A stretch of 64,000 nucleotides of DNA from an uncultured Lentisphaerales bacterium (GCA_943788985.1 CALSSJ010000023.1:32001-96000); one strand, 5' to 3'; counted from the stretch's first letter, positions 1-64,000 are shown. Notes: generated by a model from the sequence alone, not told the origin. Program-made: numbers and translations.

Positions 1-1056
1 CGGGCGATGATAAGTAATGATGCGGTGGAACTTCTGGATGCCGTGCACGCGCTCGCAGACAAAGGCCGTGACCTCGAGCGCATGTATACCGACGTCCTCG
101 GCTACCTTCGCAACATCATGGTCTTTCAGCTCAGCAAGGAGCCCACCCGGATCGTAGATGTATCGGAGACAGAGCGCGTGCAGCTGGTCGCGCTGGCGCA
201 AAGCAGCGCCTCGATCGTGCAACGGTTGATTGATGGGCTGATGGATGATGATGGCGGCGTGCGCATGACCTTGAACAAGCGCCTCTATATCGAAGCCACA
301 TTCCTCCGCGTCATGCGCGACGCCCATGCCGTGCGTGTCGATGACCTGCTCGCCAAGCTGCGCGAGCTGGAAGCAAACGGACGCTTGAATGATCTTCCTC
401 GGGGAAATGAACCAGCCATACAAGTTTCCCAGATTGCCCAGATTCACGCGCCACTGGTCCAACCTCCCCCCCCGCCGACCGCCACTGCCGTCGTCGCGCA
501 GCCGATGGCAGCCGCGCCTCCAGCACCGGTGCCCCCGCGATTTCCAGCGGTCGATCAGACACCAGAGCCAATCGCTGCGGAGCCGCCTCAGCAGCCAGAG
601 ATCATCACTGCAGCTCCGCTGACACCTGAAACAGCGCCAGTCGCTGTGCCAGAGCCCTCAACGCCGCCTGAGCAGCCAGCGCCGGCTCCGCCGACACACA
701 CCGAGACCCCCGTCAGCCTGCAAGCTGTACGCACAGCACATGAGCTTTGGGCACACCTGCTCTCCGTCCATGGGGAGTCAGTCGCAGCCCTGCGCGACGC
801 TGGTACCGCCATCGGCCTCGAACAAGACACCCTTTTGTTGTCCGCAACCGCCGAGCCAAGCCAGGCCATTCGCCAAAAGGCCGCGGAAGTTGGTAGCGCG
901 CACACGCCTCCCTTGACCATCAACTGGCAGGTAGACATCCCGCTGAAGCGCAAGAAGACCGCATCCTCAGAAGCATGGGAGGCTGCCGAAGGAAGCGAAT
1001 TCGTCCAATCGCTCTGTGACCTGTTCGGAGGCAAGGTCGTCGATGTCCGCGGCTAG
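1..1056 (+). CDS. dnaX: DNA polymerase III subunit gamma/tau, C-terminal part (5' truncated by window)
   Basis: Helical collar-like region (GRDLERMYTDVLGYLRNIMV...RLYIEATFLR), long Pro/Ala-rich linker, typical terminal VQSLCDLFGGKVVDV motif. Confidence 0.8.
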   Translation, partial: RAMISNDAVELLDAVHALADKGRDLERMYTDVLGYLRNIMVFQLSKEPTRIVDVSETERVQLVALAQSSASIVQRLIDGLMDDDGGVRMTLNKRLYIEATFLRVMRDAHAVRVDDLLAKLRELEANGRLNDLPRGNEPAIQVSQIAQIHAPLVQPPPPPTATAVVAQPMAAAPPAPVPPRFPAVDQTPEPIAAEPPQQPEIITAAPLTPETAPVAVPEPSTPPEQPAPAPPTHTETPVSLQAVRTAHELWAHLLSVHGESVAALRDAGTAIGLEQDTLLLSATAEPSQAIRQKAAEVGSAHTPPLTINWQVDIPLKRKKTASSEAWEAAEGSEFVQSLCDLFGGKVVDVRG

Positions 1057-1720
1057 CACATCACGGTTTGACGCCGTCATTTTCGACATGGATGGCGTTT
1101 TGGTAGACTCAGAAGCATTCATCTGCCAGGCAGCCATTGCGATGTTCGCAGAGCTCGGCGTCCAGGCACAGGAGAGTGACTTCCTACCATTCGTCGGCAT
1201 GGGGGAAAATCGCTATCTCGGAGGCGTCGCAGAGAAGTACGCGGCTCCTTTTTCGCTGGAGCGGGATAAAGCGCGAACATACGCCATCTATCTGGACTTG
1301 ATCGTTGGCCAGCTGGACGCACTGCCGGGGGTTCACGACTTTATTGGCGAGCTCAAGGCACACGGCTTCAAGACAGCTGTCGCCTCCTCTGCGGATTTGG
1401 TCAAAGTGGCCGCCAATCTCCGCGAGATCGGCCTGCCGTTCGACTCCTTTGAGGCCGTCGTCAATGGCATGGATGTCGAGCACAAGAAGCCTGCGCCCGA
1501 CATATTTCTGCTGGCAGCGGAGCGCATCCAAGTCGATCCCCAGCGGTCCCTCGTGGTAGAGGATGCCATCAGCGGGGTCACTGCAGCGAAAGCAGCTGGC
1601 GCGCAATGCCTAGGCCTGACGACAAGTTTCCCTGCTGGAGACATGCACGAGGCGGATTGGATAGCACCGGACCTTTCCGCTGTCCCAGCCGCGCTTCGCG
1701 GCCTCCTGTTTGGCCCCTAA
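1043..1720 (+). CDS. HAD-superfamily phosphatase (beta-phosphoglucomutase/CbbY-like)
   Basis: Motifs FDMDGVLVD, VASS, KKPAPDIF, VVEDAISG; ATG at 1043 overlaps the end of dnaX. Confidence 0.9.
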   Translation: MSAASTSRFDAVIFDMDGVLVDSEAFICQAAIAMFAELGVQAQESDFLPFVGMGENRYLGGVAEKYAAPFSLERDKARTYAIYLDLIVGQLDALPGVHDFIGELKAHGFKTAVASSADLVKVAANLREIGLPFDSFEAVVNGMDVEHKKPAPDIFLLAAERIQVDPQRSLVVEDAISGVTAAKAAGAQCLGLTTSFPAGDMHEADWIAPDLSAVPAALRGLLFGP

Positions 1721-1985
1721 AAGTCTTTATTCGGCGATTGGATATTGGCGCTTCGCTCCCGATCCAGCTGGTCAGGCTCTGCCCCTTGGGCGGTCCGTGT
1801 TGGCTGTTGGATATTTTCGCTCCCGCGCCCCGGCTGTTGACGATTGTTCGGCCTCGGGACGAATCGGCGGGCTTGGCATCCCCCTCCGGCACGCAGAAAA
1901 CACGCACTCTAAGTTGTGTCCTGCGTATTTAGAAGTACCCTACTAAAGACAACAAGATCCCCCCGTAAACCAGAGGAACTCAGCC

Positions 1986-2330
1986 ATGCCAGATGCACAC
2001 GACCATAGCAACGAGAAAATCCAGGAAGCATTGAAGCTGCTTGAGGAAGCGGCATGCGAGAAACGCGACGCCCTAAAAACACTGATTTCGGAGCGCTACA
2101 CGCACCTGAAAGACGCCATGTCGGATAGCGAATCGAATGTCAAGGAATCCTTCAATCGCATGAGTCATCGCACCGCCGAGCAAGCACAGCGCTTCCGCGA
2201 AGTCGGCGAAGACCGCGTCCGTGAAGTGGCCAGCCAGGTCGACGAGAACGTCCACAACAATCCCTGGCCTTACATCGGCGGTGCCGCGGTGGCATCGCTC
2301 ATGCTCGGGTACATCCTCGGGCGCAAGTAA
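1986..2330 (+). CDS. DUF883 / ElaB-YqjD family membrane-anchored protein
   Basis: Coiled-coil N-terminus and C-terminal VHNNPWPYIGGAAVASLMLGYILGRK anchor; AGAGGA RBS. Confidence 0.8.
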   Translation: MPDAHDHSNEKIQEALKLLEEAACEKRDALKTLISERYTHLKDAMSDSESNVKESFNRMSHRTAEQAQRFREVGEDRVREVASQVDENVHNNPWPYIGGAAVASLMLGYILGRK

Positions 2331-2350
2331 GGCTACTGCCAGCGGAGCAC

Positions 2351-2872
2351 ATGAAGAAACTGCCGAAAAAGCTCCTGGCGCAGGTAGCAAGACGGCTGAT
2401 CCGTAAGAACGGCAGGAAGTGGGCCGTCCTTGCGCTCCGCTCCCTGCTGAGGGCGCAGTCTGTACGTCGCGTCCGCGCTGAACTGTACGCCAGCGCAGCG
2501 ACCGTTCGGGCCGCCGCCCAGGAAGCTGCGCTCGTCCGCGCCAAAGTTGAGATCGCCAAGATCGCCGTTCGCCAATGCGGCCGGCCGCCACGCAAACCGC
2601 TGATCGGCTTGGTTTTCGCCTATGGCTTGCCCACTCTAATCTGTGCCTTCGGGCTTGCCTCCGCTGCCACCGGAAGCGGAGTCTATCTCGCGACAAAATC
2701 CGTAAGCCCCGCCCTCTGGACCGTGACCCTTCTCTGGGGGCTCGCTGGCTTTGGCCTACTTGGCGTCTTTCTCGCAGTCATTTGGCGGATTGCTAGACAG
2801 GAAACCTGGAACGATTTGGCGTGGAAGATACAACGCTGGGCAAGAAGAACGCCAGACAAGGGTAAAGAATGA
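2351..2872 (+). CDS. Hypothetical two-TM membrane protein, likely partner of the DUF883 protein
   Basis: Basic N-terminus, two hydrophobic segments, operonic position. Confidence 0.5.
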   Translation: MKKLPKKLLAQVARRLIRKNGRKWAVLALRSLLRAQSVRRVRAELYASAATVRAAAQEAALVRAKVEIAKIAVRQCGRPPRKPLIGLVFAYGLPTLICAFGLASAATGSGVYLATKSVSPALWTVTLLWGLAGFGLLGVFLAVIWRIARQETWNDLAWKIQRWARRTPDKGKE

Positions 2873-5800
2873 TCCGGCTTGTGTCTTTACTGCTTGCCAC
2901 CGCCGTGTGGCTCTCTGCTGCCAAATCCAGCTGGACAGAGCACCCAGTCCCAGCCCGTGATATCCTTACCTCGGGCTCATTCGTCGATGATGTATCCGGT
3001 TGGGTAATTGGCCCGCAGACCGTACTTCATACCATGGACGGAGCCAAAACCTGGTATCCGCAAACACTTCCCGACCTGGATAACGTCTGGCTCACAGCCG
3101 TCCAAGCTCTAAGCGACTCCACCGCCGTGATCACCGCCTCCGCTTACGGCCGAAACAAAATTGGCATGGTCGTCAGAACCGAGGACAGCGGTCGCTCCTG
3201 GACCAAGCTTGCGCTGCGCAAGGGCACCTTTTCCTCCGTGGTCTTCCATGCGGACAGGACGCGCGGCTACCTGATCTCCAGCAGCCAGGGGCTGCTTCGC
3301 ACCAACGACCGCGGTATCTCGTGGGCCCCCGTCCGCATGCCTCGCCCACTCGTTCTGCGCAAGGACAACCATCAGAGCATGATCTCGCTGCCAGATGACA
3401 AAACGGCCTGGGTCGCATCGCGCAACGGCCTGTGGCGCTCGGACAACGATGGTGCCGACTGGCAATGGGTCCCGTTACCAATCGGTGAGATGGCGCTGGA
3501 TGCCGCGATTCATCAGATCTCATTCGCAACCAGCCAGATCGGCTGGGCCCTCCTGAGCGGCAATACCTTGGAAACCCGCGACGGCGGCCGCACTTGGGCT
3601 CAAATCAACGTCTCCGGTCTCCCCTATGCCGTTTCCTCGGAACGCGTCTGGATCCTCAGCAGCATTCAGGCATGGCAATCCAAAGACAGCGGCCGCAGTT
3701 GGGTCCCCAATCTATCCTTGGATCAGCGCAAAGGTCGCCTCATTGGCCTCGCCTTTACGCCCACCCGCGTCTTCGCCCTTGGCGGTACGCAGGCCATTCG
3801 CCAACCATATATTGCCGAGCGCTCGATGATCGGCAACCGACATGCCGCTGAGGACGTCGCCGTCAACGTGCCCATTCGCGTAGCCAAGCCTGGTTTCGTC
3901 GGCCTGCAGATTCAGAATAATGCGAACCGTGTCGTCCAGAACATGGCCGATATTCCCGCGGCTGCCGGTGAAAGCGCAGTGCAGTGGGACCTCTCAACAG
4001 TGGACGACCTCTGGCGCGACACCCCCAGGCTGCATAACAACCTCCTTCCCGAGGCAGACAATAAAACCCTGACCGCCGATTCCGGGAGATATCTCATCCG
4101 CGGCATCTGGCGACCGCAGCTAGACCTGCGTTATAGCGGCTCCTTCCTCCCGATCAAGGACCACGGCATGCCGTGGTTGACTGAGGACCGTCGCGGCGGT
4201 TGGGTCGGCGACTTAAAGCCAGCCAGCACCATCGCCGCCACTAGCAACGGCATGTGGCTTGGTGCCTATGCCAAGAAAGGCGATGCACTGATCCAATGTG
4301 ACCTCAACATGGAGAAGTTGTGGGGCACGCCGCGCATCCAGTTGGCCTGCCCACGCGTGATGACCGCCGCTGGCGACCACCTTTATTTTGTCGATCACGG
4401 CCTGGCGGCAGATAACCTCGTCCTCATTCAGTTCAATACCATCACCCGCCAAGTCCGCCGCGTGCGCGTGATGGGCCGAGAGCCCAACAGAAAGCCCCAG
4501 ATCAGCGGCATCGCAGTCACCGATAACCGCCTCTACCTCGCCGACCGCATGCAGAATCAGATCTTAGTCTGCACGCTTGACAGCAGCCTCACCCGCAACA
4601 GGAAAAACCCACTTCCACTCGCAAACCTAGGGCGAGACATGTCCGCGGTTGCCACCATCCTGAATACCTTCTCGCTCCCGAAGCCTGGTCGCATCCGGGT
4701 TCTGGATGATCGTCACCTACTCGTCGTCAGCGACGATCGCATCGTCCAGATCCACCGCGGCACGGGCGGCGTAGAGGTCGTCGTTTCTGGATTGGTCAAC
4801 CCCCTCGGCCTGGCTGTCGACGGCACCGGTAATTTCTTCGTCGGCGAGATGGCGCCGCAACATCAGGTCAAGATGTACTCCCGCGATGGCAGGATGTTGC
4901 GCAGCATAGGCCTGATTGGCCCCCACCGCATCGGCGAGTTCGACCGAAATAACCTCGAAAGCCCAGCAGGTCTCGCAGTCGCAGCCGACGGAAACCTATG
5001 GGTCTGTGAGGCCAACGACGAACTACGACGCGTTAGCGTCTGGGACCGAAATGGCACCTGTGTCCGCCAAGTGATTGGCCCAGCCCTCTACAGCGGTGGC
5101 GGTACCATCGATCCCCAGAACCCAAACCGCTTCTTCTACCTAGGCAAAGAATTCCACCGCGACAGCAACGGGAAAGTTTCGCTCACCCGAATCCTCTGGC
5201 GCAGAAACGGGCTTGATTACGATTCATTCGCTGGCTCTCGGCGACTGAACTCCAACGGCGACGCACCATCTCACCCGTTCTACAACAATCGCAGCCTTTT
5301 CTTCAGTCAGTGGGGTGGCTACGGGATGGGAAATGTGAACACCATCTGGCGCAATGTCGATGACCACCTGCGGCCCGTCGCCGCCGTAGGCGTAATTCCA
5401 GACTGGCTACGAGAACGCCTCTCTCTCCCGGTAGACAGCACCATTTTTGCCTGGACCGATCGAGACCGGGACGGCCGCGTCCAGGCTCGTGAACTCACCA
5501 CTGGCACCTTGCCCAAGCCCGACTCCGTCTGGGGCACACGCGTCAGCAAGACCTTCGAGGTCGCCTTCTCGGCCCTCACCGGCCGCCTTGGCTTTGCCTT
5601 GTTCCGCGTCCAGGGAGCGACTCCAGACGGAAATCCCCTCTACGAGTTACCGCAAGCCTACCAGTACGTCGATGACATCGTCCTACCCCCTACCCAGCAG
5701 ATTCAGTCGGTCGCCATGGACAGCCTCGGCCAACCCATACTCTGCGGCCCCTATCTTTACGGCGTCACCCGCGGCGGGCGCACCCGCTGGCGCTACCCAA

Positions 5801-6963
5801 ATCGCTGGCCCAGCCTATTCGACAGCCTCTTTACCTCAGCCAGTGGGGCCGAGCGCGGCATGATCATTGGCGGCACGCGCTTCATGGGCATCACCCAAGT
5901 GGGCACCAGAATGGGGGACATTGCCTGCCTCGGCACCAACTTTGGTAGCGCCCACCTCATCAGCGGGGACGGAATCTACATCGGCCAAGTCTTTCGTGAT
6001 GTTCGCCGTGGCCGCAGCTGGACCTTTAATTCCCTACCCACATCGGCAGACCTTCACAGCGTATCACTTGGGCAGGAACACTTTGGTGGCACCTTTCAGC
6101 GCGTCGTGGGCCCTGACGGCCGTGAGCGTTACATGATGGTCGTCAGCGGCGCTGGCGGAACCTGCTCCGTCGTGGAGATCGCAAACTTGGGCAGTATCCA
6201 GCGTCTCAGTGACACGCCCATCGCCGTGTTCGAGGAACAGGCCGCCGTAGTCAAGCAGCAGGCAGAGTTGCGACAGCCATACGTCCAGCCCACTGCCTAC
6301 CTCCAAATTCAGCAGCGCACCATCCATGTCGATGGCGACCTCGCAGAGTGGCCTGAGGAGCAGGCCCTCGGCATGCGCTTCGCCTACGATGATCGCTTCC
6401 TCTATATTGGCTATCAGCGGCAATTCGGCTTTCCCGGATTCGAAAACGCCGCCACCGCCGGAGACTTCCTCGAGTGCTTTCGCCGCGGCAATGGTCTCGA
6501 ACTCCACTTCTCTACGGAGCCCACCGCCGATCCCAATCGCACGGCCCCCGTGAAGGGAGATCGCCGCCTTGTCATCTGCAAAGTCGACGGCACACTCCAG
6601 GCCGTTCTATTCGACTATCGGCGCGACAGCATCATGCCACTGGCAAAAATCCACTACCCCACCTTCTGGAGCGACGCAACTGTCGATCACGTGGAGATCC
6701 TCCCCGGTGCCGTGATTGCCGGTCGAGAGGGCGACACCTACCAGCTCGAAGCCGCGATCCCCCTCCAGGCTCTTGGCCTGCAGCCCACCCGCATCCCGCG
6801 AATTAGGGCCGACTTTGGCATTGACCTCGGTGATCAAACAGGACGGCAGACTATCGAGCGCGCCTTCTGGAGTAATCCCAACACCAAGCTAATCTCAGAC
6901 GTGACCAGCGAAGTCACCCTCACCCCGCGCCGCTGGGGCACCTTTCACTTTATCCAGCCCTAA
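2869..6963 (+). CDS. Large secreted protein: YCF48/BNR propeller + NHL-type propeller(s) + C-terminal CBM9/DOMON-like domain
   Basis: Signal peptide; repeated T/S-x-D-x-G-x-T/S-W Asp-boxes; NPLGLAVDG and SPAGLAVAADGNLWV NHL repeats; VDGDLAEW and YQLEAAIPL C-terminal motifs. Confidence 0.75.
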   Translation: MIRLVSLLLATAVWLSAAKSSWTEHPVPARDILTSGSFVDDVSGWVIGPQTVLHTMDGAKTWYPQTLPDLDNVWLTAVQALSDSTAVITASAYGRNKIGMVVRTEDSGRSWTKLALRKGTFSSVVFHADRTRGYLISSSQGLLRTNDRGISWAPVRMPRPLVLRKDNHQSMISLPDDKTAWVASRNGLWRSDNDGADWQWVPLPIGEMALDAAIHQISFATSQIGWALLSGNTLETRDGGRTWAQINVSGLPYAVSSERVWILSSIQAWQSKDSGRSWVPNLSLDQRKGRLIGLAFTPTRVFALGGTQAIRQPYIAERSMIGNRHAAEDVAVNVPIRVAKPGFVGLQIQNNANRVVQNMADIPAAAGESAVQWDLSTVDDLWRDTPRLHNNLLPEADNKTLTADSGRYLIRGIWRPQLDLRYSGSFLPIKDHGMPWLTEDRRGGWVGDLKPASTIAATSNGMWLGAYAKKGDALIQCDLNMEKLWGTPRIQLACPRVMTAAGDHLYFVDHGLAADNLVLIQFNTITRQVRRVRVMGREPNRKPQISGIAVTDNRLYLADRMQNQILVCTLDSSLTRNRKNPLPLANLGRDMSAVATILNTFSLPKPGRIRVLDDRHLLVVSDDRIVQIHRGTGGVEVVVSGLVNPLGLAVDGTGNFFVGEMAPQHQVKMYSRDGRMLRSIGLIGPHRIGEFDRNNLESPAGLAVAADGNLWVCEANDELRRVSVWDRNGTCVRQVIGPALYSGGGTIDPQNPNRFFYLGKEFHRDSNGKVSLTRILWRRNGLDYDSFAGSRRLNSNGDAPSHPFYNNRSLFFSQWGGYGMGNVNTIWRNVDDHLRPVAAVGVIPDWLRERLSLPVDSTIFAWTDRDRDGRVQARELTTGTLPKPDSVWGTRVSKTFEVAFSALTGRLGFALFRVQGATPDGNPLYELPQAYQYVDDIVLPPTQQIQSVAMDSLGQPILCGPYLYGVTRGGRTRWRYPNRWPSLFDSLFTSASGAERGMIIGGTRFMGITQVGTRMGDIACLGTNFGSAHLISGDGIYIGQVFRDVRRGRSWTFNSLPTSADLHSVSLGQEHFGGTFQRVVGPDGRERYMMVVSGAGGTCSVVEIANLGSIQRLSDTPIAVFEEQAAVVKQQAELRQPYVQPTAYLQIQQRTIHVDGDLAEWPEEQALGMRFAYDDRFLYIGYQRQFGFPGFENAATAGDFLECFRRGNGLELHFSTEPTADPNRTAPVKGDRRLVICKVDGTLQAVLFDYRRDSIMPLAKIHYPTFWSDATVDHVEILPGAVIAGREGDTYQLEAAIPLQALGLQPTRIPRIRADFGIDLGDQTGRQTIERAFWSNPNTKLISDVTSEVTLTPRRWGTFHFIQP

Positions 6964-6975
6964 CAGGCTAGAGCC

Positions 6976-7272
6976 ATGCGCATCTTAAGCGGAATTACCC
7001 TCCTAATCTGCGGGCTGCTCGCGCATCTCGCCATTGCCTTGCCAATCGGCTTTCTGGCCATTGCTGTCTACACCACAGCGCATCTGGATCCTAGCTGGCC
7101 CGACGAAAAGATCGTGCTCGTCATCAGCGCCATCTGCTGGCCGATGTCCATTCTGGCTACCTTGCTCTACGGCAACAAGTACACTGCCTATCCAACCATG
7201 CTCAGCTGGGTTCTTACCGGCTGCGAAAGATTGCGCATCCGGCATTCTCCTGAGAGCGATCCGACGCTCTGA
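6976..7272 (+). CDS. Small hypothetical membrane protein
   Basis: Two to three hydrophobic helices; operonic spacing. Confidence 0.5.
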   Translation: MRILSGITLLICGLLAHLAIALPIGFLAIAVYTTAHLDPSWPDEKIVLVISAICWPMSILATLLYGNKYTAYPTMLSWVLTGCERLRIRHSPESDPTL

Positions 7273-7309
7273 CACCCCCTAATTTCCCTGAAACTGTTGC
7301 GGAACCACT

Positions 7310-8449
7310 ATGCCCCCCCCAGAAGAAGACTTGGCCCCCACACTCGTTCTCTCAGAGGACCAACTCAGCCGCCCCAATCCCTTGCGGCGCACGAGCGATG
7401 ACCAGTCTCTAATTTTTGCCTACGATGCGTTTCGTGACCTACAACTCGCCAAAGATCTGTCCATTGAGCTAGACTACAACGTCACTAAATTACTCGGACG
7501 GGGCTCCCAAGGCGTAGTCATGGGCCTCGAACGGCGCTCCCATCGCGCCTGTGTCACCCATCATGCACTCAAGATCTTCGATCCCTCCGTCTATAGCGCC
7601 TTCGAAGATTACGAAGTAGACATCCAGCGCATCGCCATCCAGGTCGGGGTCCTTCAGCGCCTCTCGCACCCCAACCTCGTGAGCTGTAACTGGATGTACG
7701 AGAATGATGGCGTCGGGATGATGCTCATGGAGAACATCGAGGGTCTCAGCCTGGATCAAGTACTTGACCGGAAGGCACATGCCGCTTTAAAGGACCCCTT
7801 GGCACCTAAGCAATGGGAACACTTCAACCGCGTTATCTTCAACCGGCACCGGTCCCTCCAGGCAGGAATCGCACTCTACATCCTGCGGAAAGTGCTCCGC
7901 GGTATCGACGTTCTCCATCAAGTCGGTTATATCCACTGTGACATCAAGCCGTCCAACATCATGGTCGACCGCTTTGGTACCGTCAAACTCATTGACTTTG
8001 GCCGTGCCATCCCCGCCGAGAACCCCGAGAATATCCTCCTTGGCAGCTATCTCTATATGGCGCCAGAGGTGCACCAGCGCCAGCGACTTACCCCCCAATC
8101 AGACCTCTACAGCGCTGGGATTGTCGCGCTTGAGCTTCTCCATGGCGGCCACCTGATCGACACCGCCACTTCCGAAGAAGACATCCTCGCCTTCAAGCTC
8201 CAGCTGCCCGAAAAAATCGGTAGCTACCTCGCGCCCGAACTGCGCGAAAATACGTTGCTCATGGAAATTCTGCGGCGGCTGTTGGCCGTCAACCCACAGG
8301 ATCGCTTCGCCAGCGCGGGCGAGGCTGACACCGGCGACAGCGGCGTGCGGCTCATTCATCGCCAGCTCCTCGTTGCCAGTCTCGACACCGACTACGGCCG
8401 GGAGATGGAATCCTACCTCGGGCTTCGGCTCCAACACCGCACCGCCTGA
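7310..8449 (+). CDS. Hanks-type Ser/Thr protein kinase (cytoplasmic)
   Basis: LGRGSQGVV P-loop, HALK, HCDIKPSN, DFG, YMAPE, SDLYSAG motifs. Confidence 0.93.
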   Translation: MPPPEEDLAPTLVLSEDQLSRPNPLRRTSDDQSLIFAYDAFRDLQLAKDLSIELDYNVTKLLGRGSQGVVMGLERRSHRACVTHHALKIFDPSVYSAFEDYEVDIQRIAIQVGVLQRLSHPNLVSCNWMYENDGVGMMLMENIEGLSLDQVLDRKAHAALKDPLAPKQWEHFNRVIFNRHRSLQAGIALYILRKVLRGIDVLHQVGYIHCDIKPSNIMVDRFGTVKLIDFGRAIPAENPENILLGSYLYMAPEVHQRQRLTPQSDLYSAGIVALELLHGGHLIDTATSEEDILAFKLQLPEKIGSYLAPELRENTLLMEILRRLLAVNPQDRFASAGEADTGDSGVRLIHRQLLVASLDTDYGREMESYLGLRLQHRTA

Positions 8450-8453
8450 ACGC

Positions 8454-8499
8454 AAAAAAGCACTGAGCGCGCCTCGCGATGCGATCGCGCACTCAGTGC
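8454..8499 (-). terminator. Rho-independent terminator downstream of glnK
   Basis: GCACTGAG...CTCAGTGC stem followed by a T-run on the minus strand; between convergent genes. Confidence 0.7.
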
Positions 8500-8529
8500 C
8501 TTGGCTCAGAGAGGGCAGACGCTCAATTC

Positions 8530-8865
8530 CTAGATAGCGTCCGACCCTGTCTCACCAGTTCGGATTCGAACCACTTCGTCCAGCGTGGTGACGAAAATCT
8601 TACCATCGCCGACAGCACCCGTGCGAGCGCCCTTGACGATCGCATCGATTGCTATCTGCACGAATTCTTGGTTCACCGCGATTTCCAGGCGCACCTTGGG
8701 AATCAACCCAGGTGCGACCTGTTGGCCACGATAAAGGTCCACGGCTTCTGCATTTCCGCGCCCGGTACAACGGCTGGCGGTAATGCGGCTAATTCCGGCT
8801 CCAATCAGTTCTTCGCGAACCGCGTCCAGATTATCCGGCTGAATGATTGCTGTGACAAGCTTCAT
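8530..8865 (-). CDS. glnK: Nitrogen regulatory protein P-II
   Basis: MKLVTAII, T-loop LYRG, GAVGDGKIFV, VRIRTGETG; directly downstream of amtB. Confidence 0.93.
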   Translation of the reverse strand: MKLVTAIIQPDNLDAVREELIGAGISRITASRCTGRGNAEAVDLYRGQQVAPGLIPKVRLEIAVNQEFVQIAIDAIVKGARTGAVGDGKIFVTTLDEVVRIRTGETGSDAI

Positions 8866-8884
8866 CGTTCTTTTCTCCGCTTGC

Positions 8885-10249
8885 TCAATTAAGGTTTAGC
8901 AGGCCGTAACCATGCTCACCGTGAAGGCTGCTGTCCATACCCGCATTCTCGTCGTCCTTGCTCATGCGCAGACCGATTGTCTTATCCACCAGGATTACCA
9001 AGATCAGGCTCACAACGCCAGCGTAGATCGCCGAAACCAACACACCTTCAGTTTGATACCACAGCTGCTGGCTGAAGCTATCCGGCGCATTGCGCATGAA
9101 GAATGTCAGGCCAATCGCGCCGATGATTCCGGCCACGCCATGAATCCCAAATACATCCAGCGTGTCATCGTAGCCAAGCTTATTCTTCAGCTGGATCGCC
9201 ATGTAGCACCCTACCGAAGCCAGCACAGCCAGCACGATCGCGCCAAGCGCCTGCACATCACCGGCAGCAGGTGTGATCACCACCAGGCCAGCAAGGATAC
9301 CAGACACTAGACCCAGACCCGTTGCTTTACGATGATGCAACCATTCAACCAACATCCAGGCCAACGCACCGGCAGCGGCAGCGATCTGCGTCACAGCCAG
9401 AGCCTGTGCAGTCTGCAGGCCGCTGGCAACAGAGCTACCCGCGTTAAAACCGAACCAGCCTACCCAAAGCAGACCAGCGCCCACCATCGTCATCACCAGG
9501 TTATTCGGATGCATCGCCACCTTCGGATAGCCACGACGAGTGCCCAAATAGAGCGCCATTACCAGACCGGCTACGCCAGCCGAAATGTGGATCACCGTGC
9601 CACCGGCAAAGTCGATCGCCTTCCCTGTTAGGAAGCCGCCGCCCCAGACCCAATGGCATAGCGGGTTGTACACCAGCAGGCTCCACAGCGTGATCAACAC
9701 CAGAAACCCACCGAAACGCACGCGCTCCGCAAACGCACCAGCCAGAATCGCCGGGGTAATCATCGCGAACTTGCCCTGGAACATGACAAACACCAGAGTC
9801 GGGATCGCCATTGCCACCCCGTTCACTTCTATTTCATAAAGTGCGGAGTCCGCACTGCCGAGCAGGATCAGCGAGCTGTCCCAGCCACACCAGCCATTAC
9901 TCACGCCAAAACACATCGCGTAGCCACACACTGCCCAGACCACACCGATCACAGCCATCGAACCGAAGCTGTGCATCATCGTGCCCACCACGTTCTTTGT
10001 CCGGACCAGGCCGCCATAGAACATGGCCAGTGCCGGGATCATCAATAGAACCAACGTTGTTGATGCCAGCATCCAAGCTGTCGTTCCTGTGTCAATCGGA
10101 AGCGGCGCCACAACCTCTGCTGCCTCTCCCAACTCCTGCGCCCAGCTGCCGAACGCTGCAAGCGTCAGCCCGAGCCCCATCCCGTGTTTCCAATGCCTCA
10201 TCCTCATTCCTCGCCCTATTAGGGTTGCCATTTCGTTCACAAGTCCCAT
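8885..10249 (-). CDS. amtB: Ammonium transporter (true start may be 10207 or 10201)
   Basis: AMFYGGLVR, FQGKFAMITP, DFAGGTVIH, WFGFNAGS, DDTLDVFGIHG motifs. Confidence 0.96.
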   Translation of the reverse strand: MGLVNEMATLIGRGMRMRHWKHGMGLGLTLAAFGSWAQELGEAAEVVAPLPIDTGTTAWMLASTTLVLLMIPALAMFYGGLVRTKNVVGTMMHSFGSMAVIGVVWAVCGYAMCFGVSNGWCGWDSSLILLGSADSALYEIEVNGVAMAIPTLVFVMFQGKFAMITPAILAGAFAERVRFGGFLVLITLWSLLVYNPLCHWVWGGGFLTGKAIDFAGGTVIHISAGVAGLVMALYLGTRRGYPKVAMHPNNLVMTMVGAGLLWVGWFGFNAGSSVASGLQTAQALAVTQIAAAAGALAWMLVEWLHHRKATGLGLVSGILAGLVVITPAAGDVQALGAIVLAVLASVGCYMAIQLKNKLGYDDTLDVFGIHGVAGIIGAIGLTFFMRNAPDSFSQQLWYQTEGVLVSAIYAGVVSLILVILVDKTIGLRMSKDDENAGMDSSLHGEHGYGLLNLN

Positions 10250-10277
10250 TGTGAACCAACATCACCACGGAAACGTA

Positions 10278-10294
10278 AGCAGAAACCATGCCAA
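10278..10294 (-). promoter_or_regulatory. Sigma-54 (-24/-12) promoter of amtB-glnK
   Basis: Minus strand reads TTGGCATGGTTTCTGCT, with exact GG-N10-GC spacing, upstream of a nitrogen-regulated operon. Confidence 0.75.
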
Positions 10295-10809
10295 CGACAA
10301 CCAACCCCGCTGTTTCCTGCCTGAAGGCACAACCGCCAAATACGTTTCCTACAATATTGTATTACTTTTTTGTAGGATTGCTCTGCGCGGGCTGTGTCTC
10401 CAGCTCACCGCATCGAGCCTGTCGCAAAGCCACCATTCCTGAGTACAAGGGCAGCTACCTTTGCGGAGTTCGCAAAGCAAATCCAGCCTGGTGGCTGGCC
10501 AACACAGACTCCCCATTGCCCGACTGGTGGCAGCCAGACCTTCACCCGGACAAGCGCCTCCGTAGCTGGAACCGACGCAATCCGCTGCATAACTTCACCC
10601 ACTACATCATTGGCATCTCAGACCGGGACTTCTGCCGTTACGGCATCAACCCAGATGGCGTTTGGGGACCATATGGCATCAATGCCACAGTCCTTCACAC
10701 CGGGCCCATCGTCCTGCCCTTTCTCAGCCTCCAGTCGCCGTGGATCGAGGCCTACGCAGGCTGGCGGGATCGCGGAAACTTCGGCCTTGCCCTCCGCCGC
10801 CGCGACTGA
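10288..10809 (+). CDS. Hypothetical lipoprotein (real start probably near 10357)
   Basis: LLCAGC lipobox-like motif; Trp-rich RNPLHNFTHYIIG domain. Confidence 0.6.
   Translation: MPTTTNPAVSCLKAQPPNTFPTILYYFFVGLLCAGCVSSSPHRACRKATIPEYKGSYLCGVRKANPAWWLANTDSPLPDWWQPDLHPDKRLRSWNRRNPLHNFTHYIIGISDRDFCRYGINPDGVWGPYGINATVLHTGPIVLPFLSLQSPWIEAYAGWRDRGNFGLALRRRD
10461..10475. repeat. Intragenic 15-bp palindrome TTGCGGAGTTCGCAA
   Basis: Exact copy; translated as CGVRK. Confidence 0.9.
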
Positions 10810-10814
10810 GCCCT

Positions 10815-13667
10815 CTACCGAGGCCTACTGCGCCGCCGCCTCTTCTGTGGTTCTGTGAGCACCAGCGCCAGGTTCCCCGTAACCCTCGGCAACACCCAAG
10901 TCGCCACTTCGGCGTCCCCTAGTTTCATCAGTGCCGACCCAGGCTTGGCAGTAGCCAGATCCCAGATCCGCACCTCCCGGCTCGTCCCCGACCCCAAACC
11001 CGGCAGGCTGAGTAGCGCCCCAGCCACCGCCAGCTCCGACGAATTCTCCACGTAGATCAGGCCCGTGCGAGCCGCCAGCACCGAGTCGCAACGTAACGCC
11101 ATCACCTGCTCGTCCGCCGGCTCCAGCCGAATACTTGACCACCGCAGCCACCCCGCGCCAGTGCACGCCAACTCCACAACATGGGCTCCCCCCGGAATCC
11201 GCACCCGCATCCGTGCCCCGGTTGCGAACTTCGCAACTGGCCAGCTTGTCTCGGAGATCGGCTTCCCATCCAGCAGGATCCGCAGCCCACTCCCCCGGTC
11301 GTCCACACTCTCCACCGTAAGGACCAACTCCAGCGCTGCATTCGTGCTCAGCTCCAGTCGCATCCCCGCGGACGCCTCCGGGTGCAAGTATGCTGGCAGC
11401 GGCTCGCGCATAGAAACAGTCAACAGCTCATCAATCCCCGCCGTCCCCGCCTCGCCGTCAGGATCGAACCCCACAGCCACCGGGACCAGAGTCAGCTCTC
11501 CAGCCTTGCCGCGCGCAGGTGCCCTCACCACCACCCGGTCCATCGCCATTACTCGGCCATCGAGAAACCGCCGCCAAGCCACTAGCGACTCACCCAGCCC
11601 ATCATCGGCCGCAAACGGAGCGGGTGCCCCAGCCAGTGCTGCCTTATACAAAGCCGAACGCACCACCGACTCATGCCATAGACGCAGGCCATGCCCATCA
11701 CCCGCCACCACCGCCTGAATCTCCCCGTCACTCACAATCCAGCGACGATTCATCACCATCCCCAGTGCTTGGTCCCACTCCTCCAGCAGCCATTCCCCCT
11801 CGCGCACATCCGAGATCGTCAAGGACAACGCCCCTGTCGCCGCCGCCTGCCCCTCTGGAGACAACAGCATCGCCGTCTCACCACGAAGCCCATGTGCAGG
11901 CACTGCCGAAAAAGCCGGGACCAGCCGAATCCCCTTCAGCTGAAACCAGTCCGCTCCCCCGTTATAGATCCTGAGCGTATGCTGCCCAGCTGGCACCCAA
12001 GTCGAATAGGTCCCCTGATGCCGCATCACCGGCCTGGCCCGCTCACGTTCCAGGCGTGAAATCGAAAACACCTCGCTCTCTCCGCCAACGCCATCCAGCT
12101 CAAACCCAAGCGTCGCGCCCACATAGGACACCTCGCCCACCTCCAGTTCTACCGAAACCCCATGTGCCGCGTCCACTTCCACCGTGATCTCGTTTAGTTG
12201 ATCCGGCCTCACTGCGCCGTGTACGTAGGCTGGCAGCTCACCCTGCAGCGCTGGATTTGCGGAGTTCGCAAACAGCGTCACCGGATTCGCATCCGTACGC
12301 TCAAACACCCCGTCAGGCGGCCGAAACTCTCCCGCGCCGAGTGCTCCAGCGGGCTGCAACTGCACCGTCAGCGGCCGTGCATGCTCCCTGCGCGCATCGA
12401 ACGGCCCCAGCCACGCCTCATGGCGCGCGTACTCCGGATACAGACTCTTGCCTCTGGCCGCGACGCTCCGATACAACGCCCGCTCCAGCCAGGCCCCATG
12501 CGCCTCCACACGAGCCCCCGGAACCGCAGTCATCTCCGGCAGTTGGCCCGACAGCAACGTCAGCGGCTGCTCACACGCCGCCACAAAATTCGCCGCGGCC
12601 GCATGCCCCGCATAGGGCGCGTAATGGTGCTTGGCATCGTGATTGCGCCAGAACATCACAAAGCTGATCCGCCGCGCCACCGGATCCGCCAGAATCGGGC
12701 CGAGCAGACAGTCTGTAAACCAATTCTCAGTCGGCAGGCCTTCCTCGCCACACTCCGTCAGGGCCGCCACCTTGTCGCGCTCGTCTGCCAGCGCCACCAT
12801 CACCCGCAAGCGCCGCACCAGCGCGTCCCGCTGTTCTTCAGACTGCAGCGATTCATAGCTATCGTGCCCCAGCACATCCACCACATCATCCCCCGGATAG
12901 CGCAGTAAGTATGACTCTCGATCCACAAAATGATCCGGTGCATACGCAATCAGCAACTGATGCAAATCATAGGTTTTGCGGAGTTCGCAAACCGTCCAGC
13001 GAAACAGCTGCCGATACGCCTCATCCGAGCACGCCCCCGTCCCCCACCAAAACCACGGCCGATTGGGTTCGTGGTACGGCCGCAAAATGAGCGGAATCCG
13101 CGCGCCATTGTCATCCGTCAGGGCCGCCAAAATCCGCGCCACGCGCCGCACCTCCCGAAGCAACAGCCCGTGGTGAGTCCCGCCCGGCAACAACTCCGCC
13201 ACCCGCATCGACTCCGTGTCCTTGAACGACCCGCCCGTGACCAACTCATGCATATGCCAGGTCACGGTCTGCACCTCGCCTCGCCGATGCGACTCCTGCA
13301 CCAGCGTGCGCAGGCTCGACTCCGTCAGCCCGTTCAGCAGCGCCTCTCCGGTTCCGCCATCGGCGCTGCCCACATCCCAGCCCAGCACCGCCGGATGGGC
13401 CCCACAGACACTCTTGAAGTCCGAGCGTCCTGCCTCGCCCTGCCAGCCGACACCATATGCCGTGGCATCCTGATGCCCCAGCATGATCCCAAACGCCGCC
13501 AGATCCTGCAGATTTGCGAACAGCGCACGCGCCGCCGGGTCGGCTGCCGGGTCGCTTGGCCTAGAGAAGACAACAGAGCAAAGAACAACAGATGTCAGAA
13601 TAGCGCGCATGCCAGCTAGTAACACGCACCTCGGCTCACGCAACAGCGCTCCGCATATCCCCAGCAA
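10815..13667 (-). CDS. GH26 beta-mannanase with long C-terminal CBM-like extension (start probably 13610)
   Basis: GHQD, TWH, LRPYHE (acid/base), WFWWG, YPGDDVVDVLGHDSY, ALTECG (nucleophile), FWRN motifs. Confidence 0.88.
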   Translation of the reverse strand: MLGICGALLREPRCVLLAGMRAILTSVVLCSVVFSRPSDPAADPAARALFANLQDLAAFGIMLGHQDATAYGVGWQGEAGRSDFKSVCGAHPAVLGWDVGSADGGTGEALLNGLTESSLRTLVQESHRRGEVQTVTWHMHELVTGGSFKDTESMRVAELLPGGTHHGLLLREVRRVARILAALTDDNGARIPLILRPYHEPNRPWFWWGTGACSDEAYRQLFRWTVCELRKTYDLHQLLIAYAPDHFVDRESYLLRYPGDDVVDVLGHDSYESLQSEEQRDALVRRLRVMVALADERDKVAALTECGEEGLPTENWFTDCLLGPILADPVARRISFVMFWRNHDAKHHYAPYAGHAAAANFVAACEQPLTLLSGQLPEMTAVPGARVEAHGAWLERALYRSVAARGKSLYPEYARHEAWLGPFDARREHARPLTVQLQPAGALGAGEFRPPDGVFERTDANPVTLFANSANPALQGELPAYVHGAVRPDQLNEITVEVDAAHGVSVELEVGEVSYVGATLGFELDGVGGESEVFSISRLERERARPVMRHQGTYSTWVPAGQHTLRIYNGGADWFQLKGIRLVPAFSAVPAHGLRGETAMLLSPEGQAAATGALSLTISDVREGEWLLEEWDQALGMVMNRRWIVSDGEIQAVVAGDGHGLRLWHESVVRSALYKAALAGAPAPFAADDGLGESLVAWRRFLDGRVMAMDRVVVRAPARGKAGELTLVPVAVGFDPDGEAGTAGIDELLTVSMREPLPAYLHPEASAGMRLELSTNAALELVLTVESVDDRGSGLRILLDGKPISETSWPVAKFATGARMRVRIPGGAHVVELACTGAGWLRWSSIRLEPADEQVMALRCDSVLAARTGLIYVENSSELAVAGALLSLPGLGSGTSREVRIWDLATAKPGSALMKLGDAEVATWVLPRVTGNLALVLTEPQKRRRRSRPR
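11222..11236. repeat. 15-bp palindrome variant TTGCGAACTTCGCAA
   Basis: Fits TTGCGRASTYCGCAA; inside GH26 gene (AKFA). Confidence 0.85.
12257..12271. repeat. 15-bp palindrome TTGCGGAGTTCGCAA
   Basis: Exact copy inside GH26 gene (ANSA). Confidence 0.9.
12976..12990. repeat. 15-bp palindrome TTGCGGAGTTCGCAA
   Basis: Exact copy inside GH26 catalytic domain (CELRK). Confidence 0.9.
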
Positions 13668-13748
13668 GAATCGCAGGACACCGCGCCCGAGAATAGAGGT
13701 TTTCCGCTATGAAGGCTGTAAAATAGGGCCCTACTTAGATGCCCGCCG

Positions 13749-13988
13749 TTATCCGTCAGTTGTGCCCGACGATTCGGGTTCGCAACATTGCAGGGAAACG
13801 ATCGCCGTGGCGATAAGGCTCGTGCAAACGAACAACGCGCCCGCCGCAAATCCTGAGGAGCCAGCGGTAATATCCCGCGGATCCGCGGACGCCATAAAAA
13901 TGAAACTCAGCACCATCCCGATACCTCCTGCCGCGGTGAGAACTGCACTGCCAACCAGCACAATCGTCTTCAATTGCTTTCCAATCAT
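13749..13988 (-). CDS. Small two-TM membrane protein
   Basis: AGGGAGG RBS; two hydrophobic helices. Confidence 0.6.
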   Translation of the reverse strand: MIGKQLKTIVLVGSAVLTAAGGIGMVLSFIFMASADPRDITAGSSGFAAGALFVCTSLIATAIVSLQCCEPESSGTTDG

Positions 13989-14042
13989 AGTCAGTCTCCT
14001 CCCTCTGCATCTTGAATCAGTGACTATTTTTGGTCACACCCG

Positions 14043-16154
14043 TCAGCCCATATCGCGCACAAGCTGCTCACTGCAGCGAAAGGCCAAGGCGTAAATTGTC
14101 AGCACCGGGTTGAAGCCGCCATTTGTCACGTGTAACGACCCGTCGATGACGGACAGGCCCTCGTGGCCGTGCACCCGACCGTATGAATCACAGACCGATG
14201 TCGCCGGATCATCCCCCATGCGACAAGTCCCCGCCTGATGCTGACCGCCCGGTCTCCCAGGCCGACGCGGGGCATTGCGCCACAAACGCTCGGCATCCGA
14301 CGCCCCAACCCAGTCCGCAGCCCGGTCGGCCAGAAACTGTGATGCGCGTACACTCTCCTCGTGGCATACCCCCGAAAGAACCGCCGCTGGAATCCCCAAC
14401 GAATCACGGACACCGGGATCCACTCGTACGCGGCAATCCGGCGTGGGAATCTCCTGAATCGGCCCACAGACATGGATCATACGCCGAGCATCTTCACGCA
14501 TGAATCGCTTATTCTCCGCACCCCAGCCGGGCACTCCCGGCGGCAGATGGCCATGCCACGTGATCACCGGCAGCAACACAAACTCATCGCACAGCATCCC
14601 ACCGCCAATAATCCCCTCGTTGCCGTGACTCCAGTGCGTCGTACCGATCCGGACCCCAGGCCCAGTATAATCCACCACCTCTCGGCGCAAAATCCCACGC
14701 GCACCGCTGTACAGATGGCCCTGCAGGTTGCGACCCACCTGATCGTTCTGATTGCCCAAGCCCTGCGGAAACCGATCTGTCGCGCTGTTCAGCAACAATC
14801 GCGCCGACTCAATCGCCCCCGCACTGCACACCACTTGGCGTGCCTGCACCGTGTGACAGCTCGGCCCATGATTTCCCTGGCGCCGCAGTTCCACAGCGGT
14901 CGCCCGCCCCTCGTCATCCACCAACACCCGGGCCGCAGAAGTCTCCGTCAACAGATCGCAGTTTCCCGTCGCCAGCGCGCGCGGAATCACGCTGTTGTGC
15001 GAGCCTGTTTTGGCATCCACCGGGCACTCAAAGCCCACACAGGCGCCACACCCAGCGCAGGCTGGCCTGCCGCCGTAATCCGTCGAGTTGATCAGCAATG
15101 GCGGAGCCCCTGTCGCAATCCCTAGCTTCTCCGCGCCTTTGCGGAGTTCGCAAGCCGCCGGGGTATCCGGCAGTGGTGGCATTGGGTACGGCGCAGACCG
15201 CGGTGCAGCGTGAAATGCGGAGTCCGCAACCCCGCAGACGCCCAGCTCTGCCTCCGCCTGCGCATAGTGCGGGGCCAACTCCTCGTAAGAAATGGGCCAA
15301 TCGGCGAGCGAACTTCCCTTTGGCACGCCGTAGTCGCTCGCCATGCGAAAATCCTTCGCTAAAAACCGCCAAGCCTGCGCACCGTACAGGCGAGTCCCCC
15401 CGCCCAGCATCTGCGCGTTATTACTCCAGCCCCCATGGTTGGGCTGAAGTACCCGCCGGGTCCCGTCCTCGCCAATTACCACGCGCGGGTTGCCCGCCAA
15501 CGCCGGGCCGCCATTGATTCCGTAACGGCTCAGGCGATGATTGCGCAGATGATCGCTGCCAACCGTGCCCTGCGGGCGCCAGCTGCCCCGCTCCACCAAG
15601 AGCACCGTCTTACCAGCTTCTGCCAGCTGACAAGCCACCACCCCGCCCCCTGCTCCGGCACCAATCACCACAGCATCGTATCGTTCGCGCAACTGCTCGG
15701 GTGCGATCTCCGCAAGCTCCGCTGGAGTGTGCGCGCGGGTAGGCCGCTTAATCGCCGGGCTGTAGCTCATCATCGGCCAGCCTGCCTCCGGGCCATGCGC
15801 CCCGCTGCTTGCGTCCGAGTAGTAATTCTCCGCCACCAGCGCATTCGCATCCCGAAACCAGCCAGCCTGCTCTCCAGTTGCGAACTCCGCAAGCAGCGCG
15901 TCCTGCGCCGCTGCGGCCAACTCTGCGAACTCCGCATCAGCCAGCCTTTCGAGGCCAGCCAGAAACTCGTCCTGCTTGTGCGCCCAATCGCCCGCCAGCA
16001 ACCGCGAGACATAGTCCTCACATTCCGCCTCGGCACCATCCGGCCAGCCGTCGCCTCCCGGAATTACCCGCCGGGCAAACGCCCGCAGCACCTCTCTCTG
16101 CTTATCTGTGACAGCTCTACGCCCCGTTTTGCTTCGCAACCGCGAACAATCCAT
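14043..16154 (-). CDS. GMC-family FAD oxidoreductase fused to an N-terminal gluconate-2-dehydrogenase subunit-3-like domain
   Basis: VIGAGAGGG FAD motif, Cys cluster CAGCGACVGFEC, HQAGTCRMG, NPVLTIYALA; N-terminal RVIP...NYYSD...GW domain. Confidence 0.88.
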   Translation of the reverse strand: MDCSRLRSKTGRRAVTDKQREVLRAFARRVIPGGDGWPDGAEAECEDYVSRLLAGDWAHKQDEFLAGLERLADAEFAELAAAAQDALLAEFATGEQAGWFRDANALVAENYYSDASSGAHGPEAGWPMMSYSPAIKRPTRAHTPAELAEIAPEQLRERYDAVVIGAGAGGGVVACQLAEAGKTVLLVERGSWRPQGTVGSDHLRNHRLSRYGINGGPALAGNPRVVIGEDGTRRVLQPNHGGWSNNAQMLGGGTRLYGAQAWRFLAKDFRMASDYGVPKGSSLADWPISYEELAPHYAQAEAELGVCGVADSAFHAAPRSAPYPMPPLPDTPAACELRKGAEKLGIATGAPPLLINSTDYGGRPACAGCGACVGFECPVDAKTGSHNSVIPRALATGNCDLLTETSAARVLVDDEGRATAVELRRQGNHGPSCHTVQARQVVCSAGAIESARLLLNSATDRFPQGLGNQNDQVGRNLQGHLYSGARGILRREVVDYTGPGVRIGTTHWSHGNEGIIGGGMLCDEFVLLPVITWHGHLPPGVPGWGAENKRFMREDARRMIHVCGPIQEIPTPDCRVRVDPGVRDSLGIPAAVLSGVCHEESVRASQFLADRAADWVGASDAERLWRNAPRRPGRPGGQHQAGTCRMGDDPATSVCDSYGRVHGHEGLSVIDGSLHVTNGGFNPVLTIYALAFRCSEQLVRDMG
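15139..15153. repeat. 15-bp palindrome TTGCGGAGTTCGCAA
   Basis: Exact copy inside GMC gene (CELRK); variants nearby at 15215, 15701 and 15923. Confidence 0.9.
15878..15892. repeat. 15-bp palindrome, reverse orientation TTGCGAACTCCGCAA
   Basis: Exact reverse-complement copy inside GMC gene (AEFA). Confidence 0.9.
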
Positions 16155-16344
16155 AGCACGTCATAGCTCATCCTGCAACAAAGCGTACATTCTCACATAG
16201 GGCCATATTCAGGACCTTTGCCAGATGATCGCAGTGAACCGCCCACAATCAACAATCAACCGCCTATTGTTGACCCTGTTCGGAATTGCGATCCTCATCG
16301 GCGCCGGGAAAGTCACTTGGACCGAGTTCCAATCCTACCTCTCG

Positions 16345-16359
16345 TTGCGGAGTTCGCAA
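16345..16359. repeat. 15-bp palindrome TTGCGGAGTTCGCAA
   Basis: Exact copy (LRSSQ frame). Confidence 0.9.
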
Positions 16360-16986
16360 CAGTGGGGACAGCGCCCGGCCACCTTTACCAAGATCCTGAA
16401 GGACGCCGACGATAGCATCATCGGCGCCGAGTTCACCTACAGCTTTGACGGAACACTGCGGACCGGCGATCAACTCTACCTGCGAGGCCTCACTCCGCCT
16501 GCGCAGCTGAAGTCCATCACCCTAGGTGACCAGACCACCTGCTACGTCAGCTCGCAAGGCGAAGCGGTGTGGACGCCACAGTTCACCGACCTTACGGCTT
16601 CGGCCCTGTATGTGATGATTCCCATCCTCATTCTATTTCCGTTCTTCATCATCATTCTGTCCCTACTTCACCAAAATTTCAGTGGTTCGCTGGGGTGCCA
16701 TCATCGGGGATGCAGTTTGTTTTTCTTGGCTTACGGATTGTTCTTGACCTGACAGCGCTATGCCTGGCGTGGAAACTCTTGCGTCACGGTAAAGGCATAG
16801 ATTCAATTCTCGAGTGGGAGGATACAAATGTCATCGGCGACGTTCTGCGCGGACGCCTGCTAGTGGGGACTAAGTCCTCACCTGACTCGGTAAAACTCAA
16901 GCTCTCCCACACTACAGAAAAATCCGATAACAACACAGCCGTAGCAGAGTGTACTGTGGACACACGCCAGATTGATGGCCGTAGTG

Positions 16987-17001
16987 TTGCGGAGTTCGCA
17001 A
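16987..17001. repeat. 15-bp palindrome TTGCGGAGTTCGCAA
   Basis: Exact copy (AEFA frame). Confidence 0.9.
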
Positions 17002-17349
17002 TTCCAATCCCCGGCTATTGCCCGCCCACAGCTGAGAACGTTACCTGGAAACTGCAATTTCACGACGGCAAGCGCTGGTCATGGGCGCTTGAACTCCCCC
17101 TGGCTCGCGCTCCTACTGAGGCTTTTCAATGGTAGGCTGCAAAGAGGAACCGAAGTATAGTCTACAAGGCAAAGTCGTCTGGTGGGTCGGCGGACTCTGG
17201 ACGTGCTTGATTCTCCTCATTTGGGGAATTTCGCCTCTTATTACAACGACAGCGTCAACTTGTACAAAGCACACCGATGGTGTGGGGCAAGCGGTTAAGC
17301 TCCACCGCAGCAACGCAGCCAGGGAGCAAAATGGCCGCAGCCCTCCGGG

Positions 17350-17450
17350 GCGGGGCGGCGAACGACCATCTGCGGCGTTGCGTGTCGCACACGTACCTAC
17401 GGGTACGCGTCGCTCCACGCGCCTGGCAGCTAACCATTCGGCGCTCCCGC
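17350..17450. mobile_element. REP/MITE-like ~100-bp imperfect hairpin element
   Basis: Outer arms GCGGGGCGGCGAA / TTCGGCGCTCCCGC; inner TCTGCGGCGTTGCG / CGCGCCTGGCAG; central CGTACC-TACG-GGTACG. Confidence 0.55.
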
Positions 17451-17827
17451 CAAAGTGTAACGTTAATTCCGCGCGGGCCCTTAGAACACGACGGGAGCTC
17501 AAACAGCAACTTGATGCTGGCACGGTCCGCATTTGCCATGGTGCTGCGGCGGAAGCAGAAAGTGAGCTGCGGCCAATGGTGATGTACGATATGGTAGGCC
17601 TCTGCTCCCTCATCTTCGCTATCCTGTCAGGGGTATATGGCGCCCTATCGCATGTCAATCAGGGCTGGATCACATGCAGCGCAGTAGGAGCAATCAGCAC
17701 GGTTGTCTGCTTGATCCGGCGCAGGAGGATTCTCAATCGGGCCAAAGAAATATTCCTCAGCGACAGTGCATTCTTTCGTCGGTGGGCCGACGCTGGTCTC
17801 TTCTGGTGTAAGCTAACCCAACTGGAC

Positions 17828-19552
17828 TCAAGCAGAGGCAATCGCTGGGATCACGCCGCGGACGGAGTTGAGGATGGCCAGGGCATCGCTGCGGGGCAGG
17901 TCTTGGGGCGTGATTGGGGCCTCGACGAGCTCTCCGCTGGCCAGCAGTTCACTGCGCAGGGTCCCGGCCAGCAGGCCGCAATCGATAGGCGGTGTCAGCC
18001 ACTGCCCGCGCAAGAGCACGGCCAGGTTGCCAATGGAGGTCTCGGTGCACTCGCCGCGCTCATTGACGAGGATGACGTCATCGGCCGCAGGGGCGGACTG
18101 GCGTGCGGTGTCGTAGGCGAGGCGATGTGTGGTTTTGTGGCGCAGAAACAGGTCCTGACTGTGGACGGAGTCGGGCACGACCTTGAGCCTCCAAGGCTCG
18201 CCGGTGAGGCAGTGAAGGGTCTGTGAGCGAGGCGTCGATACGGCGGATGCTGTGAGTTCGACCCTGCCTTGGGGATCACAGGTCAGACGAAGGCGGGTAG
18301 GCTCTTGGTCCTGACGGTGCCTGAGCCGTTCACGCAGGGCGGGCAGGTCCAGGGCAAAGCCAAAGTAGGATGCGGAGTCCGCAAGTCTGGCCAGATGGCG
18401 GTCCAACAGCCAGATGCCCTCTCCGGGCAGGCTGATCATGGTCTCGAGCAGGGAGAATCGTGGCTGTGGGCGCTGCATGATCTGCGCCTTGAGCAGGCAT
18501 TCGGCATACTCGAGCTGGGTTGCGGAGTCCGCAATCACGCCGCTGCCTACGCGATAGTGCGCGCGCCCGTCGGCTGCGACCTGAAGGGTGCGTATGGCCA
18601 CGTTGAACAGGGACCGCCCATCGGGCAGCAGGCAGCCGATGGCCCCGCAGTAGGCGCCACGCGGTGCTTCTTCCAGCTGATCGATCAAGCCCATCGTCTG
18701 GACTTTGGGCGTACCAGTGACGGAGCCGCAGGGAAATAATGCTTGCAGGCAGTCCCAGAGCGTGGTGGCCTCGGAAATCTTGGCGCTGACGGTGGAGGTC
18801 ATCTGCAGCACGGTGGGGTGCCGCTCGACCTCGAATAATGCCGTGGGCTCGACACTGCCGAAGTCGGCGATACGGCCAAGGTCGTTGCGGAGCAAGTCGA
18901 CGATCATCACGTTCTCGGCACGGTCTTTCTCGGAACTGGCCAGTTCGTGCGCCAAGGCATCATCTTGAGAGGTGCTGAGTCCGCGTGGCCGGGTGCCCTT
19001 CATCGGGCGGCAGGTCAGGGTGGTCCCCTCGCGCTTGAAGAACAGTTCCGGCGACAGTGAGATTAGGGACCAGTCCTCGGTTTCGATGCAGGCGAAGTAG
19101 CCGAGCTGTGTGGTGGGACATAGATCTTGAAACAGCGCCATGGGGCTACCAGTGAGGGTGCCGTGCATGCCAAAGGAATAGTTGACCTGATAGGTCTCGC
19201 CGTCTTTGATCCGCTGGTGGATATCGGCCATGTGTCGGCGATAGGTGCTGGCACTGATGGCAGGCACGAGCGGGGAGAGTGAGGCGGCGGATCGTTCAAT
19301 GGGAGCGGTTTCGCCACAGACGCCGAACCAGGCAAGCGGCAGGTCGAGCTCCCGACTGGCCAAGGCGCTGTCGAAGGCTGGTGCAGCGTCGTAGGCGATG
19401 TAGCCGACAACGGTGGCTCCGCCTGCGGCGGCGGCTTCGGCCGCGGTGATGACAGCGCGAACGTCGGCCAGATCGTGGGCGACGAACTGTCGCGATATCT
19501 TAGTGAAGAAGTGGACGCCCTCGGACCGAAAGTCAATCCGGGCGCGGTTCAT
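17828..19552 (-). CDS. pabB: Aminodeoxychorismate synthase component I fused to ADC lyase (PabB-PabC)
   Basis: GETYQVN, SPELFF, PMKGTRPR, ENVMIVDLLRNDLGR, FNVAIRT; C-terminal class IV aminotransferase motifs LLETM, RHLARL, HKTT, GLLAGTLR. Confidence 0.92.
   Translation of the reverse strand: MNRARIDFRSEGVHFFTKISRQFVAHDLADVRAVITAAEAAAAGGATVVGYIAYDAAPAFDSALASRELDLPLAWFGVCGETAPIERSAASLSPLVPAISASTYRRHMADIHQRIKDGETYQVNYSFGMHGTLTGSPMALFQDLCPTTQLGYFACIETEDWSLISLSPELFFKREGTTLTCRPMKGTRPRGLSTSQDDALAHELASSEKDRAENVMIVDLLRNDLGRIADFGSVEPTALFEVERHPTVLQMTSTVSAKISEATTLWDCLQALFPCGSVTGTPKVQTMGLIDQLEEAPRGAYCGAIGCLLPDGRSLFNVAIRTLQVAADGRAHYRVGSGVIADSATQLEYAECLLKAQIMQRPQPRFSLLETMISLPGEGIWLLDRHLARLADSASYFGFALDLPALRERLRHRQDQEPTRLRLTCDPQGRVELTASAVSTPRSQTLHCLTGEPWRLKVVPDSVHSQDLFLRHKTTHRLAYDTARQSAPAADDVILVNERGECTETSIGNLAVLLRGQWLTPPIDCGLLAGTLRSELLASGELVEAPITPQDLPRSDALAILNSVRGVIPAIASA
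18520..18534. repeat. 15-bp palindrome variant TTGCGGAGTCCGCAA
   Basis: Fits the consensus; second variant at 18370-18384; inside pabB (ADSA). Confidence 0.8.
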
Positions 19553-20739
19553 GGCTGCTCGGCTGCCAGCTGTTCCACGAGGCTGCGGTCGAGCGCATTG
19601 AGGTTGGTCACGGAACCGAGTGGATTTGGCAGGGCAATGGAGAGTTCGCCGCCGAGATGCTCGCGAAACTCGTCAAGCCCCTGCCAGACCGCCTGGAAGT
19701 CGGTCTGCAGCAGTGTGTGTGTGGTCGGCAGTCCGACGGCCCGCAAGGCACCCACCACACGATCGCAGTCCGCCTTCTCGATGAGCCTGACTCGAGCTGC
19801 GTAGCGGAGATCAAGCGCGACGCCAATGGCCACGGCCTCGCCGTGCAGTAAGGAAAAGTCGGTGAGACATTCGAGACGGTGGGCGGACCAATGGCCAAAG
19901 TCCAGAGGCCGACTCGTCCCTTGCTCGAACGGATCGCCGCCCGCGCAGATGTGGGCCATGTGCAGTTGAGCCGTGCGCTCAATCATGTGGGCCTCTGCCT
20001 CCGCTTCGCGGTTGCGCAGTTCGCACACATGGTCGCAAAGCCAGTCGAGGAAGTCTCGGTCCTTGATGATGCCCACTTTGAATGCCTCGGCGAGGCCACT
20101 TACCCAGGTGCGCTGATCAAGCGTAGGCAGGAAATCATAGTCACAGACGACTAGATCCGGGACTTTGAAGGCGCCCCAGAAATTCTTGGTGCCGAAGCCA
20201 TTTATGCCATTCTTCACACCGACCCCGGAATCGTTCATGGACAGGACGGTGGTAGGCATGCGCACCAGGCGGAGTCCGCGATGGGCGGTGGCAGCGACAA
20301 AGCCAACGGCGTCCAGCACGGCACCGCCCCCAATGGCGATCAGATAGGAATGGCGACAGAGCTTGTGGTCCCGAATCCAGCCACCAAGGTCCTCGATCAC
20401 TGGCCATCCGGCTTTGGCTGCCTCGCCGCCAGCGATGGTGCGAATGTCGATGAGCTGGAGTGCCGGCGCATGGCGAGCGGCCCAACGACGAATACGATCG
20501 AAGAGCCCGGGGTGCGCCACCGCAACATTCTCATCGATTACCACAGCGATCCGTGCGGGTACCATTTCGTCCGGAAGCCAGGCATAGTCGTCAAAGGCGC
20601 CGCGCAGGAAATGCACGGCGTAGGCCGCCTCTAGGGTGAAGCGGCTGCTTTGGATGTTGGTCGCGGCAATGGTGGGCAAAGTAAGAATCCCCGACGGCTG
20701 AAAAGCCTCAATTTCTACAGGAGCGCGCCGGGCGTGCAA
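19549..20739 (-). CDS. 3-dehydroquinate synthase family sugar-phosphate cyclase (EboD-like subtype); start uncertain
   Basis: GGEAAK, RHSYLIAIGGGAVLD, PTTVLSMNDSGVGVKNG, DFGHWSAH, LLHGEAV motifs. Confidence 0.85.
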   Translation of the reverse strand: MHARRAPVEIEAFQPSGILTLPTIAATNIQSSRFTLEAAYAVHFLRGAFDDYAWLPDEMVPARIAVVIDENVAVAHPGLFDRIRRWAARHAPALQLIDIRTIAGGEAAKAGWPVIEDLGGWIRDHKLCRHSYLIAIGGGAVLDAVGFVAATAHRGLRLVRMPTTVLSMNDSGVGVKNGINGFGTKNFWGAFKVPDLVVCDYDFLPTLDQRTWVSGLAEAFKVGIIKDRDFLDWLCDHVCELRNREAEAEAHMIERTAQLHMAHICAGGDPFEQGTSRPLDFGHWSAHRLECLTDFSLLHGEAVAIGVALDLRYAARVRLIEKADCDRVVGALRAVGLPTTHTLLQTDFQAVWQGLDEFREHLGGELSIALPNPLGSVTNLNALDRSLVEQLAAEQP

Positions 20740-20768
20740 CCAGAGCCGGACAGAGAAACACAGTTAGG

Positions 20769-21188
20769 CTATTTTTCGCTCTTCTCTTTCCGCAGTGCTT
20801 TTAGCTTGTGGGTGTCTCCAACCAGGCAGACGCCGCCGCATTGGGGGCACATTTTGGCGGACATTTCTACGTTCCCGTCTCGAAACGTCCAGAACTTCGT
20901 CTCCCTCGGACGGAAGTAGATTTTTCCGGTGCTTTGCACACCACCGTCAACGATTCCGTCGTGATTGCAGTAGGGGCAAAGATGCAACGCGGTCTGGGCA
21001 TCGCGCTCGCTTGGAAACACGCGAACCATGGCGTCGAGATCTTCTTGGAGGAAGCGGGTAGAGTCGCCTACTTTGCGAAAGGTGATTTTCTTCTCTCGCA
21101 TCCAGCGATACAGCGTCGGCTCGCCGATTTCCAGATAAGCGGCGGCGTCTTTAATCGTGTACCAGTCTGGACGGTCATTGGAAGGCAT
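20769..21188 (-). CDS. Excisionase-type HTH protein with C-terminal zinc ribbon
   Basis: WYTIKDAAAYLEIGEPTLYRWM HTH; CPYC...CPQC. Confidence 0.8.
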   Translation of the reverse strand: MPSNDRPDWYTIKDAAAYLEIGEPTLYRWMREKKITFRKVGDSTRFLQEDLDAMVRVFPSERDAQTALHLCPYCNHDGIVDGGVQSTGKIYFRPRETKFWTFRDGNVEMSAKMCPQCGGVCLVGDTHKLKALRKEKSEK

Positions 21189-21302
21189 ACCTAGTTCCTA
21201 CGCAAAAGTTAAAGAGAAAACTACGACACGATAGCTCAAGATCGCGTACTGACAAGATGGCTGTGGCGACATACGCTGATTACGCGCCCGGTAGTACCGT
21301 TC

Positions 21303-21470
21303 CTAGCGGCCTAGCGGGCTTAGCTGAATCTGCTGCAAAATCGAGCAGTCGACACCATCTCTTAGCCCGTTTCGGTTGTATATGGCCCATATACGCCCTT
21401 CAACGGGCCAATTCTGGCGCTCGATTGCTCGATTTCTCGCTACGATCCCCTAAGTCCCACAAGCTGCTAG
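21303..21470. other. ~170-nt imperfect inverted repeat (rod-like hairpin); candidate ncRNA or MITE
   Basis: Nested pairing 21303-21323/21450-21470 and 21338-21352/21421-21435, TTAGCCCGTT/AACGGGCCAA, apical GTATATGG-C-CCATATAC. Confidence 0.55.
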
Positions 21471-21511
21471 AAAACAAAAACGCAAGCGAACGCCTGCAAG
21501 GAGATGAGAGA

Positions 21512-21763
21512 GTGCCCACATACGACTACGAGTGCCCGGCGACCGGCGAGGTTGTGGAAGTGCGCCACGGAATGATGGAATCGCTGGAGACTTGGGGCCA
21601 GCTGTGCGCGCGCGCAGAGCAGCCTCTGGGCTCGACGCCGCCCGATGCTCCCGTACGACGCAAGTTGAGCGGCGGCAACCTAATGGTCAAGGGCGGGGCT
21701 GCACCACCGCCATCACCTAGCGCCGGCGGCGGTGGCTGTAGGCCATCTTGCGGCTGCTGCTGA
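21512..21763 (+). CDS. FmdB-family zinc-ribbon regulatory protein
   Basis: GTG start after AGGAG; MPTYDYECP, C-terminal GGGGCRPSCGCC. Confidence 0.8.
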   Translation: MPTYDYECPATGEVVEVRHGMMESLETWGQLCARAEQPLGSTPPDAPVRRKLSGGNLMVKGGAAPPPSPSAGGGGCRPSCGCC

Positions 21764-21776
21764 ACCGAGAAGAATC

Positions 21777-22961
21777 ATGCAGATTCTACTAGGAATCACG
21801 GGTGGTATCGCGGCGTACAAAATGGTGGACGTCTCGAGTACGCTGCGGCAGCGGGGATGCGATGTCCGCGTTGCGATGACCCCCAGTGCACAGGCTTTTG
21901 TACAGCCGACTACGTTCGCGGCCGTCTCAGGCGCAGGGGTTCTGACTGAGATGTTCGGCGATGCACGCACGGATGACCTAAAGGCGCATTACCCCCACCT
22001 GTACCCGGCGATGGAGGCAGACGCCTTTGTGCTCGCACCGGCCACAGCCAACACGATTGCGAAGATCGCGACCGGAATCGCCGACAACGTGGTGACCTGC
22101 TCGGCGATCTCGCTGCCAAAATCTGCCCGGCGATTCTTTTGCCCGGCGATGAACGCGCGCATGTGGGAGCAGGATGTCGTGCAGGAGAACGCGGCCTTGC
22201 TTCGTGAACGAGGCTGGCAGCAACTGGGCCCGGATAACGGACACCTGGCCTGCGGAGTGCTGGGAGCAGGCCGCATGGTCGATCCCGCGAGTATCGTAGA
22301 AGCGGTCCTAGCGACCGAGGACCGGGTGCTCGCTGGCAAGCGAGTCTTGATCTTGTCCGGCCCGACCCGCGAGCCGATCGATGCGGTGCGCTACATCACC
22401 AACCACAGCAGCGGCCTGATGGGTAAACTCCTCGCGGAGCAGGCTGTGGCGGCAGGTGCGACGGTAGACTTTGTGACCGGCCCGGTGACGACGGAGAATC
22501 TCCCGAGCGGCCCCGGCATCCAGCGGCATCCGGTGGGAACTGCCGCCGAGATGCTCGCTGCTGGTCAAGCGCATTTCGCGGATGCGGACATCGCAATCTT
22601 TGTCGCTGCGGTGGCAGACTTCACCATCTCCGATGCGGACACCGCAATCAAGATGGCGCGTGGTGCAGGCGTTCAGCTTAGCCTGACGCCCACCGTGGAT
22701 ATCGCGGCGACGCTGTCGGCGCAGAAGCGCCCTGATCAGTGCTGCGTGGGGTTTTCGCTCGAGGCCACTGCAGACGTCGAACGGGCAACTGCGAAACGGG
22801 CACGGAAACAGCTCGACGGCATGGTCCTGAATACGGTAGAAGCGATGAACGCCGAGGGTGGTACGTTTACCTGGATCGGGCAGTCTACGTCCGACTGGGG
22901 ACCACTCAGCAAGCGTGAATGTGCCGGGAAGATTCTACAGCAAGTCGCAGCGCTGGTATAG
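21777..22961 (+). CDS. coaBC: Phosphopantothenoylcysteine decarboxylase/synthetase
   Basis: LLGITGGIAAYK, APATANTIAKIA, PAMNARMW, SGPTREPIDAVRYITNHSSG, AAVADF. Confidence 0.96.
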   Translation: MQILLGITGGIAAYKMVDVSSTLRQRGCDVRVAMTPSAQAFVQPTTFAAVSGAGVLTEMFGDARTDDLKAHYPHLYPAMEADAFVLAPATANTIAKIATGIADNVVTCSAISLPKSARRFFCPAMNARMWEQDVVQENAALLRERGWQQLGPDNGHLACGVLGAGRMVDPASIVEAVLATEDRVLAGKRVLILSGPTREPIDAVRYITNHSSGLMGKLLAEQAVAAGATVDFVTGPVTTENLPSGPGIQRHPVGTAAEMLAAGQAHFADADIAIFVAAVADFTISDADTAIKMARGAGVQLSLTPTVDIAATLSAQKRPDQCCVGFSLEATADVERATAKRARKQLDGMVLNTVEAMNAEGGTFTWIGQSTSDWGPLSKRECAGKILQQVAALV

Positions 22962-23147
22962 GAAGCGCTCGGCCTCCCTCCTCTTGCGGTAGCGTGGCCA
23001 AAAATCTTGCTCGGCAGCAAAAGCCTTTAGAGCTTCGTTTTCCTCACCCACGAAGGCCGCGTAGTCCACTGCTCCTGCAGAATCAGGACCTGAAAAATTC
23101 CGCCGTAATGGGTCGATTGCTTTGGCAAAGGATGGTGCCATCGGCAA
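22935..23147 (-). CDS. Possible small hypothetical protein or gene remnant
   Basis: 70-aa ORF between convergent genes; no recognised motif. Confidence 0.25.
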   Translation of the reverse strand: MPMAPSFAKAIDPLRRNFSGPDSAGAVDYAAFVGEENEALKAFAAEQDFWPRYRKRREAERFLYQRCDLL

Positions 23148-23274
23148 CGACCTTCCTAATCCGAACCGCTGATTTCATCTCTCACGCCGTTGTTTACCAT
23201 GTGGGCTTGTTTTCTGTGCAGTAAACCACCCCACACAGTAAACTATTCAATCTCAGCCGCAGTCAGGAGTATGA

Positions 23275-23769
23275 TCAGTACTCCTTAAGGCTGCGAGACG
23301 AAGCGCGCACTAGATCAACGGTTACCGTGATGACGCCAACGTTGTCGCCGGGCTTGCCGTCGTTGCAGCGCAGCCAGACCTCGCCGAAGCCGGTGCTGAT
23401 CATCTCCGCCTCGGTGCCGATGGGAAAGGCCTGGGTATCTCCGATCCGGGCAATGAGCATGCCATGGGATTCGCGCGGCAACGGATTGCGCGCAGGCAAC
23501 CGGATACCCAGCGACGAGTACTCAATTCCATTGGCATTGCAGACTTCTACCTCATCTTTGAGAGACCAGATGCCGTCGGCCTGGAAGCCGATGCGATCGC
23601 CAATGTTCGCGAAGATTCCAGTCTTCTGCCAGCCATCTGAGGCGAAGATCTCGAAGCGCGGCGCGGTAGCCGGCATTTGGATGCGCACGCCCGGCTGATA
23701 GGTTTGCTGCGTGCGGCATCCGCAAAGTAGGCAGACCACGCCAACAATATTCAATAGCTTGCGAGTCAT
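23275..23769 (-). CDS. Lipoprotein with LecA/PA-IL-like jelly-roll domain
   Basis: LLCGC lipobox; WQKTGI..GDRI...ADGIW, LIARIG, LRCND...DNVG pattern; ATGA overlap with cca. Confidence 0.65.
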   Translation of the reverse strand: MTRKLLNIVGVVCLLCGCRTQQTYQPGVRIQMPATAPRFEIFASDGWQKTGIFANIGDRIGFQADGIWSLKDEVEVCNANGIEYSSLGIRLPARNPLPRESHGMLIARIGDTQAFPIGTEAEMISTGFGEVWLRCNDGKPGDNVGVITVTVDLVRASSRSLKEY

Positions 23770-25120
23770 CGTAGTTGCTCCTCTAACCATTCTAAGGCCT
23801 GCTCACGAGAAGTGAGCGCGCCATCCAGCTGTAAATCTTGAGCCTTCCGCAGCAGTTCGCCAATCCTTGGCCCCGGCGCGATGCCGAGCGCCATGGCATC
23901 GCCGCCGCGCAGCAGCGGCTCGGGAACTGGCGGTTCGTTGGCCAGCGCAGCCAGCTCATCCAGGCAAAAGACGTAGTTGTCTAAGATCCCATGGCAGGCC
24001 AAACAGTCGATGCGATGCAGGTCTAGCTCGAGCTCGAAGGTGTCGCGCCCAAACATGCGCCGCAGTGTTGCCTTGCGCATCTTTTTTACGTCGGCAAAGG
24101 ACATGTGGTAGTAGACTAGCTCGCGGACTTGGCGGATGTGCTCATTGGAGGCTTTGAGGCGCTTGAGGATGTCCTCGGCCATGTCCGCGCCGACGGCTGC
24201 GTGACAAGGAAAGGTCTCGCGACCATGGGACCCAATCTCAAAGGTGGGTGGCTTGCCTACATCGTGCAGCAGCACGCCCCAGGCCAACGCCGAACAGGGA
24301 TGCACCATATTGCGCAGCAGCAGCATGTTGTGGACCCAAACGTCCCCTTCCGGGTGATATTCTGGCGGCTGGGTCACGCCATGCATACAGGTCAGCTCCG
24401 GCAGAATCTCTTCCAACAGCCCAAGGCGGTCCAGAAGTTCGAATGCCTCGGCGGGTTGCGCCCCGGTGAGCATCTTGTCTAGTTCCGAAAAAATTCGCTC
24501 GGCGCTGATCTGGGTGATCGAGCCGGAAAACTCCTGAATTGCTGACTCCGCAGCGGAGTCGAGCGGGAACTGAAACCGGGCGGAGAAGCGGACGGCGCGC
24601 AGCATGCGCAGGTAGTCTTCCTCGAAACGACGGGAAGCATCACCGACGGTTCGAATGATGCCCTTTTTAAGGTCTGTCAGGCCGCCGATAAAATCTACGA
24701 TTTCATGGGAAACGGGGTCGTAGAAGAGCGCGTTGATGGTGAAGTCTCGGCGCTTGGCGTCCTCTCGGGCATCGGCAAAGGTTACGCCTTCCGGCCTGCG
24801 GCCATCGACGTAGCCGCCATCAATGCGGAACGTGGCAACTTCGGTTTGGACCTCTTCTCCCACGACGACGATGACGCCAAAGGCAGCGCCGACGGCGACG
24901 TTGCGGCGAAAGAGCTTCTGCACCTGCTTCGGAGTTGCGCCGGTGGCTACGTCTACATCGTTGGGGGCCCGGCCAAGTAGACGGTCGCGGACCGCACCGC
25001 CGACCACATAGGCCCTCGTGACCGTGCTCCCGTAGAGTCTGCACGATGAACGCCGCGTGTTCCTCGGCGGGAGTCAGGCCGGCTTGCTGGCCAGATCTGG
25101 TTATGAATTCGTTCGGACAT
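23766..25120 (-). CDS. cca: CCA-adding tRNA nucleotidyltransferase / poly(A) polymerase family with HD domain (indels in first ~110 nt)
   Basis: VGGAVRD.LLG, DVDVAT, EVATFR, RRDFTINAL, EDYLRMLRAVRF, LLHDVGKP; N-terminus recovered by frame switching. Confidence 0.88.
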
Positions 25121-25180
25121 GGTGAGGTTCTCCGTTCGGCAAATCACCGGCTGATGCCGCACTCGCCTGTTCTTTCAAGC

Positions 25181-25885
25181 TCAACGTCGCCGCAGAGTCG
25201 CTAAAGCGCGCAAAGTAAATAATGCCTCTTTGCGCACCCAGGGAGGGGCGTCCGGAGCTTCGCTTAGTGTTTCGACCGCCTCCAGAAAGCCAGGTGCCTC
25301 GTTGCGGAGTTTACGCACCATATAGACGGACGCCCAGCGCGCCTCCCAGAAGCTGCGCGTCTTTTCCTGGCCTGCGTGGGCGTCTGGATTAAGATGATCG
25401 GCGAGCAGTTGAATCTCTTCGGCACTTTCACCACCTGGCTGCAGGGCGATAATTGCCCCAGCTGCGTAGGTGTGTAGAACCGGGTCTTCGGACCAGAAGA
25501 ACACGCGTCGGATGCTGGCCATAGTCTCGTCTTCGACCTCGCCGAAGTTGGCAAATGCGCGCATCATGAAGGCACGATTTACGGGATCGGGCTCGACGTC
25601 GAAGGCCGCTCGCAGTGCGAACTCCGCAATGCTGCCGTCATGCCGCAGCAACTCAAGAATGTGGGCGGCTCTCCGACGCTCCCATTGATCGCCCCGCAAG
25701 TCACCGCGCAGCATCTCAGCAGTCTGCTCAAGGGTGGCCCGCAGCTTGCGAATCTCTGGCAGAGTTGGGGGGCGGCTTCCAGAATCCCGCCAGGAGGTTT
25801 GCCGAAGTTCTGGTTGACCCCGAGGGGGCGTGACGCATCCACAGAGCGCGCTAGCCAGTAGGCCTAGGCCAATCAGGCTTCGCAT
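25181..25885 (-). CDS. Hypothetical lipoprotein, HEAT-repeat-like
   Basis: ALCGC lipobox; helical repeats (ERRRAAHIL, VRKEALFTL). Confidence 0.6.
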   Translation of the reverse strand: MRSLIGLGLLASALCGCVTPPRGQPELRQTSWRDSGSRPPTLPEIRKLRATLEQTAEMLRGDLRGDQWERRRAAHILELLRHDGSIAEFALRAAFDVEPDPVNRAFMMRAFANFGEVEDETMASIRRVFFWSEDPVLHTYAAGAIIALQPGGESAEEIQLLADHLNPDAHAGQEKTRSFWEARWASVYMVRKLRNEAPGFLEAVETLSEAPDAPPWVRKEALFTLRALATLRRR

Positions 25886-26406
25886 GGGGGCTTGTCTCCC
25901 AGAACGCCCCTGAGAGCCGTGGCCATGCCCTGAAGCCAGAGTAGGACGAAGCTGAACGGGATGAGCGCACGGACGATGCCGCGCAGTGGCAGGCCGTTAT
26001 CGTTGGCACTGGCTTCCCAGCCGGAGGGGAGAAAGGCAGCACGGGTGAACTGCATTCCTTCCCAGATCACCACGCCGCAGAATGGCGTAAGCAGGGCTGC
26101 AACGCCAACGAGATTGATCCAGGCTCGGGTCTTTGGCCTACACTTGTGATAGAACACATCGACGCGCACGTGCCGGTCTTCTGCGAGCGTCATCGGCGCG
26201 GTAAGCAGCAGCAGGCCTGCGAACAGGTGCCAGCCCACTTCCTGCCAGGCGACACTGCCACCACGCAACGCGGAGCTAAGCACATCGATCGCCACAACGG
26301 CAACCAGACCAGCGCCGTACCATGAAATCAGATTACCCAGTGCGAGGTTCGCATCGGTGACGGCCTGACCAACCCGGCGTACCATCAATGCCGCCCCGTG
26401 CGCCAC
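25873..26406 (-). CDS. TRAP transporter small permease (DctQ-like)
   Basis: QEVGWHLF, TLAEDRHVRVDVFY, WEAS...GLP motifs; four TMs. Confidence 0.85.
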   Translation of the reverse strand: MAHGAALMVRRVGQAVTDANLALGNLISWYGAGLVAVVAIDVLSSALRGGSVAWQEVGWHLFAGLLLLTAPMTLAEDRHVRVDVFYHKCRPKTRAWINLVGVAALLTPFCGVVIWEGMQFTRAAFLPSGWEASANDNGLPLRGIVRALIPFSFVLLWLQGMATALRGVLGDKPPCEA

Positions 26407-28497
26407 AGGTAGTACATGAACTCGGAGCGACGACGTCTAGACCTTGGAGTGACGTTTACACCTTTCAGATTTCGCCGACGCTTGCGCACGCGTGCGTCTC
26501 CCGGCGCCCCACCAAGCGTATATTTCTCAACATAGCCTGCCCACGGCAAGCGCGACAAGGCAAGCCAGCGCAGCCACATTCCCAGATAGAGCGCCCAGGC
26601 AAACACGGAGAGAGTCGTCAGCACATACATGCCAGACCAGATCACGCCAGGGCTTCGGTTCGGCCCACTGGGACCGGCCAAGCCAGCGCGCAGAGCGCTT
26701 GGCGAAACCAGAAACTCTACGTGCGGTTCGATGACCTCGGGTACTGCGGTTGGAATCAGCGAGTTGACCACGCCGCAACTAAAGTCAGCCACAAAGGTGG
26801 GAAGCGAGCGTCCACGTACAATCTCAAGGCGCATCACGCCGAAGGACACAGTGAGCACGATCGAAATGGCTAACGCTAGCAGAACGCCATGTAAAAAGGG
26901 AAAACGTCGTATGTCCCGCGTCCAGTGCCTGGCACCATCGCGCAGGTACTTGCTGATCCACTCACGGCTCTCGCCGACAATGCTGGCCTTGCAGATCGAT
27001 GCGTTGCACAAGTGGACTGCGTAGGGGACGCGGTCGCCTTCCTCACGTCGCCAGACGATCTCTCCTGCGGTGGCGAGGCGGGGATCATCCTCTGCGGCAG
27101 CATCGGTGCGCTTCTTTCCCTTCTCTCGCTCCTCGCTGCTGCGCTTCGTCCCTCCTCGCTTCTCGCCGAGTTTTTTTTGGCGCTTGCGGGACGATTTGCT
27201 CTCCTTCCCTTCTGGGTTGACCGCTTTGGGGCGCGTTTCTTCCACCTTCTTGCGCGCCGCTTTGAGTTCATCGCCACGGCGTTGGGCGGCCAGAATCGGC
27301 ATGGGCACAGGATCCGGCTGCGTGATCGCAGGATGCAATTCAGGAACGCGTTTTCTCAGAGCCTGCTTGGCCAGCAGAGAGCCATGATGAACCAGAAGCT
27401 CTGCTTCTAAGGGAGTGATGGGCGTGAACCCATCGCGCAATGCGGCAAGGGCCGGCACGAACTCATCAGGCAGTGCAACCCCAAGTGAGTCATCCGCCTG
27501 CATGGTCAGGTGGGCGAAGGCATAGCTGCTCAATAATTGGCTGCGCTGGCATTCCTGCAGCATCTGCATGCTGCGCCGGCGGTTTGCTGCCTGCAATGCC
27601 GCCACGCACTGGCTACGGCCGCTGTGCCGGATTGCCGAAAGGCTCCCTGAACCATCAGCCACAAGCACGACGATGTCATGCTCTGGGCCGGGGCGCAGAG
27701 TGGGCTGTCGAAACTCTGCGCGAAGGCGATTGTCATGCGGATGGGATAACTCGAAGTAGTCGAGCAATGACTCCAGCCCCAGGCTGTCTACTAGACTGCC
27801 ATCCAACAGCCGGTCTCCGGCCATGTTTACGGGACGCCATTGCCCGGGCGTTGCGCAGGAGGCTCCTACGATCTGGCCAAGTTCCAGCACGTTAATTCCG
27901 CGCTGTGCGATTTGCGCGTCGAGCCCCGTCTCTGGCTCCTGACTGAAGACGCGACGCTGGCCAGTGCCCAAGGAGGCAGTTCCTAGTAGGATCCGGCTGC
28001 CGGTAAACCGAATCTCATCCCCCCCCGCCCGTCACCTCTTGGCGAGGCAAGTCGCCAAGCGTCAGGCTGGGGCGAAAGAAGTGTCGCTGGATCTCAGCGC
28101 CTAGGGCACCATCACCGCCGGCTGTGCCAAGACCGAAAATGCGAAGCGGATGTTGCAAGGGCCGGTAGAGCCCAGCCGCAGCAGCTAGATCATGCGATGC
28201 GAGGGAAATAAACTGGCGGATAATTTCATCCGCGGCTTCTTCGCGCTCGCGAAACGGATTCACCTGCAACTTGCGTTGCATCTCGATCAGGTAATAGGCT
28301 GCTGCCAGAGAGCCGCCGGAGACGGCTGAGATCGCTTCGGCCCTGCCCAAGATTCCGTATGATTCAAGCCGTCGCAGAAATCCAAGGTGGAAGCAACTGG
28401 CACGAAAGCCACTGCCCGAGAGGGCAACGCCGATCCTAGGAGCTAGCGCGGCAGGCTGAGACCTACGCACCGCTCGGGGCGTAGTGGCCGCTTCCAC
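26385..28497 (-). CDS. Patatin-like phospholipase with C-terminal membrane region (frameshift in C-run near 28020)
   Basis: GVALSGSGFRA, SAVSGGS nucleophile motif in ORF 28015-28497; LLDGSLVD motif in ORF 26385-27971. Confidence 0.7.
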
Positions 28498-28502
28498 AGA
28501 AA

Positions 28503-30803
28503 TTAGTAAACCTGCGTGCTTTCTTCTTCGACAAGTGGTGGATCAAGCAAGCGTGAAGATAACTTCACGCTCAGACGTGCATCACCGGCGACTTTGGCAC
28601 GAGCCCTGATCGAGTACTCTATGGTCTCGTGACCGGCGAGCCGCGCATATGGGCGAAAGGTGACCACCTGCCCAAGCATATCGGCGACGGTGGGACCCTG
28701 AGTTTTCATTGGCTCAAATTCAGGCGGAAACTCTGCGATCACAACGATACTCTCCTCCGGTGCCGAGCCTTGATTGCGTACCTTAATCACAAAGGAGGTC
28801 TCGGCGCCAATTACGACGGGATCGGCGGTATCGATCACTTCGAGAAGAATAGCAGATTTTCCGGTCCACTCTGTGCAGCCTTCACCACTGGCCTCAAGTC
28901 CTTCCGCACAGGCGGAGGTCAGGGCAGTACAGTGGGTGCCAACAATAGCCGAAACGACGCGGTAGTTATAGGTGCGGGTTTCACCCGCTTCGAGTCTGCG
29001 CGCCAGCCATGTCGCCCGATTCCCGCTGAGGGTGGCGTCCGGGGCTTCGACCAAGCGTATGGCAGCGGGCGCGGCCAGGGCAAGGGCTACATTGGTCAGT
29101 GTGGTTTCACCGCTATTTGTCAGCTTGGCTACATAGTTTGCATGCTTGCCGACAACACGTGTCTCTGGACCAGTGATTGTCAGCGAAACGGACTCGGCTT
29201 CGACGAGGGTGCAGGCCTCAGCCATGACTTGAGGGGTAAAGTCTGCGGTAGCCACGGCCCGGCTGCAAAGCTGACCTGTGTCAATGGCTCGAAACGTGGC
29301 TTCGATTGCACGCGATTCACCGGGGAGCAGATCGCCAACGTTATAGGTGAACGTCCGCTGACCAGTGTGATGATCCAGGCCGCGGGGCACTACGTCGGTC
29401 ACAACCGTATTCCGTGCTGCGACACTGCCGGTATTTTCGACTACGGTCTTGATCAGGACTTCTTCGCCTTTTCGAGCACGAACTGGCGCATTCTTGGTGA
29501 TGTTCAGAACGGCTTCGCCAACTTCGGTGATCAGGCGACCGCGAGGCGTTACGTTCACCACTGCACAGCCAGTGATGTCCCCCTCGCGAAGCGCACGCAA
29601 ATGAATCTTGATGGTCTTCTTTTCACCCGCCCGCACGTCGTCGAAACGCCAGGTGAGGCGATGATGGAATACGTCGGCTGGCGGCGTGCTGCGAAGATAA
29701 CCTACTGGGTCGGGGATCACGTCTTGCACCACAATGGACTGCGTGTCCTGTAGAGCCATCACCTCAATCACGGCTTCAAAGTCCTCATCAACGGCGACAT
29801 CAGTCGGCAGCATCTTACGCATGTCGATCAATTCGGTCTGCACGTGGCAATCGCTGGTGAACCCTGGAACGGTCGGCCGCGGCACGGCTGTGGAATGATA
29901 GAAGATTTTGAGCGGATTTCCCTCACCATCGGTGAAGTAGAAGCTGGCGTTGGCGTAGGCCTGCGTTCCCTTGGTAATGGTGTAAAGCATGCGCTCGCTT
30001 TGATCTTGCACGCGAACAGGAAGCTCGTTGCTGGCCCATTTACCAGTGCCAGAGGTGACCACATCCATCAGCCGCTCATTATTGCGATAAATGGAGGCAC
30101 GCCCACCACGGTCAAAATCGTAGTTATACTCGATGACGCGCTTGGTGTAGGGCGGGACCTCGAACTCGAAGTTCATGTGATCGCCCATGTCCCGTGCCAG
30201 GTGTGCGGATACGTTGTAGGTAAAGGCCACTGCTTCATACGGGCAGACGGCGGTCTTAAAGAAGTTCCGTTCGGAACCTTCGGGTGCATGGACGACAAGC
30301 TTGAAGTAGATCCAATCACCAATGCGTTCGCCCTGAGCCGGGGAGTAGGGGCCGAATTGCGCCCAAGTCTGTTCGGAATAGGCTGAAAAGGATTGTGAAT
30401 CCAATAACTTGCCAGCCTGCTGTGCGCTCGGCCGTGGATTACGTGACTGGGGATCGGAATGAGCACCGATCCCGCCATAAACACTCAGCGTGGTCATGGT
30501 CGGCAACCCCGCCCGGAGCGGCCAACGCTTGGGGTCGACATTGTTTCCAGATGCGGGGTCAAAGACGTAGATTGTCACGTGCTCGTTGGCGTCGGCGCGC
30601 ACACGGTAGAAGTTTACCTGCACGGTGTCATCGCGCCCTTCTCCCTTGTGGGCCTGTGGGCCAAAGACGTAGAGATACTGCACGTTATTCACGCCGCCAG
30701 GCACGGACTTGCAGACTCCCTCCAGACCTTCCTGGGCGAGACAGGCGATTCCCGCCAGCAACAGAGCAAGGGTCAGGAAGAGCTTGGTTGGTCGGTTTAC
30801 CAT
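28503..30803 (-). CDS. OmcB-like DUF11-repeat secreted protein with extra N-terminal domain
   Basis: Signal peptide; DUF11 repeats; C-terminus EVIDTADPVVIG...VRNQGSA...GDARL...EEESTQVY matches chlamydial OmcB pattern. Confidence 0.8.
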   Translation of the reverse strand: MVNRPTKLFLTLALLLAGIACLAQEGLEGVCKSVPGGVNNVQYLYVFGPQAHKGEGRDDTVQVNFYRVRADANEHVTIYVFDPASGNNVDPKRWPLRAGLPTMTTLSVYGGIGAHSDPQSRNPRPSAQQAGKLLDSQSFSAYSEQTWAQFGPYSPAQGERIGDWIYFKLVVHAPEGSERNFFKTAVCPYEAVAFTYNVSAHLARDMGDHMNFEFEVPPYTKRVIEYNYDFDRGGRASIYRNNERLMDVVTSGTGKWASNELPVRVQDQSERMLYTITKGTQAYANASFYFTDGEGNPLKIFYHSTAVPRPTVPGFTSDCHVQTELIDMRKMLPTDVAVDEDFEAVIEVMALQDTQSIVVQDVIPDPVGYLRSTPPADVFHHRLTWRFDDVRAGEKKTIKIHLRALREGDITGCAVVNVTPRGRLITEVGEAVLNITKNAPVRARKGEEVLIKTVVENTGSVAARNTVVTDVVPRGLDHHTGQRTFTYNVGDLLPGESRAIEATFRAIDTGQLCSRAVATADFTPQVMAEACTLVEAESVSLTITGPETRVVGKHANYVAKLTNSGETTLTNVALALAAPAAIRLVEAPDATLSGNRATWLARRLEAGETRTYNYRVVSAIVGTHCTALTSACAEGLEASGEGCTEWTGKSAILLEVIDTADPVVIGAETSFVIKVRNQGSAPEESIVVIAEFPPEFEPMKTQGPTVADMLGQVVTFRPYARLAGHETIEYSIRARAKVAGDARLSVKLSSRLLDPPLVEEESTQVY

Positions 30804-32263
30804 CAGTAGATCCTCGTCGCCTCTTCTTCAATCACAGGATTCTCGAGAACATCCGAGATCAAGGTAAATCTTGCACGTACCTCGCCGCTATCAACAGCCA
30901 CAGCCTTCACCACAAATTCCAAGTAGCGCTTAGGCTCGAGGGTATCAATGGCGGGAAACTCTACCCGGCGGCCCTGGATATCTCCGACGGCGTCGCCGCT
31001 GGCCTCGACCGGCGAAATAGCAGCTGGAAACTCTGCCACCACACGCAAGTTACGCCCGTCTGCAGTGCCTTGGTTGGTTACCCGGATGCGGTACTCTGTC
31101 TTATCCCCAATAAGCACCGGGTCATTCGTGTCCACGACTTCGAACAGTAAACCGGGATACCCTTGCCAGACTGTCGGTGCCGAGGTTGTGGCGTTGATCT
31201 GCTCCGTACATGTCGCACTCACAGCGTTCTCAATTAGCCCCGTGGTTTCTGCGCTGGTGGCGATTAGCTCGAAAGCGCGCGTTTCGCCGGTCTTTAATGT
31301 TGGAATGGTCCACACTGCAAAGCCGTCCGACGTGGTAGCTTTCTTTGCCTGAACAACAGTGACGCCTTCGCCCACAAGGTCCGCAATCGTGACATCAGTC
31401 AGCGTGAAGTCGCCGGTGTTGGTCACTTGAATCGCGTAGGACGCGTGTTTGCCGAGGCGCTGCGAACGAGGCCCGACCTTAGACAATTTAAGGATACCTT
31501 CGATGATTCGTGTGCAGGCACGGCCTTCGGCTATTTTGGCATTCCTAGCGGTTGCAATCGCGACATCGCAGCCTTCCCCGCGAGCGACGCCGCGCAGCAT
31601 GACCGGCACCGCTCTGGAGTCTCCAGGCGAAATGTCGCCGAGCTGAAAGTCGAGCGAGTTGAAACCGCTCGCATGCTCGAATCTCAACGGGATCGGATTG
31701 GTCAGCAGAACGCCCTTGGCGGTAACCGTGCCGCGGTTCTGGACTTCGATTTCGAATAGTCCATGCCCGTTCAGTGGCACGCTCTCTGGAGCGGTCACAT
31801 GAACCACGAGCTGTGCACGCCCGACAGTGGTAACGGCACAGCAATGGCGAGAGGCGGTCATCGGGGTGCACGCGCTCAAGATGCCGCCACGCTCCGCACG
31901 AAGCACGAAGCGAATCACCTGCTTCTCGCCTGCGGTGATGGAGCGAATCGTCCAGTTCAGTGATGTGCCTTCAAGCGAGCCAACGGGTTCGCTGCGCAGG
32001 TAGCTCGTACCTTCCGGAAGGACATCTTGAATCACGACATCGGCTGCGTCCACCAGTCCCTTTACGTGAATCTCTACGGGGAACTCATCGCCCACAAAAG
32101 TCCTTGCGGGTACGATCTTCTCAAGGCGGACAGTAGGCGTCACGACTGTGAACGTTCTTACTTCCTCGCTGTCAGCCCAGCCGGGAAGCGTCAACAGCAG
32201 TAGCGTCAAAAGGCCATATGGCACTACGGTCTTCATGTATATCCTTTCTTGCCAGCGCAGCAT
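30803..32263 (-). CDS. OmcB-like DUF11-repeat secreted protein (start probably 32236)
   Basis: Four DUF11 repeats; VVDTNDPVLIGDKTEYRIRVTNQGTA...EEATRIY. Confidence 0.82.
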   Translation of the reverse strand: MLRWQERIYMKTVVPYGLLTLLLLTLPGWADSEEVRTFTVVTPTVRLEKIVPARTFVGDEFPVEIHVKGLVDAADVVIQDVLPEGTSYLRSEPVGSLEGTSLNWTIRSITAGEKQVIRFVLRAERGGILSACTPMTASRHCCAVTTVGRAQLVVHVTAPESVPLNGHGLFEIEVQNRGTVTAKGVLLTNPIPLRFEHASGFNSLDFQLGDISPGDSRAVPVMLRGVARGEGCDVAIATARNAKIAEGRACTRIIEGILKLSKVGPRSQRLGKHASYAIQVTNTGDFTLTDVTIADLVGEGVTVVQAKKATTSDGFAVWTIPTLKTGETRAFELIATSAETTGLIENAVSATCTEQINATTSAPTVWQGYPGLLFEVVDTNDPVLIGDKTEYRIRVTNQGTADGRNLRVVAEFPAAISPVEASGDAVGDIQGRRVEFPAIDTLEPKRYLEFVVKAVAVDSGEVRARFTLISDVLENPVIEEEATRIY

Positions 32264-32334
32264 CCTAATACGAATAATCGAACCGGTAAGATAGCGAGCG
32301 CTACGGCGATGTCAACAACCGAAGCGCACAGGAA

Positions 32335-34030
32335 TCAGTATGCGCCACCTTCCCCTAGCTGTCTGATCAGTATGTCGCGAACCGATTGCGTCTCCCGCAG
32401 GCCTCCAGTTCCAACCTGAAATGGGCGCTCCCAAAAGGTTTCTCCCTCCACTCGGGCTCGCAGCACAAGCCCGAAACTGCCCGGCTGACGACCGCACATC
32501 CGCTCGACATCCCAGCTGACAATCGCGGCAAAGGGCAGGACAAATCGCTCGTCCGCGCCTTCATGGACCAATCTCCTCTGGCGATGATCCACGTACAACA
32601 CCCCCACGTCCACTTCTGGAAAGAGCTGGGGCAGTTCCCACTTGGCCCTTGGGATAGCGATGACACAAATGCCCCTCCGCTATTTTGTCAACGTTCTCAT
32701 GACGGCGCCTTTCGATCACGTCCATCAAGCGGCTCGATTGCCCGCGACGACCCAGATTCAGGGCCATCAAGGCTGGGATCCAGCCGAGACCGACCAGTAC
32801 GGCAACCGCGACCAGCTTCATGGATAGCGAGATTTCGTTAGGGGTGCAGGAGACGAGCATTGCAGCCATAAAGGACAAGCCACAGGCCCCCAGCGCCGAA
32901 TACCCCGGCCAATGGCCCCCGCGCACCATGGCATATGAAGGCTGCGGCTGCTCGACCGGACGGGCGTGTATGCCAGCCGGCGGCAGGTCCCGACGACGAA
33001 GGGCGGCACGCAGCAAGGAAAACTCCCCCCTCGCAGCGCAATAGGCCCGCCAATCATTCCGCGCCAGAGATGCGGTAAGAATGACACCGATCAGGATGAT
33101 CCCACCATCTACGGCCATCGCTTTTAGATCCTGTACCTGAACGTACTGCGGCGCAAAATAGAGAAACATCCCCAGAAAAGTGATCAATCCGGCTGAGGCG
33201 AACGCCAACATCAGGGCCTGCGCCTGCATCGTCTCGACCAACTGATCAATCCGCGCCTGTTCGTCGCTCTCCCAGTCTGGGTCGGCCTTTTGCGGAATTC
33301 GCAATCGAAGGGCGTGGTGAAGCAATTGGGCCCCGTGACTCAAATCGTCGACCGAAAACTCGCCGCGCGCATGGCAGATCAGCAACCGGTCACGCGGGTG
33401 CCCAGAGGTCGCGACAGGGATCCAGCGGAAGGCGCGGATCGAATTTACGGGAATGACCTGCTTCGTACCCCGCCGGGTTATGATGAGGTCCGAATCAGTG
33501 AGTGCAAGGGCATACTTTCCGCTGCGAGCGACCAGCTGGTCCTGCTTGTGGAGCTCGCTAAGCTGCCGGTCATAAACGGCTCCGAGCTTACGGCCCAAGT
33601 AGATATAGATGTCGCGCCCGCGGCGAGTAAGATGACCAGGGCGAATCACCATCAACTCCTCCCCACGCAGGCCTATTAGGCGGATCGCGACCTGTCTGCT
33701 GCCGACGAGTGCGTCATTGATCTCGTAGACAAAGGATGCCAAGGCGACCGTGTTCCACGGGATCGTGACGTTGTTATCACGGCGACAAATTCCATGGTCG
33801 CTCAGCTCATAATTCTCCTGGTTCTCCTGTCGGTCAAACCAGCGAACAGCCAACAACAACAGATGAAGCCCAAGGGTTGAAGCGAGGATTTTCAGCGGGG
33901 CCCAGGGGTCGACGTATACACCCGCCCAGAGCGAGAGCATGAGCGCGGGAACAGCAAAATAGCGCTCGAGCAGCAGCAGCGTTCCGATATCAAAGCCACT
34001 GTCACACCTCGAAACTTTGACCGTCTGCAT
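32335..34030 (-). CDS. Hypothetical multi-TM membrane protein with PH-like soluble domains (frameshift near 32650)
   Basis: ATG at 34030 after AGGAGG; paired TMs; C-terminus continues in ORF 32335-32613. Confidence 0.55.
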
Positions 34031-35458
34031 GGCCCCTCCTGAGCTTGAGATAGCGCCGGACAGTGTTGATGCTGACGTCCAACTCTTTCGCAGCACGCGC
34101 CAGACTTCCGGTCTCGCGATACACGGCCGCGACATGCCGCGCAGCCACGCCTTCAAGCGTGTTGTCATCGACATCAGCTTCCCTCCGCCCGGTAAAGCGG
34201 GCGTAGTCTGTCGTCTTAAAAATGATACCGCGTTCGAGGATATTCTGCAGTTCACGGATGTTTCCGGGCCACGCGTGCCCCTGCAGGACCTTAAGCTGCC
34301 GCTGTGCCAGCGGTGCGAGACCACGGCGATAGCGGTAGTCGTTTGCGATCTCCGCCAAATCCTCCGGGCGCTCCCGGAGCGTGGGCATGCGTAGTTCCAC
34401 AGTGCTAAGTCGGTAGAACAGGTCTTCGCGAAAATTCCCAGCAGTGACCATCTCGCGCACACAACGATTTGTCGCAGAGAGAATCCGCACGTCTACACGG
34501 ATCTCCGTGTCTCCCCCTAGCCGTCGAAAGCGCTGCTCCTGAAGAACACGCAACAGCCCCGCCTGTGCCTCTAGACTGAGTTCGCCGACTTCGTCGAGAA
34601 ACAACGTGCCTTTATCTGCCTGTTCGAACGCTCCTTTTCGCTGCGTCAGCGCCCCGGTAAAGGCACCTTTTTCGTGACCAAAGAGCCGGCTTTCGAGAAG
34701 TTGCGGGGAGAGGTCGGCGCAGTTAAAGGTCCAAAACGGCTCGTCCCGCCGCTCAGACTGCCGGTGAATCAAGTAAGCAGCGGTCTCCTTTCCGGTACCG
34801 GTCTCTCCGGTAATCAAAACCCGACAGTGCCCTTCGAGGCCCACCGTACGAATCGTGTCCCGGACTTTCTCCATCTGTACGCTGTGGCCCCGAAGCTCGC
34901 GATGCCCGAACGTTGCGAACTCCGCAATCGCCTGATGATCCTGCCGGCGCAAGGACTGGCTGGTCGCAAGATGCCGAACCACGTCAGCAAACGCGCTTAC
35001 ATCGCCTAGGCGCCGATAGCGCGACATAGCGGATTGGATCAGGGCGCGATGATCGCCGTGGGCACTAGTCGCAAGCCCGCAGAGGAAGCGTTCTTGCTCG
35101 GAGATGTCGTCTCGAGCTGCGACTGCGCGCGCCAGAGAACCGTCTCGCAGGCCGATTACAGTTTTACTGAACAGGCTGAGGTCAATGCCGACCGGTGGTT
35201 CGCGGTCACTGTACCAGATTACGACTAGGTTTCGCTGCTTCAGCTTCTGCAATGCCACTACGGTAGAGTTCACGTCCTCGCCCAAGCCGACGCCGACGAT
35301 GTGAATGCGGCGAACCCCATCTGGTATTTCGCGTTCAACGTACGGGGGACAGCCGGCGCTTACTCACGCCGCGCACCTCGCATACCGAAGGTGCGCGCCA
35401 CGAGGACAGCGGCAGCACAGGCTGCGTCCTCTGCCCAAGCCGACAGGATCATGTCCAT
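34002..35458 (-). CDS. Sigma-54-dependent enhancer-binding protein with uncharacterised N-terminal domain (frameshift near 35390)
   Basis: GETGTGKE Walker [34 protein letters not shown], Fis-like HTH. Confidence 0.9.
34913..34927. repeat. 15-bp palindrome, reverse orientation TTGCGAACTCCGCAA
   Basis: Exact copy inside bEBP gene (AEFA); variants at 25615 and 33290. Confidence 0.9.
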
Positions 35459-36625
35459 TCGTTCAGGCGGGGACCATTTCGGTGCTGCACCGGCTCGCGC
35501 GGTTTCGGCTGCGGATTCTCGTCCATCACGCGCAATGACTCGCGTGCGACACTCAGCAGTAAGCCGATTGCGATGCTGCTGACTAAGGTAGTGGAACCAC
35601 CGTAACTAAGTAGAGGCGCGGCGATACCAGTGGTCGGCAATGCGCCTACAACCACGCCGATATGCACGAACCGAGGGCAGCCAAAGCATAAGCCCCAGTC
35701 CCGAAGCTGCTAGTTGCCCTGTTGCGTCCGGCGTAGCCGCAGAAATTCCAAAGGCCGATGCACCGAGCAGTAGATACAGTAGAATCACGGAAACAACGGC
35801 AACAAAGCCGAGCTCTTCTCCGATAATCGAAACGATAAAATCCGTATGCTTCTCCGGAAGATAGGCTTCCTTCATTCGACTGTTGTTGATGCCAACGCCA
35901 GTCCAGTGGCCGGAACCCCAGTGCGATCAGCGACAGCTTTAGCTGATAGCCTGGCTCCTTCCACCAGTTCAAACGATCCTTCACATTTGTGCTTAGGAAT
36001 GACATTACGATCACGATACAGGACGACCCCAATCAGGCCTCCCAGAACGTAACGGCAACTGAAGCCCGGCCAAAAACATTCATCATGATCAGCAGCATGG
36101 AGCAAATCCCGGTGACGCTCAAGCTGCGCTGAAGGACGATCGATCCGATCAGAACCCCGACGCCCAGCACAGGCTTCCACCACGTTCTGAAACGAGCTGC
36201 GAAGTGCGGCTTAGCACCGTAGTATCCGGCCAAAAACAACACCACTGCGAGTTTGGCCAAACTCGGATGGCTGGACGCTTTGGCCACCAATCGACAGCCA
36301 GCGATGCGCCCCGTTGATCGAAGGCGCACAGGGCAGGCTGAGAGTGGGAAACGTATGGGCAATCCCCAAATAAGCCACGGGAACAATCCCCGCGAACAGC
36401 AGCCACCAGCGCCAGCGGCAGAACCAACGATAGCCCACCAAGTATGCCATGAAGCCAAAAACTCCACCGACGGCAAGCCATTGCACCTGCTTCTTCAGGT
36501 ACGCCTCACCATCCGTCGCGGACGACGTGGAGTATAGCATCACGACACCAAGCCCGACCAAGCCGACTACGGAGATCCCGAAGAGCCAGCGCCAGAACAG
36601 CCAGGGCATTCTTGGTGCGCAGCAT
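35449..36625 (-). CDS. ftsW: SEDS-family peptidoglycan polymerase FtsW/RodA (multiple frameshifts)
   Basis: Fragments [63 protein letters not shown] in successive frames. Confidence 0.75.
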
Positions 36626-36628
36626 CGG

Positions 36629-37710
36629 TCAGTTCTTGGCAGCTGCCAGCTTGTCCTCAGACTTAGCTTCAGGCTCGGCTTCCACCTCTGGCTTGAGCTT
36701 CTCATTGATTCGCTGTGACCAACTTCTTCTCCAATTCTGGATCTTCCTTGATCGCCACCTTCGATTGCTCGCGGGCCCCTGCCCAACTGAGAGTCCCGTC
36801 GAAGGAGAACCAAGCACCTTTCTTGTCGATAATCTTGAGGTCTGTAGCAACGTCGAGAATCGAACCGGCCTTTGAGATTCCTTCCCCGTACATGATGTCG
36901 AATGAAGCCTGCTGGAACGGAGGTGCCAGCTTGTTCTTGACCACCTTCACCACCACACCGGTTGCCGATCGGAGTCTGGCTTGAGTCCTTGATGATCTCA
37001 GCACGACGGATCTCCATGCGAACGGACGCGTAGAACTTCAAGGCATTTCCGCCGGTCGTGGTCGTCGGATTCCCGTACATCACGCCAATCTTCTCACGGG
37101 TCTGGTTGGTGAATATCACACAGGTATTTCCGCGGCTGATCGCACCGGTAAGCTTACGGAGAGCCTGGGACATGAGCCGAGCCTGAAGCCCGACATGCGA
37201 GTCTCCCATCTGCCCTTCAATCTCTGCCCGCGGCACGAGAGCTGCCACGGAGTCGATCACCAGCACGTCGATTGCATTGCTGCGGACCAAGGTCTCGGCA
37301 ATATTGAGTGCATCCTCTCCGCAGTCCGGCTGCGAGACCAGCAGATCCTGGGTGTTGACGCCGAGGAGGCGAGCGTAGGATGGGTCGAGCGCGTGCTCCG
37401 TATCGACAAACGCTGCGATGCCCCCATTACGCTGGGCGTTCGCCACCACGCTGAGACAGACCGTGGTTTTTCCGGAAGATTCCGCACCATAGATCTCGAC
37501 GATTCGCCCGCGGGGTACGCCTGGTATCCCCAGCGCCACGTCCAAAGACATGGCGCCCGTGCTGATTGTACCGATGTCCGCAGTTTTTCTTGTCGCCAAG
37601 ACGCATGATCGAGCCAGCCCCGTGCGTGCGGTCAATCTGGGCAAGGGCCGCGTCGAGATTTCCCTCTGGGGCCCGTGTGTTTTGGGATCTTTCTTTTTAG
37701 CCAAAGCCAT
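36629..37710 (-). CDS. recA: Recombinase A (several frameshifts)
   Basis: [63 protein letters not shown] continues in another frame. Confidence 0.95.
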
Positions 37711-37713
37711 ATT

Positions 37714-38931
37714 TTAGTCTCCTGTCGTGAGCTGAATTCGAAGTTGATTTAAAGCGAGTGACACGGTACGCTTTTTGGACCGTCTCGCGGTCGCCGCCCA
37801 AGCGGCGTTCCAGAACTCGCACGTCATTGTGTACCTGCGTGCAATAAAAACAAGCCCAACTGGCTTTTTATCCGAACCTCCACCGGGGCCGGCGATCCCA
37901 GTGACCGCGATTCCGGCCTCAAGATCCAGCCGCCCGCAGAGACCGCGCACCATTGCCTCCGCGGTCTCCGCACTGACTGCGCCGTGGGTATCAAGCGTCG
38001 CTTCCGGAACGCCGAGCAATTGGTGTTTGAATGCGTTGCTGTAGGTGATCATGCCGCCTGAAAAGACGTCTGAGACGCCCGGACGGGCCGTGATCGCGCT
38101 GCCGATTCCACCTCCCGTACAGGACTCCGCCACACCGAGGCGCGCCCCGCGTACCCGCAATTTAGCGACCACGCATTCCGCAAGATCGCCCTCGATTGCG
38201 AACTCCGCAAACTCGGCCATGATCGCGGCGAACGCCAGAGAAAGCTGCGAGGAGCATGCCGTAGCCGTAACGCGCACCGCCGTGGCACCATACGAAACAC
38301 AGTACGCAGGTGAAACCTGAGGAAAGTCCGCCAAGACGGCGAGCACGCGCTGCTCCACCTCTGGCTCTCCGACATCGAAGACCTTTAACTCCCTCGTTGC
38401 GGAGTTCGCAGCAAACAGCGCCTGCAGGCGAGGCACAATACGCTCCCGCATCACTGCGCCGAACTCTCGGGGTGGGCCGGGGAGCATGCCGACGGCCCGG
38501 GTTCCATTTGTGCACCACAATCCTGGCGCGACGCCTGCGGAGTTCGCCAGGATTTCCGCGCCAGCCGCTGTATGTGATTGGGCGTCGAGCTGTCCGGGGG
38601 AGATCTCCTTGCCCCGGGATTCAAGCGCCTGTCGCGAGTGCGCTTCCGCCTCTGGGGAAAACGCATAGGGTAAGGCAAGCGCATCGGCGATGGCTGCCCG
38701 CGATAGATCATCCCGCGTTGGGCCAAGGCCGCCAATGGTCAAAACCAAGGCCCCGCGCTCGAGCGCACTGCGCACTGCACCAGCCACGGTTTCGCGACTG
38801 TCAGGAACGCAGGTTTCACGATCAATACCCAAACCAATCTCAGCCAGCATCTTGCCAGCTGTGACCAGGTTGGTATTCAGCGTCCGACCTGCCAGCAATT
38901 CATCCCCGATCGAAACGACTTCAATACTCAC
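37714..38931 (-). CDS. cinA: CinA-family competence/damage-inducible protein (NMN deamidase domain)
   Basis: IGDELLAG...NTN, GGLGPTRDD, LPGPPRE, AESCTGG, TGIAGPGGG..KPVGLV; upstream of recA. Confidence 0.93.
   Translation of the reverse strand: MSIEVVSIGDELLAGRTLNTNLVTAGKMLAEIGLGIDRETCVPDSRETVAGAVRSALERGALVLTIGGLGPTRDDLSRAAIADALALPYAFSPEAEAHSRQALESRGKEISPGQLDAQSHTAAGAEILANSAGVAPGLWCTNGTRAVGMLPGPPREFGAVMRERIVPRLQALFAANSATRELKVFDVGEPEVEQRVLAVLADFPQVSPAYCVSYGATAVRVTATACSSQLSLAFAAIMAEFAEFAIEGDLAECVVAKLRVRGARLGVAESCTGGGIGSAITARPGVSDVFSGGMITYSNAFKHQLLGVPEATLDTHGAVSAETAEAMVRGLCGRLDLEAGIAVTGIAGPGGGSDKKPVGLVFIARRYTMTCEFWNAAWAATARRSKKRTVSLALNQLRIQLTTGD
38196..38210. repeat. 15-bp palindrome, reverse orientation TTGCGAACTCCGCAA
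   Basis: Exact copy in cinA; variants at 38397 and 38535. Confidence 0.9.
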
Positions 38932-38942
38932 TAGATCGCCCG

Positions 38943-39506
38943 TCAGACTTCCAGCAGCTCTTTCTCTTTGGCCGCCGCACGATCATCGGCCTGCTTCGTG
39001 TAGTTGTTCGTCAGCTCTTGTACTTCTTCCTGTAGCTCCTTGAGGTCATCCTGGGTGATATCCGAAGCCTTCTCTGCCTTTTTGGCGAAATCGTTCGATT
39101 CTCGCCGAATGCCGCGAATCTGCACGCGAGCCTCCTCAGCACGCTTGCTGACCTGCTTGGCCAAATCACGCCGCCGTTCTTCACTCAGCTCTGGTACGGG
39201 CAAGCGCACGACGCGCCCATCACTGACTGGGCTGATCCCAATGTTAGCCGCGATGATCGCCTTCTCGATGCTGCCGATTGAGGTCGGATCGAAAGGCTGG
39301 ACGACGAGCATCCGCGGCTCGGGTGTGCTGATGTTCGCCAGTTCACGCAAGCGTGTCTGGGCGCCGTAGTATTCGACCATGATGCCTTCTACCAGCGCGG
39401 GAGATGCCTTCCCGGTACGAAATCCGGCTAGGGCCTGCTCAAACGCATCCAGCGCGCCCATCATACGCTCTTCGGTCGATTCTGCGAGGTCGTCAATTTC
39501 TGGCAT
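38943..39506 (-). CDS. frr: Ribosome recycling factor
   Basis: RTGKASPAL, VEYYG, VPELSEERRRDL, KEKELLEV. Confidence 0.97.
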   Translation of the reverse strand: MPEIDDLAESTEERMMGALDAFEQALAGFRTGKASPALVEGIMVEYYGAQTRLRELANISTPEPRMLVVQPFDPTSIGSIEKAIIAANIGISPVSDGRVVRLPVPELSEERRRDLAKQVSKRAEEARVQIRGIRRESNDFAKKAEKASDITQDDLKELQEEVQELTNNYTKQADDRAAAKEKELLEV

Positions 39507-39529
39507 GCTATGCCTCCATTATCGGTGAT

Positions 39530-40729
39530 TCAGGGACTGAGTGCTGGCAATGAGTCATTGCCTTCAAAGTTCTTTAGTGCTCGGACAGTGCGGAATTTCG
39601 TGTCCAGCATGAAAAGTGCAGTCCGGCCGCCCACGGTCCGGGCACAGACGATGTGCCGCCCGTCCGCTGCCCAAGTGGGCTCCTCCCAGTCACCGCCGAC
39701 ATCATCGTGCGCGTATTCGACGACGCGCTGCTTACGGGGAAGGTTCATGTCTACGAAGCCAATGCGATAACTCCGCCCTCGGCGCTGCGCGAAGCAAATG
39801 CGGTTGGTAAGTGGGCACCAGTCCGGTGAGACAGCCTCGTTGGTGTCCACCATGATCTTCTCTGCGGGGCCACCATTCGCTGACATCACATACAATGTGG
39901 GACGCATCCCGGAGCGATCCGAGACGAAGCAAATCAGGCGGTCGTCAGGAGACCAGCACGGCGATGTGTCCACAATTTTTGAATTTTGGGTAAGCCTCTT
40001 CTTGCCGTCCTGCACTACCCCGCGGGCATAGATATCTACTTCCCCATTCAGACTCAAGCAAAGCGCAGCGTACTTTCCGCTGTTGGAAAGCGATGCGTTA
40101 GAGTTCAGCCCGCGCTCACTCGAGAGCGTCCGCTGCTGCATGGTACTCGTATCCACGAGGCGAACCTGATTGGCGATTAGTGAGTAGCTTGTGTAGGTAA
40201 GGAACTGGCCCTGCGGCCCCCATTCCGGCTCGACGCTTAAATGCTGATTGTAGGTCAGCTGCCTCGGGCCTGCGCCATCGAAGTCCGCCAGCCAGATTTC
40301 CTTCACGCCTGCTCGTTCCTTTACGTAGGCCAGCTTAGCATGGCAAGGGCCCGCCTTCGCATCAGGAAAGGTACGAGTGATCAACTCGTCAACCGCGGCG
40401 TGGACCACATGCTTAAGCGCCACCTCCGTGGCGGCATTCTTGCGAAACGCAAACAATTGCTTGCCGCCGCCAGACAGACGAAACACCAGATCATGCTGCC
40501 CAGTTGCGCTGTACTCGACGGCCAGCGCGTAAGTCGATCCGCCAGCCCCCGGCGTGAACCAGTCCGCGTAAAGAATCGCGTCGGACACCGCCCTGTCCAC
40601 ATCGGCATTTCCGGACGATTTAATGCTAATGGTTGGGTTACCTGTGGCATCCGCAGCCGCTTTGTCTACGCGAATTTCATTCGCGTAGACACAATAAGAC
40701 AGTGACAATACAAAAAGAGCGCGAATCAT
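39530..40729 (-). CDS. tolB: TolB-like periplasmic beta-propeller protein
   Basis: Signal peptide, N-terminal alpha/beta domain, EIWLADFDG, PCWSPD..ICFVSDRSG PD40 repeats. Confidence 0.75.
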   Translation of the reverse strand: MIRALFVLSLSYCVYANEIRVDKAAADATGNPTISIKSSGNADVDRAVSDAILYADWFTPGAGGSTYALAVEYSATGQHDLVFRLSGGGKQLFAFRKNAATEVALKHVVHAAVDELITRTFPDAKAGPCHAKLAYVKERAGVKEIWLADFDGAGPRQLTYNQHLSVEPEWGPQGQFLTYTSYSLIANQVRLVDTSTMQQRTLSSERGLNSNASLSNSGKYAALCLSLNGEVDIYARGVVQDGKKRLTQNSKIVDTSPCWSPDDRLICFVSDRSGMRPTLYVMSANGGPAEKIMVDTNEAVSPDWCPLTNRICFAQRRGRSYRIGFVDMNLPRKQRVVEYAHDDVGGDWEEPTWAADGRHIVCARTVGGRTALFMLDTKFRTVRALKNFEGNDSLPALSP

Positions 40730-40852
40730 GAGCGGTGGGAATTCCAAAGCAGGAGGTGGTTGCGGCGGCACGACGACTCCCGAATGGTAATACGCGCAGG
40801 CGGTTTGTAAACCTATTTGTGCGCACACACTCCTCTGATGACTCGTCAGAAA

Positions 40853-41932
40853 TCAGGTTCCGAAATAGCGGTCCCCATAATCCCCCAAGCCCGGCACGAT
40901 GTAGGCATTCTCATCCAGTCGCTCATCGATTGCCGCTGTGATGATTCGGACTTCCGGCGCGATACCGCGAAGTCGCGCGATACCTTCTGGGGCCGCAACG
41001 ACACAAACAACGGTTACCGTCTTGGCACCAGCCTCGCGCAGCGCGGTCAACGAGTCGCACATCGAGCCTCCCGTAGCGAGCATCGGATCCAAAAGCATCA
41101 CATGGCAATCTGCCAAATTGGCAGGCAGCTTCTGGTAGTAAGCACGCGCCACGGCTGACTCCTCGTCACGCTCCAAACCGATAAAGCCAACAGCCGCGTT
41201 GGGCACCAGCTCACGCGCTGTCTCAAGCAACGCCAGGCCTGCCCGCAACACGGGAACCAAGCAAACCGGGTGCGCCAGAGTTCGCCCGACGGCCGCCGAC
41301 AGCGGCGTCTGAATCTTTCGTGGTCGTGTCGCCACCTCTCGCAACGCCTCGGCAGTAAGCAGTGATGCCAGCCGTACGGAATTCTCGCGAAAGTCTGCTG
41401 GGCCGGTCGCGCGGTCACGCAGAATAGTCAGAGCGGCTTGGGCCACCGGATGATCGACTAACTTTACTCCCGCTATTGCGACCCCAGAGTTGGCCGTGCC
41501 GATGTCTTCCTGCCAGAGTTCCGGGTTACCGGCTATGAACGCCGACATCATTGCCACACAGCCGTCATCATCTAGGTTGGTGACCTCTACCCCTCCATCA
41601 CGCAGCCAGTCGAAATCTCCCCCGAAAGTTCGCGCCTCTCCAATTACAACACGCCCAATTCGAAACTGCCTAATCAAACCACTGCAGTAAAGACAAGGGG
41701 CCAATGTGCTAACCATGGTCGTGTCACCGTAGTAGCCAATACGACCGGCACTGCGAAACGCATCGGTCTCTCCATGAATCGAAGGGTCGTTCTGCTGCAC
41801 GCGGCGATTTCGTCCGCGGCCCAACAGCCTGCCGTGTCTGTCGAACAATGCTGCTCCAATGGGGATCCCCCCCTCAGCCAAGCCCTCTTCAGCCTGCTCA
41901 ATTGCCACATCCAGCATCTCCAGATCAGTCAT
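40853..41932 (-). CDS. upp: Fusion: yeast-type (CDA-fold) cytosine deaminase + uracil phosphoribosyltransferase
   Basis: N-terminal GGIPIGA, HGE, PCLYC, WQEDIG; C-terminal VPVLRAG, GLERDE, LLDPMLATGGS, YIVPGLGDYGDRYFGT in one frame; GGGAG RBS before ATG 41932. Confidence 0.88.
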   Translation of the reverse strand: MTDLEMLDVAIEQAEEGLAEGGIPIGAALFDRHGRLLGRGRNRRVQQNDPSIHGETDAFRSAGRIGYYGDTTMVSTLAPCLYCSGLIRQFRIGRVVIGEARTFGGDFDWLRDGGVEVTNLDDDGCVAMMSAFIAGNPELWQEDIGTANSGVAIAGVKLVDHPVAQAALTILRDRATGPADFRENSVRLASLLTAEALREVATRPRKIQTPLSAAVGRTLAHPVCLVPVLRAGLALLETARELVPNAAVGFIGLERDEESAVARAYYQKLPANLADCHVMLLDPMLATGGSMCDSLTALREAGAKTVTVVCVVAAPEGIARLRGIAPEVRIITAAIDERLDENAYIVPGLGDYGDRYFGT

Positions 41933-42047
41933 CTCTCCCCTACCTTGCCAATTCTGAGCCTTTACGACCCCCATAACACGAAGCAGCCCCGCACTTAACG
42001 ACCCGCTCACACTTGATGGAACCGCCAATCATTGCAACCTTTTGGGC

Positions 42048-42818
42048 TCAGATCTGCCCGCGAAGTTTCGCCCAGACCAGGCCGAGGTACTCGTGCATTG
42101 CGGTGTTCGCACGCTGGAAGCCGCGGGGGCTTGGAAAGAAATAGCCCGGACTAAGACTGAATCTCTGCCCGGTAAGAAAGTTTGCCGGCGAGGCAATAGG
42201 TGCGAGGCCCTGCTTCCGGAACAAGCACATCGCTCGAACCATGTGCGAAGCACTCGTCACCAACACGAACGGCTCCGTGCCAAGGTGTTCCGTGAGATTA
42301 ACGGCTTCCTCGTAGGTAATCTTCGAGCGCCCGTCCACAATGATCCGGCTCTCCTCGACACCAAGATCCAGCGCTGCTTCCGCCAGAATCTCCGCATTCG
42401 GGGTAATTCCGAATACTGCGCCTCCGGATACAATCAGCTTTGCATCCGGTAGTCGCCGTAATTGTCGAATCCCCTCAACCAGTCGTGCCAAGGTCACAGG
42501 GTTCAACTTTGAGGTCGCGGCGAGACGCGAATCCATCTTGTGTGCGCCACCCAGCACCACGACGAACCTGCAATCCCCCTCCACCGGCTGAGTCAACGGC
42601 GGATGTTGCCACTCCAATACTTGCAACATCCAGCCAGCTACAGGGCCTATACTCAGCAGCACGGTCAGCACACAAGCAACCGTGACAAGCCAACGGCCAA
42701 GCCGCCTGGTCCGCTTCCTCCATAGCAGGATCGTACCGACGACCAAAAGAAGGACCACTGCCGACAGCGGATACAGCAAATGTCCCGCAATCTTCTTGAT
42801 GACAAATGCCCAGCCCAT
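42048..42818 (-). CDS. DUF218 / ElyC-YdcF family envelope protein
   Basis: VVLGG, RLVEG, VSGG, LVTSASHMVRA, HEYLG. Confidence 0.88.
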   Translation of the reverse strand: MGWAFVIKKIAGHLLYPLSAVVLLLVVGTILLWRKRTRRLGRWLVTVACVLTVLLSIGPVAGWMLQVLEWQHPPLTQPVEGDCRFVVVLGGAHKMDSRLAATSKLNPVTLARLVEGIRQLRRLPDAKLIVSGGAVFGITPNAEILAEAALDLGVEESRIIVDGRSKITYEEAVNLTEHLGTEPFVLVTSASHMVRAMCLFRKQGLAPIASPANFLTGQRFSLSPGYFFPSPRGFQRANTAMHEYLGLVWAKLRGQI

Positions 42819-42824
42819 TAGGCC

Positions 42825-43997
42825 TCAGCTCCCGGTTCCAGACAAGCCTTCAATTGAGGCCAGCGCATTGGCTGTCCAAGTATGATGCGCAAGACAATCA
42901 CTGCGGGCCTGTACACCAGTCCTGGCACGTAGACCCGGGTCTGCGAGATAGCGCAGCAACGCCTTCTCCAGGCCGTTTTCATCCTCTTGGTCAAAGAGCA
43001 CTGCATTCTCCCCATCTCGCAGCACCATCTCGATCGGCTCAGTTGCGGGCGCTACCACCGCTCGCTCGAGGGCCATATACTCGAATAGCTTCAGCGGCGA
43101 CCGATAGGCGTTGCTCTGGGGAATAGTCGCAATGTCCATAGCGCAGACATACTCGGCAATCTCCGCCCGAGTCACCGCCCCCGCAAATACTAAATGGTCT
43201 CGCACACCGACCTCCGCCGCTTGCGCCTCTAGCTCTTCCTGAAGAGTCCCATCTCCAACCATCAGCAGCTTCGCGTCGTAGCCCTGGTCCCGCACCCGAG
43301 CCAAACCAGAAACGAGGCCCGGAAGGTTATGCCAGTGTACCAGCCATCCCACAAAACCAATCACCACTGACGACCCTAGGCTGAATTTCTCACGTACCCG
43401 TTGGCCACCTCCAACCTCGGAAAACGCCACTTCATCAATCGCATTGGGAAGCACAATCACCTTTCCTTCCTCGATACCAAGTTCCACGATGCGGCGCTTC
43501 AGGTGTGGAGAGACAACCACAACTCGATCAGCACGGCCAAGCAAGAACCGATCAGACCACAACGCAACAGGCTTCAACAATGGCTGCTTCCGAATTCGTT
43601 CGTCACAGACCAACTCATTCACCTCCACCACCAAAGGAATCTTGAAGCGGCGTGCCAGCAATGCCGTAGAAAACAAGAAGAACGCATGCCGCTCGTAGAT
43701 CAGATCGTACTTCTCAGCCTCAAGCAGACCACGATTGCGCCACCAAGCTGCGAGATTGTAGCCAACCTCCATGAATTCAAAGAGAAATCCCGGTGCGCGG
43801 GCCGCGAGCCGACTCAACAGGCCTCCGCCTTCCTTTCCACTAAATGGTGTGCTGCCTTGACTCTCGCGTGGGTCCACCCCCGTTGGGCTCGATAACTCAA
43901 TCTCGTAGCCAAGCTTCACGAGCGCATTCGCGATCCCCGCAATATGCACACCCTCACCACCCGTCCCACGGGTCCGAAAATGGTACAAGACCTTCAC
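42825..43997 (-). CDS. Glycosyltransferase family 4
   Basis: GEGVHI, IYER, VLPNAID, SPLKLFEYMA. Confidence 0.92.
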   Translation of the reverse strand: MKVLYHFRTRGTGGEGVHIAGIANALVKLGYEIELSSPTGVDPRESQGSTPFSGKEGGGLLSRLAARAPGFLFEFMEVGYNLAAWWRNRGLLEAEKYDLIYERHAFFLFSTALLARRFKIPLVVEVNELVCDERIRKQPLLKPVALWSDRFLLGRADRVVVVSPHLKRRIVELGIEEGKVIVLPNAIDEVAFSEVGGGQRVREKFSLGSSVVIGFVGWLVHWHNLPGLVSGLARVRDQGYDAKLLMVGDGTLQEELEAQAAEVGVRDHLVFAGAVTRAEIAEYVCAMDIATIPQSNAYRSPLKLFEYMALERAVVAPATEPIEMVLRDGENAVLFDQEDENGLEKALLRYLADPGLRARTGVQARSDCLAHHTWTANALASIEGLSGTGS

Positions 43998-44021
43998 GAA
44001 GTCAGCGTGCTCAGCATACCG

Positions 44022-44453
44022 TCACGCCTCCGCTGGCCCATCCTCGAGCCCTCCCACTAATTCCACGTGCTCTCGCGCCTCTGTCCATGCCGCAAGGCGA
44101 GCGTCGCAGGTCAGAATTGTGGCACCACAGACCCGTGCCGTCGCCACAATCCAAATGTCGTTGTCACCCAACTCTGGATACAATGCAGCAAGATGTCCGA
44201 ACTCATGAAGTACATCAGCACTCAAATCCACGACAACAAAACTCTTCGAAGCCTTCAGAAGCCAGTTATCGTCCCGATGACGCCACCCCGCTGCAGTTGC
44301 GTATGCCAATGCCTCTCCAAGAGAAACCGTACTTACCAATGGGCGAGAAGGACTGGTAGCGAGTCCGTAGCGCACATCCAACTCGCGCGCCGCATCCCGC
44401 TGTCGCAGCAGCAGTAAAAACACGTCAGTGTCCATGAGCAGGGGACCGTTCAT
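44022..44453 (-). CDS. PIN-domain (VapC-like) ribonuclease toxin
   Basis: LMDTDV, SLGEA, DNDIWIVATA, ILTCD acidic PIN motifs. Confidence 0.88.
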   Translation of the reverse strand: MNGPLLMDTDVFLLLLRQRDAARELDVRYGLATSPSRPLVSTVSLGEALAYATAAGWRHRDDNWLLKASKSFVVVDLSADVLHEFGHLAALYPELGDNDIWIVATARVCGATILTCDARLAAWTEAREHVELVGGLEDGPAEA

Positions 44454-45385
44454 ACTCCCCCCAACCTTCGGATGCCGGCAAGAATCTCCTCGTCCCCTTC
44501 CACGCCGGGCCAGCCTGCCAGATCGACCGACGGCTCCAAACGGAGAGCCTGAGTATGCATAGTCTTCCTTCCAGCGTGCGCCTGCGGCACCACGCTGAAG
44601 AACTGCTCGCTCTCCTCAGCCTTCCTCATCAACTTCGCTTCGACACGAAGCAATGCACCAGAGGGCCGGAAGATTGCCGTTCCCTCAATTACAATACGCC
44701 CTCCCCAAAGCTTCCCCAGCTGAGTACGATCGGCTGGCAACCAAAGACCGTGTAGCCGCTCCCCGCCATGCAAGGTCATGATGAAACTTGCATCGCTGGA
44801 TCGGATGGTATCCAAAGATCCCATTACACGACTCGCAACCGGAGGAGGGGTTTCCTTCGACAACTCAGCTGCCTGCTTCAGCACGTCAGCGTTCACCGTT
44901 AACGCCTCACGTCCCTGCAATCGCCCACCTGAGATAGTGACAGCCTCAACACCGTAGCGCGAAAAGCGGCGCAATGACGCAACGCGGCGCAGAAGCTGTG
45001 CGTCGAACCGTCTGCTATCTACCAAACGCGCGGCTACATCACGCATTACCGAAGCCAGCACTTCGAAGCCGGTCTCCTCGGGATCGGGCGGTGTCCAGAA
45101 CAGGGTGGGTTGCCGATAGTAAGATGCTGCAGTTTCGCCAAATGCCTCGGTTGCAAACGACAGCTCAGCATTGCCTGCCTGCACGTCCGCTCCAACAAAA
45201 CGAATAGCAGCTGCAGCCTGCAACCAATCAGGACTACCTTTGAGGCTGCTCCGAAGTTGAAATGCCATCGCGACTGAGCCAGCGATGCTGGACTCGGCCC
45301 AGCGAATCACCTCAGCAATTCCGCCCGGCGAAACAACTTCCCCTTCGGCGGCCTGAATTGAAAAGACGTAATGGGATGTAGCCAT
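44450..45385 (-). CDS. Hypothetical 311-aa protein translationally coupled to the PIN toxin (putative antitoxin/partner)
   Basis: ATGA overlap; acidic C-terminal WPGVEGDEEILAGIRRL helix. Confidence 0.7.
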   Translation of the reverse strand: MATSHYVFSIQAAEGEVVSPGGIAEVIRWAESSIAGSVAMAFQLRSSLKGSPDWLQAAAAIRFVGADVQAGNAELSFATEAFGETAASYYRQPTLFWTPPDPEETGFEVLASVMRDVAARLVDSRRFDAQLLRRVASLRRFSRYGVEAVTISGGRLQGREALTVNADVLKQAAELSKETPPPVASRVMGSLDTIRSSDASFIMTLHGGERLHGLWLPADRTQLGKLWGGRIVIEGTAIFRPSGALLRVEAKLMRKAEESEQFFSVVPQAHAGRKTMHTQALRLEPSVDLAGWPGVEGDEEILAGIRRLGGV

Positions 45386-45390
45386 AACAG

Positions 45391-45424
45391 AAAAAGCCCG
45401 CCACGCAATGTGGCGGGCCCTTTT
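45391..45424. terminator. Rho-independent terminator after the giant gene (possibly bidirectional)
   Basis: AAAAA-GCCCGCCAC-GCAAT-GTGGCGGGC-CC-TTTT. Confidence 0.85.
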
Positions 45425-45443
45425 CAGGTTCCTGAGCTCAGGA

Positions 45444-48400
45444 TTACCAAGTCAGTGAGGAAGGCTCGTCCACGAAGATCCAGTAGCCAATTCCTGGTTC
45501 CAAGGTCGCTACTGTCACGTAGTCGTCGCCGACCTGCTTCCTCGCGATCGCACCAGCCGGTACGCTTACCGGAGCACCGACGCCAACCACATTCCAGCCC
45601 GTGGTCAGCGCCACGGATCCGGATGCGGCGGCTGTACCAACGACCAACAAGCTCGTCTCCGCGCCCGGGTTAAAAACCCAGTAGCCAGCGCCCACCTCAA
45701 TGCTCGAAGCAGCAACCTGCTCGCCATTGAGATAGGTGCGTACACTGTCCGCAAGATCACCGAATACGGCAGCCGGACTGACGTCACTTGGCGCGACCGG
45801 TGTGCTCACCAAGTTCCAACCACTTGCGAGCTCGATCGTCGCCTGGGCAGCAACGGCCTCGCTTCCGCCAGCGGAGCGAGCAGTACCAGTCAGCACCGGA
45901 CTTGGCTGATCTGCGGGAAAACTCAACCCGGTACCAACGGCGCGAATCGGTCGAGGCCCATCTGCATTCGGCGTGATGGTGCTGTAGCCGACGCGCATTC
46001 CGGTGGAACGGACGTTAACCACCGAAATCGTGAACAAAGAGTCGTTCGTCCACGTTCCAGTCATGTCAGCGTCCAACCCATCACTGAAGTCGAACAGATC
46101 GTGAATGATCGGTGCATTCCAAGTACCAACGAGCCCTGGTGGCGTGTTCGTCACTTTGTCGAAGTCGATCGTCAGGGTATCCCCATCGGTAATCGTCCCG
46201 GATCCGTCGCCAGTACTGCCAAACGCCGTGATAACAGGCTTGGGCGCGGCGGCTGGGATGTTGGCAACCGCATCCTGCAGGGTACCTACCAGGATACTAC
46301 CACGAACACGCAGGGGATAGCCAATGCCTGTCGGTGGTGTGTAGCTGTGGAGTGGAGCCCCACCGTTCTTAGACACGCTGTATGTCCCACCAGTCAGCGA
46401 GACCGTGATATCATCGCCTTCCGCATAGGTGCCAATGTGGCGTGTGTAGCGCCCTGGTGGTGTGTGGTAGGTGTGTAGAGAGCCGCTCCCCTCAAGGGTG
46501 ACACCAAACTCGAGCGTGTTCACATCATGGTATGGCCCGATAACCAAGTCCGTCTGCGAGGTGAAGCCAATGGCCCTAATCTCGTCGGTCCCGGTAGCAG
46601 TGATCGTGATGTCGGCGTCTCCAGCGACCAACAGCGTACTACTGTGGGCACCAGCCTTCCAGAGACCGTCACCAAGTGCGAAGCCAGTACGGGCAATAGT
46701 ATTCTCCGTCGCAGTCACATCCTTCTGAGCAATCCAAACAACCTTATTGACCACACCGAAGTCGCCAACCATCAGCGGTGATGGTGCGTCAGCAGCACCA
46801 AGGGCCGGGCCAACCGCATCCAAGATCGGTGTCGTTCCAGTCGGCTTCACACGGAGCTGCCCAACTTGAATCCCTGCAGCATTCGTCACATCCGATACGA
46901 TGATCTGGAAGGTTTTGTGGTCGAGCCAGCGACCGTTGTAGGCCGTGCCCAAACTGACGATGCCGCCGTTGAAGGGGTTTTCAAAGGTGAACAAGGCGTC
47001 AACTCCAGCCTGGCCAACGTCGCTGCCATCATGGCCGCCACGGTCGGTATCCTGAGCAAACTTAATCAGCAGGAAGTCGCCACTGTTCCAAGCCGCAACG
47101 TCATCGTCGAAATCACCCGCTTCCAAGGACTGGAGGATCGGACGGTTGGTCCAGCTGACCCGTGGGTCATAAAGCGTGGATCCCGGCGTTCCGATGTTGG
47201 CGCAAGCGCTGACTGGATAGTCAGCATCCACAAGAACACGGCTTGAGGTGTAGACCCGAACGCTATTCACTGTCACATAACGCTGGGTGCCTGCATACTC
47301 GACCCGAACGACGTCATCCTCCGCCAAGGTTGCCACGTGCGGCCGGACCGTCTGACCGTTGTCAATCACAGCCAGACTGCCGGTCGCAGCCAGCACATGT
47401 GCCGCTAGATCATAGGCCTGCAGACTTACGTCGCCTGTTGCTTCGACATCAGCAGTTCTGATGGTCTTTACGAAGCCGAATGCCAAGGCAGCGTTCGGAT
47501 CGTCGATCGTGAACTGTACGAACCCGTCCCCGGCCCGTAAGCGAGGAGCTAGAGCAACCTAGGCCACCCCAGATTGATGCGCCCGCATTGCCAACCAGAT
47601 TGTTATCGCCGTCGATAGTCGCGTCTAGTACTCCAAACCACGGTATCGGATAGCCGTTATCATCCGAGGCAAACAGCCCCTGCAGAGTCGCGAATCCGTT
47701 CGCCGCTGGGCTGAAGTTTGTGGGGATCTCTTGAGTGATAGGCAGTGTGCCCGCAGCAGTCACTGTCGTCACACCAGACTCAAGTGTCGACCCAAGCTCA
47801 TCAGAAACCGAGATCACGTAGGTCAAGTTGTCTGCCCAGCCCCCCGTGTAGGCAGCGCCCAAGGCTGCGTCGAAGGTCCAAATCTGATTGATCACCGTGG
47901 CATTATGAGGGGCAGCACCACCGGGCTGGCTGCCAGCAACACTCAAAGTAAGAGTCAACAGGAAGTCAAAACCACCACCTACGTCGGTCTGCACGAAGCT
48001 TACCAATTCTGGTGGCGCAGAGATGATTGCGTTGTTGATCGCCTGACTGTTGGTTTCGTTCATGTATGCATTTGCGTAGAACGGAAGATCACGATCCACA
48101 TTCACCGCTGGGCGCTGACTAGTGTAGCGCACGACGCCGTTCACCAAGTACTGAATCGATTGCGTGCGAGTTAGCGCTACCCGAATGGTGTCCCCTTCGG
48201 CCCACGACCCAAACGTCCCAACCTTGCCGAGATTTTCCCAGACCTGGAACAGTCCAGACCCTGCAAGCTGTGCGCCGAACAAAATATTCGTAGGCTCAGC
48301 ACTTGTGTCATCTGCACTGAAGCCAAAGATCGTGTTTCCACCAAGTGTGCCAGCAGTAAACTCAATGTAGGAATCCGAACGAGTGCCTCGAGCGATGCAT

Positions 48401-51400
48401 TGCGCTGACACAGCGCCAGTTGGGCCGTTGAGATTTGAGGAACGCGTCAGGGTGTTGTCAGTGGCCAAGCCATTCACAACATTGTTCCACTGAATTTCTT
48501 CACCAGCATTCCGGAACTCACCGTAATCACCAGTGGTGACCGGACTTGCTGTCACCCAAGCCTCAAGTGCCGTGAAGCCGAATGGTGCGATGAATGTTGT
48601 GCCCGGATGGATCTGCACATCACCGATCGATGGTGTGCTTCCGCCTTGTGTGTTCAGCACGCTCATCACAAACACGCTGTTCGAAGTCCATGTACCGGAC
48701 AGGTCATTACCGTAGCTCGCTGTAGCACCGACTGACGTCCGAAAGACGAACAAGCTATTCACTGTCGCGTTGTCCAAATCAGCTCCGGCCCCAGTTGTCG
48801 CCTGGTCGAAGGTGATCGTCAGCGTATCCCCCACACTTAGCAGATTGGCGCTCGGGTCAGCATCATCGACGTCATCCCACACGGCGCTTACAACAGTCGG
48901 TGCGATTGCCAGTGCGGGATCACCCATCCGAACTTCAGTAAGCGATCCATTCGCAGTGAAGATTCGAGCGAAGACTTCCAGCGGGTACCGACGGCTGTCA
49001 AAATCGGCCGTGTGGCGTGTCTCATCATTGACCTGATACAAGACACTCGAGCCAACAATCCGCACCCGCACGATGTCGCCCAGACGCACAGTGCCGAATG
49101 TTCCTGGACTCTCGCCGCGAACTCGGGGTACGAACAAATTGTGCTGACCGGAGAAGTCAAGACTGTAGTCAAGCGCGGGATCACCGATCTCTCTCCAGCC
49201 CAACTGGAACGTAGTTCCCAAGTCCGTAATGCGGATTTCGACGAACGTGTCTCCTTCCAGAACTACTTGGGTGCTGTCAGCGAACGCATCATAAAGATCG
49301 AGCGCGCTGGTCTTGTTCAGAGTCCCGCTGCCGCCATCGGTGGTGTTGACGGAATTCTCCCATGTCACTGCAATGCCAGCTTCGCGGAACTGGCCGAAGT
49401 CGCCGGTTAGCGCCACTGTGCCGTAGTCAACCGTTGCATATCCGCTGGTTGCGGCAGCGTTGGTAATCTGAGTTTCACCAGCAATGCCGAATAGGGTGGT
49501 GTCCAATACCAAGTTGTGCCCTGTCGAGTCCGTCAAGGTTATGACGAAATTCGACGCATCGGTCCATGAACCGTCGTAATCCGCACCCAGCACATTGGCA
49601 GCACGGGAGCTTGCCGTTGAGGAGGTGAAGAGCGCATCGATTGCTGCTTTGTCCTGATCCACCCCAACACCGCCAGGCGCGTTGCTTGCCTCACTAAGGG
49701 TAAGGGTGATCGTGTCTACTCCGTCCACTGACCCGTTTGCGTTGTCAGCATCGTTAGCGATTGCAGACACCAGCGTTGGAGGAGCCACCAGGGTATCATC
49801 TCCGATGTAGCGCACATTTGACAGCGTGCCGTTCTGGATCGATGTACCGATGTACAGCGGCCGTAAGGTTACAGGCAGTGCCAGCGTAGAAGTAAACACT
49901 ACGGTGTTGTTCTTCAAGTAGCTGACTGTAGTTCCAGACAGCTGGATACAGAACACGTCGCCTGCAACGTACGTTCCTAGTGATGGGCCAGTCGAGGTAC
50001 TGAGCACGGGGATCTCCGGCGCGGTCCGCTCACGGACCCAAACCTGCTCCTGTCCGAGCCCAAAGGCATACATCAGATCGTCGGGATGCTCGACATCAGA
50101 ATCGTTCGTAATACCAATGACCGCGCCTGCGAGGGTGTCTTCAGTACGTCCGTTTGGCTCGAAGTCGTCTTCGATGGTAAAAGTGACCGTCAGGTCGCCG
50201 TAGGCGAAGGACTGTGTCGATGTGGCGCCAGATAAAATGCTTGGCACGACATTAGCAGCTGTGATATCTGCCCCGCTGGCCGTCATCTGATGGAGATTCG
50301 TCCAAGTGACTGGCGTGGACCCCAATTTGGTCGTGCCGAAGCGGCCGGTCAACACTGGGCTCCGCTCGTCCGAGGCAGCACTTGCAGCAGTCGCATCCTG
50401 TATTGCGGTGCCGCCTAAATTCGGTACCACAGTCGTGACGCCGATCCTAATGTTCGACAAACCACCCGTATCAGTTACGGTTGCACAGTAGGTCGTTGCG
50501 TTGGCCCACGCACCACTCAGGGTACCTGGACTTTCGCTCATCGTGAACAGATCATTAAACGAAGCATTCGGTTGATTTGTCTCGATGTTGAAGCTAATCG
50601 TGAACTTATCACCAACACCGTAGACATCGTCCGCTTCAGTCGGATCTTCAATGGCCAGGCCTGTGATGTATGGGCTGGCCGGTACAGTCGGGCAGGTGAC
50701 GACATTAGAGAGCGTTGCGTTGTCCTGCAGCAGGCCGGCCTCTATCCGAAGAGGGTAGTCGTCGCGCAAAACCGGACGGCCCGATGTCGCGAAGACTGTG
50801 CCGTTCAACTTGTAGACAACAGTGGTGCCGACAATGGCCACCTCAACTTCATCGCCAGTCTGATAAGTCACAGTGCCGCCCTTGAATTCCAGAACCCCGT
50901 TGAGGAGTGTATTCAAATAGCCACCGCTGCGAATCCAGACACCATAGATAAACTCTGAGACGCGGTTGTCACGATTGTAGACGTCACCGAATCCCAAGAT
51001 GCGATCGGTGTCCGTTTCAATGATCGTCGTCCGCACAAAGCAGTCGTCACCCGCGATTTCCTGGACCGAGATAGCACCTGCAGTCCAAGCGAGGTGTCCC
51101 TCCTCGTCTACATCGCGAACCAACTCGCTACCTGCAGGATTGGTGACATCGGTTAGATCAGTCCAGACGACGTCGGCGGTGGCGCCAGATCCGGCCACCT
51201 CTACAATGATGGTAAGGAGAGAGCTATCAGTAATAGTTCCGTCACTGACGACCACGTAGACCGTATAGGTTCCTACATCGCCAGCCTGCGGTGTCCATTC
51301 GAAGGCGCCACCTGTCGTAATTGACGGTGACGTGACGCTGGGAGCCGGAGGCGCGAAAGTGCTCAGGCTAAAGGCCAAGGTGTCGGTTGGGTCGTCGCTA

Positions 51401-54400
51401 TCCGTCGCGTTTGCCGTAAACGCCAGGGATGCCCCTTCGTTCACATACTTTGTGGTGCCGATATTGGCCAAGATTGGGGCGCTGTTCACATCGCTTACGG
51501 TGATGGTAATAATCTCAGTATCGATAGCCCCTTCTGAATCAGTGACAGAAACAGTCATGTTGTATACGTTACCCCCTTGTGCTTCAGTCGGCGTCCACGA
51601 GAACGTACCAGTGCTGGAGTCGATCGTTGCGCCGGCTGCAAGTGCAGCCACATCCAGGCTGTACGACAGAGTCTGGGCTGGGAGGTCAGCGTCAGTGGCA
51701 ACGGCTACAAAAGTCAATTGAACCAGTTCGTCCACTGCTTGAGCACCGATTGGTAGGAGAACTGGATCCTCATTCACTTCAACAAAGGTCACGGTAACAG
51801 TAATCAGGGTGGATTGAGCTTCGTCATCTGTAATCAGCACACTCAGGGAGAAGTCCTGTGTGGCTTCGAAGAACGACTGGGCTGCTGCAGTGTCCAATGC
51901 GCCGGTGGCGCCAGCCATGGGCGTAAAGGCACCACTTTCGTTACCTGTTTGAATCGCAAAGCTTGCGATAGAGTTTTCGTCCGTTGCAACCACAGTGAAA
52001 TTCGCGGGGATCGCCGTTTCGAGAGCCGTGAAGGTCTGATCCACAGCAACAGGTGGCTCCAGAACATTCGTCAGATTCACCGTGATGATCGCGGTGTCCG
52101 TGAGCCCGGCCGCATCAGTCGTAAGGACGTTAAGCGTGAAGATTGGTGTGGTCTCAAAATCGAGCACGCTCGCGTCGGCGACAGACAATACGAATGTCGT
52201 CGGGTCAATTGCAAAACCACCGCTGTCGTTACCAGAAGTGATAGTGAGTACGACGTTGTCGTTGGCGTCTTCCTCTATAACAACCACCGTCCCGAGAGCA
52301 GTGCCTGCGACCTCGTTCTCATTGGAGGTAAAGGCCTGGTCGAGCACCTCTGGCGCTTCATTGATGTCATTCAAGTAGACCGTGATGGTGGCTACTGCGG
52401 ACAGCGTTCCGGTACCGTCGTCATTCACACGACTCGTTAGTGTAAAGGATGGGCTCACTTCGTAGTTGAGCGAGAGCACGTCCGCAACCTGCAGGTACGC
52501 TGTCGTGCTGGTAGCCGAGGCCAGAGTGAAGACCGCGGATACCGGGTCGAACACGAAGGTCAAAGTATCGCCTGTGTCCTGGTCAGTCGCGATGACTGTG
52601 CCGACCGTTGTTGCGTTGGCGGTGTTCTCGTCAAAGGAGAAGGACTGGCCTGCATAAACCGGTGTGTCGTTTGCGTCCAGAATACTGATGCAAACAGCTC
52701 CCTCATCCAGGTTTTCTACATAGACTGCACCAGCGTCTTCGTCGGCCGTGACGGAAAGCTCGGCATTGTTCGAGAATGGCGCCCCCACAACAAGGGTGGT
52801 TCCGTCCAGATCAATGGCAACACCGTAACGGTCGTCAGCTTCGCCGTCGGATGCGACTTCCTTGGTGTCCTGCACCCACTCTGCATCGCTTTGCTCGAAA
52901 GTGTAGACTGCACCCGCGTCGGTCGCGGTATCGTCGTCGTATGCGGCTGCTACTGCGAAGCGAGTGCCATCAATACTCACGGCACTACCGAAGCGGTCAC
53001 TGGCTTCGGCGTCACTAGCTTCAACCTTTTGCTGCTGATTCCAGGAAGTGCCTTCGCGCTCCCAGACATAGGCGCTACCAGAATCAATCCCGCCAGTGCC
53101 GTCATCAGCTGGCGCCCCAACGATCGCGAATTCACCGGACACTGCGATTGCCGATCCAGCAGCATCTGCTGTGTCGCCGTCGCTGGCCTGCAGTTTGGCC
53201 TGTTGGCTCCACGTGCCAGCATTCAGAGTAAAGATGTAACCAGCGCCTGCTCCGGAGCCAGCATCGTCTTCGCCAGAAGCACCAACTGCGATCGTCGTCC
53301 CATCAATGTCAACGCTTACGCCGAACAGATCGAGCGGGGCGAAGTCCGTTGCGTACAGAACCTGGGTTTCGCTCCAGACGCCTGCGGTCCGATCGTAAAC
53401 GACCACGCCACCGACATCTCCCACGATACCGTCCAGCTTGGGAACGCCGACCACGATCGTATCGCCGTCAATTCCCACGCTAGTGCCGAAAAAGTCGAGC
53501 TTCTCGCGAGTGCTTGCAGTAAGAATTTGCTGCTGTGTCCAGAACCCGGCAGCGTATACATAGACATAAGCGGCGCCGCGGCCGTCGTCCTGGTTCTCAG
53601 CGCCAACGACAATGGTGGTGCCATCTGCGGCAACCGATGTGCCGAAATGGTCATTGGCGGAGCGGTCGCTGGCAACCAGTTTCCCTTCCTGCTGCCAAAC
53701 TTGGTTCGTCAAGCGATAGACATAGGCGGCACCACTCTCGGGATCGACTGCAGGATTGGCTGCGTCCCGGTTGGCGCCAACCACAAGAAGGTCACCGCTG
53801 ATGGCAACAGAGGAGCCGAAGAGCTGCTCGTATAGTTCATCGCATGGGACGATGATCTGCTGATCGTAATCAACGTTCTGCCCCGCATTGTCGTCGGTCA
53901 CATTCACGTTCAGCTTCAGCTGCGGCTCGATTTCATGATCGAGCTGCGTGGGATCAAGAACCGTGATGATGCCAGTGCCTGCGGCAACGCTGAAGGCTGT
54001 AGCGCCTGAGCCGCCAGCAGTGAATAGAGTATAGTTGGAGACGCCGTCTGTCGGATCGACGTCGGTACCAACCACTGTGCCGACCACAGTCCCGGCCAGC
54101 GCATCTTCGAAGACGGTGTAGGTTTGGGTTGCTACAGTTGGTACCGTATTAATGCTCAGGGCATTCACTACGGTATTACTGTCAGTGACGGTGATAACAC
54201 CGTCGCTCATTGCGACATCGATCGTGCTTATACTGGTATTACCCACTGCCACGAAGTTTTCCGTAGGACGAAAGCTCAACACTGAAAGCAAGTTTGCGAC
54301 GGTATCTCGATTGCCACTATTGGAGACATAGAGGCCGGGGCTCACTTCCGAGAGATGCGCGAAGTTCGTCGTGATTGTCTTCGAGGTGACCGGGTCACTC

Positions 54401-57400
54401 CCGTCGTTGGTGGTGTCGTTCAAACACAGATTAAGCTCGGCGGAGAACTCGGCGACTGCATTAACGGCTTCGACCACAGCGAAGGCGCAGGTTACGCCTG
54501 ACGTGATGTTGATCGTCAGAGTATTATCCACTGCATTATATGCTGCATTAGCACCACCGTCGGTACGGGTATCGAGGATCTCTACGGTCACGCCGTCGAA
54601 AGATGACTGAGGAGAACTTACCCATAGATCAAAGTCGTCGTCATCGTCAGCGTCGGTGGATGTAATCCGGTGTTGCACTTCACCTGAGTCGGCTGGGCTG
54701 ACAGTGACCGACATCGTGAGAATCTGTGCAGGAGTATGGACGCCAGCGTTCGGACAGCCCACGGGATTCCCAAAGTAATTGTCTATATCACTCACTAATG
54801 CAGCGGTGAATGGGGCGACGAACTTGTTGTCGTTGATGTTATGAATGGGATTGGGATTCGTCAAGGTAGGAGCATCATTCTGGGACAGTGCGCGAACGAG
54901 TGTCTGCGAATCACGGACGATTGATGCGTCAACGTTATCAGTCACTGAAATTGTAAATGTGGTAATGTCTGTGCTACCGGGCATGATCCGGTTATTCGTC
55001 GGCGTAAAGGTCAAGCCTTGGAGCGCGGTCGTCGTTGCGGTCGTCGTTCCGCTGATGGTGTAAACGATCGGCACAGTGGTTCCAGCTGTTTCGTTATCCT
55101 GAACAGTGATCGTGTAACCAAAAGGCTCCTGTAAGGTCAGTGGCACTGGACCAGTGAGCGCGGTCAGAACCAATACGATCGTCTCTTCGAATGTATCGAA
55201 GGTGACATCGTCAAGAACGTCCAGGGTTACGGAGAGTGTATCGCCGTCGACAGATCCGGCTGGGAACGTCAGGATAGTCGAAGTGAAAGCGGTGTAGTCA
55301 CTATTCACGGTGGCAGTGCCAGTGGCGGCATCACTAACAGTGAAGTATGCTGCACTGACGAGCGGGCCACCTGCGTTTGGAATGCTCAATGTCACATTGA
55401 CGGTCCGGGTGACGTCGGCCTCACCGATGGTCACGCCGGTCGAGTCGAAGGAGATGAAGGGATTGTCTTCGTCTGCAATCGAGACCTCATGGGTCAGCAG
55501 ACTGCCGAGAATGGCAGGGCCAGACAGCGTTGTGATAGCCAGGTCAACAGTCTCGTTCCCTTCGGTGTCGGTGTCAGCACTGGGTGTGATGGTGACAACG
55601 CCCGTGTCGCCATCAGCCGCTCCGATCGGAAAGACAACAGTTGCGAGCGCGGCGGCGTAGTCGCCGCCACCAGCTGAGCCAGTGCCAGAGTCGACGACGG
55701 TGACCGAGATTGGTGCTGTAGTGGTTCCGGCTACCTTACTATGAAGAACGACAACGTCCAACGCGGTGGTTTCATCCGCGGTCTGGCTGCGGCGTGTCTG
55801 GAAGTTGATATAGGAATCGACGACCGTGAACCCTTGGGCCACGGCGTTGCTGAGCGTGCCCTTGAAGCAGCTGTCAATGCTGACAGAAACCGAGAGAGTG
55901 TCGAGCGGGTCGCCGTTGTTGGCACCTGAGATGATTTCGTCGACGTCGTCAAGTACGACGCTGGTAAATGGATTGATTGTGGTTTGATCGTCTGTGTCGA
56001 AGACAGTCGTGCTTCCGAGTGTGATGACAGGCACATCGTTTACCGGAGTAACGGTCACGCTGACCAGTTCGGTCGCGGAAGAGAATGGAGCCGTACCGCC
56101 CGTTCCAGCATTGGCGACGTCAAATGTGGTTCCGTGAAGCCCGGTTGTGGCAGGCGTCTGATCCCACGCATAGAAGCTGTAGGTTGTTTCGGTGCCGTTG
56201 TCTGTATCAGGTTCGAAGCGCACCAAGTCTGTAGCACGCAACAATAGTGCGCCAGCCGGACTTAAAGGAGTCGGTACAGGGATCCAATCGGTACCGCCGT
56301 TAGTCGAGAACTGGAAGACGCCAGTGTTGTTCACGTGCTCGATATTGGTGGCATAGATGGCGATACCCTCAACTGAGGCGGCATCAACGTCCGTGATTGG
56401 ATCGACTGGGTTGTTTTGATCCAAGATGGCAGAAACGAGATTGCCAGCACCGCCGTTGGCATTCTCAGTAAAAATAAAGCTGTAATCTTCGTTCTCGATC
56501 AGCACTGGCGCGTCGTTAATAGGAGCTGCGTGAAGGAGGATCGTCCCAGCCAGTGTAGTGGTGGCATCTTCGAGGCCATCTGAGATGACGATGTTCACGG
56601 TCGTGTCGGTGTTGTTGTTTGCCACAGGAAGGAACTGGACGGCCGCCAGGGCTGCATTCACATTTGCGACCGAGTCGGTGATTGTCCAAGTCGGAGCTGC
56701 GTAAGTCCCGCCGAAAGCAGTGGAGAGCGCGCCGGTCGTGGCGTTATCGAGCGTGAGAGTGACGGTGATCTGCTCATCAACGTCTACGTCAGTCACAACG
56801 ATGTCAGTGAAGTCGACGTTGGTTGTATCTTCGTTATAGGAAATGAACTGCGTCAAGTTGGTGGCTGCTGTCTGGTCGTTTATGGAAGCAACGACGACAT
56901 TGAGAACTTCGTCTTCAATACTGAAGGCAGAGAGGTTGACGCGAACAGATGCGTCAACCAAGCGACCGGATTGGGCGCCATCAGTAGCGTCCCAGCCGTA
57001 AAAGGTAGCTGTGGCAGTTTCGCCACTTATGCTATCCCCGGTATAACGCAAGTGATGGGCAGCGCTCAGCACGAGTGCGGACGTGAGATTGACTGTTGGA
57101 ACAGTCGCATAGGTCACTTCGTTGTCGGTGCTGAATTCCCAAGTGCCAAGACCGGCAAACGCGTAAAATGCCAACCCGAGGGGATCTCCATCACCGTCGA
57201 AGAACAAGTCTACCCCTGGAGCAACGTCGGCCTCAACCTCGGTAATCGTAAAGGAAACGCCTGAGATAGCATCTTCTGTGGTTGTGAAACTGGGAGTAGC
57301 AGTGTCGACAATGACCGGCTGGAAGTTGTCATCATCGGTAATGGTGTAGACAGCGTCTGTGGTTGCCCCAAGACTGGCACCGCCCGTGACCGTCAACTGA

Positions 57401-59100
57401 AAGTTTACAGTCTCGTCACTAGGTGCTTCCGGCACCGTATCGTTCAGTACGGGAAAGCTGACCGTCTGGGTCGTAGCTTCGCTAGCGAAGGAGATTGTGA
57501 CGATTGGTGGCGTATTTGTGTAGTCGGTGCCTGCGATAGCAGTACCGCCACCCTGGTCAGTCAATGTGAGGATGGGGACATGGACAAGACTGCCAGTACG
57601 GTTGACCGTGACGAGCTGACTGGAAGGAGCGTCGGTTTCGTTGTCGCCATAAGCAGCAGCAGATAAGGTGACGCTGGGCTGGCTGACGTCGAGTGCATCG
57701 ACATAGTAAGGAGTCGTCGGATCCTCGTTCACAAACTCGAGGCGGGTAAAGGAGGCAGGCGAGCCAACCATGTCGAACCAAGTACCGCCGTCGTCGCCGC
57801 TGCTTGGGGTCGAACCGCCGTCTGTGTTATCAGACAGAGCCACTGGGGTGCCATCACCGACATCAACCCAAACCTGGAATCGGCCATTGGTGTAATCTTT
57901 AATCAGGCCGATGCGGGCAAACGCACCATCAGCGAGTGTAACGTTCGCGGTAGGCGTCAACCATTCGTCAGTGCCGCCAGCATCGTTGTGAAGAATGCCA
58001 ATCGAGCCAGTGCTTGTAAAGTAGATGCCGGCAGTGGCCGTTGCATCAACGGAAGGTGCGCTCGAACGACGAACGGCTGTCACCAAAAAGTCAGCAGCCA
58101 CAACGCCGGTGGCTGGTTCGAAGTAAACGCTGGCTTCGTCACCGACTTCCAGGAAGTTTCCGCCGCCACCACCGTTGGGCTGGGTGCCGCCGTAGGCCGC
58201 GAGAGCAGTAGCGGCGGCGCCGCCGGTGACAATCGTGCTATTCCCGGCGGTGCCTTCGGTCCAGCCAGGGAGATCCGCAGCCTGATCACCAACCGTCCGG
58301 CCGTCGAAGTTCTCCGCGTAAGGAACAGCGTTGAATTCCTTAATGGTGGCAATCAAGGAGGTGGGGGCAACGGGCTCAGCGTTGGAGAGCACGGTGAGTT
58401 CAAACTCTACGAACTCGTCTCCTTCACCAACGCCCCCAGCAGCCAACGCGGTAAAGGTGAAGGACTTCGAGGTTTCACCGATTGCGAAGGTCAAGCCAAC
58501 TGGATAGATATCGGTGTAGTCAGTTGCTGCGGTGGCGTCAGTGCCGCCACCGGTGTCATTCACTTCCACGGAGGTCGCAGCGCCGGTCGCGCCGGTACGG
58601 GTGACGATAACGCTTACAGCTTGGCCTTCGAAGACGACCGCAGCCAGTGCGGTGGAAAAGGAAACAGACGGCACACTTGCTGTCAACTCCACGTCGGTGC
58701 CGGATCCACCTGCGTAGCTGATCGTGAAGACAGTCCCGTCGGCAGCGAAGGATGCACCCTCGGCTAGGCCGTTGAAGGTGCCACTGTGGGTGATCGCCGT
58801 GTCTATTATAATGTATGAGTCATTGTTTGCCGGCGCGTATCCGAGCTGGATATCCAGCGTCGCGCCTCCACCGCTGTCGGCATCAAGATCTGTACTCCCC
58901 GAAACCGTGATCTGGTCGTGGAGAGTGCCTGCAGTGGTTCCGTTGATCTCGATCGCGAGGGTGGAACCAGTGTTCATGTCCAAATTGCCGGTAACTGCGG
59001 TGATACCGGTGGCTGCTGCTGCAGTTATTCCGGAGAGCATGACCAGTACGATTGCCAGAAGGGGCAATCGGGTGGGTTTCGATGAAGTCTGCATTTTCAT
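45444..59100 (-). CDS. Giant (~4550 aa) secreted adhesin-like protein: Calx-beta, cadherin/Ig-like, FG-GAP propeller, repeated beta-sandwich pairs, C-terminal GWNLVS module; single frameshift near 47535
   Basis: Signal peptide; DINEAP/VNDVP cadherin motifs; about 7 FG-GAP repeats (FGSSVAISGD..VVGA); ORFs 47449-59100 and 45444-47486 join in the middle of a repeat. Confidence 0.85.
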
Positions 59101-59884
59101 ATACCTCGATATAAGACGTAGGGCGCGGTTGTGCTATGTATCATTTCCAATACAGATATTGCGATATCAGAAATGTTCAAGCTTATTTCGCGAAGTTGTG
59201 GGACGATGGGATCTCTATCGGCAGGCTCAGGCAATGCGTACTGACTTGCTGGGCCGCTCGCTTGTAGGCTGCAACCGTCGGGTAGTGGCAGCGGAAGGTA
59301 TAGCAGGGCCATGCCGCGCGGCGATCTCGAGAAGGGGCGCCCATGTTGCGGAGGTAGAGTGGCGGGTGCTAAACAAGGCTCAAGGCTTTGCGAAGTGGCG
59401 TACCAAGGCCGGGATAGGTCCGCGATCCGCGCGAACTGCGACTTCTTTCGTATCACTGGTGCCACCGCAAGAGGCTGCGGTACGGCAGACCTGAGCCGGT
59501 AGGGCACTAAAGAGGGCCGCAGAGACGAGACGAGCTTGCGGGTAGACATACCCGATGGGGTGAACGCACGTCGTTTGCGGAGGCGGGTGTTTTTGCGTCG
59601 TGGGCGCTCCGCGCGCGAATGCCACAGCGGGGGCCCTGGGGACCGAGCGAAGGGAGTTGGTGATAGAGTCCGAGTGTCCCCGGGCGCGCACTGTATTATG
59701 ACGCTGTCGCTCGGCCAGCATTGATCTTCAATCGAGTACGCGTAGTAGTCTGTTTCTTGCGGAGAGAGCAGGTGCTGCTTGGTCCGCTATGGATGGGGCG
59801 ACCGTGTTGAAGCTTTTCCGCAGTATTGACCCAGTTTTTTGGGCCGGTCTTATGTGCCCCATCAGCCAATAGGAGGTCCCCCTG

Positions 59885-61078
59885 ATGTTGAATGCATTGA
59901 TCAGCCCTCAGTTGTATGAGGTGTGGAATCTGACGCATCCATTCTTCGGCTTGGCTGCCTTTCTCCTTGGTGCGTGCATCGGCAGCTTCGGAAACGTATG
60001 CATCTGGCGAATGCCGAGACGCGAGTCGGTGGTGATCGTCCCATCGCACTGTCCGAGCTGCGACGCCCACATCGCCTGGTACATGAATATCCCACTGCTT
60101 AGCTGGCTTGTGCTGCGCGGTCGGTGCTGGTATTGCAAGACTGCGATCTCCTGCAGGTATCCCTTGGTCGAGGCGATTGTGGGTGCCCTCTTCGTCCTGT
60201 GCTGGTTGAAGGTAACTGCATCGCCCTATGGGGAACCGGGGCTACCGCTTGCTTCTCTGATCCCGATGTGGTTTATCGTCTCTGCTGCAGTGGTGATCTC
60301 GCTGATTGACCTAGAGCATTTTGTGATACCCAGTCCGATCGTGGTCACTGGACTGATTCTGGCAACGGTGCTGGCGATTGCCATGCCAGCTGGCCACTTC
60401 TTGGACTACAGCCACTACGCATCTCGGCACCACCACATGCTCACGCATGGGTTTCTGAGTTTTGTCCTGCCGGCTGGGAGCAGCCTCCTTGAGTCTGCTC
60501 GCTTTGTCGCCACGGTCGACTTGGTTCTAGGTATCGTCCATGGTGGGGGAATCCTGTATGTTCTAGGCCTGATAGGGGATCTGCTCTTCCCGATGAGCAA
60601 GCACAGTTCGGATGAGGGAGCGGAAATCCTGATTGAGCAGGACGCTCTGACTGTCGACGGTGAGACTGGGGAATGGGATGATTGGCTGCCGCGTTATAAG
60701 GACGAGATTCGCATTACCGGGCGGCTGACGCCGACAGGGGCCGAGCCAGTCGAGATCATCGCAACGGACACAGGGGTCAAAGTTGGCGAGACGTTTACGC
60801 CGAGGGAGAAGATTGAGGCGATCTCAGTGAAGGCGACGGCGTGGACCTTACCACAGATTGCTATGGGGATGGGCGATGTGAAGCTAATGGCAATGATCGG
60901 TGCGTTCTTTGGCCCAGACGGGGTGCTGCGTATTCTCTTTGTCGGCTGTGTTCTGGGAAGCGCTATTGGAGTAACCGCCTGGGTTATCGCTAAGCTCCGG
61001 CGCCGACCGACGACCAACAAAGTAGCGTTCGGCGTCCCGCTGATGGTGGCCGCTGTGCTACACATGATGCTGTTCTAA
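59885..61078 (+). CDS. pilD: Prepilin peptidase / N-methyltransferase with soluble insertion
   Basis: GSFGNVCIWRMP, SHCPSC, RGRCWYCK, LIDLEH, MGMGDVKL, AFGVPL. Confidence 0.9.
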   Translation: MLNALISPQLYEVWNLTHPFFGLAAFLLGACIGSFGNVCIWRMPRRESVVIVPSHCPSCDAHIAWYMNIPLLSWLVLRGRCWYCKTAISCRYPLVEAIVGALFVLCWLKVTASPYGEPGLPLASLIPMWFIVSAAVVISLIDLEHFVIPSPIVVTGLILATVLAIAMPAGHFLDYSHYASRHHHMLTHGFLSFVLPAGSSLLESARFVATVDLVLGIVHGGGILYVLGLIGDLLFPMSKHSSDEGAEILIEQDALTVDGETGEWDDWLPRYKDEIRITGRLTPTGAEPVEIIATDTGVKVGETFTPREKIEAISVKATAWTLPQIAMGMGDVKLMAMIGAFFGPDGVLRILFVGCVLGSAIGVTAWVIAKLRRRPTTNKVAFGVPLMVAAVLHMMLF

Positions 61079-62211
61079 TGGCACAGACCATTTGGATCAT
61101 GGCCGGTGAGGCCTCCGGAGACCTGTATGGCGGCAGGCTTGCAGAGGAACTGCGTATGCGGCAGCCGGGAGTCACGCTGAAGGGCATGGGGGCTTCTCAC
61201 ATGCACGAGGCCGGGGTTGACTGCTTGGTAGACTCCACTGAGCTCGGCGTGGTCGGTGTGATTGAAGTGCTGAAACACTACCCAATGTTCCGCCGTGTCT
61301 TCCGGCAGTTGGTGACCAAAGCAGAGCAGGAGCGGCCTGACGCGGTCGTGTTGATCGATTACCCGGGCTTTAATGTCCGCTTCGCAAAGCAACTCCACGC
61401 CCGTGGCATTCCCGTAATCTACTACATCAGTCCGCAGGTCTGGGCTTGGGGAAAGCGGCGCATCCCGCTCCTTGCCCGCATTGTGCAGAGAATGCTGGTG
61501 ATCTTTCCATTCGAAGTGGACGTCTATAAGGATACTGGCCTGGATACACGATTCGTCGGCCACCCACTCGTGAACATCATGGAGGAACAGAGGGAGTGGG
61601 GCCTTGAGCGTGAGGCAGACTTGGTGCTTCTTTTACCAGGCAGCAGAAGGTCCGAGATTGAACGCCTACTTGAACCAATTTTGGAGTCAGCTGCACATGC
61701 CAAGGCCATGAACCCGGCGCTTCGGTTTGTGATCTGCTGCCCGCGTGAACACATCGCGGCCCTGATCGAAGACCGCGTGCGCGCGCACCCGCGAGTGCGG
61801 GCGGAAGTTGTCGTGGGGGAAACCGTCCACTGGATGCAGCGAGCCTCCGCTGGCATCGCGGCCTCGGGGACGGTCACTGTACAGGCGGCAATTCTCGGCC
61901 TGCCGCTGGTCGTGGTCTACCGGGTCAATGCGATCACCTACCTGATCGCAAGAGCACTAGTGAAAATCGAGTATATCACGATGGTCAACTTGATCGCGGA
62001 GCAAGAGGTCTTCGAAGAGTATATCCAAGGAGACGTCTGCCCACGGGATATCGCCAACTCGCTCTGTACAATTCTTCCGGGGGGCACACGACGCGCCGCA
62101 GCCCTAGACGGGATCGCGACAGCGGTCGGCCGCCTCCGCTCGTCAGAGGACGCAAGCGCAGCCGCAGCACGAAGTATTCTGAATGCGATACCATGTCTGG
62201 ACAGGGGCTAG
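61078..62211 (+). CDS. lpxB: Lipid-A-disaccharide synthase
   Basis: AGEASGDLYG, IDYPGFN, YYISPQVWAW, FVGHPL, LLPGSRRSE, SGTVT. Confidence 0.96.
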   Translation: MAQTIWIMAGEASGDLYGGRLAEELRMRQPGVTLKGMGASHMHEAGVDCLVDSTELGVVGVIEVLKHYPMFRRVFRQLVTKAEQERPDAVVLIDYPGFNVRFAKQLHARGIPVIYYISPQVWAWGKRRIPLLARIVQRMLVIFPFEVDVYKDTGLDTRFVGHPLVNIMEEQREWGLEREADLVLLLPGSRRSEIERLLEPILESAAHAKAMNPALRFVICCPREHIAALIEDRVRAHPRVRAEVVVGETVHWMQRASAGIAASGTVTVQAAILGLPLVVVYRVNAITYLIARALVKIEYITMVNLIAEQEVFEEYIQGDVCPRDIANSLCTILPGGTRRAAALDGIATAVGRLRSSEDASAAAARSILNAIPCLDRG

Positions 62212-64000
62212 ACGAGCGCGATGACGCCCCCCTATCCGGGGGAGTTGAGATCGCGCCGCACAGAACTCGGGGATTTGGCACCTTTTCGGGAGTCTTTCGC
62301 CCCACCATCCTGACTATCCTGGGCGTGATGATGTATCTCCGGGAAGGCTGGCTCGTAGGGCATGCCGGAATCGCTGGCGCGATTCTTGTCATCGTATGCT
62401 GCTTCCTGATTACGGGCGCAACAGCACTCTCCCTTTCATCGATCACCACCAATATTCGCGTGAGCTCAGGTGGGGTGTTCTCCATCATCAGCCAGAGCTT
62501 GGGCTTAGAAGTCGGTGGCTCGATTGGCATCCCCTTCTTCCTCGCGCAAGGGTTATCCGCTGCGATGTACCTCTACGGCTTCTATGAGGGCTGGAGCTAT
62601 GCGTTTCCCAACCACCCGCCAGCTGCTATTCTGAGTCTCGCGTTTCTTGCCGCGGTTGGCTTGAGCTACATCAGTGCTGGGTTGGCATTCCGCATTCAGA
62701 TTGTGATCCTGATCGCGGTCAGCGTCGCACTTGCATCGATGTTTACGGGCTTGGGAGTACACCCCCATAATCCCGAGCCCTTGCTCTGGGGAGAGTTTGA
62801 CGTGAGCTTCCGGGATTTGTTTGCGGTCTTTTTTCCAGCGAGTACCGGGATCATGGTCGGTGCCAGCATGTCCGGGAGCCTAGCCGACGCAAGGCGTAGC
62901 ATCCCCCGCGGCACCATGGCGGCGTGGGCAATCGCCCTGGTTGTCTATTGTGCGCTCGCGGTGTGGTATGGGAATATCGCCACCAGCCAGGAGCTTATAG
63001 ACCTTGACGGTGGCTTGATCGCTGCCGACCGCTCCTACTACCAGAAGGCCGTGCTCGTCGGGATTATTCTCTCCTGCTTCTGCGCCGCGCTTAGTTCCCT
63101 AGTTGCCGCACCGCGAGTCCTGCAGGCGCTCGCGGCGAATCAGATTATTCCTTGCCATGCCTCTCTGGCCAAGCTGGTCAAGGGGGAACCCCGCAATGCA
63201 ACACTCGCCACCGCCCTACTCGTAGGCTTGGCTCTGATTTTCGGTGACCTGAATGGGATCGCCACTGTCCTGACTATGTTCTTTCTCATGGCGTACTTCT
63301 CCATCAACACTGTCCTGTTGCTCGAGCAACAGCTACAACTGATTAGCTTCCGACCCGAGTTTCGCGTGCATACCGCGGTTCCGGTAATTGGGGCTGCGTC
63401 CTCACTGATGGCCATGGTCGCTATCAATCCGTTGGTTGGCCTACTGGCACTGAGCGTCAGCGTAGGCATTTACGTATACCTCGATCGCAGGAAGCTAAGC
63501 ACCCCTTGGGAAACTGTGCATTCGGGCCTCTTCTTCAGTATTGCAAACTGGGCCGCTAAACGTGCGAGCACTGTGGACCAGAAGGGCCTGGAGAGGGCCT
63601 GGCGGCCAAACTTTCTCATTCCCATCGAGCGTGAAGCACAGTTCGAAGGCAACTTCCGATTCATACGCGACCTCACCTTTTCCCAAGGCGCAGTGCACGT
63701 GTTGGGGATCCGGACCCTAGGTAGTCAGGCCACGTTTCATGGGTTGCGTGACCTTGTTCACGCCATGCAGAAAGAAGACAAGCTCTTCGCCACCCACGCC
63801 GTCACAGAATCTTCGAGTTTCTGCGCCGCAGTGCGGGACAGCGCCGCGCTACTATCAGGAACATTCTTCCGCCCCAATCTCATCTTTACCTCCATCGAAA
63901 GTCGATCCGATGAGGATATTCAGGCAATCATGCACGTCGCGCGCGAACACCAGATGGGGGTCTTACTCCTGGCAGCTCACCCAGTCGCGGGTCTCGGCCG
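62193..64000 (+). CDS. SLC12 / cation-chloride cotransporter-like permease (3' truncated; absent from ORF track)
   Basis: Manual translation from ATG 62193: FGTFSGVFRPTILTILGVMMYLREGWLVGHAG...SQSLGLEVGGSIG...FFPASTGIMVGASMSG...WRPNFL. Confidence 0.88.
   Translation, partial: MSGQGLDERDDAPLSGGVEIAPHRTRGFGTFSGVFRPTILTILGVMMYLREGWLVGHAGIAGAILVIVCCFLITGATALSLSSITTNIRVSSGGVFSIISQSLGLEVGGSIGIPFFLAQGLSAAMYLYGFYEGWSYAFPNHPPAAILSLAFLAAVGLSYISAGLAFRIQIVILIAVSVALASMFTGLGVHPHNPEPLLWGEFDVSFRDLFAVFFPASTGIMVGASMSGSLADARRSIPRGTMAAWAIALVVYCALAVWYGNIATSQELIDLDGGLIAADRSYYQKAVLVGIILSCFCAALSSLVAAPRVLQALAANQIIPCHASLAKLVKGEPRNATLATALLVGLALIFGDLNGIATVLTMFFLMAYFSINTVLLLEQQLQLISFRPEFRVHTAVPVIGAASSLMAMVAINPLVGLLALSVSVGIYVYLDRRKLSTPWETVHSGLFFSIANWAAKRASTVDQKGLERAWRPNFLIPIEREAQFEGNFRFIRDLTFSQGAVHVLGIRTLGSQATFHGLRDLVHAMQKEDKLFATHAVTESSSFCAAVRDSAALLSGTFFRPNLIFTSIESRSDEDIQAIMHVAREHQMGVLLLAAHPVAGLG

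Follow-up and report, generated by a model that had tools for sequence, protein, structure and literature searches.

The 15-bp palindrome TTGCGGAGTTCGCAA, which recurs in the 64,000-nucleotide stretch of Lentisphaerales DNA analyzed here (the window), is an instance of a genome-wide, lineage-conserved and hyper-abundant DNA word. We are close to certain that the word is real, operates at the DNA level, and is of the HIP-like kind. Its consensus TTGCGRASTYCGCAA, a 7-1-7 palindrome (TTGCGRA-S-TYCGCAA), had 11 matches in the window and none in each of 100 dinucleotide-preserving shuffles. The core TGCG-N5-CGCA was present in 28 copies, and 22 window sites (24 rows) lay within two mismatches of TTGCGGAGTTCGCAA, against 0.28 expected. 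In the 4.58-Mb assembly of the marine host, there were 380 consensus copies and 1,749 core copies (0.38 per kb), a core excess of about 1,600, compared with only 142-205 copies genome-wide for every other spacing or arrangement of the half-sites. The palindrome also accounts for the most frequent 10-mers and 15-mers genome-wide.

All nine exact copies listed in the first-pass annotation were present, in forward orientation at 10461..10475, 12257..12271, 12976..12990, 15139..15153, 16345..16359 and 16987..17001 (+ strand), and as the reverse complement at 15878..15892, 34913..34927 and 38196..38210 (- strand). Together with the consensus variants TTGCGAACTTCGCAA (11222..11236) and TTGCGGAGTCCGCAA (18520..18534), also reported earlier, they make up the 11 matches to TTGCGRASTYCGCAA. 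Ten further sites had been described as carrying one or two mismatches. This holds for nine of them; the tenth, GTGCGGAGTCCGCAC at 9841..9855, has three mismatches to TTGCGGAGTTCGCAA and retains the core. Copies at 1137, 13514, 22582, 22633, 23711, 26340, 32386, 34343 and 42098 were absent from the earlier list.

The core copy TTGCGATGTTCGCAG (1137..1151) lies in a HAD-hydrolase gene in the Ala-x-x-Ala frame, and GTGCGGAGTCCGCAC in an ammonium-transporter gene, where it reads SADSAL. The exact copy at 10461 reads CGVRK. A GH26 gene contains TTGCGAACTTCGCAA, the exact copies at 12257 (ANSA on the sense strand) and 12976 (CELRK, in a different frame), and the core copy TTGCGAACAGCGCAC (13514..13528). 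CELRK is also encoded by the copy at 15139 in a GMC-oxidoreductase gene. It is followed by the variants ATGCGGAGTCCGCAA (15215..15229, ADSA) and GTGCGATCTCCGCAA (15701..15715, AEIA), the exact copy at 15878 (AEFA), the variant CTGCGAACTCCGCAT (15923..15937, AEFA), and the exact copy at 16345, which is read in the third frame as LRSSQ. A pabB-like gene carries a second ATGCGGAGTCCGCAA (18370..18384, ADSA) and TTGCGGAGTCCGCAA, a 3-dehydroquinate synthase gene the variant TTGCGCAGTTCGCAC (20012..20026), and dfp the core copies ATGCGGACATCGCAA (22582..22596) and ATGCGGACACCGCAA (22633..22647). Further downstream are the core copy GTGCGGCATCCGCAA (23711..23725), the variant GTGCGAACTCCGCAA (25615..25629, AEFA), the core copy GTGCGAGGTTCGCAT in a DctQ-like gene (26340..26354), the variant TTGCGGAATTCGCAA (33290..33304, LRIPQ), a degenerate copy with two mismatches and one broken arm (34343..34357), and the exact copy at 34913 in a sigma-54 activator gene (AEFA). 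Three copies fall in cinA: the exact copy at 38196 (AEFA, with F-G in relatives), the variant TTGCGGAGTTCGCAG (38397..38411, AANSA, with proline in relatives), and the degenerate copy CTGCGGAGTTCGCCA (38535..38549, ANSA). A 15-protein alignment of cinA has no gaps at any of the three motif sites; the word was made in place through point substitutions, and insertions were not involved. The variant TTGCGGTGTTCGCAC in a DUF218 gene (42098..42112) is the last, and no copy was found from 42113 to 64000. The 13.6-kb giant gene is indeed free of copies, as had been noted, but this absence is not significant, because genes with its GC of 0.557 have on average about 0.12 copies per kb, and about 1.4 would be expected.

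The earlier statement that the copies lie within genes, in varied frames and on both strands, was borne out in part. Frames and strands do vary, but unevenly, with 19 of the 26 in-gene window copies in the Ala-x-x-Ala frame, and the exact copy at 16987 and the core copy TTGCGTCTCCCGCAG (32386..32400) are in no called gene. Genome-wide, 1460 of the 1749 core copies fall within called genes, 1007 of them in the Ala-x-x-Ala frame. Codon-preserving nulls (20 runs each) did not reproduce these numbers. Shuffling of synonymous codons with the protein kept left a mean of 2.25 consensus copies, compared with 317 seen in called genes, and 222 cores, compared with 1463 observed; shuffling of codon order left 0 consensus and 115 core copies. 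Each of the three frames was enriched more than 60-fold over the synonymous shuffle. Core density was similar in non-coding (0.33/kb) and coding DNA (0.39/kb), with a like spectrum of centres. Because all frames are enriched and non-coding density is equal, the constraint is on DNA rather than peptide, in agreement with the first-pass annotation.

The word has nevertheless left an imprint on the proteome. AEFA occurred 173 times and AFEA 19 times, and tetrapeptides in motif order numbered 1016 compared with 322 in reversed order. For LRSSQ and CELR[KN] the counts were 38 and 48, with 0 for either in reverse. The two motif alanines were coded GCG..GCA in 40-81% of cases, where codon usage predicts about 5%. 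The word has altered protein sequences as well as the choice of codons.

Across the genome, copies have no conserved flanks, with no information past 15-17 bp. The only enriched arrangement is the inverted half-site pair at spacing 5, and single half-sites are not enriched, indicating that both halves are read together. The previously suggested dimeric reader is supported in this respect, as the half-sites behave as one symmetric unit. The centre is specific in this genome (RASTY in 380/594 copies), and the favoured centre GAGTT is the palindromic GAGTC with a single C-to-T change. The orientation check proposed earlier gave no gene-strand bias for the asymmetric form (103/75 vs 85/84, p 0.16). 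Asymmetric cores were evenly oriented overall (207 vs 217), and their link to GC skew was weak (odds ratio 1.6, p 0.02).

The copies are clumped (variance/mean 1.87), with gaps of up to 62.7 kb. Short distances of 15-400 bp are over-represented 2-3-fold, and 13 pairs are directly adjacent, with a pitch of 15-16 bp. Species-specific low-GC stretches lack the word. Its density climbs 5-fold with local GC, a rise that composition-matched controls do not show. The same relation was present in two related genomes, G025 and G028. The GC link is seen at each of the three codon positions and may therefore be due in part to protein composition instead of recombination or age.

Comparison with related genomes, another of the checks proposed, revealed enrichment in 37 of 251 Lentisphaeria genomes, representing 14 of 30 families, whereas none of the 107 genomes belonging to the phylum's other classes was enriched. 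Copies run from hundreds to thousands in this part of the class. Some sister genera lack the word. Enrichment extended to genomes of 41% GC (per 400 kb, 53 and 51 copies vs 2 for the control). Other Lentisphaeria families have the same arms around an almost unconstrained centre, as in G018 and G034, and the strength of centre preference differs by lineage in a dialect-like manner. Of the orthologous sites of the sister species G025 and G028, 8/20 and 8/22 had intact arms, where about 2 would be expected (p 4e-4 and 3e-4, respectively). Identity was 0.84-0.86 in the arms and 0.74-0.75 in the flanks; unlike the arms, centre and flanks were not conserved above background. About 60% of sites were unshared between sister species. 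For the genome studied here, the genome set contains no relative below the level of order, and in metagenomes nothing was found between 100% and 58% identity.

The word resembles the self-DNA words known from cyanobacteria, Neisseria and Haemophilus, and has been forced into genes despite protein change. HIP1 of cyanobacteria is the octamer GCGATCGC (PMC4390886, PMC5861425, PMC13756078). HIP1 and the alternate cyanobacterial HIPs are, like the word here, palindromes that are hyper-abundant beyond codon-preserving nulls. HIP1 likewise occurs inside genes in all frames and also between genes, is conserved across a deep clade with some lineages lacking it, and is kept above background at orthologous sites. 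Several differences are apparent. The sequences differ (TTGCGRASTYCGCAA vs GCGATCGC), and in place of a contiguous octamer the word here spans 15 bp in a dimer-like 7-1-7 form (5-N5-5 in some lineages). It is less dense than HIP1 and is restricted to part of one class. No methyltransferase site is embedded in it, and the present genome does not share a methyltransferase with other motif-rich genomes.

The DUS of Neisseriaceae and USS of Pasteurellaceae have asymmetric cores of 9-12 bp that occur about once per kb and are spaced more evenly than random. Like the word here, they are present in thousands of copies regardless of orientation, leave an imprint on peptide content, form dialects by lineage, and are rare in atypical DNA. 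A drive from biased uptake and recombination, as for DUS/USS, would account for the pattern in Lentisphaeria. In contrast to DUS/USS, the symmetric 15-mer is less frequent and occurs in clumps, and ComEC and PilM do not track it. ComEC was found in 240 of the 251 Lentisphaeria genomes, PilM in 5/5 relatives and RecC in 5/5 genomes, in each case including motif-poor ones, and these genes therefore do not follow the word. ComEC was not found in the present assembly (83.6% complete); a prepilin peptidase is encoded within the window.

The matS, SBS, NBS and parS sites of MatP, SlmA, Noc and ParB are also palindromes of about 14-16 bp that are scattered in genes and read by dimers, as proposed for the word here. 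They number in the tens and are regionally confined. The 1,749 cores counted here, in a clumped, GC-dependent scatter, do not resemble sites of this kind. A ParB/Noc-type reader, considered earlier, is not supported either: ParB_N was found in 0/5 other Lentisphaeria genomes searched, motif-rich and motif-poor. We know of no matS, SBS, NBS or parS site that reshapes a proteome. No published description of the 15-mer was found, and, in line with the first-pass annotation, it is not known to match the consensus of matS, SBS, NBS or parS.

A site array for an abundant dimeric nucleoid-associated or chromosome-organizing protein, with selection on each site, was the first reading offered in the first-pass annotation and would fit a 7-1-7 palindrome that is read as a pair and of which the arms but not the centre are kept between species. 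The abutting copies could mean side-by-side binding, and since the class seems to lack ParB, another organizer may exist. We nevertheless regard this explanation as unlikely. About 1,700 high-information sites, maintained at amino-acid cost, are far above the tens typical of known site-specific organizers. The GC-dependent clumps are separated by gaps of 20-60 kb, sister species do not share most of their sites, entire sister genera manage without the word, and no candidate reader emerged. That the word marks self DNA for a nuclease or a modification system, either as a Chi-like protective signal or as a bipartite, HsdS-guided type I-like target, appears rather improbable. The nearly free centre in G018 and G034, a non-specific 5-bp spacer between two specific 5-bp arms, matches the format of type I/IIB targets, RecC is present, and among DNA methyltransferase families N6_Mtase (PF02384) alone occurred in each of the 5 motif-rich genomes searched. 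However, PF02384 is also present in 4/5 motif-poor relatives, belongs in G025 to an ordinary complete hsdR-hsdM-hsdS island, and is represented in this genome only by hsdM fragments within a 17-kb motif-free gap. The centre is specific here, and the asymmetric core lacks the polarity of a Chi-like signal. Moreover, restriction-system targets are usually avoided, not enriched.

The word as a by-product of an orphan methyltransferase and very-short-patch-type repair bias is already disfavoured, and we consider it very improbable. This model has a precedent in HIP1, for which it has been discussed (PMC4390886). In this genome, a C5 methyltransferase adjoins an HNH protein, and the single C-to-T change in the favoured centre would be in keeping with such a bias. 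Against it, the C5 enzyme was not found in 4/5 motif-rich genomes and Vsr was found in none of the five, N6_N4_Mtase (PF01555) and Dam-type (PF02086) enzymes each occurred in 1/5 genomes, and a six-frame scan of this genome detected no intact N6/N4 motif pair. A specificity of 15 bp is also much longer than a VSP context. Likewise already disfavoured, and scarcely credible, is a hairpin signal in RNA or single-stranded DNA, or a REP/MITE-like miniature mobile element. The word is palindromic, and its commonest form gains a G-U pair on one strand only, but the asymmetric form is indifferent to gene strand, non-coding density is equal, arm sequence is fixed without co-variation, and no Rfam family was found in the window. 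A REP/MITE-like extragenic unit is ruled against by the absent flanks, the predominance of in-gene copies, and the lack of insertions relative to orthologues. Altogether, the distribution of methyltransferases, Vsr, ParB, ComEC, PilM or RecC does not explain the word.

We infer that a putative symmetric (dimeric) sequence-specific protein recognizes the word in double-stranded DNA, that this reader was probably ancestral to much of the class and lost several times, and that a directional force tied to it keeps regenerating the word. As a mechanism we tentatively propose, by analogy and at somewhat less than even confidence, a self-DNA tag of the uptake-sequence/HIP1 kind. Word-bearing DNA would be preferentially taken up, retained or recombined, and the word would therefore spread by molecular drive wherever proteins tolerate it, accumulating with residence time in the genome. 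Its absence from low-GC species-specific DNA and its GC-rising density, as a residence-time signature, are counted for the self-DNA tag. HIP1 itself is now proposed as an uptake signal (PMC13756078). The clumped spacing, the symmetric 15-bp site, unlike the asymmetric DUS/USS cores, and the failure of ComEC, PilM and RecC to track the word count against an uptake tag. Arm conservation is explained equally well by drive and by purifying selection acting on a binding site. We know of no report of competence in Lentisphaeria. It is possible, although we would not call it probable, that part of the Lentisphaeria carry an ancient self-DNA watermark, with a putative dimeric reader that biases DNA uptake, keeping or recombination. 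If true, the PVC group would have an uptake-signal-like system with symmetric-dimer recognition, unlike that of DUS, USS and HIP1.

The degenerate consensus of the 15-bp palindrome, TTGCGRASTYCGCAA, was matched 11 times in the window, compared with no match in any of 100 dinucleotide-preserving shuffles. At two mismatches or fewer to TTGCGGAGTTCGCAA, 22 sites were found where 0.28 were expected, and the core, TGCG-N5-CGCA, was present in 28 copies, every one within 1137-42112. Re-examination confirmed all coordinates in the first-pass annotation, but its list was short of nine additional copies, and the variant at 9841, which it had placed at one or two mismatches, retains the core with three mismatches to the main form. 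The abundance extends to the source genome (4.58 Mb in 48 contigs, GC 58.3%, 83.6% complete), which contains 216 exact copies of the main form and 380 of the consensus, and whose commonest 10-mers and 15-mers are pieces of the word.

The excess is tied to one arrangement of the arms. TGCG-N5-CGCA occurs 1,749 times in the source genome, compared with 142-205 times for each of the other spacings from 0 to 15. There was no excess of the same arms everted or in direct arrangement, and the half-site outside full copies was not enriched (12,021 versus 9,946-11,437 in permuted controls). In an alignment of 494 core copies, information was confined to positions -2 to +12 with none further out, and the copies are therefore a bare word without a longer element around them. 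The centre reads R-A-S-T-Y, and its commonest form is asymmetric: GAGTT/AACTC was found in 424 copies, followed by GAGTC/GACTC (239), AAGTT/AACTT (109), GAGAT/ATCTC (100) and AAGTC/GACTT (78), with an identical spectrum of centres in non-coding DNA. The word is best written in 7-1-7 notation, as TTGCGRA-S-TYCGCAA.

The force on the word acts at the level of the DNA and not of the peptide. According to our own rough gene calls (3,347 genes, 81.6% of bases), 1,460 core copies lie within genes and 289 outside genes or across gene ends. The genic copies are read as Ala-x-x-Ala in 1,007 cases, and in the remaining two frames in 245 and 208 cases, so that one codon phase is preferred (69%) but not obligatory. 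The first-pass annotation had named a codon-preserving null as the comparison that could refute a DNA-level signal. The word survives it, with 317 consensus copies against a mean of 2.25 under a synonymous-codon shuffle that leaves the proteins unchanged, and 1,463 core copies against 222. Consensus enrichment over this shuffle exceeds 60-fold in each of the three frames, and shuffling codon order left 0 consensus and 115 core copies.

The word has also left an imprint on the proteome. Tetrapeptides in motif order number 1,016 in the source genome, compared with 322 with the same residues reversed. AEFA is found 173 times and AFEA 19 times, and LRSSQ (38), LRTPQ (24), CELR[KN] (48) and CGVR[KN] (27) have no reversed counterparts at all. 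The alanine pair of the motif-order peptides is written GCG..GCA in 40-81% of cases, whereas codon usage predicts about 5%. In CinA (window 37714-38931), all three copies fall in ungapped columns of a 15-protein alignment; at one copy alanine replaces a proline common in relatives, and at another F-A replaces F-G, so that the copies were made by substitution rather than insertion, sometimes at a cost to the protein. In the same gene, residues 374-395 (window approximately 37747-37812, minus strand) are out of frame compared with relative P0001 (94% identity), after which the reading frame resumes, which suggests paired indels or an assembly error.

The source species turns up often in marine and estuarine metagenomes: 20 runs from 10 studies contain the stretch. 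When contigs from 4 marine runs were compared with window positions 9500-29499, none of the 40 differences among those listed (there were 64 further ones) hit the 16 motif sites; only about 0.5 would be expected there, so that the population comparison is without power on constraint. For the GMC oxidoreductase gene, the metagenomes contained one relative at 100% identity and the next at 58% or less, and hence no intermediate relative that could polarize substitutions. A joint from 17003 to 16343 had the appearance of recombination between two copies, but its 32 letters correspond to another locus of the source genome (on contig C38, three copies), and we regard it as an alignment artefact. The window also carries a separate dispersed repeat of about 150-180 bp (17306-17485), unrelated to the 15-mer, with 25 blastn hits in the source genome; six or more of these (contigs C13, C12, C25 and others) span 145-181 bp with 83-90% identity. 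This repeat shows extra multi-contig depth and opposite-strand joints in metagenome contigs and has no Rfam match; the window as a whole contained no Rfam family and no tRNA. Each of 60 IMG/VR contigs contains a single exact 15-mer, which by our own estimate is roughly the chance expectation. The density of the core is host-like in only one of these contigs, L082, which is classed as viral (GC 0.60; 14.6 kb of its 28 kb were read and contain 6 core copies) and may derive from a phage or prophage whose host carries the word.

The maintenance of the word can be followed between two sister species of genus g18, G025 and G028 (2 and 3 contigs, GC 0.41). The 400 kb read of each contained 53 and 51 copies, respectively, compared with 2 for the control, so the word is enriched in spite of a base composition that disfavours it. 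The two genomes were aligned over 127 kb with 76.6% identity; of the orthologous sites in this alignment, 8 of 20 in one direction and 8 of 22 in the other keep both arms, where flank identity predicts about 2 (p = 4e-4 and 3e-4, the two directions being non-independent because sites are shared). Identity was 0.84-0.86 in the arms, 0.74-0.75 in the flanks, and 0.72-0.79 in the centre. Arms are therefore retained or re-created, with turnover at about 60% of the sites. Low-GC stretches not common to the two species have almost no copies in either genome.

Enrichment was defined by a threshold of our own, 40 or more TTGCG-N5-CGCAA copies together with a ratio of 8 or more to the reversed-pattern control. 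On this definition, 37 of 251 genomes of the class, in 14 of 30 families, were enriched, and 6 further genomes reached 4-7 times the control. The three largest families had no enriched member (0 of 47, 0 of 90 and 0 of 33). Rich and poor genera stand side by side within several families (g15/g18 versus g21 in f9, g99/g107 versus g93/g97 in f29, g60 versus g53/g75 in f16, g79 versus g66 in f24, g50 versus g34/g69 in f14 and g22/g30 versus g37 in f12), which implies that the word was lost, or gained, repeatedly. Outside the class, 0 of 107 genomes of the phylum were enriched, with a top count of 25 (control, 10). What stays constant in the word is its arms, while the share of copies with a RASTY centre varies by lineage, from 64% in the source genome, 72% in G017 and 81% in G032 to 4-8% in g18 and about 1% in g15; by our own calculation, chance under equal base frequencies would give about 0.8%. 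A weak R-a-n-t-Y preference is retained in g18. Among 80 named recA-region loci, two had host-like density, carrying the submitter labels Victivallis sp. and Kiritimatiellota MAGs. In the window, the recA frame itself (36211-37710, minus strand) matches the RecA family only over residues 37-250, followed by an FtsW/RodA-like piece (381-484). For most relatives the RecA alignment stops near residue 252, and the frame may be the product of a frameshift, gene fusion or misassembly.

The asymmetric core is evenly oriented in the source genome (207 versus 217), without bias relative to gene strand (103/75 versus 85/84, p = 0.16), and its association with local GC skew is no more than weak (odds ratio 1.6, p = 0.02). 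These results speak against RNA-level signals and polar signals of the Chi/KOPS kind. Copies are clumped: 5-kb windows give a variance/mean of 1.87, neighbours at distances of 15-400 bp are in 2-3-fold excess, 13 pairs abut at a pitch of 15-16 bp, and stretches without a copy reach 62.7 kb.

Density rises with GC, from 0.138/kb in the lowest to 0.725/kb in the highest quintile of 5-kb windows (rho 0.52), whereas composition-matched controls are flat or rise less than 2-fold. Opportunity is ruled out as the cause, because, between the bottom and top GC quintiles of genes, the share of A-x-x-A written as the word climbs from 0.026 to 0.099 and copies in non-alanine frames become 7 times as frequent. 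GC also peaks on the copies, from 0.586 at 4-6 kb to 0.628 within 20 bp, with flat controls. GC1, GC2 and GC3 are all higher near copies, so protein composition explains much of the peak, and we set GC-biased gene conversion around the word aside; age, recombination and protein composition are indistinguishable as causes of a peak at all three codon positions. The 13.6-kb giant gene indeed has no copy, as the first-pass annotation remarked, but this absence is predicted from its low GC and is not significant as a signal. Contigs C9, C35 and C37 of the source genome have about 5 times fewer copies than the genome mean at ordinary GC (0.57-0.58) and may be foreign elements or mis-binned contigs. 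A second RecC gene is located on C9.

The search for a reader or driver covered DNA modification and repair, uptake, recombination and segregation genes. The DNA methyltransferases of the source genome comprise one C5 enzyme and a fragmented type I system in a motif-free gap, and a six-frame scan revealed no intact N6/N4 motif pair. The gene after that of the C5 enzyme encodes a 225-residue protein whose C-terminal domain is HNH (C17:79194-81272; 7195-9273 of locus L035), and the two are possibly a small restriction-modification pair. In the decayed type I island (C36, approximately 35.5-41.7 kb), both hsdM genes of a tandem pair are broken into fragments, an internal TGA interrupts one of them, and of hsdR only the C-terminal domains are left; the island sits within a 17-kb stretch free of the palindrome. 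The C5 enzyme was not found in 4 of 5 motif-rich genomes, Vsr was found in 0 of 5, PF01555 and PF02086 each in 1 of 5, and PF02384 in 5 of 5 motif-rich and 4 of 5 motif-poor genomes. The single full-length hsdM of G025 was rejected as a driver, since it is part of an ordinary complete type I island. This defence-type island (G025:C1:1700000-1718000) contains hsdR, a 484-residue gene of no named family, hsdM, hsdS, a 1,260-residue KAP-family NTPase, a GIY-YIG protein and a Fic protein. ComEC is present in 240 of 251 class genomes irrespective of the word and was not found in the 83.6%-complete source genome, and PilM and RecC are present in 5 of 5 genomes, motif-rich and motif-poor alike. A ParB/Noc-type reader gained no support, as ParB_N (PF02195) was found in 0 of 5 genomes (G034, G040, G210, G198 and G025). 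These include a 2-contig assembly that is 96% complete, and the class may be without ParABS. None of these candidates (C5 methyltransferase, ComEC, PilM, ParB_N, RecC, Vsr, PF01555, PF02384, PF02086) discriminates rich from poor genomes.

The word is a DNA-level, symmetric, class-restricted and maintained feature. We tentatively favour a self-DNA tag, which a dimeric protein would read and which biased uptake, retention or recombination would spread, because such a tag explains the pattern of substitution in all frames, the imprint on the proteome, the centre dialects and the scarcity in atypical DNA, and because USS/DUS, and HIP1 as it is now viewed, offer parallels. HIP1 has recently been argued to be an uptake signal (PMC13756078). 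Against the tag stand the clumping of copies, the symmetry of the site and the failure to find an uptake gene that tracks the word; the uptake machinery is class-wide and so neither supports nor excludes it.

An array of nucleoid-protein binding sites under selection is conceivable but doubtful, and a self-marker for a nuclease or a type I-like enzyme is unlikely. We consider a methyltransferase or repair bias highly improbable, since no tested methyltransferase or Vsr follows the distribution of the word, and a HIP1-style methyltransferase link is disfavoured. Least probable are the hairpin and mobile-element readings: an RNA-level hairpin is at odds with the unbiased asymmetric core relative to gene strand, and a mobile element with the lack of conserved flanks.

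Hyper-abundant genomic words are few. To our knowledge, HIP1 is the best known of them and has been unexplained for three decades. The present word resembles the cyanobacterial words in being hyper-abundant and palindromic, but has a different architecture and no methyltransferase link. No published description of it was found in the literature outside subscription journals; spaced-palindrome matches were limited to an engineered MwoI site (GCGN5CGC), and matches to motif strings to primers.

The word is thus an independent case in a phylum other than that of HIP1, and a useful second system for what such words do, with its longer dimer-like architecture, class-conserved arms, centre dialects and repeated loss (or gain) between sister genera. 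The within-family contrasts in gain or loss are well suited to phylogenetic profiling for the reader. In these genomes, peptide motifs of the AEFA/ANSA type are DNA-driven and not protein motifs, so that peptide statistics are distorted, and the word provides a clear-cut marker in binning and in recognizing foreign DNA.
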